Positions 1 through 64,000 of a stretch of 64,000 nt of DNA are shown here, piece after piece. The DNA lies in assembly GCA_965215275.1 (NCBI GenBank), contig OZ244044.1, positions 768,001-832,000 on the forward strand, in the 5' to 3' direction. Both the position numbers and the translations under genes were made by a program. Below the pieces are notes generated by a model. It was not told the DNA's origin. It was given only the letters and a program-made list of their open reading frames with translations, and made no database searches. Each line of letters begins with the position of its first letter. Position 1 is the stretch's first letter. This stretch comes from Thermodesulfobacteriota bacterium (GTDB lineage: Bacteria > Desulfobacterota_D > UBA1144 > Nemesobacterales > JAJCZQ01).

Positions 1-384
1 GTTAAATAATCTGTCCCACTCATCCGGAGACGGTTCAATCTTAATTCCCAGTTTTTGCTCCAATTGACCGTATATAGTTGTTCTTTCCGTCTCATATCCA
101 TCAAAAGTTCTGTTGATAACCATATCAAACATATACTTAATACAGTCTTCTTCGGTTATATCTCGAACTTCTGCTGAAATAACTTCGGTAATTTTCACAT
201 ATAGCCTTCTTCCCAAAGATTCAATGTGTTCCTTATCATAAACATTCTCAAAATAGTATTTCTCCCAATCTTCAAGAATTTTCGGACTGCATTTTCTAAT
301 TTCTTCCGAAACAGCACCAACGTTCCGTTTAAAATTCAATTGAAAACGGTTCATCACACTGTTTAAAATCCATTCTTTAGGCAA
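1..384 (-). CDS. MjaI-family type II restriction endonuclease (5' part; runs off the window start)
   Basis: Manual translation from TTG at 384: (M)PKEWILNSVMNRFQLNFKRNVGAVSEEIRKCSPK...INRTFDGYE...PDEWDRLFN, which resembles RE_MjaI family proteins; directly downstream of an MTase. Confidence 0.7.
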   Translation of the reverse strand, partial: MPKEWILNSVMNRFQLNFKRNVGAVSEEIRKCSPKILEDWEKYYFENVYDKEHIESLGRRLYVKITEVISAEVRDITEEDCIKYMFDMVINRTFDGYETERTTIYGQLEQKLGIKIEPSPDEWDRLFN

Positions 385-388
385 TTAT

Positions 389-1702
389 TCATACCCCTTT
401 TTTCATGTTTTCATAATTCAGGAATTTTTCATAATATTTATACTTAAATCTATCGTCCGTTGAAGCAAGTCCATTTTTTATCAGATGAGCGTTAATGAAA
501 GTTTTATTCTTCAAATACATATAACAAAGCAGTTTATCCTCGTCGTTGTACTTTACTTCATCAAACTTTAAAAATACTTTCTGACCGGTGGTTTTTTCTT
601 TAAGGAAATCTTTTGCGGTGGATATCTTCTCCTTAATTGGCTTAACTCCAATAAGTTTAACTTTCAAACCAGTGTTCATTATCATTTCGTTTGGGGAACA
701 AATTTCCCTGACCGAAAAATATTCTTTTTCAGTATTTGGATCATTATTGATCTTTGATCCGAATTGTAAATCTCTCGGATCAACCCTTTTATCAATTTTT
801 ACAGTATCTCTAAAAATATAAGGCAGTTTATCTATCTCATCTCTGTAATCTTTAATTTTCTTGCCTGCTTTAGTGGTTCTGACCATCGCCTTTTGAAAGA
901 CCTCCGGTTCGGATACGCCGAGCTTATTATTGATAACTGGAAGAAACTCATCGTTTATCTCATACCCGACCGAGTTTCTATTTAAATTGATCGCACTTAA
1001 ACACGTTGTTCCACTACCTAAAAAAGGGTCTAACACTGTATCGCCAACAAAAGAGAACATCTTTATTAATCGGTTGGGTAACTCCAGGGGAAACATCGCA
1101 AGATGCTTGTCCTGCTTCTCACCTGAAAAATTCCAATGCCCGCAGAAGTATTTATTCCACTCTTCTTTTGTCATTCTGGAACTTTCCCTGATCTCTTTTT
1201 TAACCTTTCTTGCTCGTCCCAGCTTCTTAAATAACAGGATAAATTCATAATCGATCTTTATAACCCCATTATTAGGATAGGGATAAGAACCCATTACAGT
1301 TGCTCCGCCGGTGGTATTGGACGTAATGACTTTCTGCCAGATAACAGCTCCCATATAATCAAAACCGATCGTCTCACAAAACTTAATTATTTCCGTTCTT
1401 ATCGGAATGACCTTATACCGCCCATAATAAACAGAACGGGCAAACTGGTCTCCTATATTTATACAAAGCCGACATCCGCTGTCTAAAACACGGTAGCATT
1501 CCTTCCAGACAAGGTTTAAATTATTGATGTAATCCTGATATGAATCGTCAAATCCTATTTGATCACCACTTCCATAATCTTTGAGTTGCCAATACGGTGG
1601 AGAAGTAATTACAAGATGAACCGATGAATCTTCAACGAGTTCCATGTTCCTCGAATCACCTATTATGATCTCATGGTTCGTTTTCATAAAATTAATTTCC
1701 AA
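389..1702 (-). CDS. Beta-class N4-C/N6-A DNA methyltransferase fused to a C-terminal thermonuclease (SNase)-like domain
   Basis: TSPPY catalytic motif precedes DPFLGSGTT SAM motif; C-terminal ~100 aa follows the SNase pattern (VKLIGV...AKDFLKE...LLCYMYL...FINAHLIKNGLA); likely start ATG 1687. Confidence 0.85.
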   Translation of the reverse strand: MEINFMKTNHEIIIGDSRNMELVEDSSVHLVITSPPYWQLKDYGSGDQIGFDDSYQDYINNLNLVWKECYRVLDSGCRLCINIGDQFARSVYYGRYKVIPIRTEIIKFCETIGFDYMGAVIWQKVITSNTTGGATVMGSYPYPNNGVIKIDYEFILLFKKLGRARKVKKEIRESSRMTKEEWNKYFCGHWNFSGEKQDKHLAMFPLELPNRLIKMFSFVGDTVLDPFLGSGTTCLSAINLNRNSVGYEINDEFLPVINNKLGVSEPEVFQKAMVRTTKAGKKIKDYRDEIDKLPYIFRDTVKIDKRVDPRDLQFGSKINNDPNTEKEYFSVREICSPNEMIMNTGLKVKLIGVKPIKEKISTAKDFLKEKTTGQKVFLKFDEVKYNDEDKLLCYMYLKNKTFINAHLIKNGLASTDDRFKYKYYEKFLNYENMKKGV

Positions 1703-1754
1703 GCAACAATCTATTTGGGTTTAAAAACTTAAACTCACCAATAATTGTCTTATC

Positions 1755-3635
<1,881 letters not shown>

Positions 3636-3686
3636 CTAATATACCCACATAATTATCTGACTATAAGTATACCGGTCTGGAATATC

Positions 3687-4106
3687 TTAAGCTTCTCTTG
3701 AGGTCATATAGCTGCGAATGGCCTCCCAGTATTTCCACCAATAGGAGTTTTCAGGATGATTTGCCTTTTGCTGCTCCGTCCAGATCATTGCCTGCTCCTT
3801 GTCCTGATAAAGAAGGAACTTCTCTGCCGCGTCCTTTATCTCATCCTGATCTATCTCGATCTTGTTAAGGTCCTCTGATATAGCCGTGCTTATCTCGTCC
3901 AGAGAACGGTGGATCTTATCACACGCCTCCACGATACTTTCCGATTGACCACTGGTATCCTGACCGATAAGGTCCGCGTTGCCTTTGATCAGATCGACAA
4001 AATCAAGCAGGTGATCAGATGATCTTTTTGCTTTTTTAACCTCTTCTATAATTCTTGTATAGTCTTTTGCTGTCGGTGGCATTTTTTCCTCCTTGTTCTT
4101 TATCAA
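3687..4106 (-). CDS. Hypothetical helical protein
   Basis: 139-aa ORF with host-like composition; probable start ATG 4082 after GGAGG. Confidence 0.6.
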   Translation of the reverse strand: MIKNKEEKMPPTAKDYTRIIEEVKKAKRSSDHLLDFVDLIKGNADLIGQDTSGQSESIVEACDKIHRSLDEISTAISEDLNKIEIDQDEIKDAAEKFLLYQDKEQAMIWTEQQKANHPENSYWWKYWEAIRSYMTSREA

Positions 4107-4120
4107 CTACTTTAACTTAA

Positions 4121-4270
4121 GGGACTTATATACTTTAGTACATAAGTACTAAACATACTGTTCTGCAAGCAGAGTCCCTCTTAATTCCCCGTTCTCTTTT
4201 GATAAAACATTTACAGCCTGCATCGGGAACTCAAGTCTGGCTGTCCCACCCGACATAGTGTCTTTTCACT
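4121..4270 (-). ncRNA. Putative TnpB omega/reRNA region (boundaries uncertain)
   Basis: Position overlapping the tnpB 3' end is expected for TnpB guides; potential pairing TCGGG/CCCGA and a perfect hairpin TTTAGTAC-TTAT-GTACTAAA (4133-4152); not checked with a covariance model. Confidence 0.4.
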
Positions 4271-5602
4271 ATTGCAAATGTTTATAGCTGCATTCGTGTC
4301 TGCATGGTCTTTATGACCGCAATACACACACTTAAATACTTCTCCTTTTCTGTTCCTTTTATCTCTGTATCCGCACTCAGAACAGGTCTGTGACGTCCAT
4401 TGAGCCGGGTTCCTGATCAGCTTGCCACCAGTGCTTTTAACCTTGTATTCAAGCTGATTTAATACCTTGCCCAATTGCTGTTCCCGTAAGGACCTGTTTA
4501 ATCCAGATTTCTGCTTTACTTTCTTACCCGGATCTCCCACGGTCCCCTTTGCCGATCTGCTCATATCCCTTAATCTCAGATCTTCTGATATAACAAAATT
4601 ATACGCTCTTGACAGTTCTGTAGTTAACCTGTGTATTTTGTTATGTTCCTTTATTGCTGTTCTTGCTCGTTCCTTCCCAAGCAGTTTTACCTTCTTCTTT
4701 CTCCCGTTGGAACCTTTTTCAGCTCTTGAAACTGCTCTTTGCTTTCTTTTGTCTTTCTTTCTGCTTACTTCAGTTCCCTTGTAAAACGACCCATCTGATA
4801 AAGCAATCCTGTTCCTTACTCCAAGGTCTATTCCTATCGCTCTGTCCAGTCCTCTGTCCTCTCCAGCTATTGTTTCGTAAATAAACTGGATCTCTACTCT
4901 TAAAGCTGTTCTTAATATCCTGATGTATTTTGTTCCTTCCGGTATGCTTCCTCTGAATGAGATCCTGCCTGCTCCCTTTACCGTTAAATATGTCCTTCTC
5001 TCTCCTTTCTTTACATTTCCCCATGTATATGTTTCAAAACTTCTTACCTTCCTGCTGCTGTTCTTATATCTAGGACTGCCTCTCAATCCTTTAAGATGTT
5101 CACTGTATGCCTTATCCACTCTCTTTAACGTCCTTTGCTGTCCCTGAACGCCTGCCTTGCTGAATTCTTTCAATAAAACATCATTCCTTATCTCAGTCAG
5201 TGACTTCGCCTGATCTTCGTAACTTACTGACTTCTTCTTTATCTCCTGTTTTGTTAACTCTCTCCAGTTAACTGGATCTTCGCAAGGTCTTATAGTACTT
5301 ACAAACCTGTTAACTGCTTCATAAACTGTATCCAGATATTTAACTCTGTTCTTCTTGTTGTAAGAAGTACCAAACTCCCATTGTGGGTAGAAATACATCT
5401 GTAATCTTTCTTCTGACAAACCCCACTTCTTCAGCTTCTTGTATTTTTTGTACGCTTCTTTCCTTTCTTCCAGAGCGCTGTTATACAGATAGGTAAGCTG
5501 GTCCAAAGTCCTTTCCAAACCCTTATGAGTTGAAGGGTGATTCAATCCAGCCACTCTGCGTTCCGTCCTCGTCTGCTTAATTATCCTGTTTTCTCTATAC
5601 AT
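4211..5602 (-). CDS. tnpB: RNA-guided endonuclease TnpB (IS200/IS605 OrfB family) with N-terminal insertion
   Basis: RuvC-I GIDLG, RuvC-II SEDL, Zn finger CSECG..CVYCG, RuvC-III HADTNAAINI. Confidence 0.92.
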   Translation of the reverse strand: MYRENRIIKQTRTERRVAGLNHPSTHKGLERTLDQLTYLYNSALEERKEAYKKYKKLKKWGLSEERLQMYFYPQWEFGTSYNKKNRVKYLDTVYEAVNRFVSTIRPCEDPVNWRELTKQEIKKKSVSYEDQAKSLTEIRNDVLLKEFSKAGVQGQQRTLKRVDKAYSEHLKGLRGSPRYKNSSRKVRSFETYTWGNVKKGERRTYLTVKGAGRISFRGSIPEGTKYIRILRTALRVEIQFIYETIAGEDRGLDRAIGIDLGVRNRIALSDGSFYKGTEVSRKKDKRKQRAVSRAEKGSNGRKKKVKLLGKERARTAIKEHNKIHRLTTELSRAYNFVISEDLRLRDMSRSAKGTVGDPGKKVKQKSGLNRSLREQQLGKVLNQLEYKVKSTGGKLIRNPAQWTSQTCSECGYRDKRNRKGEVFKCVYCGHKDHADTNAAINICNSEKTLCRVGQPDLSSRCRL

Positions 5603-5730
5603 TCCTCTGTAATTATACCACGATCACACTTAGCTATTAAGTCCTTTGTTGGGTACTTAAGTATATAAGTCCCCAATTTTTTATTATGTTTATCCAACTC
5701 GTGATTTGTTTAAAGAATAAAGGTTAAGAT

Positions 5731-5868
5731 ATGGGTAGGAAACAAAAGATAATTCCCCCATTAGATGCAACATTTGATGAAGCAATAAAAATAATGTTTG
5801 CTCCCCAAATAGAACTATCTAAAAAATATAGAACTCAAAGAAAATTAAAAGAAAATGAAAAAAGTTAA
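5731..5868 (+). CDS. 45-aa micro-ORF next to element end (MGRKQKIIPPLDATFDEAIKIMFAP...)
   Basis: Manual translation; similar peptides lie next to the other TIR ends in this window. Confidence 0.5.
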   Translation: MGRKQKIIPPLDATFDEAIKIMFAPQIELSKKYRTQRKLKENEKS

Positions 5869-5954
5869 GTAAATCAAAAGATTAAATTATCTTGGGTACT
5901 AAAGTATATAGTCCCCTTTTTTATTAAAGTATATAAGTCCGTCAATTAATGATC

Positions 5955-6749
5955 CTATAAAGGTCTGTAAACGACTATTCCGGGCTTGTCCTTCAGATAA
6001 ACCAGCAGTTCCTCGTCCAGGACCCTTCTGGTATCCTTCCTTGAGGAAGCGTTACGCAGATAAACCTTACCGCCCTTTCTGATCAATATCCCTGTGTGCG
6101 AAACGTCAAGTCCGTCCTCGTCCGAATATATCCCCACGTAATCACCCGTCTTTAACTTATCGGTAACCGATCTGCTCAGCCGGGCAGAAGGGATATATGT
6201 CACTTCCCTTATAAACACCGGTATACCGTTTAAATAATTAGTGCCGTCCTTCTTTGCATTAAGTAACTTGGTCACCGAAACGGCGGACCTGCCTCCAACG
6301 GCCCTGGTCACGTCCCTGATCCTGTCCGCATCAGAACTTGGCCAGTCGGAAAAGAAATGCTTTCTGGCAGCGTATGAGACCCTTCCTCCCTTGTACCTTA
6401 CTCTGATCAGGTTATCTCTGAACTCACCGTAATCAGAAGACAGTCTGAGGGCATCCACGTAGTCAAGATAGGTAAAGCAGTCAAGTCCAGCAAGGTTAAT
6501 GGTCAAGGTCTCTCTGCTCTTATAACTGCCGATCAGCGTCAGAGGCAGATACGGAACACCAATAAAATGACCTGATATGAAGTCGATCTTTTCGCCGCTC
6601 GTCTCGTATTTAAAAGACTGCTTTATCATCTTCGACAGCCTGCTCTCTGTAAATCCTCCAAGATCAACGTACTCGTCTGCGGCGGCGTCACATGAGGCCA
6701 CTTGCAGCAGAAAGGCAAAAAGTATGAGCGACAGCGGGCTACGTTTCAT
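5955..6749 (-). CDS. DUF1460 / NlpC-P60-like N-acetylmuramoyl-L-alanine amidase
   Basis: LDCFTYLDY and GLDVSHTG motifs; signal peptide from ATG 6749 (MKRSPLSLILF). Confidence 0.85.
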   Translation of the reverse strand: MKRSPLSLILFAFLLQVASCDAAADEYVDLGGFTESRLSKMIKQSFKYETSGEKIDFISGHFIGVPYLPLTLIGSYKSRETLTINLAGLDCFTYLDYVDALRLSSDYGEFRDNLIRVRYKGGRVSYAARKHFFSDWPSSDADRIRDVTRAVGGRSAVSVTKLLNAKKDGTNYLNGIPVFIREVTYIPSARLSRSVTDKLKTGDYVGIYSDEDGLDVSHTGILIRKGGKVYLRNASSRKDTRRVLDEELLVYLKDKPGIVVYRPL

Positions 6750-6822
6750 CAAAACTGTAATATAACTGACAGCTTGCGTAATTACTGCCCGTTTTCTCCC
6801 CGGCTGAAAACACCCACCGGCA

Positions 6823-7668
6823 TCAAAACCAGAAATAAAACCCATCGGCAAAGATGAACAGTATGGCACCAAGTGATAAAAAAGGGCCATAAGGAAGTGC
6901 GAACTGAAAATCACCTCTTTTCATCAGTATCACTATGATCCCGACGACCGAACCGATAAGAGAGCTTACAAACAGTGTAAATAACACGCCTTTAACTCCA
7001 AGAAAGGCGCCAAGCATTGCAAGCAGTTTTACGTCACCCATCCCCATACCGTCGGCCTTTCTTATCAGCTTATAGACGATGGCAATAAAAAAGAGCGACC
7101 CTCCACCGATCATAATGCCTAAAAAGGAATTTACCGCCGGGACCTGAACCGCCGAGTAAACAGCCCATGACAGGTCCATATATTCGGTACCAGCGATAAG
7201 TAAGCTCCAGTCGGTTATAAACAGGTTATACAGAAACCCGATCACTATTCCAGGCAGCGTGATCACGTCCGGGATGATCATATACTTCAGGTCCACGAAC
7301 GTTACGGCGATCAGAGAAAAAGCCAGAAGTATATAGACGGCAGTTACCACCGCGACCCCGAACTTATGAAAAATAAGGACGGTAAGCAACGCGGTCAGAA
7401 GTTCCACAACGGGGTACAGAACCGATATACCCGAGCGGCAGTAAGCACACCTTCCCTTTAACAGTACATAGCTGATTACGGGAATATTATGATAGAACAT
7501 CAGATACGAATCACATATTGTGCAGCGCGACCCTGGATAGACGATCGATTCCCCTCTGGGAAATCTGTAAATAAATACGTTTATAAAGCTCCCGAACATC
7601 AGGCCTGTGATGAAAATAAACGTATAAAACACGTACGGGTAGGTCGTTAAAGTATTTATTATATCCAA
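6823..7668 (-). CDS. pilD: Prepilin peptidase (A24 family)
   Basis: GSFINV..YR, CxxC pairs, GMGMGDVKL, PYGPFL. Confidence 0.93.
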   Translation of the reverse strand: MDIINTLTTYPYVFYTFIFITGLMFGSFINVFIYRFPRGESIVYPGSRCTICDSYLMFYHNIPVISYVLLKGRCAYCRSGISVLYPVVELLTALLTVLIFHKFGVAVVTAVYILLAFSLIAVTFVDLKYMIIPDVITLPGIVIGFLYNLFITDWSLLIAGTEYMDLSWAVYSAVQVPAVNSFLGIMIGGGSLFFIAIVYKLIRKADGMGMGDVKLLAMLGAFLGVKGVLFTLFVSSLIGSVVGIIVILMKRGDFQFALPYGPFLSLGAILFIFADGFYFWF

Positions 7669-7681
7669 AGTTTTTCCGGTC

Positions 7682-9799
7682 TCAGTTCTTAGCCCTTACG
7701 GTGCTCTTGAACTCTCTTATGGACTTGTTAAAGTGCTTATTTGCAATAGTTAAAACCCCTTTTCTGCCCGCCAGGTGATCTTTTATCGCCAGAATGGCAG
7801 AACGTTTACATATGAGTTCTATGTCCGCACCGCTTAGCCTTGAAAGTTTAGACGCTATTTTTTTCAGATCCACGTCTTTGTTCAGAGGCTTATCGCTCGT
7901 ATGTATCTTTAATATCTCGTAGATCTCGTCAGCACCTGGGTACGGCACCTCAAGGATCAGGTCGAACCTTCCGGCACGCAGTATTGCCGGGTCCACCATA
8001 TCTATCCTGTTGGTCGAGGCAAGAACGAAGACGTCAACTAATTCCTCAATACCATCGATCTCCGTCAGGAACTGACTTACCACCCTTTCTGATACCCTGT
8101 TGGAGTTTATACTTCTGTGCGGAGCTATCGCATCGATCTCATCAAAGAAGATTATGGAAGGCGATACCTGTCTGGCCTTTCTGAATACCTCTATCACGGC
8201 CTTTTCAGACTCCCCAACGTACTTGGAAAGTAGTTCGGCACCTTTTACCGAAATAAAGTTCACGTTGCTCTGGTTGGCAAGTGCCTTTGCAAGCAACGTC
8301 TTGCCGGTGCCCGGTGGACCTGAGAACAGGATCCCCTTTATAGGCTTGACCTTTGCGCTCTTGAACAGTTCCTTGTGCTTAAGAGGCAGGATCACGGACT
8401 CGGTGAGCTTCTCCTTTATCCCCTCCAGTCCTCCCACGTCGTCCCAGGTTATCTTCGGTATATCAATGAGTATCTCCCTGAGTGCGGAGGGACTTACTTT
8501 TTTCAAAGCCTCAAGAAAATCGTCCATTGTCACTGTGAAGGATTCAAGGTCCTTAAATTCGAACAGTTCATCGTAGAACTCCAGATCGGGCAGGACCCTT
8601 CTGATGGTTATCATAGCCGCTTCCTTACAGAGGCTTTCTATATCGGCTCCCACAAATCCCTGGGTCCTTTCTGATATCTCGTTGAAGTCAACATCAGAAC
8701 TGAGCGGTATCCCTCCTGAATGCACCTGCAGTATCTCGTACCTGGAGTTCCTGTCCGGAACGTCAAGATGTACCTCTCTGTCGAACCTGCCGGGTCTCCT
8801 TAATGCGGGGTCGACCGCGTCCGGAAGGTTGGTTGCACCGATCACCACCACGTTATCCCTTTCCTTCAGTCCGTCCATAAGGGTCAGGAGCTGCGAAACC
8901 ACTCTTTTTTCAACGTCTCCCGTCACCTTGTCCCTTCTGGGTGCGATCGCGTCAAGTTCATCAAGAAAGATTATGGAGGGCTGATGCCTTGAGGCATTAT
9001 CAAAAAGGTTCCTGATCTTTGCTTCACTTTCACCATAGTGCTTCTGCATGATCTCCGGACCGTTAACGACCTGAAAGTTCACGTTCGCCTCATTTGCCAC
9101 CGCTCTTGCCAGAACGGTCTTTCCACTGCCTGGCTGACCAGTTAAAAGCACTCCCCTTGGCGGGTCGATCCCCAGCCTGGAGAACAGCTTGGGGAACTTC
9201 AGCGGAAGTTCTATCATATCACGTATCTTTTTTATCTGATCCGACAGCCCTCCCAGGTCATCATAGCAGACGTTGCGGGTCTCCGATCTTCCCGTCGGTT
9301 TTTTGCGCACGTCGACCCTGGTGCGGCTGCTGACCACCACGCAGTGGGACGGCATGGTGTTTAAAACGTCAAAGTTCTCGTTCTTTGCTCCCGGGATCTT
9401 CACCGGGATAGTATCACCCGCCGACAGAGGCAGACCTTCAAGGCAGCTTGATATAAACCTTAACTTTTCAGGATTGAACAGAAGATCGTTGTTGTGTGGA
9501 CACAGGATGACCCTGCTCGCGCTTTTTGAATTGGCTTTCTTCACCATCACGAACTCGTCCACGTTCGCCCTGGCGTTCTCCCTGGTGTGCAGGTCTATCT
9601 CTATTACCGATTCCGTTTCGTATTTATCATAATCGCCCGGATCAAGGGGCATGACCCTGACGAAGGTCTTTCTTCTCCCGCCGACCTCTATCGTGTCCCA
9701 GGAGGTTATACCAAGGTCCATCATGCTGCGCTCGCTCATACGAGCGTAGCCTTTTCCTGAATCACTGGGGCTTATTTCTGAAATCCTTAATGATATCAT
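7682..9799 (-). CDS. CDC48/VCP-family double AAA+ ATPase
   Basis: N-domain plus two AAA modules (GQPGSGKT, GPPGTGKT; RRPGRFDRE, LRAGRFD). Confidence 0.93.
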   Translation of the reverse strand: MISLRISEISPSDSGKGYARMSERSMMDLGITSWDTIEVGGRRKTFVRVMPLDPGDYDKYETESVIEIDLHTRENARANVDEFVMVKKANSKSASRVILCPHNNDLLFNPEKLRFISSCLEGLPLSAGDTIPVKIPGAKNENFDVLNTMPSHCVVVSSRTRVDVRKKPTGRSETRNVCYDDLGGLSDQIKKIRDMIELPLKFPKLFSRLGIDPPRGVLLTGQPGSGKTVLARAVANEANVNFQVVNGPEIMQKHYGESEAKIRNLFDNASRHQPSIIFLDELDAIAPRRDKVTGDVEKRVVSQLLTLMDGLKERDNVVVIGATNLPDAVDPALRRPGRFDREVHLDVPDRNSRYEILQVHSGGIPLSSDVDFNEISERTQGFVGADIESLCKEAAMITIRRVLPDLEFYDELFEFKDLESFTVTMDDFLEALKKVSPSALREILIDIPKITWDDVGGLEGIKEKLTESVILPLKHKELFKSAKVKPIKGILFSGPPGTGKTLLAKALANQSNVNFISVKGAELLSKYVGESEKAVIEVFRKARQVSPSIIFFDEIDAIAPHRSINSNRVSERVVSQFLTEIDGIEELVDVFVLASTNRIDMVDPAILRAGRFDLILEVPYPGADEIYEILKIHTSDKPLNKDVDLKKIASKLSRLSGADIELICKRSAILAIKDHLAGRKGVLTIANKHFNKSIREFKSTVRAKN

Positions 9800-9913
9800 C
9801 GCTCTTTACTGAATTTTTACAGACAGTTATTTTCAGGTCAAGAAGTATATATTGAAGTCGAAAAACTTTTTCTCTATAATTGTTATAATTATCCCGGTTT
9901 TACACTGACCCGC

Positions 9914-11005
9914 GTGAGATTAACTTCTTTAAATCTGAGGAATTTCAGGACTTATGAAAAGCTCAATGTATCTTTTCATGACAAGTTCAACCTCATCTAC
10001 GGGGACAACGCCCAGGGAAAGACCAACCTTCTCGAAGCCATCTACCACATCTGTTCCGCCAGACCTTTCAAGGCGGTAAAGAACGAGGAACTGATAAAAT
10101 TCGGACAGGAAGACTCCAGTATAAAGGGAGAGATAATCTCTGACCGCGGACTTGATGAGATCAATATCTATATAAGTAAGGAGAAAAAGACCTTAAAACT
10201 GAACGGCAAGATAGTCCGCAGGCTCAGCAGCAATCTGGGAAAATTCAGCATCGTGCTTTTTTTACCAAAGGACCTGGAGATCATTAAAGGTTCACCAAGC
10301 GTAAGAAGACGTTACCTTGACGCCCTTATATGCAACCTGAACCCAGACTATCTGCGGGACTTCAAGGACTACCAGAAAAACATCAATCACAGGAACAAGA
10401 TCCTTTCCGGAGCAAACCGCTTCAGTAATGCAGTGCTTGAAGTATGGGACTCCAAAGTCGCGGAAATAGGTTCAAAACTTACCAAGAAAAGGGAAGAAAC
10501 AATAACGAAGATCGCAGATAAGGTCAGTGAGCTTTACAACTCCACCTCCGGCGTTAATGCAAAGATCGAGGTCACGTACAGAACGTCCTACCAAAAAGAC
10601 GCAGACATACATGGTTCGCTCCTGAGGGCGTTAAAGGGAAACCTGGACAGGGACAGAGAAAAGGGACACACCACGGTCGGACCTCACAGGGACTATATAA
10701 GTTTTATGATAAACGGTAAGGACACGACAAAGTACGCTTCTCAGGGAGAATCCAAGAACTTCGTGCTTGCACTGAAGGCCACTGAAATATACATGTATAA
10801 CTTAATAAAAGGACAAAATCCCATTTTACTGCTTGACGACATTACAAGCGAACTCGACAGGAACCGAAGAGGTTTCCTGTTCAAACTCCTGCAGGACTAC
10901 GACGGTCAGGTGTTCGTCACCTCCACGGGTATTGAGGAAATTCCCTACGCAGGTGATAAAAAAATACTTAACGTAGTAAAAGGCACGGCAAGAGCAATTA
11001 ACTGA
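9914..11005 (+). CDS. recF: DNA replication/repair protein RecF
   Basis: GDNAQGKTNLLEA, GPHRD, SQGE, LLLDD. Confidence 0.95.
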   Translation: MRLTSLNLRNFRTYEKLNVSFHDKFNLIYGDNAQGKTNLLEAIYHICSARPFKAVKNEELIKFGQEDSSIKGEIISDRGLDEINIYISKEKKTLKLNGKIVRRLSSNLGKFSIVLFLPKDLEIIKGSPSVRRRYLDALICNLNPDYLRDFKDYQKNINHRNKILSGANRFSNAVLEVWDSKVAEIGSKLTKKREETITKIADKVSELYNSTSGVNAKIEVTYRTSYQKDADIHGSLLRALKGNLDRDREKGHTTVGPHRDYISFMINGKDTTKYASQGESKNFVLALKATEIYMYNLIKGQNPILLLDDITSELDRNRRGFLFKLLQDYDGQVFVTSTGIEEIPYAGDKKILNVVKGTARAIN

Positions 11006-11048
11006 TCTTCAGTTATAATAGCTGTAATATCAACATTCGGAGACCTAA

Positions 11049-11939
11049 ATGAACGTAAAGATCATAGACTTGAAATTCTTTGGAAGTGAGACCATAGGGT
11101 CCTATCTCGTGGAAACGAAAGATGGACCTTTTATCATAGAGACCGGACCTGATTCCACTTTTTCCAACCTTGAAAAAGGACTATCAGAAAGCGGTTACGC
11201 GGTGGGGGATATAAAGAACGTTTTTGTCACCCACATACACCTTGACCACTCCGGAGCCGCGTGGAGATTTGCAAAGGAAGGTGCAACGGTCTACGTGCAT
11301 CCAAGAGGTGCACCACACCTTGTCAACCCTGAAAGGCTTATGGCGTCCGCAGCGATGATATATGGAGATAAAATGCAGGAGCTCTGGGGTACTGTCGAAG
11401 GAATAGATGAAGATAAAGTGGTCGCTGCTGAGGACGGACAGGTAATAAACATCGGAGAGTTTGAAATACAGGTGCATGAAACTACAGGACACGCCAATCA
11501 TCATAACGCCTACCTTGTGGAAGACGGACTTTTTACCGGTGACGTGGCAGGATGCCGAATCAGCAACGGACCTCCGATACCACCAACTCCCCCACCGGAC
11601 ATACACGTTGAAAGATGGCACAGCTCCGTGGATAAGATACGCAAGCTCGATCCAAAGTCCCTGTATCTCACGCATTTTGGAAAATTCACGGACGTGCACG
11701 AGCATCTGGACGCCGTGATGAAGACACTTGACGAATGGTCAGAGTGGATAGGTGAAAGAGTAAAGGAAGGAAGATCGGACAAGGAGATCATACCCGATTT
11801 TCTGAAGTTCTACAGAACGTACTTTGATAAAGCCGGCACGGAGAATTCCGAGTTCGATAAATATGAATCTGCCGACCCTCACTGGATGAACGTCGGGGGA
11901 CTTGTACGGTACTGGAACAAGTATAAACTCGCTGAATAA
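11049..11939 (+). CDS. MBL-fold metallo-hydrolase
   Basis: THIHLDHSG, TGHANHH, FTGD, THFG. Confidence 0.9.
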   Translation: MNVKIIDLKFFGSETIGSYLVETKDGPFIIETGPDSTFSNLEKGLSESGYAVGDIKNVFVTHIHLDHSGAAWRFAKEGATVYVHPRGAPHLVNPERLMASAAMIYGDKMQELWGTVEGIDEDKVVAAEDGQVINIGEFEIQVHETTGHANHHNAYLVEDGLFTGDVAGCRISNGPPIPPTPPPDIHVERWHSSVDKIRKLDPKSLYLTHFGKFTDVHEHLDAVMKTLDEWSEWIGERVKEGRSDKEIIPDFLKFYRTYFDKAGTENSEFDKYESADPHWMNVGGLVRYWNKYKLAE

Positions 11940-12116
11940 TGTACCACGGCTTAATGGGTTGTTGTTTTAAAATCAGGGAACTATATACTTTATTCACCAG
12001 AAAACGAGTAAGGAGTTAGTACAATAATCAAATTAAATTCAGACATAGAATTAGAAAAAAATAAGGAAACAGACATAAATATTTCCTGTGGAGATACCAA
12101 TACTTTAATTAAGAAA

Positions 12117-12782
12117 GTGCAGGATAATTCCATTGATCTGATCGCTACCGACCCTCCATATCAGATTAATTTTGAAAATAATAACTGGGATAAGAAAGAC
12201 GGACTGAATTGGAACTTTTTAGCAAGTGAGTTCGCAAGGGTTTTAAAACCAAGCGGGAGTTTAATTATTTTTCAAGGATGGTCTCACGTTGCTGATACCA
12301 AGGTTATTCTGGATAAATACTTTACATTAAAAAACTGGATCATCTACGACAGAGTAAAAGGACGAGGTGCCAAGACCAACCTGGTCTCAACACGGGAAGA
12401 TATACTTTGGTATGTAGTGGATGAAGATAATTATACGTTTAACAAGGTCAGTTCCAGCATTAAAAAGAAGACAAAGGGGATGGGATTAAAGAACGGCAAT
12501 GAATTCAGGGCATTATCAAACGTCTGGTCCGACATTCCTCCACTTGTTCCCTGGAGCCAGGAAAGAGTGGATCATCCTACTCAAAAACCGCTGTATTTAA
12601 TGGATAGAATAATCAGAATATATTCAAATGAACATGATACGGTATTAGATCCTTTTTTAGGAAGCGGAACTACATCGGTTGCCTGTAAACTACTGAACAG
12701 AAACTGTATTGGTTTTGAATCAGAAAAAGAATACTTTCAGATAAACAAGGAAAGAATTAGCCATTATGGAAGACTTATTTAG
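12117..12782 (+). CDS. Beta-class DNA methyltransferase
   Basis: TDPPY, HPTQKP, DPFLGSGTT; frame is open upstream to about 12012 (possible non-canonical or mutated start ATA 12024 after AAGGAG). Confidence 0.9.
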   Translation: MQDNSIDLIATDPPYQINFENNNWDKKDGLNWNFLASEFARVLKPSGSLIIFQGWSHVADTKVILDKYFTLKNWIIYDRVKGRGAKTNLVSTREDILWYVVDEDNYTFNKVSSSIKKKTKGMGLKNGNEFRALSNVWSDIPPLVPWSQERVDHPTQKPLYLMDRIIRIYSNEHDTVLDPFLGSGTTSVACKLLNRNCIGFESEKEYFQINKERISHYGRLI

Positions 12783-13344
12783 AGATGGCATACTCAATTT
12801 AAATACTCGCCAGTTTGGAACTGCTGTAGAGCTTATTGTTGTACTGTTAAAACGTTATAGGAAAAGCAATCAGCTTGATTGTGATTTAATTGATCCAGAA
12901 ACCAATAAAAAAATAGAAGTAAAATCTTCAAGAGTTTATAAAAAGCAGTCTTTAAATTTTACTTTGGATAATCTATACGATTTAATTGTTAATAACACAA
13001 ACAGAAATCGTTTGTTAAGGCAGGATCAGGCAACACAAGAAAAGTTTGATTGCAATATACAACAGGTCAAAACAGATCTATTTGATACACTTTATTATTT
13101 ATTATTTTTCTATGATGTTATTGAAGTGTTTAAAATTGAAAATGAAGAAATACAAAAAGATGTGAATTTGAATTATAGTAATAGGCAACATAGAGGAAAC
13201 GAAGGAGAAGGTCAGTTTCACATAACACAAAAAAATTATAAATATCATAGAAATAAATACTTTATTCAGTCAATAACATATGAAGAGATTAAAAAACTAT
13301 TATTAAATAAGGAGTATTTTAATATAAAAAGAAGATCAAAATGA
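12766..13344 (+). CDS. Putative Type II restriction endonuclease (PD-(D/E)XK)
   Basis: Overlaps the MTase gene; CDLID...IEVKSS motif. Confidence 0.65.
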   Translation: MEDLFRDGILNLNTRQFGTAVELIVVLLKRYRKSNQLDCDLIDPETNKKIEVKSSRVYKKQSLNFTLDNLYDLIVNNTNRNRLLRQDQATQEKFDCNIQQVKTDLFDTLYYLLFFYDVIEVFKIENEEIQKDVNLNYSNRQHRGNEGEGQFHITQKNYKYHRNKYFIQSITYEEIKKLLLNKEYFNIKRRSK

Positions 13345-13556
13345 CAGAAAAAGAGAACTTATACAAATATATTTAATCCTCATATAACAGCAATGATGGA
13401 AGAGGTAGCTAAAGCTATATTCAGACCTAATGCTGAATTTAAAGAGAAATCTTTAAGAATGAAAACAAAAAACTAATAAAACTAAATAATAACTTTGGCG
13501 AACAAAGTATTTAGTTCCCAAAAATTATTGTTATTATATTTTCCTTTTTTTCTGAA

Positions 13557-13633
13557 CGGGGCGTGGCGCAGTTGGCTAGCGCGCAGCATTTGGGATGCTG
13601 AGGTCGGAGGTTCAAGTCCTCTCGCCCCGACCA
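13557..13633 (+). tRNA. tRNA-Pro (TGG)
   Basis: Acceptor stem CGGGGCG/CGCCCCG, anticodon arm CAGCA-TTTGGGA-TGCTG, GGTTCAAGTCC T-arm, encoded CCA. Confidence 0.97.
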
Positions 13634-13938
13634 ACACAAAACTGAACGAACCAGCGTTTGATTGAATCCTAGGGGTATTACTTAGAACTTCTCCCATATA
13701 TTCAGCTGTGATACCTTGTAGAGAGACAATTTTTTCTTAAAAAGCAAACAAGCGAATTAACCCCCTAAACAATAATAAAAACCATTAGAAACAAAAAGAG
13801 AGTATGGCAACTAAAGACAAGTAACTAAAACTAAGGGACTAAAATTGTCTTGAAATAATTTGTGATTATTTACTGTTAAAAACTCTATAGGGGCTCTGGA
13901 ACATTGCTTTTCCAGTTCATCTCTACCACATTTAGCTA

Positions 13939-14544
13939 TCAGTTATTATTTCTCTTCATTGGTCTGCTTAAATCATATACAGAATATTTTCTATCACGAA
14001 AAGTAACATCAATAAGATATTCTAAAAAATCAATGCATTCTATATTATCCCACTTTGTTACAGAAATTTTTCCGTATGGTTCAGGTAAATTATCAATAAT
14101 TCTAGCTGGCAAATAGGGATTCTCTTTTTCATACTCTTCTCTTGTGCCTGTTATCCAATTAGGAATCTCTGGATAATACTTTTTTTCATATTCTCTGTGA
14201 GCTGCATGAATGCTACCCTCCTTTACCTCTGGAAGGGTTATTACTAAAATACCAGATTTCTTATTCACTTTTCCATCATACATACTTGAATAAAGTTCCC
14301 AATCTATATGTTTTCGGGATTTAGTCTCTTCTCCTACAAGTAAAATTGTTACTGTAGAATCTTTTAAGTAATCATCTCTTATTTTTTCACGTATTTGCTG
14401 ATCGGTTAAATCTTCTTTTATATCCCCAGTATCAACAGAAGCATCTATAAAAATGTCATATTTTTCATTCATTTTAAGTAGTTCTTCCTTATAATATTGG
14501 TCATTTTCATGATGGTAACTAATAAAAACTTTATGCTTTCTCAT
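13939..14544 (-). CDS. TIR-like domain protein (ThsB / MTH538-DUF1863 type)
   Basis: KVFISYHH, IREKIRDDYLKDSTVTILLVG, HIDWEL (putative catalytic Glu). Confidence 0.85.
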   Translation of the reverse strand: MRKHKVFISYHHENDQYYKEELLKMNEKYDIFIDASVDTGDIKEDLTDQQIREKIRDDYLKDSTVTILLVGEETKSRKHIDWELYSSMYDGKVNKKSGILVITLPEVKEGSIHAAHREYEKKYYPEIPNWITGTREEYEKENPYLPARIIDNLPEPYGKISVTKWDNIECIDFLEYLIDVTFRDRKYSVYDLSRPMKRNNN

Positions 14545-15031
14545 TATACTCTCCTTTGTAATCTTCTATTTCTGTTAAATCCTCTACGCCTGCCATATCA
14601 GCAAGTAGCTTTGTATATTTACTAAGGTCCTTTTGAAGTTGAGAAAGTTCTTTTCTAAACTCATTACATTTATTTGGACAACTAAAAGCACCTGCCATAG
14701 ACTCTCTATGCCACTTTGCAGTAAAAGGCCTAATAATTTGGTTAAGAACGACAATTGCTATTTTGGTAAATGAAATGCATTTCTTCCCATGCTTTTTTAT
14801 GATTTTTCTTGTTAGAGGAAATATAGTATAAATGCTTTCAAGTGCTGTTTTTTCATCTCCATGTTCGTTTTGCAAAGCTTGCGTTGTCGTTCTAGTTAAA
14901 AGTTCAATATAAAGAGACCAAGCAGCATCTTTGTCTACATCATTTAAATCAAATTCTGCCTCAAGAACCGATATCTTTATTTTTAACTTAGACAATCCAA
15001 ATTTTTGAAGTTGTTCTCTAAAGTTCATCAC
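14531..15031 (-). CDS. Hypothetical all-helical protein coupled to the TIR gene
   Basis: 166 aa, overlaps the TIR start by 14 bp; AAWSLYIELLTR and RPFTAKWH segments. Confidence 0.7.
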   Translation of the reverse strand: MMNFREQLQKFGLSKLKIKISVLEAEFDLNDVDKDAAWSLYIELLTRTTTQALQNEHGDEKTALESIYTIFPLTRKIIKKHGKKCISFTKIAIVVLNQIIRPFTAKWHRESMAGAFSCPNKCNEFRKELSQLQKDLSKYTKLLADMAGVEDLTEIEDYKGEYNEKA

Positions 15032-15057
15032 AGTTATATACCATACACCTCCTTGAT

Positions 15058-16518
15058 TTAAGAACTAATTCGTGAAAAATCTTTTAAAATTCTATTAAAT
15101 TCTTTTCTATTATGTCTTCTAGAAATTTCTTCCAAAAAACTTTGATCATAAAATTCTATTTTCTTAAATTTTTTGTACTTTTCATTTATTGACTTGACCC
15201 AATCCTTATTTCTAAAAGAAACAATAAAGTAAATTTTTATCTCCTTTGAATCTCTTTTAGAGTTGCTCCAACGACCAAAAAAATAATATTTTTCTTCGAT
15301 CCACTTTTTTATCTCTCCATCTTTATTTCTAATGTTTGACCATGCCTTAGTTTCAATAATATAGCGATAGTTTTCATCTTCAAAATAGACATCTATTTCT
15401 CTTTTTACAGATTCTAATTTAACAATCTTTTCCATTCTAACCCCCGTATAATCCAGATCAAATAAAACTTTAGCCATCAAGTTAAAGAGATGCCCTCTAA
15501 TGTTATTGTCAATGCCTAGTTTTAAATCTATAAGTTTTTTAAAAGTCTCTTCTGCTTTTCCTATATTGATATTGTTTTTTATGTCGTTGTACAAACTCCT
15601 TAATTCTTCTAAAGCTATAAGGAGTTCATCACCCCCAAAGGTTTTTGCAGAAATAGTCATAAAGCCTTTAGAACGTAACTCATATAAAAGAGGCTCTGCC
15701 ATGCTTTGAAAGAATATAGCAGGAATAAATCTTGTACTTCTTTTCTGGAACTTAGTTAATTCAAACTTTTTTAAAACCGGTTTGATGTTGTGTTCGTTTA
15801 TTCTACTTCCTAAAAGAATATCGCAACAAATAAATCCATTCAATTTACCCCTCTTTACTCCATCAAGATAAGTAGGTCCAACCAAACTCCAATGACAGCT
15901 TCCATACTTAGGAATTTCATTATCTGTTCTAACTTTAATTGCACCTTTCGAGGAAAAATTTAGATTAACAAATAAGATCTTTAGTTGTTCTAAAATTCTA
16001 TCTTCTATAGCAAGATAAAATTTTGATTCTGAATAAGATGACAAAGTTTTATCATACAAGTAGTAAAATGTTTTTTCTGACTCGTCATCTTTATCTTTCT
16101 TTATCATTTCAACTTTCTCTAACGACTCCACCGCATCCTGAAAAAGTTTTCGATTCTGTGCATTGTTAGTTGGAAGTCCTGAGGCTATAGGCAGATACTT
16201 TGCTAAACATATTCCCCCTCTACTTTCTAAAGCGTTTAAAATGAGAACTTCTGCCATACTGTACTTATCACAATATTGGTGAAACTTCTGTTTATTTTGA
16301 CAATCTAATTCATACAAATAAAAAAACTTTTGATTATGTTTAAAGTTAAAACCTTCTATTTTTTTTACAGGAACAGATATTCTGTCAAGGGCTTTTGGGG
16401 CAGAGGTAGATGTCATATTGTATCTAGTTTTAAGTTCTTCTATAATTTCACCAGATAGTAATGGACCATTTGCCAAAATGTTTGCTATTTTTTCGTTATT
16501 AGTATTTGTCATAACCAA
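15058..16518 (-). CDS. Hypothetical protein with wHTH-like N-terminus and C-terminal PD-(D/E)XK-like nuclease
   Basis: REIDVYF...IIETKAW motif near the C-terminus; co-oriented with the TIR operon. Confidence 0.6.
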   Translation of the reverse strand: MVMTNTNNEKIANILANGPLLSGEIIEELKTRYNMTSTSAPKALDRISVPVKKIEGFNFKHNQKFFYLYELDCQNKQKFHQYCDKYSMAEVLILNALESRGGICLAKYLPIASGLPTNNAQNRKLFQDAVESLEKVEMIKKDKDDESEKTFYYLYDKTLSSYSESKFYLAIEDRILEQLKILFVNLNFSSKGAIKVRTDNEIPKYGSCHWSLVGPTYLDGVKRGKLNGFICCDILLGSRINEHNIKPVLKKFELTKFQKRSTRFIPAIFFQSMAEPLLYELRSKGFMTISAKTFGGDELLIALEELRSLYNDIKNNINIGKAEETFKKLIDLKLGIDNNIRGHLFNLMAKVLFDLDYTGVRMEKIVKLESVKREIDVYFEDENYRYIIETKAWSNIRNKDGEIKKWIEEKYYFFGRWSNSKRDSKEIKIYFIVSFRNKDWVKSINEKYKKFKKIEFYDQSFLEEISRRHNRKEFNRILKDFSRISS

Positions 16519-16995
16519 AAATGTCCTTCTCCTATGTTTGTATTTGGATTAATAATAAGTGTCAAGAAAATAAAAATTTAACTAATAAAATCAACAAGTT
16601 ATATCTTTATTTGATTCATGTTGTTGTCCATCTGATTTTTGAAGCGATTATCAGCATCACTGGTCATCACATGATACTCCTTCTCTGATGGGTAGAGGTG
16701 GATTACAGTTTTTTGGTTTTCCTACACCATAAAAGCTTCAGAGAATTGGCGTTTTTGCTTTTAGATCCTGCTACTGAATCAAGTAAAAATACAAAAATCA
16801 ACAAGATAGAAATTTTCGTGCGTATCTTTGTTTTCTTGACCATTTCAAAATTTTTTCTGAAAGGAACCTGTACATCCTGCCAGAAAATATCAAGGCCATT
16901 AAATTAAAAAAAGCCCTTCACGTATATCTTTGTAGCCTTGCTAAATTCCTCAAACCGGTAAAAACCATACCAAGTTAAGGTATTATTATAGGAAT

Positions 16996-18024
16996 ATGGA
17001 ATTTTACGTACTGGGGATAGAATCATCGTGTGACGAAACGGCAGCCGCTGTTGTAAAGAACGGCAGGGATATAGTTTCAAACGTGGTCGCTTCACAGGAA
17101 TCGGTTCATACAAAGTACGGTGGGGTGGTCCCGGAGGTAGCATCCAGAATGCACCTTGAGTCAATTCTGCCAGTTGTTGACAGTGCACTGAACGAAGCAA
17201 AGCTAAGTTTTACCGACCTTGGCGGAATAGCCGTTACGCAAGGTCCTGGGCTCATCGGTTCGCTTCTTGTCGGACTTGCCGCTGCAAAAACGCTTGCATT
17301 TGCACGTGATAAACCCCTGATCGGAGTAAATCACCTTGAAGCTCACATATCGGCAGTTCATCTGGAAAATAAGGTCGATTTCCCATTTACGGCACTGATA
17401 GCGTCAGGGGGACACACGAACCTGTTTTATGTTAACGGCTATACGGACTTTGAACCGATCAGCAGAACAAGGGACGATGCCGCAGGAGAGGCTTTTGATA
17501 AAGCCGCCAAACTAATGGGACTGGGCTATCCCGGTGGAGTGATAATCGATAAGATGGCTGCACTTGGCGACCCTGAAAGATACAAGTTCCCGATCCCTCT
17601 GAACAAAAAAGACTCCTTTGACTTCAGCTTCAGCGGGATCAAGACCTCTTTATCCAACTTTATAAAAAAGAACGATATTAAAAGCGAGAACGACCTCAGG
17701 GACGTCTGTGCGGGATATCAGGAAGCAATAGTAAAAAGCCTGACAGGCAAGACGTTTAAAGCCGCGGAAAAGTATAAAACAGATAAAATAGTTATCTGCG
17801 GCGGTGTGGCATGTAACTCAAGACTGAGATACCTGGCAGATGAATCAGGTAAGAAACTCGGAATTGAAGTCCTTTACCCTTCCCTGCCCTTATGCACCGA
17901 TAACGCCTCAATGATAGCGTCAATGGGATACTTCAGACTTACAGAGGGTGAATCGTCCAGCCTGCGTATTTCTCCCTACTCCACTTCCAGACCGAAAATA
18001 ATCCGCGGACAAGCGAGTTTCTGA
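16996..18024 (+). CDS. tsaD: tRNA N6-adenosine threonylcarbamoyltransferase
   Basis: LGIESSCDET, GGVVPE, HLEAH, SGGHT, DDAAGEAFDK, CTDNA. Confidence 0.97.
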   Translation: MEFYVLGIESSCDETAAAVVKNGRDIVSNVVASQESVHTKYGGVVPEVASRMHLESILPVVDSALNEAKLSFTDLGGIAVTQGPGLIGSLLVGLAAAKTLAFARDKPLIGVNHLEAHISAVHLENKVDFPFTALIASGGHTNLFYVNGYTDFEPISRTRDDAAGEAFDKAAKLMGLGYPGGVIIDKMAALGDPERYKFPIPLNKKDSFDFSFSGIKTSLSNFIKKNDIKSENDLRDVCAGYQEAIVKSLTGKTFKAAEKYKTDKIVICGGVACNSRLRYLADESGKKLGIEVLYPSLPLCTDNASMIASMGYFRLTEGESSSLRISPYSTSRPKIIRGQASF

Positions 18025-18031
18025 CCGGCTT

Positions 18032-18349
18032 TCAATCGTTATAATCGACCACCCTTCTCTCGGTCCTTATCTGCGAAACAAGTTCTGCTACCTTAACGTG
18101 ATCGGGATGCTTCTGATAGATCTCCAGGTCTTCCTTCGTATCGAAAGATGAATAAAGGACCACGTCGCAGGCTGCTTCTGACCCGCTGAAGTTGATCCCG
18201 ACCTCCATCGTTCTTATCTGACCGATCTTTCCCTTGAGACCTTCAAGTGCTTCCTTTAACTTTAACGATAATTCGCTCTTATTCAGCCCATCATGACCGT
18301 CCTTTATCTTCCACATAACAACGTGCTTGACCATCTCTGAAACCTCCAA
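18032..18349 (-). CDS. Dabb-family stress-responsive alpha/beta barrel protein
   Basis: VKHVVMWK...YQKHPDH...VDY. Confidence 0.85.
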   Translation of the reverse strand: MEVSEMVKHVVMWKIKDGHDGLNKSELSLKLKEALEGLKGKIGQIRTMEVGINFSGSEAACDVVLYSSFDTKEDLEIYQKHPDHVKVAELVSQIRTERRVVDYND

Positions 18350-18487
18350 GTTTATTTTTTCATTTATATTACCTACGGCGAAAGGTGGTGCAACGCAGCA
18401 GGGTTTTTCTTTCCGGCACTGAACGTTTTTGCTCTCACTTAAATGCCGCGTGCCAGTGGTACGAAAACACAGAACAGGAACAGATCA

Positions 18488-18838
18488 TCAGGACGTGATC
18501 AAAGTCCACATCTTTCTTTCCGTCTTCATTCCCCAGCTGGGTATCAGCAGAACGAATTCATCCACGCTCAAACCCGTCCGCACCGGGCTGAAAACGATCT
18601 TTCTTCGGCTCATATACCTTACCTCAACGTCCCCTTTTTCAATTAATGACAGATGTCCACCTGGTTCTCGCTGGTCCTGACCCTCTTCACTTGACATCTC
18701 TATTGCCAGTCTTTTAAGGTTCTTTCTTACTGAATTGGAGTTCGGTATGACCCAGTTCATTACCTTCCCCGAGATCTTCAGGGTTAACTCCAAGTGCGGC
18801 TTGCCGGACTGACACCGGTAAAGACTGAAGCTATCCAT
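18488..18838 (-). CDS. Small protein with weak resemblance to the LigD 3'-phosphoesterase domain (degenerate)
   Basis: HLELTL..GKVMNWVIP...KRLAIE resembles HYDFRL..GVLKSWAVP...KRLAV. Confidence 0.4.
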   Translation of the reverse strand: MDSFSLYRCQSGKPHLELTLKISGKVMNWVIPNSNSVRKNLKRLAIEMSSEEGQDQREPGGHLSLIEKGDVEVRYMSRRKIVFSPVRTGLSVDEFVLLIPSWGMKTERKMWTLITS

Positions 18839-19595
18839 TTATCTTGTACAAATACAGGAGGCCTTTCAGGGTGAGGTCATTATCCACCTCTTCTATCCTT
18901 TCCGACTCTTGCGCGATCAGACCTGCAAGTCCCCCCGTGGCAATGACTTTTGGCTTATCACCTAAACTCCTGCTTATCTTGTCTATCAAGCCGTCAACTA
19001 ACGCAGCATAGCCATAAACTATGCCGGACTGAATGCTCTCAACCGTATTTCTTCCAATAAGGTTTGCGGGTTTTATAAATTCGACCCTGGGAAGTTTGGA
19101 CGCTCTATGAAAAAGCGCGTCCGAAGATATAGTTATTCCCGGTGAGATAACACCTCCAAGATATTCACCTTTTTCCGATACGCAGTCAAAGGTCGTGGCA
19201 GTTCCGAAGTCAACTATTATCAAGCTCTTTTTATACTCCTGAAACGCTGCAACCGAATTGGCGATCCTGTCCGCTCCCACCTCGTCAGGATTATCGTACA
19301 AGATATTCAGTCCCGTTCTTATATCATTACCGACCATCAGAGGCTGCATATTAAAATACCTTCTGACCGTCTCTATAAAAACGTCATAAAGCTGAGGAAC
19401 CACACAGGAAATAATAGATGCGCTCAGGCTGTCTGCCTTAATACCGTTCTTTTCTATCAGATCTGATAAAAGAACGGCGTATTCATCTGCGGTTTTGTTC
19501 TTATCCGTACTTATCCTGAACGTTAACAGCGGAACTTCGTCCTTATAAATTCCCGCAACTATATTTGTATTACCAACGTCTATGGCCAACAGCAT
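18831..19595 (-). CDS. coaX: Type III pantothenate kinase
   Basis: LAIDVGNTN, VGADR, VDFGTATT, ATGG. Confidence 0.95.
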   Translation of the reverse strand: MLLAIDVGNTNIVAGIYKDEVPLLTFRISTDKNKTADEYAVLLSDLIEKNGIKADSLSASIISCVVPQLYDVFIETVRRYFNMQPLMVGNDIRTGLNILYDNPDEVGADRIANSVAAFQEYKKSLIIVDFGTATTFDCVSEKGEYLGGVISPGITISSDALFHRASKLPRVEFIKPANLIGRNTVESIQSGIVYGYAALVDGLIDKISRSLGDKPKVIATGGLAGLIAQESERIEEVDNDLTLKGLLYLYKING

Positions 19596-19909
19596 GGACT
19601 TTTATTATTCTCTATTTTTACCATAAATTAAAGAACGGTCTTTAAAAAGCTGCGAATTTCCTGTCATTCTTTTTCCCGTAAAACTTTAATGATAATTGGA
19701 CTGTTCCCTTACTCTCAAACAGGAATCAAAAATACAACTACAGATTTTTTCAGTATGAGATATCATTCATCCACTTGACATTCGTTCATAATACCTGGTA
19801 AAATAAAAGAGTTATGAAAAATCCAAATATAAAAAATGTAGTTCCATTACCCCACCCCCCCCCGTGTATACCTGAACTTTCAGTTATATATAAGTATTTT
19901 GTAAGAACA

Positions 19910-22571
19910 ATGTTTAAGATAATACCCCCCCCCATCTAAGTCATTACTAACTTTAGTCTTTATTCTTCTGTTTATACTGGTAATAGCTGCAAAAGGGCAG
20001 AGCAGCCTGGAAGAAACATTATCTGAATGCAGAGATATCAGTGCAGGAACGGAAGATCCGTTATACGGATGTCAGTGGCATCTGAAGAACACAGGACAGT
20101 TAATTTATTCAGGTAAGAGAATAACATCAGGAGAAGATATAAACATAGAGGGAGTGTGGAACGAAGACGTATACGGTGCCGGAATTAACGTAGCAGTAGT
20201 AAGTGACGGCATAGACCTTTCACACGAGGACCTTTCTGCTAACGTCCGTTCCGGACCGAACTATGATCTTTCTGAAAGAAACAATTCAGAAGAGAACAGT
20301 TCAGAAAAAGATAATTCAGAAAGAGATGATCTTTCAGACGGTTCATCCTTTACCGGAACACGAGCGGCAGGAGTAACAGCAGCAACTGGATATAACGGAC
20401 TGGGAGTAAGAGGAACAGCACCTGGTGCGAGTATATACAGTTACAGGTTATCCGGTGATCTCAGTGAAGCGGACGCGGTGGTCCGTAATAAGGAAATAAC
20501 GGCAGTATCGGTTAACGGCCGGGGATCTGAGGACGGAGCTTTTTTTCAGGAGGCTTTATCTTCCTGGGAAGAAGGAGTGGAACTTGGTATAAGTAAAGGG
20601 TTTTATGGTAAAGGAGTGTTTTACGTCCGGGGAGCAGGGGACGGGCATGAGAATAACGATCAGGCTAATTTTTCTGAATATTCTAATTACTACGGCGTAA
20701 CTGCCGTGTGTTCAACAGACGGCTTTGGAAAAAAGAGTATATTTTCAGAAGAGGGAGTAAATCTATGGGTATGTGCACCTGGTTCTGATATTGTAACTAC
20801 TGATAACAATAACGATTACGTTGTAACATCCGGAACTGTCCTATCAGCTTCACAGGCTGGAGGAGTGGCAGCACTGCTGAGAGAGGTGAATGGAAATCTG
20901 AGCTGGAGGGATATAAAGCTTATACTTGCGGGTTCAGCACGGCAGAACGACGTTTCTGACCTTATCTGGGAGACTGGAGCATTTAAATACGGCTCTGACG
21001 TGGAAAGATATAAATATAATCCTAAGTATGGTTTTGGAGTGGTAGACGCGGAAGCAGCGGCAGAGCTTGCAGAAAGCTGGAAAGGCGTTGGTGAGATGAG
21101 GACCGTTACAGCCTTTTCAGATAATGAGATAACAATTCCTTATGGAGAAGGGAATGGAGAAGGAGAGGCAGACGGGGTCGCTGTCTCAGGACTTATTATC
21201 CCTGACCTTGAAGAAACAACGTTTACGGAGTTCGTTGAAGTTGAACTTGTTCTCTCGTGTGACTGCTTACAGGACCTCAATATAAATATAACCTCTCCTT
21301 CCGGGACAGTATCTGAACTTGTGCGGGAGGTTGTAAGTGGACCTTCGGATGAAAAAGAAAAGAACTGCGTCAGTTACCTGAGAAGAACACATCGTTTCGG
21401 GTCGGCAAGACACCTCGGAGAAGACCCTTCCGGAGAATGGATCCTTCATATAACTGATACTGCTTATGGAGATGAAGAAAATGAAGAAAACACCGTTACC
21501 CTGCACTCATGGAGCGTTAAGGTGTATGGACATTTTTATCAGGGATCTGGCAGTGAGATCACTCCTAAAGCTTTAACCTTCGGCGGTGCGACGATCCCAA
21601 CCCAGAATTATTTTGTAGGAGAAGCAATAACACCAGTAATGCTGCCTGAGGCAACCGGGGCAAGCGACATAACATACAGTTTTAATCCTGCTTTAGCAAG
21701 AGGATTGGAATTTGATCAGGATACCCGAACTATAAGCGGAACACCAGCTATTACTCATGTGTCAGGTCGTTTGTATTCATATGTTGCAAGAGGTGGCGGA
21801 CGGATTGTAACTATACCTTTTACTATTAGAATTAGCCCTCGACGAGTGCCGACCTTCGGCAGTGAGACCATAGATAATAAAGTGTATATAAACGGCATTA
21901 CAGCAGTAAATGAAACACTGCCTGAAGCAACGGGAGGGAATGCTCCATTAACTTACAGTTTAAGCGGTACTTTACCTATTGGAGTAATTTTTACCGCAAA
22001 CACCAGAGAGTTAAGTGGAACACCCAATGTTGATAATAATCTAAGTATACTTCCTTTAACTTTGTCTTACACATATAAAGTAACAGACAATGATGGAGAT
22101 ACAGAAGAGATAACGTTCAGTATCACTACAGAAGAAGACAGCGACCCGGACTTCAGCGGTGTGACAATACCTGCTCAGGTGTACAGGGGGAGAACAATAA
22201 GTCTGCCTGAAGCAACGGGAGGGAATGCACCGTTAAGATACAGTATAGATCCTCGTTTACCGACGGGAATGAGATTGAACGAAGACACAGGGGTAATAAG
22301 CGGGACGCCCGCGAGTGCGTCGTCTGAGAGGACCTACACGTACACGGTAACGGACAGGAATGGAGGTACGGACGAGTTGACTTTCATGCTCAGTGTAGCG
22401 GCACCTCCACCGACATCAACGGGCAGTGGTTCAGGCGGAGGTGGAGGAGGATGTGCGATATCAGATCAGAGCAGCACTGCTTCTGATATTCTCGGAGTAA
22501 TGATATGTCTGATGCTCATACCTGTGTCAGTAGTGATTAGAAGGAAGAGAAGAGATCAGGTAAAGAATTAG
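19910..22571 (+). CDS. Furin/kexin-like S8 pseudo-protease with P-domain, Ig-like repeats and GlyGly-Cys C-terminal anchor; out of frame at a C9 tract
   Basis: ORF 20154-22571 extends in frame back to 19923 through a signal-peptide-like segment; the nearest ATG (19910) is out of frame across C9 at 19925-19933; catalytic residues substituted. Confidence 0.75.
19925..19933 (+). repeat. Poly-C (C9) tract at gene start; a second C9 lies at 19855-19863
   Basis: Direct reading. Confidence 0.85.
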
Positions 22572-22821
22572 CAATGAGATTATTTTCCAAAACACTGAAC
22601 GAATTAAAATCTCTCAGCCAGAATAAAGGAATAATAGTGGAAAGACTAAATATAGATCTATCGGCAAATGGGTACCTTGATGGTATTGATGCTTGTTTTT
22701 TTAATCTCGGACAATACAGTATATAATGCCCAAAGAAAAACATCTAGAAAGTAAATTAAATTACCTTATTCTTGTCTTTCTAATTGAAACAATAGTCACA
22801 ACTTATAACTTTAATCTCAGG

Positions 22822-24168
22822 TTAAACACATATGTCGGATAAAGTATCAACATGGGGCAACTGGTTATTGTCTGTGAAACTCTGAAGATGTATAACTTCT
22901 GTTTTTTGTTTTTGTAGTTTTATTTGTTTGACAATATTACTGACTACTCTTGTATTTACAGCATTGCCTAATGCTCCAAAGGCAAAAGATTCCATGTCGG
23001 GCAGGCTGATATCCTTAAATCCTTGTAATTCTTGAGCTTCCCTTAGGCTTAAATAACGCTTCTCCCAGGAAATAATCGGCGTTTGAGTTCTTGTTAAAAC
23101 TAAAGAAGGAATTGACGCACGACTTTTTACACGAATGCCAGACGACCTAAACTGTAGTAAGTATTTAAAAATATCTCTTTCTCCATCACCAGCGTTCCAT
23201 TCCAATTTCTGCCAACTATTAGGATAAATCCTTACTTCATTTATTATAGATTTAATATATGTTTTGTTCTTCTGCCAAAAATCTCTATTTTTTTGAATAT
23301 ATTTAATTTTCCATTTTGGAAATTCTTTTTGTTTATATGTAGCGTAAACAGGTAGTTTTTCCAACTGCACTTTTTTTGGAAGTCCTTTTAAACTTCGACC
23401 AAATGCTCCCTTGTAATTTGATAATTCTTCTTGAGTCATATAAAAAGGACATTTACCATCTATAGGATAGTTGGCTCCAAACTCCATTGACCATACTGGA
23501 AATTTAGGTAAGGGTTTGTTTTTAGGCAAACATGCTATAAACCTTTGCCAGAAACTTAGACATTTTAACTGCTGATTAGAAAGTTTTTTGGCGTTTGTAG
23601 GATTGTTTTTTAAAAAATTTTTTATGTCATCAATTTCTTTTTCTTCTTGTTTAAAATCAAACATAACACTTCTTTCTTTTTTATGTGTTCCTACAATAAA
23701 CACCCTATTCCTATTATTAGGTATACCGAAGTGATGTGGGGAGAGAATAAAATCTTTCACTATATAGTGACAATCTTCTAACAAGTTCTGGATGATTTCC
23801 CATGTCTTTCCATGGTCATGTGATTTAAGATTTGGAACATTCTCCAGAATGAAGTATTCGGGTTGGTGATATTTTAGAACTCTTATAATCTCATAAATCA
23901 TTTCACCCGACTTAACATCACTAAACCCCTTTTGGTTTCCAGCTTTAGAAAAAGGTTGGCATGGAAATCCTGCACACAGTATATTATGTTCTGGGATTTT
24001 GGTTTCATGTATTTGAGTAATATCTCCATGACATTGCATCCCAAAGTTTTTCTTGTATAAGGATCTGAGTTTAGTATCAATCTCTGAAGCAAAAACACAT
24101 TCTAGTCCTTCATCTTTTAAAGCAATATGAAAACCTCCTAACCCTGCAAAAAGATCTATAAATTTCAT
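22822..24168 (-). CDS. DNA (cytosine-5) methyltransferase
   Basis: DLFAGLGG, GFPCQ, ENV, RNRVF, GNAV. Confidence 0.95.
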   Translation of the reverse strand: MKFIDLFAGLGGFHIALKDEGLECVFASEIDTKLRSLYKKNFGMQCHGDITQIHETKIPEHNILCAGFPCQPFSKAGNQKGFSDVKSGEMIYEIIRVLKYHQPEYFILENVPNLKSHDHGKTWEIIQNLLEDCHYIVKDFILSPHHFGIPNNRNRVFIVGTHKKERSVMFDFKQEEKEIDDIKNFLKNNPTNAKKLSNQQLKCLSFWQRFIACLPKNKPLPKFPVWSMEFGANYPIDGKCPFYMTQEELSNYKGAFGRSLKGLPKKVQLEKLPVYATYKQKEFPKWKIKYIQKNRDFWQKNKTYIKSIINEVRIYPNSWQKLEWNAGDGERDIFKYLLQFRSSGIRVKSRASIPSLVLTRTQTPIISWEKRYLSLREAQELQGFKDISLPDMESFAFGALGNAVNTRVVSNIVKQIKLQKQKTEVIHLQSFTDNNQLPHVDTLSDICV

Positions 24169-24986
24169 ACTTGGATTCTATCTTCAAGTTTAAGTTTTTT
24201 TATATCTGAACGAATAGATTCGATTTCTTTATTATTAGAATTGGCTAAAAGCCTAATCAGTCTAACGCGGTCCAGAATAAATCCTTTCTCACTCGATTCA
24301 CCAAGAGTTTCCTGGCTATTGTCCACAAGTAAATCTGCTATAGCAAAAACCTTTATCGGTTGTGCTCCAAACTCAATAAGGTTTTTCCACATATCAATAT
24401 TAACAGGAAAACCCTTTTTCCATTTTTGACCTGATTTACATTCTACCAAGAGAATAATTTTGCCTCCTACTTGATCCAAGGGTTTCCATACAATTATATC
24501 AGATCTTATATTGTCAGAATGTCGAAAAGTTTTATTAGCATCATGTCGAGGTTTTTCATGAAGTTCTTCATTGCAAAACCTTTCAAAATCACACGACTTT
24601 TTGAGAATATCAATAAATTTATATTTGGTATTGTCCCCTAAATAACTCTTAATCGCCTCAGCGGTTATCTTTTCAAAATATTCTGATATATGATAACCAT
24701 CGTTTATTAGTATAGCAGAAATACAAAGCAAATATTCTTCCCTAGCTCTAAATTTTTTATCAAATTCTATCAATTCAGAATCTTCATCATAACAGAATAC
24801 GGCTTCCCCGTATAACCCAACTAAATCTTTACACCTGTTAAACTTATCATTTAGTTCATTCTCAACATTACAACCTTCAATATCATAATCTTCGTTGGTA
24901 TTTTCTTCAATTTCACTCCGTAATTTATGTTTAGACACTGAATTACGCAAAAGTAAATATTTTTCCACATCTATTAAGTCACTCAT
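24165..24986 (-). CDS. Putative PD-(D/E)XK nuclease
   Basis: SDIIVWKP...LVECKSG; overlaps both neighbours. Confidence 0.55.
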   Translation of the reverse strand: MSDLIDVEKYLLLRNSVSKHKLRSEIEENTNEDYDIEGCNVENELNDKFNRCKDLVGLYGEAVFCYDEDSELIEFDKKFRAREEYLLCISAILINDGYHISEYFEKITAEAIKSYLGDNTKYKFIDILKKSCDFERFCNEELHEKPRHDANKTFRHSDNIRSDIIVWKPLDQVGGKIILLVECKSGQKWKKGFPVNIDMWKNLIEFGAQPIKVFAIADLLVDNSQETLGESSEKGFILDRVRLIRLLANSNNKEIESIRSDIKKLKLEDRIQV

Positions 24987-26097
24987 TACTAAACTTCTTA
25001 TTGATATCCTCTGTAATATATAGAATTGACTCTATATTTTTCTTTAACTCTGTCCCGACATCGTGGAATAAAACGTTTTCTATTTTCATTCCAGATAACT
25101 TGCCGTTGATTTTTTCCAAATTATCTCGTGCTGATTTAGAATACTTTGCCAAGGCATGAAATTCGCCTCCAATCATATCGAATGAACTATTTATGTTTTC
25201 ACCTTGTTCTAGATCTGCTGTAGCTTCAGCATCTGCAAATATAAGGTTTAATTTGTTTGTTATATCTCTTGATTCTTTTATTAACGAGTTTCCATATTTT
25301 TTAGAATCAAACAAACATCGGAACAAGAATTTCAACTTCTCTTTTTTATCGGTTGGTATTGGGTCGTCCCAATCTTTTATATCTTTCCAAGCAGGCAATC
25401 CAATATAATCTTTTATTGGTCCTTGCCCAGTAGCCAATTGCAAAAATGAAAAATTACTTTTAGCATCTTTAGTGTCAAGACTCTCATCGTACTCTTCAAT
25501 TATCTCTATCAGACGATAGCAAGCATATGTCTTTTTTGATGAATTTTTCCTATCCCCGATTATTTTTTGAATATCTTCAAGGGTATAGCCTTTATCCCTT
25601 TTAAGTTGAACAATGTATCTAGCTCTCTCATAAACATCCCATTTCCTAACCCCAGCTAAGTGATGGACTCCCAAAAAACGCAAAACTTCATCTCTGCTTG
25701 GATAAAACAAAACCGGCAAATCAGTAAATTCACTTATAAGGTTAGGCGAGGCAGGTATGCCGGGAAATTCATTGTTCTTTAGTCCAATTATTGTAGCGAG
25801 CCTTCTGTTACCTTCCGCTACAATAAACTTATTTGTTTGATCTTCGTGATAGTTTTCATAGTCTTGTTTGGTTTTAATATCTCCTTTTTCGGGAATTACC
25901 ACTAAAGGTTCTGCTTCAAAATACCCATTTTCTACCATAGAAAACGCTAACTCTTCCAAGTCATAAGCCTTCTTCATATGATTTTGTATTTGTTTCTGCT
26001 CTCCTTTTGCAATACTCTCAGGCAGTCTTGGATTTTTACTATCCAAAATTAGTCTGTCTGAATTCACTCTAATAATTCTAGGTTTTATTTTTCCCAT
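24979..26097 (-). CDS. ParB/Srx N-terminal domain protein
   Basis: LDSKNPR and VAEGNRRLA motifs, followed by an HTH-like segment. Confidence 0.8.
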   Translation of the reverse strand: MGKIKPRIIRVNSDRLILDSKNPRLPESIAKGEQKQIQNHMKKAYDLEELAFSMVENGYFEAEPLVVIPEKGDIKTKQDYENYHEDQTNKFIVAEGNRRLATIIGLKNNEFPGIPASPNLISEFTDLPVLFYPSRDEVLRFLGVHHLAGVRKWDVYERARYIVQLKRDKGYTLEDIQKIIGDRKNSSKKTYACYRLIEIIEEYDESLDTKDAKSNFSFLQLATGQGPIKDYIGLPAWKDIKDWDDPIPTDKKEKLKFLFRCLFDSKKYGNSLIKESRDITNKLNLIFADAEATADLEQGENINSSFDMIGGEFHALAKYSKSARDNLEKINGKLSGMKIENVLFHDVGTELKKNIESILYITEDINKKFSNE

Positions 26098-26671
26098 GAT
26101 ATTTTTAGAAAATTATATAGATAATATGACAAAAGTATAAAGATCTTTCCATTTTCTTTATACGTTCTGAAAATATGTAAAAATTTTTGCGATTTTTTTA
26201 CATATTAACTCTTCATTGCTTTACTAAATATGATAATTTAAGTACTATATTCTTCTGTTTTTTTACTCCTTTCTATTTTACCATAAAAGTCTTGGAAACC
26301 CTGTGAATTCTTGTTTTATGATTATTTCATCTTCTTCATCTCTGGCTTTTAACACTCTTGTGTTGGCATAATTGATATAGTCCCACTCCTTGTATTATAA
26401 TTCCTAAACAGCCAAAGGAAATAATATATTTTAGCACCAAAGCACTAACTACACTGTTTTACGAGCAGGTATCCTCTGTCCCTGAAACCTTTTGAGTTAA
26501 AACATTCCCAGTTCGTATCGGGAGACTCTCGTTTTTCTCACAGGTTTTCTGTCAATAAGGGTGTATATTTTTTTCCATTGAAGACACAAACTGCAGATAC
26601 AATGTCATCATTTGACAGATATGCTGACGGAAAATTTCAGTCCGTTCAATGCCTTCGAAATATAGACTGCA

Positions 26672-29002
26672 TTAATACATCTTTATATGAGGCCTTATCT
26701 TCCTTCTGATCACTACTGATACAGGTATCAGCATCAGACATGCAATTACTCCAAGCAGATCAGAAACAACATCGTTCTGATCGGAGATCGTACATCCTCC
26801 TCCACCGCCGGCATCAGTATCTGGCGTCCGGTCTTCTATTGGACTATTTACCCTGATCGCAAAACTCAACGAAGCCATATCTCCATCTGCGTCTGTTACC
26901 GTATATGTGTAAGTAGTTCTTCTCATTGCACTGGTGAGTGTTCCACTTATCACTCGAGTGGTTTTATTAAAACTCAATTCAGCAGGTAAAGCAGGAGTTA
27001 AACTGTAAGTTAATGGAGCATTCCCTCCTGTTGCAGCAGGTAACGTTTCTGTTACTGCTGTACCCCACATATACTCCTTATCAGTTATCATCTCATTGCC
27101 AAAGGTCAGTGCTGTATGACCATGAACTTGAACGCTCCACGAGTGTAAAGTCCCTATACCATTTCCAGAACGAGTGTCAGATATCTTCAAAGTCCATTCT
27201 CCAGAAGGGTCTTCTTCGAGATGCTTAGCTGAACCAAAGCGATGAGTGTGGTTGGTGTATGCAAAATCCCCGCGTAAGATCTGAGAGACATATATAACCG
27301 ATCCCGCTACATATTCCTCGGTAAGTTGCGACACAGTACCCTCAGGGGACGTTATCTGTATCTCTAACTCCGGAAAGAAAGTGTGAGTGAACGTGAGAAC
27401 TATCTGTACAAATTCTGTAAAAAGATCAGTATCAGTTATGGTCAGGGTGCTTGTAATTCCAAGTGGGTCATTATCAGGAATTGCCTCCTCGACACTCTCA
27501 TAAGCAATCAGAGTTCTCATCTGTGGAACCCTGTTCCAACTTCTGGAAAGTTCTACTGCAGCCTCAGCATCCACTACGCCAAAACCGTACTTTGGATTGT
27601 AATTATAACTGTCTGTATCAGAACGGTATTTAAGTGCTCCCATCTCCCAGCCCGGATCGGTCGGGTCGGTCTTGCGGGCTGAAGCTGCCAGTATCAGTTT
27701 CAGGTCCCTCCAGCTAAGATCACCGTTTACCTCCCGCATCAGTGCTGCAACCCCCGAAACGATCGGAGCAGAAAGTGACGTTCCGTTAACTCCAATACGA
27801 TAACGGTCTTTATTAGTGGTCGTTGTAATAAGCGAACCTGGAGCACATACCCACAGATTTACTCCCTCTTCCGAAAAGGAACTTTTCCTGCCACTGCCAT
27901 CTACAGAACAGATGGAAGTTACAGCGTAGTGGTTAGAATACTCTTCAAAATTAGCCTGGTCGTATAAAGTATGTCCATTTCCAGCTGCCCAGCTGTAAAA
28001 AACTCCTTTGCCACCAAACCCTTCCCTGATACCTGTTTCCACTGCCATTTCCCAAGCACTGTCAGCAGGGTGAAGAACGGCAGTATCCGGTGCTCCCCAG
28101 CTGTTGTTGGATACTGCAGTTGTAGTTCGGTTACGGGTCATAGCATCCGCCCTGTTAGCCCTAGTAAAATTACCCCCTCCTATCAAGTTATAATTATAGA
28201 TACTTGCCTGAGGTGCCACTCCTCTTATACCAATCCCATTATCACCCACCGCTGCTAAAATGCCCGATACATTTGTACCATGAGCATCTAAAGGATTAAA
28301 TACATTTCTGTTTCCAGAGTAATCATGATTCAGGCTGGGATTTACATTGGCAGCCAGGTCCTCATGATCGGGGTCCATACCACTATCTACCACCGCCACG
28401 TTAATTCCATTCCCAAATACTGCATCATTCCAGACCCCCTCCACGTTTATATCTTCTCCAGCAGTTATTCTCTGCCCGTTGAACTCCAACTGCCCCGTAT
28501 TTTTCAGATGATACTGACAGCCATATAAGGGATCGTTAAAATTAGTGGCAATGTTCCCACAATCAGATAACAGATCATTATAATCAGTATCCGTTGCAAC
28601 TGTAATCTGGTAATCAACAGCTCCACTGCTTCCCACAACGATATAGTACGTTCCAGGTCTGAGACGAGCTGGAATTCCGAGGCGAGCTATAAGACTGTTA
28701 GTCCTATTTGCTATCAGATTATAGTTGCTGTCACAAAGCTGTAAACTGTAATCTAAATTATTATGGGTGAAGGTTGTCTCTATATTTACGTTAACGTCAG
28801 ATGCCGGGTCTATCTGAAAATATTCCAGTCCACCGGCACTTTCAAAACTTCCATCGTGTGCTGCTCCGTCCACTGTCAACGTGGCTTCAACCGTTTCACT
28901 GGAGTCGCAATTATTATCACTGGTCTGACCATATGCACCTATGGACACAAAACACATGAATGCAGATACAAAACACAGCAGATAAAATGATGGGAATTGC
29001 AT
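26672..29002 (-). CDS. Furin/kexin-like S8 serine protease with PPC-like N-domain, P-domain, Ig-like domain and GlyGly-Cys C-terminal anchor
   Basis: Signal peptide; VVDSG, HGTNVSG, AAGNG, GTSLSAP intact; GGGGGC-TM-RRK tail. Confidence 0.92.
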   Translation of the reverse strand: MQFPSFYLLCFVSAFMCFVSIGAYGQTSDNNCDSSETVEATLTVDGAAHDGSFESAGGLEYFQIDPASDVNVNIETTFTHNNLDYSLQLCDSNYNLIANRTNSLIARLGIPARLRPGTYYIVVGSSGAVDYQITVATDTDYNDLLSDCGNIATNFNDPLYGCQYHLKNTGQLEFNGQRITAGEDINVEGVWNDAVFGNGINVAVVDSGMDPDHEDLAANVNPSLNHDYSGNRNVFNPLDAHGTNVSGILAAVGDNGIGIRGVAPQASIYNYNLIGGGNFTRANRADAMTRNRTTTAVSNNSWGAPDTAVLHPADSAWEMAVETGIREGFGGKGVFYSWAAGNGHTLYDQANFEEYSNHYAVTSICSVDGSGRKSSFSEEGVNLWVCAPGSLITTTTNKDRYRIGVNGTSLSAPIVSGVAALMREVNGDLSWRDLKLILAASARKTDPTDPGWEMGALKYRSDTDSYNYNPKYGFGVVDAEAAVELSRSWNRVPQMRTLIAYESVEEAIPDNDPLGITSTLTITDTDLFTEFVQIVLTFTHTFFPELEIQITSPEGTVSQLTEEYVAGSVIYVSQILRGDFAYTNHTHRFGSAKHLEEDPSGEWTLKISDTRSGNGIGTLHSWSVQVHGHTALTFGNEMITDKEYMWGTAVTETLPAATGGNAPLTYSLTPALPAELSFNKTTRVISGTLTSAMRRTTYTYTVTDADGDMASLSFAIRVNSPIEDRTPDTDAGGGGGCTISDQNDVVSDLLGVIACLMLIPVSVVIRRKIRPHIKMY

Positions 29003-29849
29003 GTTTATAACTTCTGTTTGTAATTACCTGATCGCAACCTCACGCCATCAGTTGTAATTTGATAATACCATACTACTGTAAAAAAGAATTTTGGTCTTTT
29101 TAGTTGCTGAGGATATTTGCATCTTTAATGACTCTGATAAGGTAATTGCACTTGGTTTTAACAAACTGTTTATCCTCAATCTTCTCGACATCGAATGCAA
29201 TCTAAACTTACCTATTTTTATAAATAAACCTCTGATCTTTGACTATGAACATCTGAAAGTTATAAGAGCAACATTTACTTTAAAGTGCGGGCAGATGGGT
29301 TATAATACACAACGGATCTAATATATCATGGGATGTATAAAGGATATGAATTATTTCCTTTTATGTCTCGCAGGATATGATAATAAATATAAACTCAAAG
29401 GAATGTGTCCTGTGTTCGGGTTAGATGGTTATACTAATCATAAGAATGATGTTGATTTTATGATCAAAGATTTCAAAGGTATTACAGACGATACTGTTTA
29501 CTAGATCACAGAAGGAATATTTAGTAAAGTATATTTTAGTCCATTCCCAGGAAGAGATATTAACGTTTACATATGTAGTTTTTTAATTATTTCTTGTTTA
29601 CTAAAGTATATCATTCCGAAAAATCCAATAGAGGTTGATCATGCAGAAAAGCACTAACGTGAGAAATGGTAAAGATACCGCGCAGGATTATCATTTTCTT
29701 ATAACTAAAGCGTGGAAAAGAAGTAGAAAAAGAGATGCCAAAAAGTCCCTTGATGAGGGTGTCCTGGAATACAAACAAATGGTAAACGAACCACCTTGTG
29801 AGCGTGATGAGGACCGTGGATGTGTAAATATCAGTGAGCCAACCTGTCA

Positions 29850-30779
29850 ATGAGAATAATACTAACAGGTGGTGCAGGGTTTATAGGGTCCTGGGTTGCA
29901 GACCACTACTTAAAAAACGGCCACGAAGTACTAATCATAGATAACTTGTCCAGTGGCAAGAGAGAGAACGTTCCATCAGGTGCCGAACTTGTTGAAGCGG
30001 ACATCAGGGACGCAGATGCCATGGAGAGGATATTTAAACAGTTCAAGCCGGAAGTTGTCAACCACCACGCCGCACAGACGAACGTCAGGGTATCGGTTGA
30101 CGACCCTCAGTTTGACGCTGCAGTTAATGTGACCGGCACACTTAACGTTCTTGAAAATTCCAGAAAGGCCGGAGTTAAGAAGTTCATCTTTGCTTCAACG
30201 GGCGGAGCGATATACGGGGAGCCGGAGATATTACCCGCAGATGAATCGGTAAAGGAAGAACCCCTGTCTCCTTACGGAGTTTCAAAACTCTGTACCGAAT
30301 CCTACCTTGATTATTATAAGAAAGTACACGGGCTGAGCTATGTAGCACTCAGGTACGCAAACGTTTACGGACAGAGACAGAACCCGCACGGCGGAGCAGG
30401 TATAGTGGCAATTTTCTGTACTAACATGCTCAACGGGACCGACTGTAAGATCTTTGGCAACGGTGAGCAGACAAGGGACTATATACACTGTGAGGACGTA
30501 GCAATGGCAAATACCCTGTGCCTTACGGCACCCGATGGGGTGTATAACATCGGAACGTCAGTTGAAACCTCTATAAATTCAGTGTTTAACGGTCTGAAGG
30601 AGATATCTGGAAGTGATTGCAATGTTCAGTACTTACCGGGGAAACTGGGTGATGTTAAAAGGATCTCACTAAGCAGTTCACTGGCGAACCGGGAATTTCA
30701 ATGGGTGCCTCGTGTAACTTTCCATGAAGGTCTGAAAAAAACATGGGAATGGTTCAGTAAAAACAGCCACTCGGAATAA
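29850..30779 (+). CDS. NAD-dependent epimerase/dehydratase (UDP-glucose 4-epimerase-like)
   Basis: TGGAGFIG, YGVSK, LRYANVYG. Confidence 0.92.
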   Translation: MRIILTGGAGFIGSWVADHYLKNGHEVLIIDNLSSGKRENVPSGAELVEADIRDADAMERIFKQFKPEVVNHHAAQTNVRVSVDDPQFDAAVNVTGTLNVLENSRKAGVKKFIFASTGGAIYGEPEILPADESVKEEPLSPYGVSKLCTESYLDYYKKVHGLSYVALRYANVYGQRQNPHGGAGIVAIFCTNMLNGTDCKIFGNGEQTRDYIHCEDVAMANTLCLTAPDGVYNIGTSVETSINSVFNGLKEISGSDCNVQYLPGKLGDVKRISLSSSLANREFQWVPRVTFHEGLKKTWEWFSKNSHSE

Positions 30780-30845
30780 TACTGTCGTTCTTTGATTGAT
30801 AACTGCTTTATAAATCGTTATCATAGAAGGTCTCGGAGGTAAAAA

Positions 30846-31064
30846 ATGTCCAAGAAGAATGAAAAATTTTATGATGTAAGGGTTTCTGAAAGGTATATAA
30901 AAGAAGGTGTTATAAGTAAAAAACAGTATGAAGATCATATAAAAGGTCTTTCGGACGCTGAAGACAAAAGTGAAGTTCTTGTCATAGAGGAAGGAACGGA
31001 AGAGGAAGGAACGGAAGAGGAAAACGCAGAGGTAGACGAAGATGATGGCAAAGAAACAGAATAA
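30846..31064 (+). CDS. Small acidic hypothetical protein
   Basis: GGAGG RBS; 72 aa with acidic tail. Confidence 0.6.
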   Translation: MSKKNEKFYDVRVSERYIKEGVISKKQYEDHIKGLSDAEDKSEVLVIEEGTEEEGTEEENAEVDEDDGKETE

Positions 31065-31278
31065 CAATTCAAAATGGGAATATAAAGTTGTTACGAGTGA
31101 TTATCTGACAAAAGAAGCTCAAAGCCATGATATTGCAGTTTCACGCGAAGCTTCAACCGCAATAAAGGAAACGGTCAGGGGAAATTTGGAGTCATCCCTG
31201 AGTAATCTGGGAAAGAACGGCTGGGAATTTACAGCCGTTATGGGTGAATTTGTAATATTTAAAAGACCTAAAGACTGA
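31042..31278 (+). CDS. DUF4177-like small protein
   Basis: KWEYKVV...LGKNGWE...FKRP. Confidence 0.65.
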   Translation: MMAKKQNNNSKWEYKVVTSDYLTKEAQSHDIAVSREASTAIKETVRGNLESSLSNLGKNGWEFTAVMGEFVIFKRPKD

Positions 31279-31356
31279 TCTGATAGACACTCTCTGTTTC
31301 TCATATATTGTCTAAAAGGAATTATATACATAAATTGAGGAAGTTATATACGTAAT

Positions 31357-32406
31357 TTGACAAGCCAATTACAAGAAAACGAAGAGGAGTTGATTATGGC
31401 TATTTTTGAATTACAGGACGGGAAATTTAATAGTCTTAAAAAAATTGATTTTGGTACAGAGAATATCCTTGAAACAAATATCCAAGATGCCGTAAAGGAT
31501 AATATTGATGTCATAGCCTCAGATTGTATTATAATTGCCAAAGAATTCTCACAATGGAACGATTCAAATCGTAGAATTGATCTCCTTGCTGTTGACAAAA
31601 AGGCAAATCTTGTTGTCATTGAGTTAAAGCGTAAAGATGGTAGAGATATGGAACTTCAGTCATTGCGGTATGCTGCAATGGTTTCAACTCTTACCTATGA
31701 AGATGCTGTAAAAACTTATGAAAAGTATCTTGAATCAATAGGTAGTAATTCTAATGATGCTGAAAACAACCTTCTTAATCATTTTGGATGGGAAGATACA
31801 CCTAAAGAAGATAAGTTTGCATTAAATGTTCGTATTATCCTTGTATCAGAGGATTTTTCCTCCGAACTGGCAACAACTGTCCTGTGGCTAAATGAGATAA
31901 CAAGTGAGACCATACCAAAAATCACCTGCATTCGTTTAATTCCTTATAAATATGAGGATAAGATATTTATAGCTCCTCAACAGATAATCCCATTACCCGA
32001 AGCTAAAGATTATCAAACTAAACTTAATATTCAGTTAAAAGAGCGTAAGAAAACTCAATCAGAGAGAGATTATACTAAATTTATTTTTGAAGAAAACACT
32101 TATGCTAAAAATCAATTAGTATTAGCTGTTATACAAAAATATGTTAAAGATAATCCCCCGCCAGATATAAATAATTTGCACAGAACATTTAATCGATCTC
32201 CTGATAGAAAGAATTTATTTGCAGAATACGATTCCATGTCTGATCAAACAAAGAAGTCTCACTTTTGTAAAGACAATGAGTTATTAGAAGGGTTTTCCAA
32301 TGGCAAAAAATATGCTGTTTATAGACATCATGAAGGTGATATGACTTGGATTAAAGAGATAGCTGAACAATTAGGTTATAACATTGAAACCATAAAAGAG
32401 GATTAA
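31357..32406 (+). CDS. NucS/EndoMS-like PD-(D/E)XK endonuclease domain protein
   Basis: RIDLLAVD...VVIELKR...QSLRYAA; probable start near 31396 (MAIFEL). Confidence 0.75.
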   Translation: MTSQLQENEEELIMAIFELQDGKFNSLKKIDFGTENILETNIQDAVKDNIDVIASDCIIIAKEFSQWNDSNRRIDLLAVDKKANLVVIELKRKDGRDMELQSLRYAAMVSTLTYEDAVKTYEKYLESIGSNSNDAENNLLNHFGWEDTPKEDKFALNVRIILVSEDFSSELATTVLWLNEITSETIPKITCIRLIPYKYEDKIFIAPQQIIPLPEAKDYQTKLNIQLKERKKTQSERDYTKFIFEENTYAKNQLVLAVIQKYVKDNPPPDINNLHRTFNRSPDRKNLFAEYDSMSDQTKKSHFCKDNELLEGFSNGKKYAVYRHHEGDMTWIKEIAEQLGYNIETIKED

Positions 32407-32799
32407 CTATAGGTAGAAAACAAAAATAATAAACATATAACAGAAACTTAAAAAAGATAACAAAATCAGTGTTATCTCCTAATTTTCAATTTATTCAAAT
32501 CCAAAAACAAAGAATATAGCTAAAAAGGCAAAAAGAATAGAAATTATATAGGTAACTTTTTTGGGCTTCCTTACCCGAAAAATCGGGGCAAACAAACCCA
32601 TTGATCTGTTCTCGGCATTAAGCAAGTGATAACAACACCTGATTTCACGATGATTCGTCCCATGTTGACGGAAGAGTAAACAGATTATCTTTAACCGCCA
32701 CTTACTTGTTAGCCTGAGATTTTATCTCTATTCCTTTGCCAATATTCGAGAATTGGTTAAAATGAATTTTTCCACCCTATATGAAGTTTCTTTCATTAA

Positions 32800-33235
32800 G
32801 AATATTGATATTTCTACTTGAATTTATATCCTTGTTTTATAAATAACTACAATACACATACAGTTAAATATTCTCTGATACAGAGGTAATGTGGAATTAA
32901 TTCTTCCACAATCAGACCAAGTTCTTGTTGGATAATGAGAATTAACTAAAACTAACTTACCTCCAGCACTCTCATCCTTGTAAGTAAGTTACTCTTTAAT
33001 CTTTCCCCATTGCTGTTCTTTTATGAATTTAGACAGATGCGTGTGTTTTATCATATTTTGAATCTTGAAACCTTCTAACTTTATATGATTACACTTCTTT
33101 ACGATTTCAGAGTAGTTAATCTGTGTATAGAGTTAGTTTCACAATCAGTAGTTCATTCCCATTATGATAAAACCTTCTTCTTTCTGTCATTACTTCCTTT
33201 CTTAACCCTACTTATTACTCTCTGCCTACTTTTTT
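32800..33235 (-). pseudogene. tnpB remnant, C-terminal part
   Basis: Broken translation RQRVISRVKKGSNDRKKKV..IHRLTT..NMIKHTHLSK..EQQWGK..LTYKDESAGGKLVLVN..SDCG..DINSSRNI parallels the TnpB at 4211-5602. Confidence 0.8.
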
Positions 33236-33279
33236 GGGGATTATATACAAAAATACAAAAGTCACAAAGCCCTAGACAG

Positions 33280-33480
33280 TTAAGCTTTCTTTGTAGGCTT
33301 AAATGGACGCATAAATGTTTCCCTTACTTGCCTCTTTGTCATACCTGACATATTGATTTTAGCTTCTCGCTCTGTCTTGCTAGGCTGATATTTATGTAGG
33401 TCAGTTTGATGGGCTTTGTTTTTGGTATCTTCTACTTTTTTTAGCTCCCTCTTTCTTGAACTTTGCTTTAAACCACTCAT
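33280..33480 (-). CDS. 66-aa micro-ORF adjacent to the TIR
   Basis: YQPSKTERE...MTKRQVRETFMRP; points toward the element end like the other micro-ORFs. Confidence 0.5.
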   Translation of the reverse strand: MSGLKQSSRKRELKKVEDTKNKAHQTDLHKYQPSKTEREAKINMSGMTKRQVRETFMRPFKPTKKA

Positions 33481-33780
33481 AGGCGGTCCTCTGGTTGTTC
33501 TCTTTTGACCCGCGTACCTGCGTCACCAGATATAGTTAGAGGCAGTTCCTGAGCGATGTTATTCGCACCTTGATTACAAGCGCTGCACAAGGTCCGAAGG
33601 TTGTCAACTGAGTCAATATCTCCGTGGTTCCTGTCAACAATATGTGCGACATGTAGCCACGCCGGGCGGGTCCGAGCAACTATCTAAATTACCCGCCGCG
33701 ATGGTGTACATCTTGCAGGTATACCCCGTTTCATTCCAGTACTTGAACCCTAATTTTCTGTCTAACGGAGCGTGAGAATT
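33475..33780 (-). pseudogene. HNH endonuclease remnant
   Basis: Frameshifted GYTCKM...LHVAHIVDRNHG..DNLRTLCSACNQGANN. Confidence 0.65.
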
Positions 33781-33845
33781 AGACCGGAGGCTTTTGCTTA
33801 GGCGTAAGCGTAATTGTATAGTAAACAATCATAGCTGATTTTCTC

Positions 33846-33959
33846 TTAATCCTTCCGCTTCTCATCCAAGGTTCTATAGTCCTGACCATTGGCCTTATGC
33901 GGCTTGCATAACAGGCATCCTGCCCTGCGGTTTTTTGGTCTGCATCGCTTGTGATGCAT
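33846..33959 (-). CDS. 37-aa basic CxxC peptide (MHHKRCRPKNRRAGCLLCKPHKANG...)
   Basis: Manual translation; purine-rich RBS-like GAAGGG upstream; below the ORF-track cutoff. Confidence 0.5.
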   Translation of the reverse strand: MHHKRCRPKNRRAGCLLCKPHKANGQDYRTLDEKRKD

Positions 33960-33979
33960 TTTCTACCCTTCAGCAATAG

Positions 33980-35200
33980 TTATGCTGTTTGTTGCTCTCG
34001 TACCATACCAATAAAGTCATCAACATTCATGAGCCAAGATCGCTGTGTTTCCTGATAGGTTGCATGTAGTTCTTGTGGAAGCACAAGCTGTAATCGGTGC
34101 ACTTTCATCTCTTTTGTCTGGTTTTCACTTATGCTTGGTTCCAGAGTAATCAGATGTTTATCTGGTATTCGGGCCGCTTCAGACAACACCTGCCGCCACC
34201 GATCCTTACAGGTCGATTTTACACCAAGCATGGCCAGCCGAGATGCAGGAAAACTCTTATTATGGTATTCAACTGCACCGGGGAACAGAAAGTCCGGCTT
34301 GGCGTTGTTTTCCGTTACCACTTGCCTGTCAAAATTCAAATCATGTGCTTTGAACAATTCCGCCAAGTGATGTTCAAATGCGTATCCAACACGCGACTTG
34401 CGTCTGTTCTGTACACTCGACGAAAACTTGATAAAACCATCTACATCAGCGCCCTCATCATTCCAGAAGCCGCTTTTCAGGCGGCTAGCCACGATATGCC
34501 GTTCCATACGGCGAAACAGTTTTTCTTCCTGATTCATCCATGCCAGCAAAACCATGTCCGGGTTGCCTTGCGCTTCGACTTCCGGAATGGTCTCACGTGC
34601 AAACGCCGAAAACTCTGCAGTCGTTGGGAACACACCAGAGTAGCACTCCAGCAAAGCATCAAGCTTGTCGCCCTCCGGCTCCTCGATCTCAATTCCCAGT
34701 TCTTCAAGAATAAAACGAGCAGCAAAATCAATTTGCGTGTCGCTCCCTTTCTCATAATCCCTGTACTCAAACTTTAAGTCGAGTTGAATTGGTACACCAA
34801 ACAACCATAACAGCTGATTTTCAACAGTGCTGTTCTGCGGGACCACAATTACCATCATTTCGTTATTGGGTCTTTTGGCCACAATCAGAAGATCGTCTTC
34901 CCCTGCTATTTCCATCACCGGATTGCTGTGGAAATACAAGCGGTGTTCCGAGCGGGTAAGGTGTTTTTCCCTTGCGTCATACCACGTTACAAATGAGTCC
35001 TCTGACAGCCCTTCATTTTCTTCACCAACCCATACAAACCGGGCCGGGCAGTCTGTCAGCCTTTCTTCTCCAAGAAGTTTTTTAAGAGGAATAACACCGT
35101 TAAACTCATGCTGGTTTGATCGACTCGGACTGGCCTCAACAGCTCTAAGCCGTTTGGCGGCAACACCTTCAAAATAATCGGATAGATACCTCTGTTTCAT
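33980..35200 (-). CDS. EcoRII-family type IIE restriction endonuclease
   Basis: N-terminal AKRL..SNQHEFNG effector domain; NRRKSRVG, KPDFLFP, KSTCKDRWRQ. Confidence 0.9.
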   Translation of the reverse strand: MKQRYLSDYFEGVAAKRLRAVEASPSRSNQHEFNGVIPLKKLLGEERLTDCPARFVWVGEENEGLSEDSFVTWYDAREKHLTRSEHRLYFHSNPVMEIAGEDDLLIVAKRPNNEMMVIVVPQNSTVENQLLWLFGVPIQLDLKFEYRDYEKGSDTQIDFAARFILEELGIEIEEPEGDKLDALLECYSGVFPTTAEFSAFARETIPEVEAQGNPDMVLLAWMNQEEKLFRRMERHIVASRLKSGFWNDEGADVDGFIKFSSSVQNRRKSRVGYAFEHHLAELFKAHDLNFDRQVVTENNAKPDFLFPGAVEYHNKSFPASRLAMLGVKSTCKDRWRQVLSEAARIPDKHLITLEPSISENQTKEMKVHRLQLVLPQELHATYQETQRSWLMNVDDFIGMVREQQTA

Positions 35201-35210
35201 CTTCTTGCTA

Positions 35211-36821
35211 TTATCCCATTTCCGTTCCTGTTATATCAACTCTGCCTGCTCCGTTTCTTAACCATGTTGCGATTTCATCTATGACGCAATCAAGAGGCTG
35301 TTTTGTTCGCCCTTTCAAGGCACATTCCCAGACCGTCATTACACGCCAATTGTCGTCTTCAAGCGCAACCAGATTTTCCTGATCTCGCCGCAGCGTTCTC
35401 TCTATCTTGTTATGCCAAAATTCCTTTCTTGTCGATGGCAATTTAAAAAGGTGGCAATTGTGCTTGTGCCAGAAGCACCCGTTCACGAGTACAACAGCCT
35501 TGTATTTTGGGAATACCAAATCAGGTTTGCCCGGCAATTTACTGTTATGAAGAACATACCGAAAGCCTAGGGAATGCAGATGTTTTCGTATTAACAATTC
35601 CGGCTTTGTATCTTTTCCCCGTATGCCAGACATCATCTGGCTTCGTTTTTCCGGGGAAACAACATCATGCATAGCTTGCCTTGCCTGTTCCACAAGAACC
35701 TCCTGATCAAATACAAAGTCCAACTCTTTTTGGCCGTCAACACTCCTCATGGCATCTTGAATATGCGGAAGCATGTATTTAGCAACGGCTTCAACCACTG
35801 GAACCACAACAGCGTTTCCAAACTGCTTGTAAGCTTGTGTATCAAAGACTGGAATTTCAAATTTCGGCTTTCCCGGACCATCAAAACCCATCAGTCTTGC
35901 ACATTCACGCGGTGTCAAACGACGAGGACGTTTTCCACGCTGCTTAATTAGAATCTCCGACCCATCCTTGTAATAACGTGCAGACAGTGTTCTCGCTATA
36001 TCATTTGGCCCGACAAGACCGTAGCCGAAACCGTTACCCTTCGCACGATGCTTTGCAGCATAGTTCTGCAGGTACATCCAGAGTTTGTCTGACAATGTGT
36101 ATTTTGGATTAACCTTGCCTTTGGGAACTTCCGTAAATGGCTCCTCAGCCGGTTCACTGCCATCCTGCTTGTGCAGGATAGAAGACATTGTTGGACCATC
36201 TTCTATAGCGGGCAATTCAAGCTTGCTGAAATCAAACCCTGTATCCTTCCGGAACCCGGCGATAAAGATACGCTCCCGGTTTTGCGGGACAAAGCTTTTC
36301 GCGTTAATCACGCGCCAGTCAATGTTATACCCTAAATCCTGTTCAAGGGTCTTACAAATCACTTTGAACGTATTGCCCTTGTCATGACTAACAAGGTTTT
36401 TCACATTTTCCAGCAGGAATGCTGCCGGACGGTGGTGTGCAATAATCCTGGCAACCTCAAAAAACAGTGTTCCCTGTGCTTCACACATAAACCCGTGGGC
36501 ATGGCCCAATGCGTTCTTCTTGGATACACCAGCAATTGAAAACGGCTGACACGGAAAACCGGCTAGAAGGACATCATGCTCCGGAATCTGCTCTTCCGGG
36601 AACCCGATAATATCTCCTTCGACTTGGTGGTCGCAGTCATAATTCGCCTGATAGGTCTTCCGGCAAGCAATATCCCATTCGCTCGTAAAAATACATTGCC
36701 CGCCAATGTTATCGAACCCCACGCGCAGGCCTCCAATCCCTGCGAAGAGATCAATATATCGGAACATAGATTCTCCCTCTGGCTTTTTCGACCCATTAGT
36801 GATCTGAGCCAAAGTATCCAT
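35211..36821 (-). CDS. Dcm-like C5 methyltransferase fused in frame to Vsr very-short-patch repair endonuclease
   Basis: [33 protein letters not shown], then with no stop [25 protein letters not shown]...GCFWHKH...VWEC (Vsr from 35672); the track ORF start 36935 lies outside the TIR. Confidence 0.9.
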
Positions 36822-36893
36822 TATTGTGGCTAAATGGTATTGCTTCGGGCGGATAATGTCAAGTGAATTTGTGACTTTATGTATATAATTTCC

Positions 36894-37190
36894 ATCTTTT
36901 TTACTCTTTAAATATTCTAAATAGATTCTATCCAACCTATCTAAAACACTTCTTTGAACTTCGCAGTTAAACTTATCAAAATCTTTGTTTTTTTCTCTTA
37001 TCTTCCGTTAAGGAATTAAACTGGTCGTATTTAGATATGTTTTTCTTATACCATTTATAAGATTTTAATCTGTGATATAAAGTTCCATCGTATAAATCAG
37101 ATGATTGTCCTAATAACTCGTCTAACTTGTTATGAAAATTCTTACTCGTTTTTACTGTCTTACTTATCGTTCATAACATCCTGATAATAT
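36894..37190 (-). pseudogene. tnpB remnant, N-terminal part
   Basis: [56 protein letters not shown] aligns by eye to the TnpB N-terminus. Confidence 0.75.
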
Positions 37191-37256
37191 TACTATAAAT
37201 CCACAGGTTCTCAAGTGCTTTACTTGCTTTTTTATCAACTTTCCTACATATTTCCT

Positions 37257-38537
37257 TTAAGAAAGAGAAAGTGCAGCCTTCAAATCTTCATGTTCGAAAG
37301 CCGAGGCCATGCGGTCGACCTCAACTTTCGTCAAACCCAGTCGTGCAGCCTCTTCGTGCCAGGTTCTGACGGCCATTCCAACTTCAGCGGCGATTGCATG
37401 CGCTTTGTCCTTATCCAGTTCAAAATATCCCGCCACGCTCATTGCAAGATCCAGAGAGGCCGAACTATCATCAAAATCAATAGCCGTTGTCAGAACACGT
37501 GGTTTGATATCCGCAGGCACTGGATTGAGATCATATGCCGGAGTCAATTGCCAACCGCCCGGACCGGTATAGAGGAAAGCGTGATTACGTAAATGATCAT
37601 CAGTGTTGGAGATCAGAATATTGAAAACGATACGCCGCCAAAGTTCATGCATATCCTGTATCAGTTTGGCACCATACTGGCGCAGTGCATCAACAAATTC
37701 GAGATAACTATGTAACTCGTTGTCGCTTGCCCCAAGCATACTCATGGCTGAAAGAAACGGAATACGTCCGCCTTGCACACGGTCGAAACGACGCAGCAGC
37801 AGTACCGGCTTGTTTAACACATGCTCAATTCGCCAGTCGGGCACGGAGATACCGGACTTTGCCGCAAGACGAAGTGCAACCCCTTCCCAGAGAACCTTAT
37901 TGATCTTATCATCCTTGTGTGGGAACTTAGCGATAGCAAGATGCCCATCCCGGTCCCTAACTGAGACCTTGGGACGTGCGCCACCCAATGACGAACCAGG
38001 AGCCAACAGCAGGTGCAAATCCTCGTCACTATCCGTACCATAAACGACATGTTCTGCTGCCGATAACAGTTGTGGTAAATCAATCAGGAACGGTACGCGT
38101 GATGTTTTATGTCCGGCAAGGAACGGTCCTCCTTCCTGACTGGCAAAGTGCAAGGCACCCTGACTGGCAAAGTGCAAGGCACCCTGACGGGCTTCATCAT
38201 CGACCCCGAGCAAACAGTCTATTTCCATCAAAGTGCGTGGCGTCTCACCCACACGCTCAGCCCGTCTTTGTTCAGTTCGGCACATTAGAACCCGCCCCCA
38301 GCGATCTGGGATGGAGTCGCTAACGGCACCAAACAGAGGTCTATCTGAAGTGGTATAAAATGGAACCGGGTCAAGCGTGAGGGCCGGTTCCAGAGCGAAA
38401 CGGTTTGCATAAGCGAGCCAACTCGTATCATATTCGAAGGTGGCACTTTCTCTGCCTTTGCGTACATGTGCCCACAAGCGTCCAGCCAGATGCAGCGTGC
38501 CACCAATCTCAACATAGACAAATACTTCTGTTTCCAT
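37257..38537 (-). CDS. HipA-family kinase toxin
   Basis: SLGGARPK, NTDDHLRNH, LTPAYDL. Confidence 0.93.
   Translation of the reverse strand: METEVFVYVEIGGTLHLAGRLWAHVRKGRESATFEYDTSWLAYANRFALEPALTLDPVPFYTTSDRPLFGAVSDSIPDRWGRVLMCRTEQRRAERVGETPRTLMEIDCLLGVDDEARQGALHFASQGALHFASQEGGPFLAGHKTSRVPFLIDLPQLLSAAEHVVYGTDSDEDLHLLLAPGSSLGGARPKVSVRDRDGHLAIAKFPHKDDKINKVLWEGVALRLAAKSGISVPDWRIEHVLNKPVLLLRRFDRVQGGRIPFLSAMSMLGASDNELHSYLEFVDALRQYGAKLIQDMHELWRRIVFNILISNTDDHLRNHAFLYTGPGGWQLTPAYDLNPVPADIKPRVLTTAIDFDDSSASLDLAMSVAGYFELDKDKAHAIAAEVGMAVRTWHEEAARLGLTKVEVDRMASAFEHEDLKAALSLS
38135..38188. repeat. 24-bp tandem duplication within hipA (GALHFASQ x2)
   Basis: CCTGACTGGCAAAGTGCAAGGCAC twice, then a partial CCTGAC. 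Confidence 0.95.
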
Positions 38538-38777
38538 CAGGTTTTGCTCTTCTGTTCAGACCGGCGCAGGTTACGGATATGTTGAGGTAAACGTTCCCCT
38601 TCCAGTTCCAGAACCATCACATCCGCTCTGGCATTTGTCAGGTTGGCCCAATCGTTCTGCCATAACAACCGTGGGGATGCGCCGTCTTAATATAGCATCA
38701 CGGATATCCTAGCCAAGCTTGCGCAGAACCCGCCTGACCGGGGGCGGCATCATTAAATCCAGCCGAGTTTTGCTCAT
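38537..38777 (-). pseudogene. HipB-like XRE antitoxin pseudogene
   Basis: MSKTRLDLMMPPPVRRVLRKLG*DIRDAILRRRIPTVVMAER; in-frame TAG at 38709-38711, apparent internal deletion or frameshift; TGATG overlap with hipA. Confidence 0.75.
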
Positions 38778-39045
38778 TATTCCATCCATTATTATGGACA
38801 TATTATACTTTTACATTCAGAATTTTGAACATTTTCAGATTATTGTGAACTCCACATAACCTGATTCAGTTACATTACTCCATCTCACCCAGGTTTTTCA
38901 AAGATACTCTTTGAAAATGCTCACCGCGACCGCCATCACGAACAAGATTGCAAACAGCAAGACGATATAAATAACCTAGGTCGGAACCTAACAGTTGCAT
39001 TTCCAGATGATTAGCAAATAAATCATCAATTAATATATCTACACA

Positions 39046-40938
39046 CTACCTATTATCAGAAGAATCAGATCTGCCCCGACCTTCCGCATAATTTTTCATA
39101 CCGTCGCGCAAAATTTCCAAGAAGGTATGATTTCTGCTTTCAGCATCTGCCACAATGGCATCAAATGACACAACAAAAGTCGGGGTCGGAACAATTTTTA
39201 TTCCATCCGGATGTGGAGTTTCATATTCCTGATAAAAAACTATTCCTTTCGAAAAAAGGGGAGCCCATTTTAGTTGTCGAAGACGCAAATCCAAATTGTC
39301 ATTTATTTGCATTACTGCGTAATACCAAATTCTTTGGATATTTGGGCAGTGCTTCACCAGTTTTACAGCGCGGTCGAGTAACTGATTGATGGCAAATATA
39401 TTTTCTTTCTCATCATCTGTTTTTTTCTTGATTTCAACAACCACAACATCTACCACATTAGCATTAGACGGGTCTGCAGAGAATATCATAGCGATATCCG
39501 GCCTTCCTGTATCGCCTACTCTTTCATCATCAAGACGTATGGCCTTGATAATGGTATCCATTCGTTTCTCACTGAGGATGGTCTGGAACACCATAAACTT
39601 GTCATCAAGCAACCACGCGTTGTTCTGATATATTTCCGCCGGCATTAAGCCCTGTGCAAACTCCTTGTAACGAGGAACAATTAGGTTGTGAATATCCGAC
39701 TCAGCATTGCCTTCCGTCATGGTTTTCATGCGACTGATAATCTTGTCACGATACAAGATGTACTCCGTTAACGTACGAGATGACAGTTCAAGTGACTTAT
39801 CGTAGGTCGCCTCACTGAGCGTTTCGCATTGAAGTACTTCTTTCTGCTCTCGAAAAAATTCTTGTTGGGCAATGGTCAAAGCGTCGTCCCGATCAATTAG
39901 CCCAACGGTATCCTTTTCAAAGTATCCCAGCAAATGCGGGAATTTTTCTTCGAATTGTACTTTAGTCTGTTCGTTTTTCTCAGTAATCTGAGGAATGTTC
40001 TCTGACAATACCTTGCCTAATTCACGTATCAGTAAACGTTTTAGAGAATCTTCCTGTAATCCATCAGGCAGTACTAACTTTTGGCGAGCACTATCGGTAT
40101 TGGAGTGAAATGCTTCTGACTCAAACAGAAAAAAACACAAATAACCTATTGGAAATGAGGAAGTGGGAATTAGTTTAACTGGAACTGTTCGTCCATCAAT
40201 ACTGAAAGCGGTAAAAAAATCTCCTCCATCTTCCACCTGTTCGACATGAAAAAACATATCAATGGACAAAAAGATATCTAGGTTTTCATCCTTGATCGTT
40301 ACCTTGTTCATTGACGGTAAATCGTCTGATGTAATCGTGACGTCTTTAGAAAAAAAATCCTTTTGTTTGTTGCTTTCGCTGGGCACCAAGTTTAATACAA
40401 TTTTAAATATCACATCTTCACGCTTAAGGGCGTCAAGCGTAGGCAACAATTGTCTAATTATCATTGGCTTGAGAGTATTTGGATTCAAATCGTCATAAGC
40501 TTTAACTCGCTCTTTGGAAAAACCAGTAAATACCAACGATGTTCTGTTCTGCTGCTCGCCTTGAACATCAAGAACAGGCGCGTTGCCATCGAAACCTTCC
40601 TTAAATATAAAATTTCTCTTTTTCTGATCCCAAACACTGGAGATTTCGACCCGCTCAAAGTAGTTGAGAAAGACAAGACGACCTACCCCTTTATGAAGTT
40701 CGTCTCTGGGTTTCAACAGCGTTTTAAAACGGTCAAAGTTCTCATCGGTAAAACCTTCGCCATTGTCCGTCACAGTGACTTTCAATGTATTGGGTTTGTC
40801 AAATGCCTGTATCTCAATATCGATAGATACTTCAGTTGCACCGGCATCAAAAGCATTAGCCAAGGCCTCAAAATAGACCAAGGTTAAAGATGTATTGGGA
40901 AAAAACAGCTTGATAGCACCGGAGGTTTCAATATCCAT
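39046..40938 (-). CDS. GHKL (HATPase_c) ATPase with C-terminal PD-(D/E)XK-like domain
   Basis: EALANAFDA, DNGEG, KGVGR; PDIAM...VVEIKK. Confidence 0.75.
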   Translation of the reverse strand: MDIETSGAIKLFFPNTSLTLVYFEALANAFDAGATEVSIDIEIQAFDKPNTLKVTVTDNGEGFTDENFDRFKTLLKPRDELHKGVGRLVFLNYFERVEISSVWDQKKRNFIFKEGFDGNAPVLDVQGEQQNRTSLVFTGFSKERVKAYDDLNPNTLKPMIIRQLLPTLDALKREDVIFKIVLNLVPSESNKQKDFFSKDVTITSDDLPSMNKVTIKDENLDIFLSIDMFFHVEQVEDGGDFFTAFSIDGRTVPVKLIPTSSFPIGYLCFFLFESEAFHSNTDSARQKLVLPDGLQEDSLKRLLIRELGKVLSENIPQITEKNEQTKVQFEEKFPHLLGYFEKDTVGLIDRDDALTIAQQEFFREQKEVLQCETLSEATYDKSLELSSRTLTEYILYRDKIISRMKTMTEGNAESDIHNLIVPRYKEFAQGLMPAEIYQNNAWLLDDKFMVFQTILSEKRMDTIIKAIRLDDERVGDTGRPDIAMIFSADPSNANVVDVVVVEIKKKTDDEKENIFAINQLLDRAVKLVKHCPNIQRIWYYAVMQINDNLDLRLRQLKWAPLFSKGIVFYQEYETPHPDGIKIVPTPTFVVSFDAIVADAESRNHTFLEILRDGMKNYAEGRGRSDSSDNR

Positions 40939-41309
40939 AATTACTCCACTACTAACCGCACTTCTGCTGGGTCATGACATTGCGCTTGATGATCTTGCCC
41001 ACCGCTTGCTGTAGGTTCTGCATTGGTTCTTCCTTGCTAGGATGTTGTGCAATTAAACGACCATTGATCGGATAGAATCGGACAAGGTCTCCGTATTTAA
41101 TGCTTGTTCTGCATCTCTATTGTTTGGCATGGTCCAACTTTTTTGCCAATCCAGTTAAGCGTGTTTCTTTGCCATAACATATATTTTAGCTTACCTGAAC
41201 ATCTGTTCCAGTCAACTTGAACACCCGATGTCCAACTTTGCATTGTCTCACCGGTTTATTTTCCACATCTTCATATTCAGTCAATTGCCTGTGTCGGTCC
41301 AAGATAACA

Positions 41310-41720
41310 CCGACCAGTGAGTTATTACAAATGGCAGCGTACCATTAATCGTTAGGTAGCTGACTTAATCATCAGCGTGGAGGAGCACCATGGCAGTCTT
41401 CCATAACCTTCATCAGATCGTCGCACTGGACCACGTTATGTAGTTTTAGGTCCCAAGCATCAATCAGTAACAGTTATCTATTTTAGCAAGTTGTGCCAAC
41501 AGTTCTCGGCAATTACTGTCCGTTTGGCCTCAGTGCCAAAATCAACCGGGACAGGTGGGTAATAACACACGCTGTAACCCTGCAAGAAGGCATTGTACCA
41601 TAGTGCACAAACAATGTAAGTCTTGTCGCTGCCACAAGGATTAGTAATTAGCATATTTCTAGGCACACTCAATATATTCCGACCCGACCTAGAACAACTT
41701 AGGCAATCTGGTTAACTGAT
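41310..41720 (-). pseudogene. IS21-family IstB helper ATPase remnant
   Basis: Decayed NMLITNPCGSDKTYIVCAL (Walker A), LLIDAWD (Walker B), SQLP, ILDR, with stops and frameshifts. Confidence 0.75.
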
Positions 41721-41892
41721 GTTATGTGGATGCTGGAGTCAATATTTTACATAATAGTAGAGCGCAGTTTGAAGAATATCAGGCGGATGAGGCATATCGT
41801 GCTTCTGCAGTTGGTATCACCGTCACATAGAAACCATTGCGGTTGTTCAATTGAAAAATACTTGGAGGCACCTGCCAGTGCCAGACGCGTAA

Positions 41893-43425
41893 TCACTCCC
41901 ACTCGATCGTGCCCGGTGGCTTGGTCGATACGTCGTATACCACTCTGTTGACCCCTTCCACTTCATTGATTATCCGGACTGAAACTTTCTCAAGGACTTC
42001 ATAGGGTATCTTTGCCCAACTTGCCGTCATGCCGTCCAGACTCGTGACCGCCCTGAGGGCTATAACGTTATCATAAGTCCTTTTATCACCCATAACACCA
42101 ACGGTCTTGACGGGAAGAAAAACACAGAACGCCTGCCATATTGAATCGTACAGGTTGGACTTTTTTAACTCTTCAATAAATATACTGTCGGCAAGCCTCA
42201 GTATTTTTAAGTTCCCTTCATTGATCTCTCCAATAACCCTGATGGCAAGTCCAGGTCCCGGAAACGGATGTCTGCCAATAAGTTCCTCAGAGACCCCAAT
42301 TGCCCTGCCGACCTCCCTGACCTCATCTTTAAAGAGTTCCCTCAGTGGCTCAATAAGTTTAAGTTTCATCTTATCAGGTAATCCCCCAACGTTATGATGG
42401 GATTTTATGGTCGCTGAAGGACCCTTTACGTTCACGCTTTCTATCACGTCCGGATACAGGGTTCCCTGAGCCAGGTACTTAACGTCCGAGATACTTCCGG
42501 CTTCTTCTTCAAACATTTTTATAAACTCTTCACCTATTATCTTTCTTTTTTTCTCCGGATCGGTAACTCCCTGCAACTTTTTGATAAACCGCTTTCCTGA
42601 ATCAACCGCGATAAGGTTAAGTCCTAACTGGTTGAACCTGCTTACGACCTCGCTGCTTTCATTGAGCCTCATTAAGCCGGTATCAACGTAAATACAGGTC
42701 AGCCGATCGCCGATCGCCTCCTTGAGTATTACTGCGGTCACGGTTGAATCCACTCCTCCTGACAGTGCACAGATGACCTTGGAGTCCCCAACCTCTTCTC
42801 TTATTTTCCGTATCGCACGTTCAATGAAGAACTCATGGTTCCAGTGTTTTGTTAGCCTGCATATCAGATACAGAAAATTCCCGAGAAGCTTTCTTCCCTT
42901 CAGAGTATGAACGACTTCCGGATGGAACTGCAAACCGTAGATCTGCTTCGTTCGGTGCCTTATGGCAGCAATGGGTGAATTATCGGTCCTTGCAAGGGAT
43001 ATAAAACCTTCCGGAAGCTGCAGTATCTTATCACCGTGAGACATCCAGACCTTGGTCTTATCTTCAATTTCAGAGAAGATGTCATCGTCTTTCAGTATCT
43101 CAATATAAGCGGGACCGAACTCCCGCTTGCTGGATACCTTGACCTCACCACCAAACGTCTGAACTATAAGCTGCATTCCGTAACAGACGCCAAGTATGGG
43201 AATACCCATCTCAAAAAGTCCTTTATCGATCTCCGGAGCGTTCTTATCCCACACGCTCGACGGTCCGCCGGAAAGTATGACCGCTCCGGGAGAGAGCTTT
43301 TTTATTTCCTCTGCCTTTGTATGGAACGGTTTGATCTCCGAGTATATTCCCAGTTCGCGTACCCTTCTGGCTATGAGCTGGGTGTATTGGGAACCAAAGT
43401 CCAGTACTAATACGGTTTTAGACAT
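41893..43425 (-). CDS. guaA: GMP synthase (glutamine-hydrolysing)
   Basis: [39 protein letters not shown]. Confidence 0.98.
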
Positions 43426-43449
43426 TAAAGATCAAAGAGCACAAGCGGA

Positions 43450-44922
43450 TCACTCGATCCTGTAATTGGGAGCCTCTTTTGTAATGATCACGTCGTGCAC
43501 GTGTCCCTCCCTGAGCCCGGCGTTCGTAACTTTTATGAACCTGGCATTTCTTCTGAGAGATCTCAGGTCCTTGCAGCCCGTGTAGCCCATCCCTGACTTC
43601 AGACCACCAACAAGCTGATAGACGATGCCCCCTAAAGACCCCTTGTAAGGTACCCGCCCTTCTATACCTTCTGGCACCAGTTTACTGGACTCGAGCATTT
43701 CATCCTGGGCATAACGGTCCCTGCTGCCCTTTCTCATTGCCTCTATGGACCCCATACCCCTGTATACCTTATAGGTCCTTCCCTGAAATAACACGGTTTC
43801 ACCGGGAGATTCGCTTGCACCCGCAAACAGATTACCGATCATTACAGAATAAGCACCCGACGCAAGCGCCTTTGTAACGTCACCGGAGTATTTTATTCCA
43901 CCGTCCGCTATTACGGGAACCCCTTTCTTCTCACTGACCCTGAATACCTCTTTAATGGCAGTGATCTGCGGAACCCCTATACCGGCGATCACCCTCGTAG
44001 TGCATATCGAACCGGGTCCCACTCCTACCTTGATCGCGTCCGCTCCGGCCTTAATGAGCATCTTCGCTGCTTCCGAGGTGGCGATATTACCCGCTATTAC
44101 CTCAATGTCCTTATAGCTTTTCTTTATATCCTTAATGCTTTCCACGATCCTTGCAGAATGTGCATGTGCCGTGTCGACCACGATAACGTCGCATCCTACT
44201 CCGATCAGTCTTTCGACCCTTTCCTCCCTGTCCGGACCTACTCCGATGGCACCGCCGCACCTGAGCCTGCCCATCCCGTCCTTGGAAGCGGTGGGATATT
44301 TCTCTATTTTTTCAATATCCTTCATGGTTATCAGACCACGAAGTTTGAACTCCGAATCCACCACTGGAAGTTTTTCTATCTTGTATTTATGAAGCAGTTC
44401 CTTTGCACTGTCGAGGGTCCTGCCTTCCTTTACGGTTATCAGTTTTTCCTGTGGTGTCATTACCTGACGTATTTCAGAATCGAGGTTCTTTTCAAACCTC
44501 AGGTCCCTGTTCGTGATTATCCCATGAAGGGTCCCATCCTCGTCCGTAACGGGAAGTCCCGTGATATTGTAACCGACCATGATGTCAAGGGCCTCACGTA
44601 CCAGCTGATCCGCCCTTACGGTAAGGGGACTGACTATCATGCCGCTCTCGAACTTCTTTACCTTTTCCACCTCGGCGGCCTGGCTCTTCACGCTCATATT
44701 GCGGTGGATTATCCCTATACCACCCTCCTGCGCCATGGCAATGGCGGTACGAGACTCCGTCACGGTGTCCATTGCAGCACTTACGAGCGGGATATTTAAC
44801 TTTATCCTGGGGGTCAGTTTCGTGGATACGTCCACGTCATTCGGCAGAACATCGGAGTAGGAAGGAACAAGTAAAACGTCATCGAACGTCAGAGCTTCTT
44901 CGATCTTACCATCATGGTCCAT
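43450..44922 (-). CDS. guaB: IMP dehydrogenase
   Basis: [13 protein letters not shown] pair, [15 protein letters not shown]. Confidence 0.98.
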
Positions 44923-45380
44923 TACTTCTTACCTTTTGCCTTTGGTTTAGCCGGTTTTTTCGCTCCCGGTGCCGCTGATTTCTTGGCCATGGAAAACCTG
45001 CCTTTTTTTGCAGCAGTATCCTTTGCCGGGGACTTTTCAGGTTCAGCTTTGGCCTTCGTGGATTTCGAAACGGTCTTTTTTACCGTTGCCGGTTCCTCTG
45101 CGTCCATTCTGGATATTGGCGACTGAAACAGCTTCATCACCTTTTTTCTCATTTCAGACTGACTGATCCTGAGTTCAAGTTCTATTTCCTGATTTTTCCC
45201 CTGAAGATGAAAGGATATGGGCAGAACCCCCACGTACGTGTTTGCGTCCACCCTTTCGAATTCCAGTGATTTAAGGAACCCTTTGTGAAAGGTCGGGAAT
45301 TTCAGAGTGGCGATATCCAGGGTCTTCTGAGGCAGCAGTCCATCCTGGCTTATGCTTATTTTTATCTTAGTTGGTTTCAT
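44922..45380 (-). CDS. Hypothetical protein with Lys/Ala-rich tail
   Basis: GGAGG RBS; stop overlaps the guaB start. Confidence 0.65.
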
Positions 45381-45513
45381 AGACGATCAATAACCTCCAC
45401 TGTGGCACTTGCTCGAGTCTGGCCTTTTTGATCCATATATACCTTACGCCGCTTAATTAAAAGGGATTAATAATACAGGTAAGTTCGGCAGTTTGCAATA
45501 ACAGGGTCATTAT

Positions 45514-46266
45514 TTATCTTTCGGACAGTTCGTAACCCGTGATCTCTACCCTGTATTTAAGTCCCAGGACCTTATCTCCGTCCGGAGGTCTGTAGACGGA
45601 AACAAAGGGCACCTCTTCGTCCGGAGTTATATTGACGTTCATTCCGCTTATGGCGGCACGTTTCTCTCCAAAACCGATCTGCCCTTTCCTGTTCTGCATC
45701 CTTGCCTTGATCCTGCTCCACGACCTGTTCCTTATCTCCCAGTCCGAGAATGAATTCCCGGCCCAGACTTCCCGCGAATGGATCGCCAGGTCTTCCAGCG
45801 TGTAGGTTACCCTTAACTTAATAAAACTGACCAGGTCGTTCGAGTTGTTTCTGACCTTTCCGGACACCAGATAGATCTGTCCGTACCTTGAACTTATCCA
45901 TCTGCCGGTCTGACGCGTGATCTTAACCTTGTTTATGGAAAACGGAGTGTAATCATCTATCAGACCAATTGCTCCTGTTTTTATCCGGTCATAAGGATTA
46001 TCCGGATAAATATCATGCTCGTTCAGTAAGAACGACGTCCCTTCCAGCAACGTTATAATTAAAACAACGACGGCCGATACCTTGATAAAACGGAGGACTT
46101 CCGGATATTTTTCATTAAACTCCCTTATCTCTTTGGACGGAAAAAGGCCTTTGATCTCAGATATACAGTTACGCCTGGCGGGAGGGGGATCTTTTTTAAC
46201 CATTGGATTATGAAGAGTTTCAGTTCCGGCCCATCTGACCTTACTTACAAAAACATATCCGAACAA
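45514..46266 (-). CDS. Membrane-anchored hypothetical protein (DUF3426-like)
   Basis: One TM segment followed by a beta-rich VSGKVRNNS domain; start uncertain. Confidence 0.5.
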   Translation of the reverse strand: MFGYVFVSKVRWAGTETLHNPMVKKDPPPARRNCISEIKGLFPSKEIREFNEKYPEVLRFIKVSAVVVLIITLLEGTSFLLNEHDIYPDNPYDRIKTGAIGLIDDYTPFSINKVKITRQTGRWISSRYGQIYLVSGKVRNNSNDLVSFIKLRVTYTLEDLAIHSREVWAGNSFSDWEIRNRSWSRIKARMQNRKGQIGFGEKRAAISGMNVNITPDEEVPFVSVYRPPDGDKVLGLKYRVEITGYELSER

Positions 46267-46530
46267 CTAATATACAAAATGCATTCAGCCTGTGTGCAGA
46301 CTTATACAGATACAGGAAATATCTGAACATTGCAAGCATTTGTTGAAACGGCCATGACCGGAAAAGTCGTTTTTCAAAGCTCAGGTCTTCCCGTGTCGGC
46401 ACCGCAGAACGTCCGAAAAGCGGACGGGAAAACACAATGCAGAACCTTTCATATACAAAATGATTGCAAACGGGTTTTTTTTGATGTAGAATTCATTACA
46501 GTATGAATTAAGACGGTTGGGATCGCAGAT

Positions 46531-47484
46531 ATGGACAGTAACGTTCCAATAAAAGCGCTGAAGCAGGAGATGGACAGACACGTTGTCGGTCACGACGACG
46601 TGAAGATGGCCCTGCTTCTTGGGATTATCTCAAGGGAGCACATTTACATCGAAGGACCTCCCGGAACTGCAAAGACGATGCTGTCCGAGATAATCTCCGC
46701 CGCTGCTCAGCTGAACTTCTTCTTTTATCAGCTGCACAGGGACACCCGGCTTTCCGAACTGGTCGGAGACCTTGTAATTTCCAAGGAACGGACCGAAGAA
46801 GGTGAGATAATAAAGCAGAAGATCGTTGAAGGAGGAATCCTCAAGTCCGAGATATGCCTTCTGGACGATATTTCAAGGGCTCCTGGAGAATCCCTCAACA
46901 TTCTTCTCAGGGTCCTTAACGAGAGGAAGTTCTTTAATGAAACGATCCCGCTCCTTACCGCGATCGCCACAAGCAATCCCACGGCGGATGAATACTACAA
47001 TGAACCCCTTGACCCTGCCAACCTGGACAGGTTCGTGCTTCAGATCAGATCGCACGGCATTTCCTACGGAAGGAACTGGGACGACGCAAAAAAGGTGATA
47101 GACCTCTACTCGGGTAAGGTCCCGGACGAGGAAATACCCGTTATAATGAGCAGGGATTCACTTGACGGCTGTTACGAGAATATCGGACAGATAAACATAC
47201 CCGCAAAGGTCAGGGACGGACTTACCAACTTCGTTACGCTGCTGATCGAGGACTATAAACTGGATGAATCCAATTCCCTTATCTCCGACAGGACGTTCTT
47301 TGTAAAGTCACTGAAGATCATAAGATCCCACGCACTTATATCAAGCAGGGAATCCTGCACCATGGAGGACCTGAACGCTCTGAAGTATATAACGGCTTTC
47401 AGGATCCCGGAGGATATATACAACCTGCTGGACGATATACTGCAAAACCTCGAGCGTAAAAAAAAACTCCAGATGACCAGCTGA
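46531..47484 (+). CDS. MoxR/RavA-like AAA+ ATPase
   Basis: EGPPGTAKT, LLDDI, ATSNP, DPANLDRF. Confidence 0.9.
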   Translation: MDSNVPIKALKQEMDRHVVGHDDVKMALLLGIISREHIYIEGPPGTAKTMLSEIISAAAQLNFFFYQLHRDTRLSELVGDLVISKERTEEGEIIKQKIVEGGILKSEICLLDDISRAPGESLNILLRVLNERKFFNETIPLLTAIATSNPTADEYYNEPLDPANLDRFVLQIRSHGISYGRNWDDAKKVIDLYSGKVPDEEIPVIMSRDSLDGCYENIGQINIPAKVRDGLTNFVTLLIEDYKLDESNSLISDRTFFVKSLKIIRSHALISSRESCTMEDLNALKYITAFRIPEDIYNLLDDILQNLERKKKLQMTS

Positions 47485-48641
47485 AAAAAGACCCTGACGA
47501 ACAGCGTTCAGAGTTCGAACGGGCCGAACCTGACGAGGAACTGCCGGAAAGACCTGACGAGGAATCCGAAAAGCAGGCCCAGGAAGATGATATTTCAGAG
47601 GCCAGAAAGGCCTTCTTTCAGGCTCTTAAGGAACTGAAGGACAACGTCGAGCAGGAAAAGCAGATGTCCCCTCCCGAAGACCTGGACGTTCCATCCGACC
47701 CGACCGGACAGCCATTCGACGACGGCAGCGATGAAGGCAAGGACGATCAGACCGATATGATCTTTGCAAGTAAGTCAAAGAACGCGGGCAGGGACGATGA
47801 TCTGAAGACCCCCGGAACAAGGAACACGGAAAGTGCAGACAACATAAAGCTGATAATGAAGGTGCTTGAAGGGAACTTCCAGCGCAATATAGCAAGAAGG
47901 ACGAACCACCCGGGAGGAATTCCCAGAAAGTGGAAAAGAATGACCTCCTTTGAGGACATAGAGGACATTGATCCGCTGGAGGCGTTCATCTGGACGGATT
48001 CCAACTCCCCTCAGCTGCCCAGGATACAGAAAAGGGAAAAAGAAAGCCTGGGAGGAGAAATAGCTATCCTCAGGGATATAAGCACTTCAATGATGGGAGT
48101 TTACAGCGAATGGTCCTCATCGGTAGTTCAGGGGGTCATAGAGCTTGCACGTGCAAAGAACATGAGAGTAGGCTATCTGGAGTTCAACCATAAATCCTTT
48201 AAATACAAAAAGGAACGCAGGTTTTTCACCAGGGACTACAGGTGGATACTGAACCAGTCGTCCGGTACCGGATGCTCGGGAAACACCAACTACGAAGAGG
48301 CACTCAAGGAGGCACTTTCAGAGTTTCGGGGAAGGGGGCTGAGGAACAAGCACATCCTGTTCATCACCGATGGTATTCCAACGTCAGGGGACTGTGAGGT
48401 ACTTACCGAAAGAACGCTCGCTAAAAAGCTCGGGGTGTGCATTCACTCCATCTTTATCGGGTCAAAGAACTATCCCAAGATACTGCAGACCGTCTCCGAG
48501 GAGACCGTGGGCACCCAGTTCGTCGCCTCAAAAGGCAAGAACGGTGGTATTAAGATAGAAAGGAACGATAAGCTGGCAAGAGCAGGAAAAACGTCCAGGC
48601 GATTACAAGTTGATCCTTTCATAAAGGTGTTTACGAACTAG
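47460..48641 (+). CDS. Acidic linker plus vWA domain; probably translated fused to the AAA gene via a -1 shift in A9
   Basis: Frame open from 47460; MIDAS DISTS, GNTNY, ITDG; track ORF starts at 47664. Confidence 0.75.
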   Translation, partial: KKTPDDQLKKDPDEQRSEFERAEPDEELPERPDEESEKQAQEDDISEARKAFFQALKELKDNVEQEKQMSPPEDLDVPSDPTGQPFDDGSDEGKDDQTDMIFASKSKNAGRDDDLKTPGTRNTESADNIKLIMKVLEGNFQRNIARRTNHPGGIPRKWKRMTSFEDIEDIDPLEAFIWTDSNSPQLPRIQKREKESLGGEIAILRDISTSMMGVYSEWSSSVVQGVIELARAKNMRVGYLEFNHKSFKYKKERRFFTRDYRWILNQSSGTGCSGNTNYEEALKEALSEFRGRGLRNKHILFITDGIPTSGDCEVLTERTLAKKLGVCIHSIFIGSKNYPKILQTVSEETVGTQFVASKGKNGGIKIERNDKLARAGKTSRRLQVDPFIKVFTN

Positions 48642-49642
48642 TTCCTCTTCTTTTTTATATATTTTTTCACCAGCTTTAAATGTTTTCTGTAACTGTCCGA
48701 GAACTCATGGGTCCCGTCACCTTTTGACACGAAGAACAGATAACCGGCTTCTGACGGGTTCAGTGCCGCCATGATAGACCTCTTTCCGGGATTGGATATG
48801 GGACCCGAAGGCAGACCGTCGAGCACGTAGGTGTTATAAGGAGTATCCGTCCTCAGGTCTTCCTTGGTGACTTCCGCTTTATAAGAAACTCCAAGCCGGT
48901 AAACTGCCGTCGGGTCAGACTCGAGCCTCATTCCCTTCCGAAGCCTGTTATGAAATACCGCGGATATGTCCTTTTTTTCATAGCTGTATCCGGTTTCCTT
49001 TTCTATCATTGACGCCAGTATCACTATCTCGTGAGAAGACAGGCCCGCCGCGTTCAGGCTGCCTATTTCACTGCAGATATCTTTAAACCTGTCCGTCATC
49101 GCTCTGATCACGTGTTCGGCCGGGCTGTTCCTTGCGAACATGTACGTGTCGGGATAGAGGTATCCTTCAAGGCTGTTCACCTCGGTCCCGAGCAGTGAAC
49201 CTGCACGGCCTGCCTCGGTCGCCAGCCTGAGGAACTTCTCACTGTCGGTAATTTCCTGCCTGTCCAGGATCTTCGATATCTCGTACAGGCTCGCTCCCTC
49301 CGGCACGGTGACCTTTATGAGCATGACCCTGCCCGTGGCAAGCATCTTTATGATCTGCCCCATTGTCATACCCGCCTTTATTTCATACTCACCTGACTGC
49401 AGGCCGCCGTCCAGTCCTTCGAACAGTACCGTCATAAGGAAAAGCTTTCTGCTTCGGACAAGGTCCCTGCTTTCAAGCATGGAAGCGATCTCACCCGAGG
49501 TGGTTCCCTGGGGAATTTCCAGCACTGCCGGATCAGATGGATAACCATCCACGAAAACAAGGCAGTACAAGGTCAGAGGGAACAGCAGTATCAGCAAGGT
49601 AAGAGATACCGGCAGCCAGAAATGCAGTCCTTTTTCAGTCAC
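48638..49642 (-). CDS. mltG: Endolytic transglycosylase MltG
   Basis: LEGYLYPDTY, ASMIEKET, LESDPT, PYNTY, GPISNPG. Confidence 0.95.
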   Translation of the reverse strand: MTEKGLHFWLPVSLTLLILLFPLTLYCLVFVDGYPSDPAVLEIPQGTTSGEIASMLESRDLVRSRKLFLMTVLFEGLDGGLQSGEYEIKAGMTMGQIIKMLATGRVMLIKVTVPEGASLYEISKILDRQEITDSEKFLRLATEAGRAGSLLGTEVNSLEGYLYPDTYMFARNSPAEHVIRAMTDRFKDICSEIGSLNAAGLSSHEIVILASMIEKETGYSYEKKDISAVFHNRLRKGMRLESDPTAVYRLGVSYKAEVTKEDLRTDTPYNTYVLDGLPSGPISNPGKRSIMAALNPSEAGYLFFVSKGDGTHEFSDSYRKHLKLVKKYIKKKRN

Positions 49643-50786
49643 TGTCCTTGCTCGTTATTACAAGGTCGTCCCTGTGAATGACCTCATCGCTGTATTTATA
49701 GCCCAGAATACCCTCTATCCTGGATGTCCTGACGCCCGCGATCCTTTCTATCTCCACTGAGTTGTATGAAGTTATTCCCTTGGCGATCTCGCTCCCCTGC
49801 ACATCGCGGCACAGTACCGTGTCCCCTATCCCGAATTTTCCCCTTACCTCCTTTATACCCGAAGGAAGAAGGCTTTTTCCCCTTTGAACGAGAGCGACTT
49901 TCGCACCTTCATCCACTACTATCTCACCCATTGTCTGCAGATTGAAAACTATCCAGTGCTTTCTCGCACTCAGCTTGTCCTTCGACGGAAGTACAAAGGT
50001 GCCCGTGTTCTCACCTTCGAATATCTTTAAAAGGACATCTTTATCCCCGCCATCGGCAATGATCGAAGGTACTCCGAAGGCAGATACTTTCCTTATCGCC
50101 TCGATCTTCGTTACCATCCCGCCGGTAGTGGTGCTGCCCGTGGTACCGCCCGCTATACTTTCAAGGTCTTTATCAACTACCGTAACCAGAGAAATAAGCC
50201 GTGCCGCATGGGCATTTTCATCGGAATAATCCCTGTATATACCGCCAATGTTAGTAAGGAGCACCATAAGGTCCGACTGCGTAAGGGAAGTTACAAGAGA
50301 AGCCAGATTGTCGTTGTCCCCTATCATTATCTCGTCCACCGACACGGAATCATTTTCGTTAACGATCGGTACGATATTCATCTCCAGGAGTTTATGTACG
50401 GTCTTTCTGGCGATCAGAAAGCGCTTTCTGTCCGATAGGCCGTCATGCGTGAGAAGTATCTGTGCAACGTCCGTGTCCAGCTTTGAAAAGGCCTTTTCGT
50501 AATTGCTCATCAGCACGTGCTGTCCGCAGGCGGCGATCGCCTGCTTTACGTGTATCTCCGGGGGCTTTTTCTTCAGATTTAATTTTTTCATTCCCGAGGC
50601 GATAGCACCCGAGGACACGATGATAACCTCGATCCCTCTTCTCTGTAACTTAACGACCTGAGAGGCGATCTGCCCAAACCTCATCTCAAGAACGCCCCCC
50701 TTGCTGCCGGTCAGAACGCTGCTTCCGATCTTGACAACAACTCTTTTAACACCTGATAAAAACTTCTTACGGTCAAATTCATTCAT
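49635..50786 (-). CDS. proB: Glutamate 5-kinase
   Basis: VVKIGSS, VSSGA, NENDSV, GDND, GGMVTK, C-terminal PUA domain. Confidence 0.97.
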   Translation of the reverse strand: MNEFDRKKFLSGVKRVVVKIGSSVLTGSKGGVLEMRFGQIASQVVKLQRRGIEVIIVSSGAIASGMKKLNLKKKPPEIHVKQAIAACGQHVLMSNYEKAFSKLDTDVAQILLTHDGLSDRKRFLIARKTVHKLLEMNIVPIVNENDSVSVDEIMIGDNDNLASLVTSLTQSDLMVLLTNIGGIYRDYSDENAHAARLISLVTVVDKDLESIAGGTTGSTTTGGMVTKIEAIRKVSAFGVPSIIADGGDKDVLLKIFEGENTGTFVLPSKDKLSARKHWIVFNLQTMGEIVVDEGAKVALVQRGKSLLPSGIKEVRGKFGIGDTVLCRDVQGSEIAKGITSYNSVEIERIAGVRTSRIEGILGYKYSDEVIHRDDLVITSKDSD

Positions 50787-50834
50787 CGGTCAGGAATGTT
50801 ATTTTACCAAAAATCAGAACTAAATTGTATCTAT

Positions 50835-50863
50835 TTGACAAACAATGAACCTCAAGCTATCTT
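50835..50863 (+). promoter_or_regulatory. Sigma70-type promoter for tRNA-Gly(GCC)
   Basis: TTGACA-17 bp-TATCTT. Confidence 0.75.
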
Positions 50864-50878
50864 TGAAACCCCCTGACA

Positions 50879-50955
50879 GCGGGGATAGCTCAGTTGGCTA
50901 GAGCGTCTGCTTGCCAAGCAGAAGGTCGCGGGTTCGAATCCCGTTCCCCGCTCCA
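50879..50955 (+). tRNA. tRNA-Gly (GCC)
   Basis: GCGGGGA acceptor stem, TCTGC-TTGCCAA-GCAGA anticodon arm, GGTTCGAATCC, CCA. Confidence 0.97.
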
Positions 50956-51031
50956 GACTTTTTCCTGAACATGTTCAGCCGCTATATAAGATATCTTATA
51001 AAAACAGCTTACTTCATCACTAACTGACAGA

Positions 51032-51060
51032 TTGACAAACGGACAGCCTGGAGCTATCTT
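51032..51060 (+). promoter_or_regulatory. Sigma70-type promoter for tRNA-Gly(CCC)
   Basis: TTGACA-17 bp-TATCTT, similar to 50835-50863. Confidence 0.75.
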
Positions 51061-51075
51061 AACAGCTGCATTACA

Positions 51076-51149
51076 GCGGGGATAGCTCAGCTGGCCAGAG
51101 CATCTGCTTCCCAAGCAGAAAGTCGCGGGTTCGAATCCCGTTCCCCGCT
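51076..51149 (+). tRNA. tRNA-Gly (CCC); CCA not encoded (CTA)
   Basis: Near-identical to the previous tRNA, with TTCCCAA anticodon loop. Confidence 0.93.
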
Positions 51150-51242
51150 CTAGATACCTGCTCCTGATCTTAAAAAATATCAGTCTATCTTATAACAGGG
51201 ACGACTATACCCCCCCCCTGCACTGCTGATCCGAACGGGTAC

Positions 51243-52451
51243 TTACTTCTTATCGGGCTGGGTTATAAAAAAAGTAGAGAATGCAGCAATAAAGCATAGC
51301 ACCGCCGCCACGACTATTGACTGATAATGAGAACCGTTGGTGTCGTACAGATAGCCTGCAAGAAGAGGTCCGGTTATGGACGCGAGCGAGAACGCGGTCG
51401 CGGACACTCCGAAGATAGATCCGATAAATCTCGTTCCAAAATAGTTGCTCAGGATCGTGGGGAATATAGGCATGTGTCCACTGTAAAAAAAGCCGAACAG
51501 AAAACCGAACAGATAAAAAGCCCATATCGTCTGACTGTAAATAATGATTATTATTGAAACGGCTTCCAGGAAATAACTTATGAACAGCACTCTTTTATTG
51601 TCAAAGTACTTTGTTAGTACCCCGGAGAAGAAAAGCCTTCCGAATATGCTTCCGAAAGCTATCGCGGCAGGTGCTCCTGAAGCCACGACCGCGGTAACAC
51701 CGGACTCCTTTGCATAATCAAAAAGATTGACCAGTATTATAAGAAAAGTATTCATTCCGAAAAAGAAGATCATGTAAAGTATCCAGAAGGACGAAGTACT
51801 TATCGCCTTTTTTACTCCCCAGTCCGCGTCAGTACCGGGCAGAGGCCTTTTTGAATCCGGAGCAGCTCCGGCAGCCCTTTCCTCCTCGGGTGATCTTCGC
51901 ATTACAAAAGCGCTCAGCAGAAGAAAGGCCAGTATAACGGACAGTGCCATAAGGGACCTTTCTAAACCCACCGTGGAGTTCAGCCAGGCAGTCAGGGGAT
52001 TGATGACCGTGCCGCTGATAGGAACTCCCATAGTTGCAATCCCTATGGCAAGGGCCCTTTTTTCAGTAAACCATCTGCTGATAATAGCTACGCTCGGAAT
52101 GTAGAAGAACCCGTTCCCTATGCCGGGAAGAACGGCGTAGGCAAAGATAAGCTGCCAATCAGTTTTTGCGTAAGCCGTGAGGAACATACCTAAAACCGCG
52201 GTAAATCCCCCAAGGAATATCACCACCTTGGGATTGAACCTGTCTATCAGTCTTCCCGAAACGATCATTGCGAACGCAAAAACAATGTTCCTTACTGAAA
52301 AAAGAGAGGAACTTTCCAGATGGGTTATATCGAACGACTCTTTCATATAAGGCATGTATATGCCGAACGAATACAGCAAAATGCCGTCCAAGGAGATTAT
52401 TATCAAGCCCGCTGCAACTATAAACCAGCCATAGTAGATATTTCTAAACAT
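51243..52451 (-). CDS. MFS transporter (oxalate:formate antiporter-like)
   Basis: About 12 hydrophobic segments; GRLIDRF; WFTEKRALAIG. Confidence 0.9.
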   Translation of the reverse strand: MFRNIYYGWFIVAAGLIIISLDGILLYSFGIYMPYMKESFDITHLESSSLFSVRNIVFAFAMIVSGRLIDRFNPKVVIFLGGFTAVLGMFLTAYAKTDWQLIFAYAVLPGIGNGFFYIPSVAIISRWFTEKRALAIGIATMGVPISGTVINPLTAWLNSTVGLERSLMALSVILAFLLLSAFVMRRSPEEERAAGAAPDSKRPLPGTDADWGVKKAISTSSFWILYMIFFFGMNTFLIILVNLFDYAKESGVTAVVASGAPAAIAFGSIFGRLFFSGVLTKYFDNKRVLFISYFLEAVSIIIIIYSQTIWAFYLFGFLFGFFYSGHMPIFPTILSNYFGTRFIGSIFGVSATAFSLASITGPLLAGYLYDTNGSHYQSIVVAAVLCFIAAFSTFFITQPDKK

Positions 52452-52590
52452 AAGGAACGACCAACTTGAGGTGAATTACAAAACTTGCAGGGAATAATAC
52501 CTGATATTACAAAATAAACCTTGATATTGCTTGTTACTTATTTGATTTTGCCGTTTTGTAGGTAATGATTAACAGGCAAAATCAGCTGTT

Positions 52591-52962
52591 TTGGAGATAA
52601 TGATGTCTGATAACATAGAAAATGAAGATATATTAACAATGATCAAAACCCGTCTGGACAGAGGGATAAGAATTATAAACATAAGATCAAAAGAAGTTTA
52701 CGGCGTGGTCAGGATCAAGAACAAGATCCAGCAAAACAGAAAAAAGATAAAAAAATACACCTCTGAACTGGGTGAGGCTGTTTATAAGATGTATAAACTC
52801 AAAGACGAGTTTGATGTGGAGAGCCTGAAGGCTAAATGCACCGAGATAATAAAGACCGAGCAGGAAATACAGGACCTTGAAGAAGAACTGAAGACCCTGC
52901 ATATAAACGCCCAGACGGAACTTGGAAAACTCAAAGCCATATCAAAGCCTGAAGATGACTGA
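52591..52962 (+). CDS. Coiled-coil hypothetical protein
   Basis: 123-aa ORF; probable start near 52600. Confidence 0.6.
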   Translation: MEIMMSDNIENEDILTMIKTRLDRGIRIINIRSKEVYGVVRIKNKIQQNRKKIKKYTSELGEAVYKMYKLKDEFDVESLKAKCTEIIKTEQEIQDLEEELKTLHINAQTELGKLKAISKPEDD

Positions 52963-52994
52963 CAGGACCGGAGAAATCCCTGGATACATGATCA

Positions 52995-55900
52995 ATGACA
53001 ACAAAGTTCTTTACCAATAAAGACGGCAACACCCTGCTGGAAAAGTTTAAAGGGGCTTTCGAGTATAATCCCCATATCAGGGAATTCGATGTCTTGGTCG
53101 CCTATTTCTACTCATCTGGTTATTTCAAGGTCCAGCCTTTCCTGAAAAACGTTCCGAAGGTCCGCATCCTTGTTGGCATTGACTTAGATATCATGACCGT
53201 CAAATACAGAAACCAGGGATTGAAATTCTCAGGTGCCAGTCCAGAAGAAATCGCACAGGATTATCTAAAGGCACTTCGGCAGGAAATAGACGATGCAGAC
53301 TATTCCGAGGAAACTGAAGAAAGCATTCGTCAGTTCATTAAGGGATGCTGCCAGGGGAAAATACAGATCAGGGCACACCCCTCCCGTAAACTGCACGCTA
53401 AGATATATATTCTACGACCTGAAAACTTCAACTCCCACAATATGGGTGAAGTTATCACCGGTTCGTCTAACCTGAGCGAAGCAGGTCTTGGAGTGGCACA
53501 CAATGCAAAAAATTACGAGTTCAACGTCTCACTCAGGGACTACGAAGATGTGAAGTTTGCCACCGAAGAGTTTGAAACGCTCTGGCGGGAGGGTGAGGAA
53601 ATTTCCTCAGACGCAATACAGGAAACCCAGAACAAAACATTCCTTAAAGATGAATTTACCCCATTTGAACTTTATATAAAGATGCTGATCGAATACTTTG
53701 GCAGCGAAATTGAGTTCAACCCGGACAACATTAAAGACCTGCCGGGCAACTTCAAACGGCTTACCTACCAGCTGGATGCAATGAACCAAGGTTATGAAAT
53801 ACTAAAAAAGCACAATGGTCTTTTTCTAGCCGATGTGGTCGGTTTGGGAAAAACCATCGTAGCGATACTGATAGCCAGAAGATATTTTCTTTTCCACCGT
53901 CCACCTGAACGCATACCCCGGATGTTAATCATCATTCCGCCTGCACTCAAAAGCCAATGGAAGGAAACCGTAGAGCAGTTCAGAATGCGCGATCAAGTTC
54001 ATGTGAAAATCATGACCAACGGCAGTCTGCATAAAGTAGAAAATCCCGAAGACTACGATTTGATCATCGTGGATGAGGCACACAAGTTCAGGAACGATTC
54101 CACGATCGGCTATGAAAATTTACAAAAGATATGTAAGACTCCCTGCCAAAGCGGCGAGAAAAATAAAAAGGTTATCCTGATGTCCGCAACACCTCTCAAC
54201 AATCGCCCCGATGACATCTACAATCAGGTACTCCTGTTTCAGGATGCCAACAACAGCACACTGGGCATCCCCCTCGGTGACTTCTTTAGCAGGATAAACA
54301 GACGATACAACGAGATTATAAGTAAAAATGCAAGATATTCTACCTCCGAAAAAACCGCCGAGCTATACACCGAAGTGCGGAACAAGGTAATTGAACCATT
54401 GACCGTCCGCCGCACACGTACCGACCTTATGAACCACGAACTTTACAAAAAAGACTTGGAAAAGCAGGGATTCACGCTCCCAAAGTTAAGCGAACCTCAA
54501 AAACTTCTCTACCCGCTGGAAGGTTCCCTCAACGAACTATACAACAAGACCGTAAAGTTGATCACGAACGACATGCAATACATCCGCTACCGTGCCATAG
54601 AGTTTATTAAAACAGAAGAACACGCACGGAATTACAAGAGACCCGAATTCATATCTGCACAGCTTGTGGGGATTATGAAAACACTATTAATAAAAAGATT
54701 GGATAGCAGTTTTTATGCTTTTCACTGCACATTGAAACGTTTTGTCCGTGCTTCCGAGGCAATGCTCAAGATGATAGATAACGATCGCATTTGCATCGCC
54801 CCCGATCATAAGGTGGAAGAATACATTATGGAAGATAAGGAAGATGAACTGCTGCAAAAACTGGCTGAAGACCAAGATACTGATCCGAGAATCAAAATAC
54901 TGAAAAAATCTGATTTCAAAGATGATTTTACAGAAGAACTGAAAAAGGACCATTACATCCTAACTAATCTGGAAAAAGAGTGGGGAAAGATAATTCAAAT
55001 CGGGATCGACCCTAAACTGCAAAAATTTTTCTCCGTGCTGAATAAAAAACTCCTGCTAAAAAGTTACAATCCAGAACAGAAACTGGTCATCTTTTCAGAA
55101 TCACAGGAAACCACCGAATATCTGAAGGACAAACTAATCAGCGCAGGTCGCCGAGATGTCCTTGCTGTCAGTTCCATAAACAGAGGAGAACTTCAGAAAA
55201 AGATTAGATACAACTTTGACGCTGATGTTTCCATTGGACAACAGCGTTCCGAATACAACATCATTGTAACCACAGAGGTGTTGGCAGAAGGGGTGAATCT
55301 TCATCGCTCTAACGTTATCCTTAACTACGATACCCCTTGGAACGCCACGCGGCTTATGCAGCGCATCGGGCGCATCAATCGTATCAGCACAAAAGCCGAC
55401 GAAATATATGTTTACAATTTTTTTCCAACAGAAAATGTGGAAAACGACATTCAGCTTAAAAAGCGTGCAATAATCAAACTGCAGGCGTTCCACTCTGCCC
55501 TTGGTGAAGACTCTCAGATATATTCAACCGACGAGCAGGTGGAAAGTTTTGGCCTGTTTGACAAAAATCCTCAAGCTGATAATGAAAGTAGTGAACGCCT
55601 GAAATACCTGATGGAGATTCGCAAGTTCAAAGAAGAATCTCCCGACGAGTTCAGGCGTATCAAAAATCTGCCTCCAAAAATTCGCAACGCAGTAAAAAAT
55701 CCTGAAAGACGTGGCGGTACCTTATCCTACCTGCGAGATAAACAGCATCATGCTTTCTACCAAGTAAATCAAAACGAGGAACTTAAGGAACTGAGCTTTC
55801 TGGAAGCAGCACCTATCCTTAAATGCGACCCAAGCACCAAGACACTTCCCTTGCATAAAGAACATCACAAGCAGGTAAAACAAGCGCTAGAGCACTTTAG

Positions 55901-56270
55901 TAAAGCAGGCGAAACAAAAATTGTACTGGAGCAACAGAAACCAAACTTGAGGCCACATCAGAACCGTGCCATAAATTATGTCAAGGCGAAGCAAAATTAT
56001 CAGCACATCAGAGAAGAAGAAAAACAGAAATTGGGGTCTGCTATTGAAATTATTAAAAGAGGAAAATTCCAAGCCCTGCCGCGAGACATAAACAACTTGC
56101 AAAACAGCACTAAAAATCAAAATCTAAAAACCACTGACTTACTGGAACGCCTTTTGAAGATCATTGACAAATACCCATTGGGTTTAGAACTCGAACTTGA
56201 TTCAGAAGAATCCATCAAAAAACCAGCAGAAAATATGCCAAGAGTTATCATCGCACAGTCTTACATATAG
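52995..56270 (+). CDS. PLD-nuclease / SF2 (SNF2-like) helicase fusion
   Basis: HAKIY..GSSNLS (PLD), DVVGLGKT, DEAH, SATP, QRIGRINR. Confidence 0.9.
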   Translation: MTTKFFTNKDGNTLLEKFKGAFEYNPHIREFDVLVAYFYSSGYFKVQPFLKNVPKVRILVGIDLDIMTVKYRNQGLKFSGASPEEIAQDYLKALRQEIDDADYSEETEESIRQFIKGCCQGKIQIRAHPSRKLHAKIYILRPENFNSHNMGEVITGSSNLSEAGLGVAHNAKNYEFNVSLRDYEDVKFATEEFETLWREGEEISSDAIQETQNKTFLKDEFTPFELYIKMLIEYFGSEIEFNPDNIKDLPGNFKRLTYQLDAMNQGYEILKKHNGLFLADVVGLGKTIVAILIARRYFLFHRPPERIPRMLIIIPPALKSQWKETVEQFRMRDQVHVKIMTNGSLHKVENPEDYDLIIVDEAHKFRNDSTIGYENLQKICKTPCQSGEKNKKVILMSATPLNNRPDDIYNQVLLFQDANNSTLGIPLGDFFSRINRRYNEIISKNARYSTSEKTAELYTEVRNKVIEPLTVRRTRTDLMNHELYKKDLEKQGFTLPKLSEPQKLLYPLEGSLNELYNKTVKLITNDMQYIRYRAIEFIKTEEHARNYKRPEFISAQLVGIMKTLLIKRLDSSFYAFHCTLKRFVRASEAMLKMIDNDRICIAPDHKVEEYIMEDKEDELLQKLAEDQDTDPRIKILKKSDFKDDFTEELKKDHYILTNLEKEWGKIIQIGIDPKLQKFFSVLNKKLLLKSYNPEQKLVIFSESQETTEYLKDKLISAGRRDVLAVSSINRGELQKKIRYNFDADVSIGQQRSEYNIIVTTEVLAEGVNLHRSNVILNYDTPWNATRLMQRIGRINRISTKADEIYVYNFFPTENVENDIQLKKRAIIKLQAFHSALGEDSQIYSTDEQVESFGLFDKNPQADNESSERLKYLMEIRKFKEESPDEFRRIKNLPPKIRNAVKNPERRGGTLSYLRDKQHHAFYQVNQNEELKELSFLEAAPILKCDPSTKTLPLHKEHHKQVKQALEHFSKAGETKIVLEQQKPNLRPHQNRAINYVKAKQNYQHIREEEKQKLGSAIEIIKRGKFQALPRDINNLQNSTKNQNLKTTDLLERLLKIIDKYPLGLELELDSEESIKKPAENMPRVIIAQSYI

Positions 56271-56292
56271 GGGAATTTATAAGTTAAAATCC

Positions 56293-59200
56293 ATGAAAGA
56301 ACAATTCAAAAACCTATTCAAGCAGCCGTACAACCGTAGGCATTGGATAAAAATGCTGCAACAACTATTCACCCCCCCCCGCAGATATTTTCATCACCAT
56401 CTGTCATTGAGAACTATGCTGTCAAAGAATTTCACCAACTTGGAACCATAACTCTTGCCGATAGAAAAAAGCTCGGCATCTACGAAATAAAAACCAAATC
56501 TAAAACGCGCATATCTCGCAACCGCGTTCGGATGCGCCACATAGTCGCAAAGGAGTGTCGTAAGAACTCAGAAGATGGAGCTCTTGCCGTTTATTACCAC
56601 GATGATGAAAACCTTTGGCGCTTCAGTTTCATCAGCATGGAATACAAAATAGATGGTGGAAGAGTCATCAGGGAAGAAAGTTCACCAAAACGATACACTT
56701 ATCTGCTTGGTAAAAGTGCCCGAATCCGCACCGCCATAGATCGTTTCAGTCAACTTGCAGAAGAAAATGCTACATTAGAAAACCTTAAAACTGCCTTTGG
56801 TGTGGAACAACTGAACAAGGAGTTTTACAAAAAGCTGTTTGATTGGTACACAAAGGCAAAGGATAGTGTAGTTTTTCCCAACGATACAGTGGAAGAAGAC
56901 AATCGGTCCATAAGTCTGATACGCCTACTCACCCGGTTATTGTTCATCTGGTTCATCAAGGAAAAGGGGCTGATAAATCCTGATTTTTTTGACGAGAACA
57001 AAGTCCGCCAACTCATTTTTTGGAACAAGGACAGCAGCTACTACAAGGCTATCCTACAAAATCTGTTCTTCGCCACACTCAATCGTGAGATCAATGAACG
57101 GAGATTTTGCGCCACCAACTGTTTTGTTACCAATGCTTACCGCTATAAAAACCTGTTCTCAGAACCGGATGAAAAACGGATAATCAACCTATTCAAGCAA
57201 ACCCCTTTTCTAAACGGTGGACTGTTTGAATGTTTGGATAGAAATGCCACCAATGAGGAACAACACTATGATATGGACAAAATCATTATAGGGGAACGTC
57301 AATTAATATGTATTGACAGCTTTTCGGACAGAGAAGACAATCCCCTTCATGTACCGAATGAACTTTTCTTCAATAATGACGATGAATCTCCGGGACTAAT
57401 AAATCTGCTTAAACAATACCAGTTTACTGTGGAGGAAAGCACTCCAATAGATGTAGCCGTTGCCCTAGACCCTGAACTCCTCGGACTGGTTTTTGAAAAA
57501 CTGCTTGATGATCATAACCTGGAAACTAAAGAGTCTACTCGTAGAGAGACCGGTTCCTACTACACCCCTCGAGAAATAGTCAACTACATGGTAGATGAAA
57601 GTCTTAAAGCATATCTTACCCAAACAGTTCCACCCCACGATAGCGACATTGATTTTTACCGTGAATGTCTGGATGAGTTGTTTGTTGCCTCATCTAAAAC
57701 CGATGAAATTACAGGGGAAAACGGAAGAGATTTAATATATAAAGAAGAAATACCAAAATTGATTGAAGCAATCAAAAAAATAAAAATATTAGACCCCGCT
57801 GTTGGTAGTGGTGCCTTTCCCATGGGCGTATTACATCGTTTGGTGTCTTTGCTTAATTTACTTGATCCTAACAGAGAAAATGACTTCGAACGCAAGCTAT
57901 ATCTGATAGAGAACGCCATTTACGGAGTGGATATTCAACTCATAGCCATTCACATTGTCAAACTGCGTTTCTTTATCTCGCTTGTTATAGAACAGGAGCC
58001 AACGCGTAACCCAGCAGAAAACTACGGAATCAAACCCCTACCAAATCTGGAAACCAAATTCACTTGTGCCGACAGCCTGATAGGTTTATACAAACCCAAG
58101 CAACTTAATTTAGAAAATCCAGATATCTCTCAGCGGAAGAAAGAGCTAAAATACATCCGCCAAAAATACTTCACTGCCAAAACCATAAAAACCAAACAAG
58201 AATATAAAGAAAGAGATAAAACACTGAGGAACAAGCTCGCTGGGTTACTGAGAGAAGATGGCTGGAAAAATGATACAACTGAACTTATAGCCAAATGGGA
58301 TCCTTATGACCAAAACTCCAGTGCCCGCTGGTTCGATGCCGAACACATGTTTGGTATTGAAGACAGTTTTGATTTGGTAATTGGCAATCCACCTTATGTG
58401 CAATTGCAGAAAAACAGTGGTAAACTCGGAAATCTCTACCAAAACGCCGGTTACAAAACCTTCAACCGTACGGGCGACATTTACCAATTGTTTTACGAAA
58501 AGGGATGCAAAATGTTGAAAAACAATGCCCACCTTTGCTATATTACCTCTAACAAGTGGATGGGGACAGTATACGGTAAAAAAACCCGTAACTATTTTGC
58601 AACAGAAACAAACCCTATCAAACTGCTGGACTTTAACGGTTGTCAAGTCTTTGAGAATGCGACCGTGGACACTAACATTCTTCTAATCCAAAAAGCAAAA
58701 CCAAAAAACGAACTTCAGGCAACGAGGTTTAAAAATGATTTTAAAAAAGATGACAGCATTAAGCAGTATGTGGAGAGAAATGCTGTATCAATCACTGTCT
58801 CGGACGATACTTGGGTTATTGGCAGTTCTACAGAGTTGAATATTATAAAAAAGTTAAAACGCATTGGTATTCGTCTGAGTAATTGGGAAATATCTATTAA
58901 GAGCGGCATCAAAACTGGTTACAATGATGCTTTCATCATTAATACTGACACTAAAGATAAACTAGTTGCTGAAGATCCTAACTCCGCCGATATTATTAAA
59001 CCCGTTTTGAGGGGTGAGAACATTAAGAGGTATCGTGTACAATGGACAGGAGAGTGGTTGATTAGTACTCATAACGGTTACAACAACATCCCTGCTGTTA
59101 ATATCAATGATTATCCTGCCGTTAAAAATCACCTAGATAAGTTTTACCATCAACTCGCCAAACGACAAGATAAGGGAAAGACACTTTATAACTTGCGCAA

Positions 59201-59630
59201 TTGCACCTACTACGAAAAATTCACTAAGGAAAAATTATTTTTTCCGGATATAGCTGATAAGGGACGTTTTACCTACGACAATAGTAATTTATATGGTGAT
59301 GTTTCAACGCTTCTGATGACCGGGAATTCTCTTAAGTATCTCTGCGCTGTCTTGAATGCAAAGTTAATAAGTTGGTTTTTCCATAACAACAATCCGGGAC
59401 TGGGTTCAAGTCTTAGGTGGAGAAAAAAGTATATGGAGGACATCCCCATTCCTCAAATCTCCAACTTGGAGCAGCAACCCTTCATAAAACTGGTAGAAAA
59501 AATTCTGAAAACCAAAACTTTCAAACCCGAAGCGGACACCAGCAAACAAGAAGCAGAAATAGACCAGTTGGTTTACAAGTTGTATAAATTAACAGAAGTA
59601 GAAATAAGAACCATTGAGAAGAAAGAATGA
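56293..59630 (+). CDS. Eco57I/Type IIG-like N6-adenine MTase with TaqI-C-like specificity region; out of frame at a C9 tract
   Basis: GSYYTP, DPAVGSGAF, GNPPYV; ATG 56293 (MKEQFKNLF) is out of frame with the main ORF across C9 at 56372-56380. Confidence 0.85.
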
Positions 59631-60119
59631 ACGAAATTGCCATCTGCTCAATTGCCGAGTTTCACAAAAAACTGCAAAAACATAAGAAATTTGACAAAAT
59701 GCTAATGTCTTGCCCTTTCAGGATCCATTTTAGAAAAATTAGCAATTTCTTCTAATGTTTCTTTAGGTCTATAGTAAAACCATCTCTTGCAGTATTAATT
59801 ACTGAAGTTTTAATATAAATATAGGGAACTATATGCTTTGTTCACCAAAGTTATTATTTAGTTTTTTTCTCAAGGATTTCTCCTCGCTTTTTAACAGATT
59901 CAGCATTAGGTATGAATATAGCTTTAGCTACCTAATTTATCGTTGATAGTATATTAGAAATAAATCTATATTGTATAAGTTATCTTTTTTTCCTGTCATT
60001 TTATGTACAGATTGCTGATTTTTTCTTTATGTATAGCTAATTTGGGAATTGTATAACCACCATGTTCAACGCGTTAGCAAAAAATCTCATTTAAATTCCC
60101 CTTTTTCCTTGAGCAAAGT

Positions 60120-60578
60120 TCATAACTCTAAAAATTTCCACTCATCCGTACGCTTATAACTTAAATCTATATCTAATTGATTTGCTGCCCAATTATTAAG
60201 TTTGTTTATAAGATCTGGGTTATAAACAAATTCCTTATGGACTCCTAATTCCTTAAATATTACCTTCGTAATTCGTTCACGCGCCCTTGCACCGTTAAAA
60301 ACCACTCCGTTGCATTTAAATGCTCGACCAGTATAGTTCCTGTAATCCAGTATTTTTCTAAGTTTCCTATAATTCATTTCTTTGTATCCAACAAATTTGC
60401 CAATTCCAAATTGAGAGGTGTCAGTGTCATAAACCCAATTATGTTTTCCTGATTTAAAGTAATTACTTTTCATATATCCCCTAAATTCTAAATTATCTTC
60501 TGCCTCTTCATTTAATGTTACAATATTATCCTTAATATCCTGTATTGTTGACACAAAATATAAATCGGGCTTTTGCAT
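60120..60578 (-). CDS. Hypothetical protein
   Basis: 152 aa with AAGGAG RBS; passenger of the IS1595 element. Confidence 0.6.
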   Translation of the reverse strand: MQKPDLYFVSTIQDIKDNIVTLNEEAEDNLEFRGYMKSNYFKSGKHNWVYDTDTSQFGIGKFVGYKEMNYRKLRKILDYRNYTGRAFKCNGVVFNGARARERITKVIFKELGVHKEFVYNPDLINKLNNWAANQLDIDLSYKRTDEWKFLEL

Positions 60579-60748
60579 GTTGTATACTCCTTTACTATTG
60601 AATTTTTTTGTTTTTTACTTTTATAGGTTTGTTGATAAAAATAATTCGGGTTTTGCCCATGTTTATCCTTCGTCGGTTATTGTAACATAAGAAAATTAAA
60701 ATAACTATTCTTGACTTAAGTTAGAATAAAGAGTAGTATTCTATAACG

Positions 60749-62216
60749 ATGCAAGGTTCTATCCCCCCCCCCCCCAGAAAATCGCACACTTTATGCAGAC
60801 GATTGTCTGAATGTCCTGAACGATACGTCAAAATTTCCTGATGAGTGTATAGATTTAATCTATTTAGACCCACCATTTAATTCAAACCAAACTTACAACT
60901 TGCCTTTTAAGAGGAAACTAAAGGAGGTTAAACCAGTTGAAGTATTTAAAGATACTTGGACTTGGGGACAAGAAGAAGATGAGATGTTAGAAGGTTTTAA
61001 AAGCAGTAGTAATCCGAATGTAAAAAAGTTGGCGGATTTGGTCTTTCTTGCTCGGTCAATAAACGATGAAAGAACTAAAACAAGAAGTGCAGCTGCTTAT
61101 TTGTGTAACATGGCTATCAGACTTCTATCAATGAAACGAGTATTAAAAAATACGGGAAGTATTTATCTCCATTGTGACCCTACTATGAGCCATTATTTGA
61201 AATTGTCGTTGGATTTGATATTTGGTAGAAAAAATTTTAGAGATGAGATTGCATGGCATTATCCAAGTATGAGCAAGAGATTGTCTGGCTTTCCTAAAAA
61301 ACATGACACAATATTCCGATACACAATGAGTGATAATTATATTTTTAATTATAAAAATATCTTAATACCTTATGCAAAAAGTACAGTAAATAGATCAAAA
61401 TACGGAGGTGCAGGTTTTAAAAGAAAAGAAGGATATTCTAACTATCTTGTGAGAGAAGGTAAAATACCCGATTCAGTATGGAACATTCCACATATTAAAA
61501 GTAAAAATGAACACTTAGGCTACCCTACACAAAAGCCTCTGAAACTACTTGAACGAATAATCAAGGCAAGTAGTAATGAAGGTGATTTAGTTCTTGATCC
61601 TTTTTGTGGATGTGGAACTGCTGTTCATGCTGCAGAAGATCAAAAGAGAAACTGGATAGGGATAGATATATCAAAGTTCTCTACTGGACTTATAAGTGAG
61701 CGTATCTGTAACAATTTTCCTAAATTGCAGAGTAGTGATATAAGAATTTTTAATGTTCCTGACAATTTACAGAGTGCCAGAAACTTAGCAAAACAAGACC
61801 CGTTTGAGTTCGAGAAATGGGTATGTGGGGAGATCGGTGCTCATGGCATGTTCCGTGAACCAGGAAGGAAAGGATCAGACGGTGGGGTTGACGGCATTAT
61901 TGACTTTGGATTGTTTAAGGGGCTTAATAAACTTAGTAAAGGTTATGCTATCGTTCAAGTTAAAGGTGGAAAAGTAACTCCAGATTCAGTTAGAGCATTA
62001 TATCAGACTGTAAAATTTTTTGGTGCAACAGCAGGGGTTTTTGTTTGTTTTAATGAATATATGAACACAGTTGAAAACAACAGAAACAAAGATACTTACA
62101 ACGACCTGACAGGAATATACCCCTTAATTCAAGGATTCAGTGTAGAAGACTTGCTTGCAAAGAAAAAACCTAATCTACCACCACTTGTGATTAGAGAAAA
62201 CGCATTGTTTACTTGA
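60749..62216 (+). CDS. Beta-class DNA MTase fused to an Mrr-like endonuclease domain; out of frame at a C13 tract
   Basis: In-frame upstream extension ENRTLYADDCL..DLIYLDPPFNS contains the catalytic DPPF; YPTQKP, DPFCGCGT; C-terminal DGGVDG..VQVKGG; ATG 60749 is out of frame across C13 (60763-60775). Confidence 0.85.
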
Positions 62217-62222
62217 TAGAGT

Positions 62223-62540
62223 TTACTGTACTAATTCCTTATATGTAATCCTCTTCCCATCTAACCCGTTAACTACATTCTCAATTTGGTTTATTATCGG
62301 TAATGGTCTGCTGTCGTGCCTTCCAACATGCTCATCAACATAGCGTTGCAGGTGCTTTTTGCTCATATAGTGGTATGTTCCAATATATCCTCTTTTTAAC
62401 ATAGACCAAAAACTTTCTATCTCGTTGGCATGAACTTGACCTTTAATGTACTCACCTACTCAATGATTTACAGATTCATGCCTATATAACTTCTTATTCA
62501 ACCCAATATATCCTAAATTCTAATCCGTATAAATTGTGTC
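62223..62540 (-). pseudogene. IS1595-family (ISXO2-like) transposase, C-terminal remnant
   Basis: IYTD*...HESVNH*VGEYIKGQVHANEIESFWSMLKRGYIGTYHYMSKKHLQRYVDE...GKRITYKEL; two in-frame stops. Confidence 0.9.
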
Positions 62541-62578
62541 AAGCAATCTTTATAAGTCTCTGAATTTTTTTGAAGTGT

Positions 62579-62956
62579 CTATTCTCCTTCATTATCTTCC
62601 TCTTCTTCCTCCTCATTTTCACCATTCTCTTCCTCTTCTTCTCCAAACAACTCGTCGACTTTGCATTTGGCTTTGCCTTTCACTTCGTCAGTTATACATT
62701 CAACAACTGTTTTGACAGCTAAACCTAAAACCACAAGATCATCTGATAAACCAACAATTGGTATAACATCTGGAACGACATCTACGGGAGAAATGAAGTA
62801 ACCAAGTGCACCAATTATGATAGTTTTTGCCCAACGTGGTGTTACATTGGTCATGGCAGTTTTTGCTTCAGGAGACTGAAGTGCGTAATAAAGTTGAAGA
62901 GCCAATTCTACACACTTTCTTACAATCTTGATTGCGCCTTTTTTTAGCTTACTCAA
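62579..62956 (-). CDS. YkvA / DUF1232 family membrane protein
   Basis: ALGYFISPVDVVPDVIPIVGLSDD. Confidence 0.85.
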   Translation of the reverse strand: MSKLKKGAIKIVRKCVELALQLYYALQSPEAKTAMTNVTPRWAKTIIIGALGYFISPVDVVPDVIPIVGLSDDLVVLGLAVKTVVECITDEVKGKAKCKVDELFGEEEEENGENEEEEEEDNEGE

Positions 62957-63169
62957 AAACCTTTTTCGGAGTTATTTTCATCGGTCATAATTATTCTCCA
63001 TTGTGTAAAATATGGAAAATAATATACTTTGAGCAATCAAGAAAAGCCAACAGAGACTTTATCTCTGTATACCCAGCTACCTTGTGTATTCTACTCTTAA
63101 AACTGTATTTCCTTTTCCGCCAGCTTGTCTGGGTTGGATAACAATATTAATATCTTGTCGGTTTCTTGA

Positions 63170-63502
63170 TTAGTTATATTCATTCAATAAATCTTTTAAA
63201 ATTGGATAATCAATTTCCTCTCTGGCATGACCATCACAAGAAGTATTATAGATGTGTTTAAGGTATTTTAAGCACTGGAATTTTTCCATAGATAGTATGT
63301 AAACTAACAAGATAGATTTTTTATTATACCATCTGTCTAAAATATAATACTGCCAAACACAACTTATATTATATAGAAAATGGTTTATGAAAAACCAAGT
63401 TTTGGGCAACATTGTATATAATCCGCAAATCAAAATTTTGATGCCTTGGCCGGCTACTTCCACACCCACTTCAACAGAAAAGGAAATAGATAACAACAAC
63501 AA
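63170..63502 (-). CDS. Hypothetical protein; possibly the frameshifted continuation of the J-domain gene
   Basis: Overlaps the J-domain ORF end by 32 bp in another frame. Confidence 0.3.
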
Positions 63503-63947
63503 AAAGGCAGCCTATTAGGACAATTAATGAAAGGTAGCCTATTAGAACAATTAATACCTTACCAATGATAACTGCTACAAGGTAAAGAAGAGGGAGAAGA
63601 AATAAAAATTTTAGGAATCTGAAGAGGTTGGAACCATCCATTGATTCATCAGTATTGGACCCAGACGGATCTCTGGGCTCTGCAGTTTGGTTGAAATCAT
63701 CCGTCGATTCATTAGTGTTGGACCCAGAATCAGATCTTGAAAATAAACTATCATATTGAGCACGTTTGTTCTCATCGCTCAATATTTGATAGGCTTCATT
63801 TATCTTTTTGAACCTTTCCAAAGCAGAATCATCGCCGGGATTTCTATCAGGATGGAACTTAAAAGCAAGTCTTATATACTGCTTTCTTACCTCATACAAA
63901 CTGGCACTTCTGTCAATACCGAGAACTTCATAATAATCTCTGGTCAC
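63471..63947 (-). CDS. J-domain (DnaJ-like) membrane protein
   Basis: DYYEVLG...HPDRN...[10 protein letters not shown]; hydrophobic C-terminus. Confidence 0.85.
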
Positions 63948-64000
63948 TATTTAACTCCAGAAGGTTAATTAAAACCATAAATCAGTTTTAGGTTCAGCAA

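Follow-up and report, generated by a model that had tools for sequence, protein, structure and literature searches.

The stretch of DNA under study (64,000 nucleotides, the window in what follows) holds a mobile unit without a transposase gene, composed of tnpB and a predicted ωRNA scaffold between terminal inverted repeats of the IS1595 type, which, in the reading that we consider fairly probable, would be moved in trans and retained through the cutting of element-free sites by TnpB. In general terms, the unit appears to work like an IS605-type TnpB element in IS1595 packaging and, judged by its sequence, it is to be placed outside IS200/IS605, IS607 and autonomous IS1595.

The gene itself (4211-5602, minus strand) encodes a protein of 463 aa with the RuvC residues D259, E340 and D435, a C4 finger and a 68-aa insertion in the REC region, the latter belonging to the focal lineage and modelled with a pLDDT below 50. 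The protein reaches 163.5 bits on NF040570 (cut-off 100) in a profile search, which confirms the original prediction of an intact TnpB with RuvC D/E/D and a zinc finger; the IS200- and IS607-specific TnpB models are not passed, NF038281 and NF038280 remaining far under their cut-offs, and the best structural matches of the predicted model are TnpB proteins (8h1j at E 5.5e-16). All 125 aligned repeat-bound TnpB proteins retain the D/E/D triad and the four cysteines, dN/dS among the four copies of the focal lineage lies between 0.22 and 0.41, and frameshifts are present in some tnpB copies; from these data the nuclease looks intact, conserved and alive. An extended -10 promoter for tnpB and the ωRNA is predicted at 5612..5640 (minus strand; 10/12 consensus positions, with TG before the -10 hexamer), which is a consensus match only, six such matches having been found against 4.0 by chance, and a terminator search of the focal unit returned none.

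The mobile unit extends from 4121 to 5673 (1,553 bp). Its limits are set by three further genomic copies, which align over exactly these 1,553 bp (95-96% identity to the focal copy in DNA and 93-95% in protein), and by contigs of other runs, which leave the window sequence at 5673 and at 4119-4121 into different flanks, so that the extent of 4121-5941 given by the original prediction had to be shortened. The 5' (left) terminal inverted repeat, of 24 bp and IS1595 type, occupies 5650..5673 (minus strand), where the other copies and the contigs end, and is identical in 21/24 positions to the 3' (right) repeat at 4121..4144 (plus strand), whose body forms the 3' arm of the last predicted scaffold stem. 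The 5' repeat lies just 47 bp from the start codon, and the 3' repeat 66 bp from the stop codon, which leaves little room for nested IS605 ends; the IS605 or IS607 ends inside the repeats that would have told against the recruitment were not encountered; from the stop of tnpB to the element tip there are 90 bp.

Beyond the left repeat, the locus is a mosaic. The end motif occurs at 4121 (plus strand) and at 5673, 5916 and 5941 (minus strand), among six matches in the window where 0.06 would be expected in the motif scan, in agreement with the three stacked inverted ends that had been described; nevertheless, the outer two proved to be remnants of two other elements. The segment 5731..5916 (minus strand), outside the TnpB unit, is the remnant end of a different IS1595-type element (92% to genome positions 889026-889218) and also matches, more weakly, the 3' ends of IS1595 elements, while 5917..5941 (minus strand), equally outside, is the tip of an older ωRNA-bearing end, as seen in runs X8 and X10, where the 5941 tip runs on into ωRNA-like sequence, as it likewise does at four other genome sites. 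A single element spanning 4121-5941 was considered, with flanks matching at 6/8 and ends at 20/24, but was rejected, because the copies stop at 5673 and X8/X10 place the 5941 tip elsewhere. The host genes at both sides are an AmiA-like gene (PF07313) upstream, at 5955..6914 (minus strand), and downstream a gene at 3687..4082 (minus strand; start codon probably at 4082) whose orthologue directly follows the AmiA-like gene in the relatives G001 and G002. The empty-site comparison that had been proposed was informative: in both relatives the two genes lie about 50-60 bp apart, and in X8/X10 the left flank carries on beyond 4120 with the element absent. Taken together, the locus can be described as an intergenic hotspot with one intact TnpB unit and two remnants.

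Comparable material is scattered around it. Orphan ωRNA-like ends with a variant tip, and lacking an adjoining intact tnpB, lie at genome positions 292708, 376692, 522451 and 890742, and may be decayed elements or stand-alone guide RNAs. In the window, further end-like sites bound other cassettes (11976-13519, 29618-31339, 33236-36893 and 59824-63426), a broken tnpB fragment is found at about 32905-33233, and the IS1595 transposase remnant noticed earlier near another cassette end is real (62325-62537, with a weak degenerate end at 62560).

If the unit encodes no transposase, which enzyme moves it? There is no transposase gene between its repeats and no DDE transposase within 1 kb of tnpB at the focal locus. 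The absence of a Y1 or serine transposase from the unit was correctly predicted: the sole Y1 match of the genome, G000 (one contig of 1.99 Mb, 99.87% complete), is weak (26 bits) and lies at 1883440, about 1.1 Mb away, and this 99.87% complete genome has no PF00239 (serine recombinase/resolvase) match. It does have 28 IS1595 transposase matches. Two tested IS1595 ORFs pass NF033547 and their element ends match the focal repeats in up to 21/24 and 20/24 positions; an autonomous IS1595 at 675417-678070, whose ORF passes NF033547, has an end with 21/24 matches to the focal left repeat, and the GG start of the focal repeats is common to the autonomous IS1595 of the same genome. Of 21 tnpB loci detected by tblastn two are fragments, and all 19 near-complete ones are flanked by inverted repeats (about 24 bp, 15-24 of 24 matching), which supports the earlier proposal that TnpB has been recruited by a DDE/TIR family. 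The 8-bp target duplications are perfect in nine of these 19 loci, 7/8 in three, 6/8 in two and at most 4/8 in five (including the focal one), so that the anticipated combination of the same ends with 8-bp duplications holds for the genome at large (at least 7/8 at 12/19 loci) but fails for the focal copy, whose 4/8 match amounts to none. In the four copies of the focal lineage the match is 6, 4, 1 and 1 of 8, none of them perfect, and a search for flank swapping among the four found no reciprocal cross-match. The duplications were likely lost by adjacent deletion or recombination, both known causes of absent duplications (PMC11708052).

Based on the ends and the duplications, the unit is likely moved in trans by the IS1595 transposases of the genome. 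An autonomous element carrying both IS1595 transposase and tnpB was looked for among the collected loci (L001-L233) and the scan elements described below (flanks up to 2.5 kb) and was not found: in the former, the only co-occurrence of both genes is one contig-end fragment, and in the latter no IS1595 transposase lies inside any element delimited, among the matches listed and with flanks limited to 2.5 kb. A predicted complex of TnpB with the IS1595 transposase scored 0.00 and is not counted as evidence. In an alternative reading, a small IS1595 derivative would have received an IS605/IS1341-type element that has kept its own ends and depends on a Y1 or serine transposase. Such a reading could appeal to the usual company of TnpB, to the nested ends of this hotspot and to the one weak Y1 match; however, the breakpoints of the copies coincide with the repeats and their 8-bp duplications, the predicted scaffold has the repeat itself as a pairing partner, resolvase matches are absent and NF038281 and NF038280 stay far below cut-off, by which this alternative is largely refuted already and, in our judgement, extremely improbable.

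Variation within the IS1595 side was also observed. Repeat-body variants (those of L217, L218, L215 and L227 versus those of L014, L017, L105 and L130) have their counterparts in different autonomous IS1595 elements, which suggests that the transposase partner has been switched repeatedly. Two autonomous IS1595 of this genome (L018, L019) have cargo, among it an ORF in which methyltransferase-like motifs and, at the C-terminus, an HNH-like stretch were recognised by inspection, and at 1616480-1619604 two TnpB elements stand head to head, 16 bp apart.

The arrangement is widespread. In a genus of the same order, tnpB matches are found in 30/36 genomes. From 148 distinct loci (most of the listed full-length ones), 132 belong to three repeat-bound clades, and the 3' repeat was found at 125 of these 132, so that close homologues do carry the repeats; the other 16/148 are mostly unrelated TnpBs. 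A DNA-pattern scan gave at least 125 genome matches (45 of those listed having short flanks), 72 metagenome matches and one viral match, under record titles that include Rhodothermales, Caldilineaceae, Paracoccaceae, Arenicellales, Poribacteria, Dehalococcoidia and others. A TnpB ORF is present in 173 of the 183 distinct scan matches listed and, among those listed with enough sequence, the 5' repeat in 85/112 and a 7/8 or 8/8 duplication in 50; since the scan selected on the 3' repeat, it speaks of spread and not of frequency. From these records, the same transposase-free tnpB design is present in several phyla. The focal protein had 0/4 matches in the same-family relatives of G000 (two of them fragmented, 80-83% complete), and the TnpBs found on plasmids are 29-36% identical, among the 10 matches listed. 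In a FastTree tree, two repeat-bound clades have supports of 1.00 and 0.86-0.96 and the deep nodes are weak, for which reason two independent captures of TnpB are proposed tentatively.

Two loci deserve separate mention. One (L304), a repeat-bound TnpB element of 2,521 bp, has a perfect duplication and contains some 1 kb of additional sequence, which does not encode an IS1595 transposase. In the other (L027, G019:C4, minus strand 387-1753), a 401-aa TnpB is directly followed by a mini CRISPR-like array with two full repeats of about 39 nt and one partial, separated by 27-nt spacers, the repeat end resembling the element tip; this TnpB is nested in the repeat-bound clade B/C with weak local support, and the locus may represent a transition from repeat-bound to CRISPR-guided TnpB.

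The 3' repeat seems to have a second role. A scaffold core of the ωRNA is predicted at 4121..4253 (minus strand), overlapping the last tnpB codons and the 3' repeat in full; the fold of the region 4113-4330 is better than those of its shuffles (z -2.89), and Rfam gave no meaningful match for it. The perfect 8-bp hairpin that had been noticed some 60 bp past the stop is real, one base off the 4133-4152 first given (4134-4153, 58 bp from the tnpB stop). In clade A, a conserved scaffold motif is followed by bases that can pair with the 3' repeat body, and in 52 distinct clade A cores 229/260 cells of this predicted stem are paired (shuffle mean 184, maximum 203), one position showing A-T, G-C and C-G pair types. 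Two named four-helix structures have 97% and 96% of their cells paired, with 28 and 47 double changes, against 27-55% in slid controls, values to be read knowing that the helices were drawn from the same alignments on which they were counted and that kin are not independent. A pseudoknot loop is predicted at 4243..4247 (minus strand), pairing with the element tip (4121-4125) through four invariant pairs and a fifth that changes from A-U to C-G in the focal lineage; in a first set of 16 rows this fifth pair is A-U in 12, C-G in three and unpaired in one, and in a second set it is unpaired in 17/55 rows, which makes the pseudoknot plausible, not proven. The right repeat is thus predicted to double as the 3' stem and pseudoknot of the ωRNA, its body being the stem arm and its tip the pseudoknot partner, which lends support to the earlier idea of a guide defined by or abutting the repeat. 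Since the scaffold would end at the element tip, the guide would start in the right-hand duplication (at the first or second base past the tip, as predicted) and continue into the flank; the segment proposed from the scaffold end, 4101..4120 (minus strand), whose first 8 nt would be the target duplication, occurs only once in the genome when compared at 16 nt, one mismatch being allowed.

The insertion sites display a one-sided signature. It was counted in elements with a 7/8 or 8/8 duplication only, after removal of repeated sites (those from related genomes being not fully independent), with 29 transposase-bearing IS1595 elements as controls, or 28 once start-codon sites are removed. The base directly 5' of the left duplication (-1) is G in 33/35 clade A elements of genus g10, the mirror C occurring in 9/35, and in 6/6 of the 407-aa group of this genome, as opposed to 5/29 in the IS1595 controls (mirror 6/29). 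Among the scan matches listed, new taxa show G at -1 in 39/46 versus 16/46 for the mirror; in Rhodothermales, each of the 11 copies whose duplication reaches 7/8 or 8/8 has G there. Other branches have A: 3/3 in clade C and 3/3 in the 484-aa sisters of the focal copy; for two A-type groups the count of A at -1 is 6/6 versus 9/29 in the controls, with TA in 3/3 of clade C and 2/3 of the 484-aa group with duplication, most other lineages being G-type. A-type branches occur in both clades and the switch from G to A tracks the TnpB branches of the tree. A bias by lineage is also seen at the first duplicated base (A in 24/24 of clade B; T in 13/14 of one clade A sub-lineage). In the focal lineage (463 aa), A is read at -1 from the junctions and from the X8/X10 site, in DNA that is AT-rich; as this lineage has no perfect duplication, its motif is drawn from three sister elements and unduplicated AT-rich junctions. 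This one- to two-base signature beside the relatives is probably the recognition motif of the nuclease.

Could the signature have another origin? Host-fitness filtering or end asymmetry might generate it, TnpB being a passenger or using another motif, and some insertions fit such a filter. In one sub-lineage, 7/16 sites lie just after a host ATG, and an ATG within the element end shares its frame with the downstream ORF in 9/9 cases (10/15 in clade B; 2/6 in controls), and start-codon insertions at loci of genus g10 (e.g., L025, L039, L130, L043 and L127) have a right end that supplies an in-frame ATG. The new ATG from the element end would keep the interrupted host gene translatable, and insertion just after host starts together with this supplied ATG explains the ATG-like motif of two lineages. 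Insertions at gene starts might then be tolerated via read-through and the supplied start codon, with which the common frame in clade B (10/15), its purine-rich upstream bases, which further confound the signature there with ribosome-binding sites, and the lack of a terminator in the unit are consistent. Nevertheless, with start-codon sites removed, G at -1 persists in 69/79 elements versus 4/28 IS1595 controls (a pool of the clade A G-type groups and the scan set, the latter from the matches listed, with clade B, at 9/16, kept out), and group by group in 13/14, 9/9, 6/6 and 38/46 versus 4/28, in contexts that include CG, AG and GG. Start codons are rejected as the full cause of the G signature and accepted as a partial one; added to the catalytic residues intact in 125/125 proteins, this makes the host-filtering explanation rather unlikely.

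In the mechanism that we favour, of trans mobilisation followed by retention, an IS1595 transposase would move the tnpB unit at AT-rich sites without motif preference, and TnpB would take its guide from the right flank and cleave alleles that lack the element and bear a short motif, after which recombination would restore or spread the element (cut-and-copy). The motif would be very short and lie just 5' of the duplication (mostly G; A or TA in some lineages, including the focal one), the first duplicated base perhaps forming part of it. The filled site would escape cutting, because its left junction matches only 8 guide bases and its right junction has no motif. Only insertions landing beside a motif would gain retention and spread, producing the one-sided signature, and, because the controls have no motif, its match to the insertion sites would come from selection among insertions, not from a shared specificity. 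Empty IS1595 alleles could come from sister chromosomes after insertion, from precise excision or from incoming DNA. Retention by TnpB cut-and-copy has been shown for IS200/IS605 (10.1101/2023.03.14.532601). Against the mechanism, a 2026 review argues that cut-and-paste elements should gain little from it (PMC13565253).

A variant keeps the same element and trans mobilisation and lets the TnpB/RNA complex bias integration itself, so that insertions would be born beside the motif. Nearly identical copies within one genome show the bias almost without exception (the 11 Rhodothermales copies, among the matches listed); it is absent from IS1595 controls with similar ends and tracks TnpB phylogeny, all of which would fit. 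However, the transposase is shared and supplied in trans, and assemblies show insertions that have already spread, for which selection predicts the same picture, so that sequence cannot separate the two. To our knowledge, no active TnpB has been seen to steer a DDE transposase, and we regard this variant as distinctly unlikely. Its boldest form belongs to a broader proposal to which we would give little credence: a widespread family whose active TnpB, recognising a motif of one to two bases, would determine the final location of the products of a borrowed DDE transposase, even by biasing integration, the end being rebuilt into guide RNA and re-tuned at each switch of IS1595 partner.

Under the retention mechanism, an open question becomes testable: of what use is TnpB to a transposon without scarless excision, whose transposase is blind to the motif of the nuclease? 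The insertion sites directly predict lineage-specific motifs, mostly one G alone; for a compact nuclease of 400 aa this would be a remarkably loose requirement, and a useful one if confirmed. The repeat, which must serve both the transposase and the RNA fold, offers a natural case of dual constraint. The surprise is limited by the fact that the general arrangement is already in print.

Indeed, six DDE-associated TnpB branches with inverted repeats (DDE-1 to DDE-6) were described by Altae-Tran et al. in 2023, together with solo TnpBs that have the same DDE-type ends and were proposed to be moved in trans (PMC10691335). The present system resembles them in its inverted ends, in the distance of the tnpB 3' end from the element end (up to 250 bp there, 90 bp here) and in the solo trans copies (PMC10691335). 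DDE-5, with a TA motif 8 bp upstream of the end according to the supplement, is matched by the A/TA lineages, which likewise have TA and, compared by description, may be the same branch (PMC10691335). The covariation between scaffold and repeat, the signature tested against controls and the start-codon donation seem to go beyond that paper; IS1595 has no occurrence in its main text and appears in its supplement only in a profile list (PMC10691335), and the DDE partners of TnpB named in the 2026 review are ISL2, IS630 and IS1031 (PMC13565253). TnpB with DDE-type ends is already published, and a literature search found no publication that names IS1595 as the partner.

Solo tnpB elements of IS200/IS605 (IS1341-type) share with the focal unit an overlapping ωRNA that ends at the right end, a guide from the flank, a motif at the left end and mobilisation in trans (10.1101/2023.03.14.532601). 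In IS200/IS605, one motif of 4-5 nt is recognised by both the Y1 TnpA and TnpB, the element has asymmetric ends and no duplication is made (10.1101/2023.03.14.532601), whereas here the ends are symmetric, the duplication has 8 bp and the transposase-bearing controls have no motif. With the IS1595 family the unit shares GG-starting inverted repeats of about 24 bp and 8-bp duplications (PMC8101967), and it differs in lacking a transposase gene, in having tnpB as cargo and in the predicted incorporation of one repeat into a functional RNA. Finally, Fanzor in eukaryotic DDE transposons also has a guide RNA that overlaps a terminal repeat, its motif can agree with the insertion site, and bases of the duplication can join the motif or the scaffold (PMC10530073, PMC13565253). 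Unlike Fanzor, the protein described here is a prokaryotic TnpB with a canonical D/E/D and a pseudoknot predicted to be retained, Fanzor1 being without one (PMC13565253).

What the first reader, a model, noticed from the sequence alone, without database searches (positions are those of the whole stretch)
4121..62560. Family of non-autonomous IS1595-like cassettes delivering R-M and nuclease cargo at four sites
Seen: related ends bound 4121-5941 (TnpB), 11976-13519 (MTase+REase), 33236-36893 (EcoRII-like, Dcm-Vsr, HNH remnant) and 59824-~62560 (MTase-Mrr, transposase remnant). About 180 bp at 13341-13519 is homologous to the reverse complement of 59824-60000, including a decayed transposase tail resembling GKRITYK. 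Known: IS1595 members form transporter IS and minimal insertion cassettes with 8-bp TSDs. Inference: this lineage uses a TIR-cassette system to shuffle defence and methylation modules around the chromosome.
Basis: partly seen in the sequence, partly recalled or inferred. Interest (0 to 1): 0.75.

Follow-up and report, generated by a model that had tools for sequence, protein, structure and literature searches.

The report
IS1595 shells carrying enzymes and TnpB
The four sites are worn copies of a jumping-gene family (IS1595) whose ends occur about 180 times in this genome and enclose DNA methylases, restriction enzymes and the RNA-guided nuclease TnpB; the transposase-less copies are likely moved by intact transposases elsewhere in the genome, a known kind of gene delivery, and the TnpB copies carry a one-sided insertion motif and an end-hairpin predicted to let the nuclease recognise the empty site.

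Summary
Largely real, known in kind. The ends are IS1595 terminal inverted repeats (TIRs): 183 sites genome-wide against 1 per control, and 14 full-length transposase frames. Sites 1 and 2 are empty in 4 of 4 relatives; site 2 breaks exactly at the TIRs. Site 3 interrupts a dead tnpB. Corrections: no window cassette has a perfect target duplication (three have 6/8); site 4 has one TIR and is a truncated transposase-bearing element; GKRITYK lies at 62238-62258, not in the 180-bp homology. Methylases are enriched beside TIRs (9 of 23 against 83 of 1031), but so are 57 S8-peptidase genes, so cargo is not only defence. Most interesting: 19 tnpB-only units lie directly between TIRs (9 with perfect 8-bp duplications), with family-specific one-sided flank motifs and a hairpin that uses the downstream TIR. 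R-M cassettes with inverted repeats and DDE-linked TnpB are published in outline. This scan found TnpB-in-IS1595 before (13 notes, at least 9 genomes) and R-M-in-IS1595 repeatedly. New variant of a known kind.

The parts
4121..4145 (-). IS1595-type TIR, downstream end of the tnpB unit; its inner half pairs with the subterminal sequence in a predicted hairpin
4121..4260 (-). predicted omegaRNA scaffold (four helices, compensatory changes between TnpB families A and B)
4211..5602 (-). tnpB, 463 aa, family A; RuvC D259/E340/D435 and C4 zinc finger intact; three other copies at 93-95% identity
5649..5673 (-). TIR, upstream end of the 1553-bp tnpB unit (same length in four copies)
5731..5868 (+). 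45-aa small ORF of a family found next to IS1595 right ends; no Pfam match
5892..5916 (-). second stacked TIR (end of another IS1595 copy, 92% identical to G000:889015-889218 over 204 nt)
5917..5941 (-). outermost TIR of site 1; 6 of 8 flank match with 4121
11976..12000 (+). left TIR of site 2
12117..12782 (+). N6/N4 DNA methyltransferase, 221 aa
12766..13344 (+). type II restriction enzyme-like ORF, 192 aa (PADLOC REase_II, E 3.9e-08)
13341..13519 (+). IS1595 right-terminal segment with decayed small ORF and TIR (13495-13519)
32769..33235 (-). 3' part of a dead family-B tnpB, outside site 3
33236..33260 (+). left TIR of site 3
33480..33683 (-). HNH endonuclease remnant
33980..35200 (-). EcoRII-like restriction enzyme, 406 aa
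35211..36821 (-). Dcm-type C5 methyltransferase fused to Vsr (536 aa from the first start inside the TIR)
36869..36893 (-). right TIR of site 3
36894..37256 (-). 5' part and worn upstream TIR of the same dead family-B tnpB unit
59824..60002 (-). single TIR (59824-59848) and right-terminal segment of site 4
60120..60578 (-). 152-aa ORF without Pfam or PADLOC match
60900..62216 (+). N6/N4 methyltransferase fused to an Mrr-like nuclease domain
62222..62537 (-). C-terminal half of an IS1595 transposase with stops; GKRITYK at 62238-62258; N-terminal half and left TIR missing
20154..22731 (+). second S8 peptidase gene with an inward TIR 160 nt downstream (ends 22731)

Best explanation
The four sites are decayed members of an IS1595 family that has spread through this genome, and the copies without a transposase gene are likely moved in trans by the intact IS1595 transposases, which would cut at the shared 25-bp inverted ends and leave 8-bp target duplications. 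Shown: ends, duplications, intact transposase frames, cargo and empty orthologous sites. Site 2 is a methylase-plus-nuclease cassette inserted before tRNA-Pro. Site 3 is an R-M-Vsr cassette that landed inside a tnpB unit. Site 4 is the right half of a transposase-bearing transporter IS. Site 1 is a tnpB-only unit with further ends stacked on its upstream side. Inferred: R-M cargo persists because methylase-nuclease pairs are hard to lose and give phage defence. TnpB units likely work as selfish homing devices: the RNA scaffold would run through the downstream TIR, the guide would start at the duplicated target and run into the flank, and the family-specific bases just before the upstream duplication (TG|T for family B, TA|A for C, mostly WA|T for A) would serve as the TAM, so that TnpB would cut the empty allele and repair would copy the element in.
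For: 183 TIR sites against 1, 1, 1 in controls. 20 of 178 left/right pairs within 25 kb have a perfect 8-9 bp duplication against 16 of 7818 distant pairs. 28 PF12762 matches, 14 full-length in open frames of 300 aa or more; 7 of 7 tested pass NF033547. Sites 1 and 2 lack cargo and TIRs in G001, G002, G003 and G017, and G001 holds one copy of the site-2 target. The tnpB halves around site 3 align to positions 1-361 and 723-1193 of an intact unit. Methylases: inward TIR within 1.5 kb for 9 of 23 (both sides 7) against 83 of 1031 (both sides 8), p 6e-5; outward-facing TIRs show no clear excess (5 of 23 against 147 of 1031, no test run). TnpB: 19 two-ended units, 9 perfect and 14 with at most 2 mismatches; each has ends 17-25 of 25 identical to ends of transposase-bearing elements; no serine recombinase and one weak Y1 match in the genome. 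G at -1 in 7 of 7 family-B units against 1 of 26 flanks of non-TnpB elements (p 2e-6) and 2 of 7 on the mirror side; first duplicated base T 8/8 (A), T 8/8 (B), A 3/3 (C), A 23/23 (family D in relatives). The downstream end folds more stably than the upstream end in 48 of 55 units. For two family-D units in G017, all 29 other genomes examined have the empty site with one copy of the target (29 of 30 loci each).
Against: No window cassette has a perfect duplication; 6 of 8 arises by chance in 6% of pairs, and for site 1 I chose among three ends. Contigs of four runs gave no empty allele for sites 1 or 2. The whole 31.3-41.8 kb island is absent in 4 of 4 relatives, so the site-3 TIRs are not the presence/absence breakpoint there. 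No RNA data: scaffold, guide and TAM are predictions. The five-letter family-D motif RWNR|A fitted only 3 of 5 held-out units against 1 of 5 on the mirror side (p 0.52), and 3 of 12 new units did not start with A. Transposase-bearing elements also fold somewhat better at the downstream end (12 of 18; mean -3.6 against -1.8 kcal/mol). Copies are related, so p-values overstate. A review suggests that IS1595 excision may be replicative (PMC5704250, passage), which would leave no empty donor site for TnpB to restore.
Confidence: 0.8

Rival explanations
1. The ends and cargo are real, but TnpB is a passive passenger: the one-sided flank motif is the transposase's own target preference, and the hairpin acts in DNA or as a terminator.
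For: No RNA or activity data. All IS1595 targets here are A/T-rich, so A at -1 (families A, C) is common in non-TnpB elements too (15 of 26). The held-out motif test was not significant. At least 2 of 19 units are frameshifted, and further dead copies exist.
Against: The motif is one-sided relative to tnpB and differs between TnpB families that use near-identical ends (G at -1: 7 of 7 in B, 0 of 7 in A plus C, p 6e-4). RuvC D-E-D is invariant in 8 of 8 aligned proteins. Helices covary (8 of 25 pairs, with the caveat that this reflects mainly the split between two families).
Confidence: 0.3
2. The TIR pairs around R-M genes are chance neighbours: IS1595 copies insert into A/T-rich defence islands, decay to lone ends, and only appear to enclose cargo.
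For: 66 of 193 ends (score 14 or more) stay unpaired, and several automatic pairs enclose housekeeping genes with mismatched flanks. Sites 3 and 4 lie in larger variable islands. 14 of 23 methylases have no inward TIR nearby.
Against: Six transposase-plus-methylase elements have perfect duplications. Site 2 breaks exactly at both TIRs against G001. Site 3 splits one gene into two near-contiguous halves. The enrichment is for inward-facing ends.
Confidence: 0.1
3. The host has domesticated the family as a cassette system that reshuffles defence and methylation modules.
For: Methylase enrichment; many different R-M types as cargo.
Against: No common receiving site, no single conserved transposase, much decay, non-defence and selfish cargo, one element splits a host methylase gene, and family-level relatives lack the expansion (3 matches each in G001 and G002).
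Confidence: 0.12

Closest known systems
Transporter IS (tIS) of the IS1595 family, e.g. MTnSag1 and tISCpe8 (TnCentral preprint 10.1101/2021.05.26.445724, passages; PMC5704250, passages)
   Same: 25-bp TIRs, 8-bp target duplication, IS1595 transposase plus passenger genes. Site 4 and six elements elsewhere in the genome have this layout.
   Different: Cargo here is R-M, HNH and peptidase genes rather than antibiotic resistance; site 4 has lost its left half.
Transposon-like R-M units flanked by inverted repeats (Furuta, Abe and Kobayashi 2010, PMC2853133; abstract and passages); mobile insertion cassettes such as MIC231 (recalled, not read)
   Same: R-M genes between imperfect inverted repeats, no transposase, 8-bp duplication against an empty site; trans mobilisation suggested there. 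Sites 2 and 3 match.
   Different: Here the mobilising family is identifiable and abundant in the same genome; the window duplications are worn (6 of 8).
DDE-transposase-associated TnpB branches DDE-1 to DDE-6 and solo TnpBs with the same ends (Altae-Tran et al. 2023, PMC10691335; passages and supplement part 3 of 5); review PMC13565253 (passages)
   Same: TnpB between inverted terminal repeats, 3' end close to the element end, solo copies moved in trans.
   Different: The text I saw names IS630 (and the review ISL2, IS630, IS1031). IS1595 appears only in a list of profiles. Figure 4 and the additional files were not visible, so one DDE branch may be IS1595. No TAM or hairpin analysis for such elements in the passages read.
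Fanzor in eukaryotic TIR transposons (Yoon et al. 2023, PMC10711439; passages)
   Same: [quoted passage not shown]
   Different: These are canonical prokaryotic TnpBs (NF040570). The 8-bp duplication is variable except for its first base, so it is more likely guide than scaffold (inference).

Membership tests
IS1595 family | DDE transposase of PF12762 / NF033547 | tested here: met
   28 matches in the genome, 14 full-length; 7 of 7 above cut-off; in the window only a C-terminal remnant at site 4
IS1595 family | about 25-bp terminal inverted repeats shared with the transposase-bearing elements | tested here: met
   site 4 has one end only
IS1595 family | 8-bp target-site duplication | tested here: met
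   genome-wide 20 of 178 pairs perfect; window sites 1-3 only 6 of 8, site 4 none
IS1595 family | transposition activity of the enzyme on these ends | not testable with these tools
   needs an assay
Transporter IS (tIS) | transposase plus passenger genes between one TIR pair | tested here: met
   six genome elements; site 4 is a truncated case; sites 1-3 have no transposase and are not tIS
Mobile insertion cassette / transposon-like R-M unit | cargo between TIRs, no transposase | tested here: met
   sites 2 and 3
Mobile insertion cassette / transposon-like R-M unit | empty site with one target copy in a relative | tested here: met
   site 2 in G001; site 3 only through the interrupted tnpB; site 1 empty but too diverged to read the target
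IS200/IS605 or IS1341 TnpB element | no TIR, no target duplication, Y1 TnpA available | tested here: not met
   TIRs and 8-bp duplications present; one weak Y1 match far from any tnpB; below the NF038281 cut-off
IS607 TnpB element | serine recombinase TnpA, no TIR or duplication | tested here: not met
   no PF00239 match in a 99.87% complete genome; below the NF038280 cut-off
OMEGA (TnpB) RNA-guided nuclease | intact RuvC D-E-D and zinc finger | tested here: met
   NF040570 above cut-off for families A, B, C
OMEGA (TnpB) RNA-guided nuclease | structured RNA at the 3' end running to the element end, guide outside it | tested here: inconclusive
   predicted helices and covariation; no RNA reads
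OMEGA (TnpB) RNA-guided nuclease | TAM-dependent cleavage of the empty site | not testable with these tools
   one-sided flank bias only
DDE-1 to DDE-6 TnpB branches | placement in one of the six published branches | not tested
   branch members are in files that I could not see

The most novel reading that the evidence does not exclude
IS1595 ends act here as a general gene-amplifying shell, and at least two TnpB lineages have been rewired to ride it as active homing nucleases: the transposon's own inverted repeat forms the last hairpin of the guide RNA, the target duplication starts the guide, and a family-specific TAM has been imposed on insertion sites, a bacterial parallel of Fanzor. The same shell drove a 57-copy expansion of S8-protease-like surface proteins, and CRISPR-array-bearing TnpBs (L055, L281) arose from within these TIR-riding clades.
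Probability: 0.35. Interest if true: 0.72.

Novelty: new variant of a known kind. Interest (0 to 1): 0.45.

Why it matters
R-M genes carried by IS1595 shells are a known route for spreading defence genes, so that part is a good example rather than a discovery. The genome is useful because one transposon family carries several cargo classes side by side, with built-in controls. How TnpB copes with a DDE transposon that makes a variable 8-bp duplication is an open question (PMC13565253, passages). Here three TnpB families share the same ends but show different one-sided flank motifs, which gives direct TAM and guide-boundary predictions for a plasmid assay, and compact nucleases with very short predicted TAMs. 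The link between the ends and a 57-copy protease-like family points to transposon-driven gene-family expansion in a small genome.

Tried and rejected
IS605 or IS607 elements nested in an IS1595 shell: rejected; no serine recombinase, one weak unrelated Y1 match, and tnpB starts about 70 nt inside the upstream TIR. Flank swapping between family-A copies as the cause of missing duplications: no left flank matches another copy's right flank by inspection. Filled/empty polymorphism in public runs: contigs of X2, X5, X6 and X8 on window 1-20000 gave no joint across site 1 or site 2 as a clean empty allele (contigs show presence, not absence); no RNA holder listed. No read evidence was obtained for sites 3 and 4. 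A partner TIR for site 4 and an outer TIR for the 31.3-41.8 kb island: none above noise. Target duplications around S8 genes: with a strict 14-nt filter 7 of 57 had both ends, 0 with at most 1 mismatch and 2 with at most 2 (permutation p 0.07); with the 27-nt matrix 7 of 57 had both ends at score 8 or more, and 2 of these had 1 mismatch; so S8 cassettes are suggested, not shown. A five-letter TAM for family D did not pass a held-out test. The tree is the quick version only; 45 of 136 rows were dropped as near-copies, and no single- or double-origin test was run. Relatives of the CRISPR-linked L055 protein: only G019 among 120 genomes at high identity, one 78% homologue without context. Literature searches: TnpB + IS1595 (9 papers, none on this by listing); TnpB + IS1595-like or ISXO2 (0); IS1595 + minimal insertion cassette (0); (listings). 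One review of insertion sequences that I tried by id was not held, and I did not read Siguier 2009. The protein-representative search gave no context and was not used further.


Full report
Setting. The window is G000:C1:768001-832000 of a 1.99-Mb single-contig genome. A same-order genome (G019) encodes a protein that sources name as from Candidatus Dadabacteria.

1. The ends are real. A matrix trained on the genome's own sites (consensus GGGAATTATATACTTTAGTACCCAAA) finds 183 sites at score 16 or more, against 1, 1 and 1 in a reversed and two block-shuffled genomes. Of 178 left/right pairs within 25 kb, 20 have a perfect 8-9 bp duplication exactly at the termini; 16 of 7818 distant pairs do. 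PF12762 has 28 matches, 14 of them full-length in open frames of 300 aa or more, and 7 of 7 tested pass NF033547. This is an IS1595 expansion; G001 and G002 have 3 matches each.

2. The four sites. Site 1: a 1553-bp tnpB unit (4121-5673) with three other copies of the same length and two more ends stacked upstream (5916, 5941). The outer pair matches 6 of 8 in its flanks. Site 2: methylase plus REase-like ORF between two TIRs, flanks TAAAATCA and AAAAATTA. Both sites lack cargo and TIRs in G001, G002, G003 and G017, and G001 has one copy of the site-2 target exactly where the TIRs break. Site 3: HNH remnant, EcoRII-like enzyme and Dcm-Vsr between TIRs with 6 of 8 flank match. It lies inside a dead family-B tnpB whose halves align to positions 1-361 and 723-1193 of an intact unit; the first bases after the cassette resemble the direct continuation, so the missing 350 or so bases look like a separate deletion (inference). 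The surrounding 31.3-41.8 kb island is absent in G001-G004, so relatives cannot test this pair. Site 4: one TIR, a terminal segment, MTase-Mrr and the C-terminal half of a transposase; no partner TIR. G002 has the neighbouring SNF2 and Eco57I genes but no MTase-Mrr match in the 19 kb fetched; the other three loci did not cover or lacked this island. The 180-bp homology is the right-terminal segment of a subfamily (79% to G000:1004999-1005187), not a transposase tail; GKRITYK is at 62238-62258. Chance gives 2 or fewer flank mismatches in 6% of unrelated pairs, so each 6-of-8 match is weak alone.

3. Cargo genome-wide. Elements with transposase, methylase cargo and perfect duplication: 675417-678070, 1002026-1005187, 1304051-1307389, 1516018-1519071, 1812584-1815955 and the composite 1532715-1540173. 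I scanned the cargo of 20 regions chosen from 72 automatic pairs; several long pairs enclose housekeeping genes with mismatched flanks and are not elements. Of 23 methylase loci (29 matches, less 6 rows that were second pieces or halves of split genes), 9 have an inward TIR within 1.5 kb and 7 have both, against 83 and 8 of 1031 other ORFs (p 6e-5). Fourteen have none, and G002 has 18 N6/N4 matches with few IS1595 copies. The genome also holds 57 S8-peptidase matches (0, 1, 0, 0 in four family relatives); 23 have an inward TIR within 1 kb against 54 of 1031 (p 1e-13), two of them in the window, but duplications around them are not significant. So the shell carries defence genes often, not exclusively.

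4. TnpB units. PF07282 has 23 matches; 19 are two-ended units of 1289-1561 bp in three families (A 463-485 aa, B 407 aa, C 400-405 aa), 9 with perfect and 14 with near-perfect duplications. RuvC D-E-D is invariant in the 8 aligned. Their ends match ends of transposase-bearing elements at 17-25 of 25 positions. There is no serine recombinase and one weak Y1 match. The same layout occurs in G017 and G021 and in named Dadabacteria/Thermodesulfobacteriota, Dehalococcoidia, Caldilineaceae and Rhodothermales records: 39 of 172 evaluable loci had both ends and 52 the downstream end. For two G017 units, 29 of 30 orthologous loci are empty with one target copy, the 30th being the source (30 of 35 and 30 of 36 matches were fetched). 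In a quick tree of 91 proteins the 27 TIR-bound rows fall in two well-supported clades (no origin test).

5. Predicted mechanism. The last 140 nt of families A and B fold into four helices, 8 of 25 pairs with changes on both sides; most of this signal is the A/B split, and the structure came from the same alignment. The last helix pairs subterminal sequence with the inner TIR: the final 40 nt fold at -7.9 kcal/mol on average (19 downstream ends) against -2.6 (19 upstream ends) and -3.3 (152 other ends); downstream beats upstream in 48 of 55 units, but also in 12 of 18 transposase elements, more weakly. Flanks are one-sided: G at -1 in 7 of 7 B units (1 of 26 in non-TnpB elements, 2 of 7 mirror), A at -1 in 7 of 7 A and C units (not rare: 15 of 26 in controls), and a fixed first duplicated base per family. 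Pooled family D has a purine at -1 in 22 of 22 against 10 of 22 mirror, but the longer motif fitted only 3 of 5 held-out units. I read this as scaffold through the TIR, guide from the duplication onward, and TAM just upstream, giving homing into empty alleles. All of these steps are inferred. If IS1595 copies itself out without excision (PMC5704250, passage), the target would be empty sister or incoming alleles rather than a vacated donor site.

6. Known art. tIS are defined for IS1595 (TnCentral preprint, passages). R-M genes between inverted repeats with 8-bp duplication were described in 2010 (PMC2853133, abstract and passages). Six DDE-linked TnpB branches with inverted ends and solo copies moved in trans were described in 2023 (PMC10691335, passages and supplement part 3). 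A review names ISL2, IS630 and IS1031 (PMC13565253, passages). My searches found no paper naming IS1595 as the TnpB carrier, but Figure 4 and the additional files of the 2023 paper were not visible and may bear on this. TIR-in-scaffold is reported for Fanzor (PMC10711439, passages). Earlier notes of this scan report TnpB in IS1595 ends 13 times in at least 9 genomes, once in this genome, and R-M cassettes of this type at least 8 times; none matched the S8 link. These notes are leads, not support.

7. Verdict. Observation partly confirmed, interpretation partly supported. The R-M cassette part is a new member of a known kind. The TnpB part is a new variant, with testable TAM and guide predictions from three families sharing one set of ends. 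Interest 0.45.

Noticed in passing
G000 genome-wide; window 20154-22571 and 26672-29002: 57 S8 peptidase / P-domain / He_PIG genes (0-1 in four family relatives), domain identity median 64%; most lack the catalytic His motif by inspection; 23 of 57 have an inward IS1595 TIR within 1 kb.
   Followed up: partly
L055:407-539 (G019:C4): A TnpB nested in one TIR-bound clade has no TIRs and is followed by a CRISPR-like array of three repeats (two full 39-nt copies, 27-nt spacers) whose end resembles the TIR terminus; no IS1595 match in that genome.
   Followed up: partly
L281:3159-3430 (SAR202 bin22): A TnpB nested in the other TIR-bound clade is followed by five repeats at 61-nt spacing, another CRISPR-like array.
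   Followed up: partly
window 5731-5868; G000 at 10 or more IS1595 right ends: A family of about 45-aa ORFs sits 45-120 nt inside IS1595 right TIRs; no Pfam match; function unexplained.
   Followed up: partly
G000:1001574-1005568: The transporter IS 1002026-1005187 splits a resident N6/N4 methyltransferase gene into two halves.
   Followed up: no
G000:17470-21955: Two small TIR-bounded units enclose an ABC ATPase and TPR-repeat genes, with a perfect 8-bp duplication around the whole.
   Followed up: partly
window 22822-26097: Dcm methylase plus two ORFs (one with a weak PD-Lambda-5_A / PDC-M38A match) lie between two outward-facing TIRs (22731 and 26417).
   Followed up: no
window 13939-16518: ThsB TIR-domain gene and two unannotated ORFs directly after tRNA-Pro; absent next to tRNA-Pro in the G002 region fetched.
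   Followed up: no
window 62528-63111 and G000:832395-837335: The DUF1232 gene region repeats four more times just beyond the window end at 70-76% identity.
   Followed up: no
window 31357-41800: Island absent in 4 of 4 relatives: PDC-S11-like nuclease, dead tnpB, site 3, HipA-like gene and an ATPase.
   Followed up: partly
G000:1616480-1619604: Two family-A tnpB units sit head to head, 16 bp apart, each with its own target duplication.
   Followed up: no
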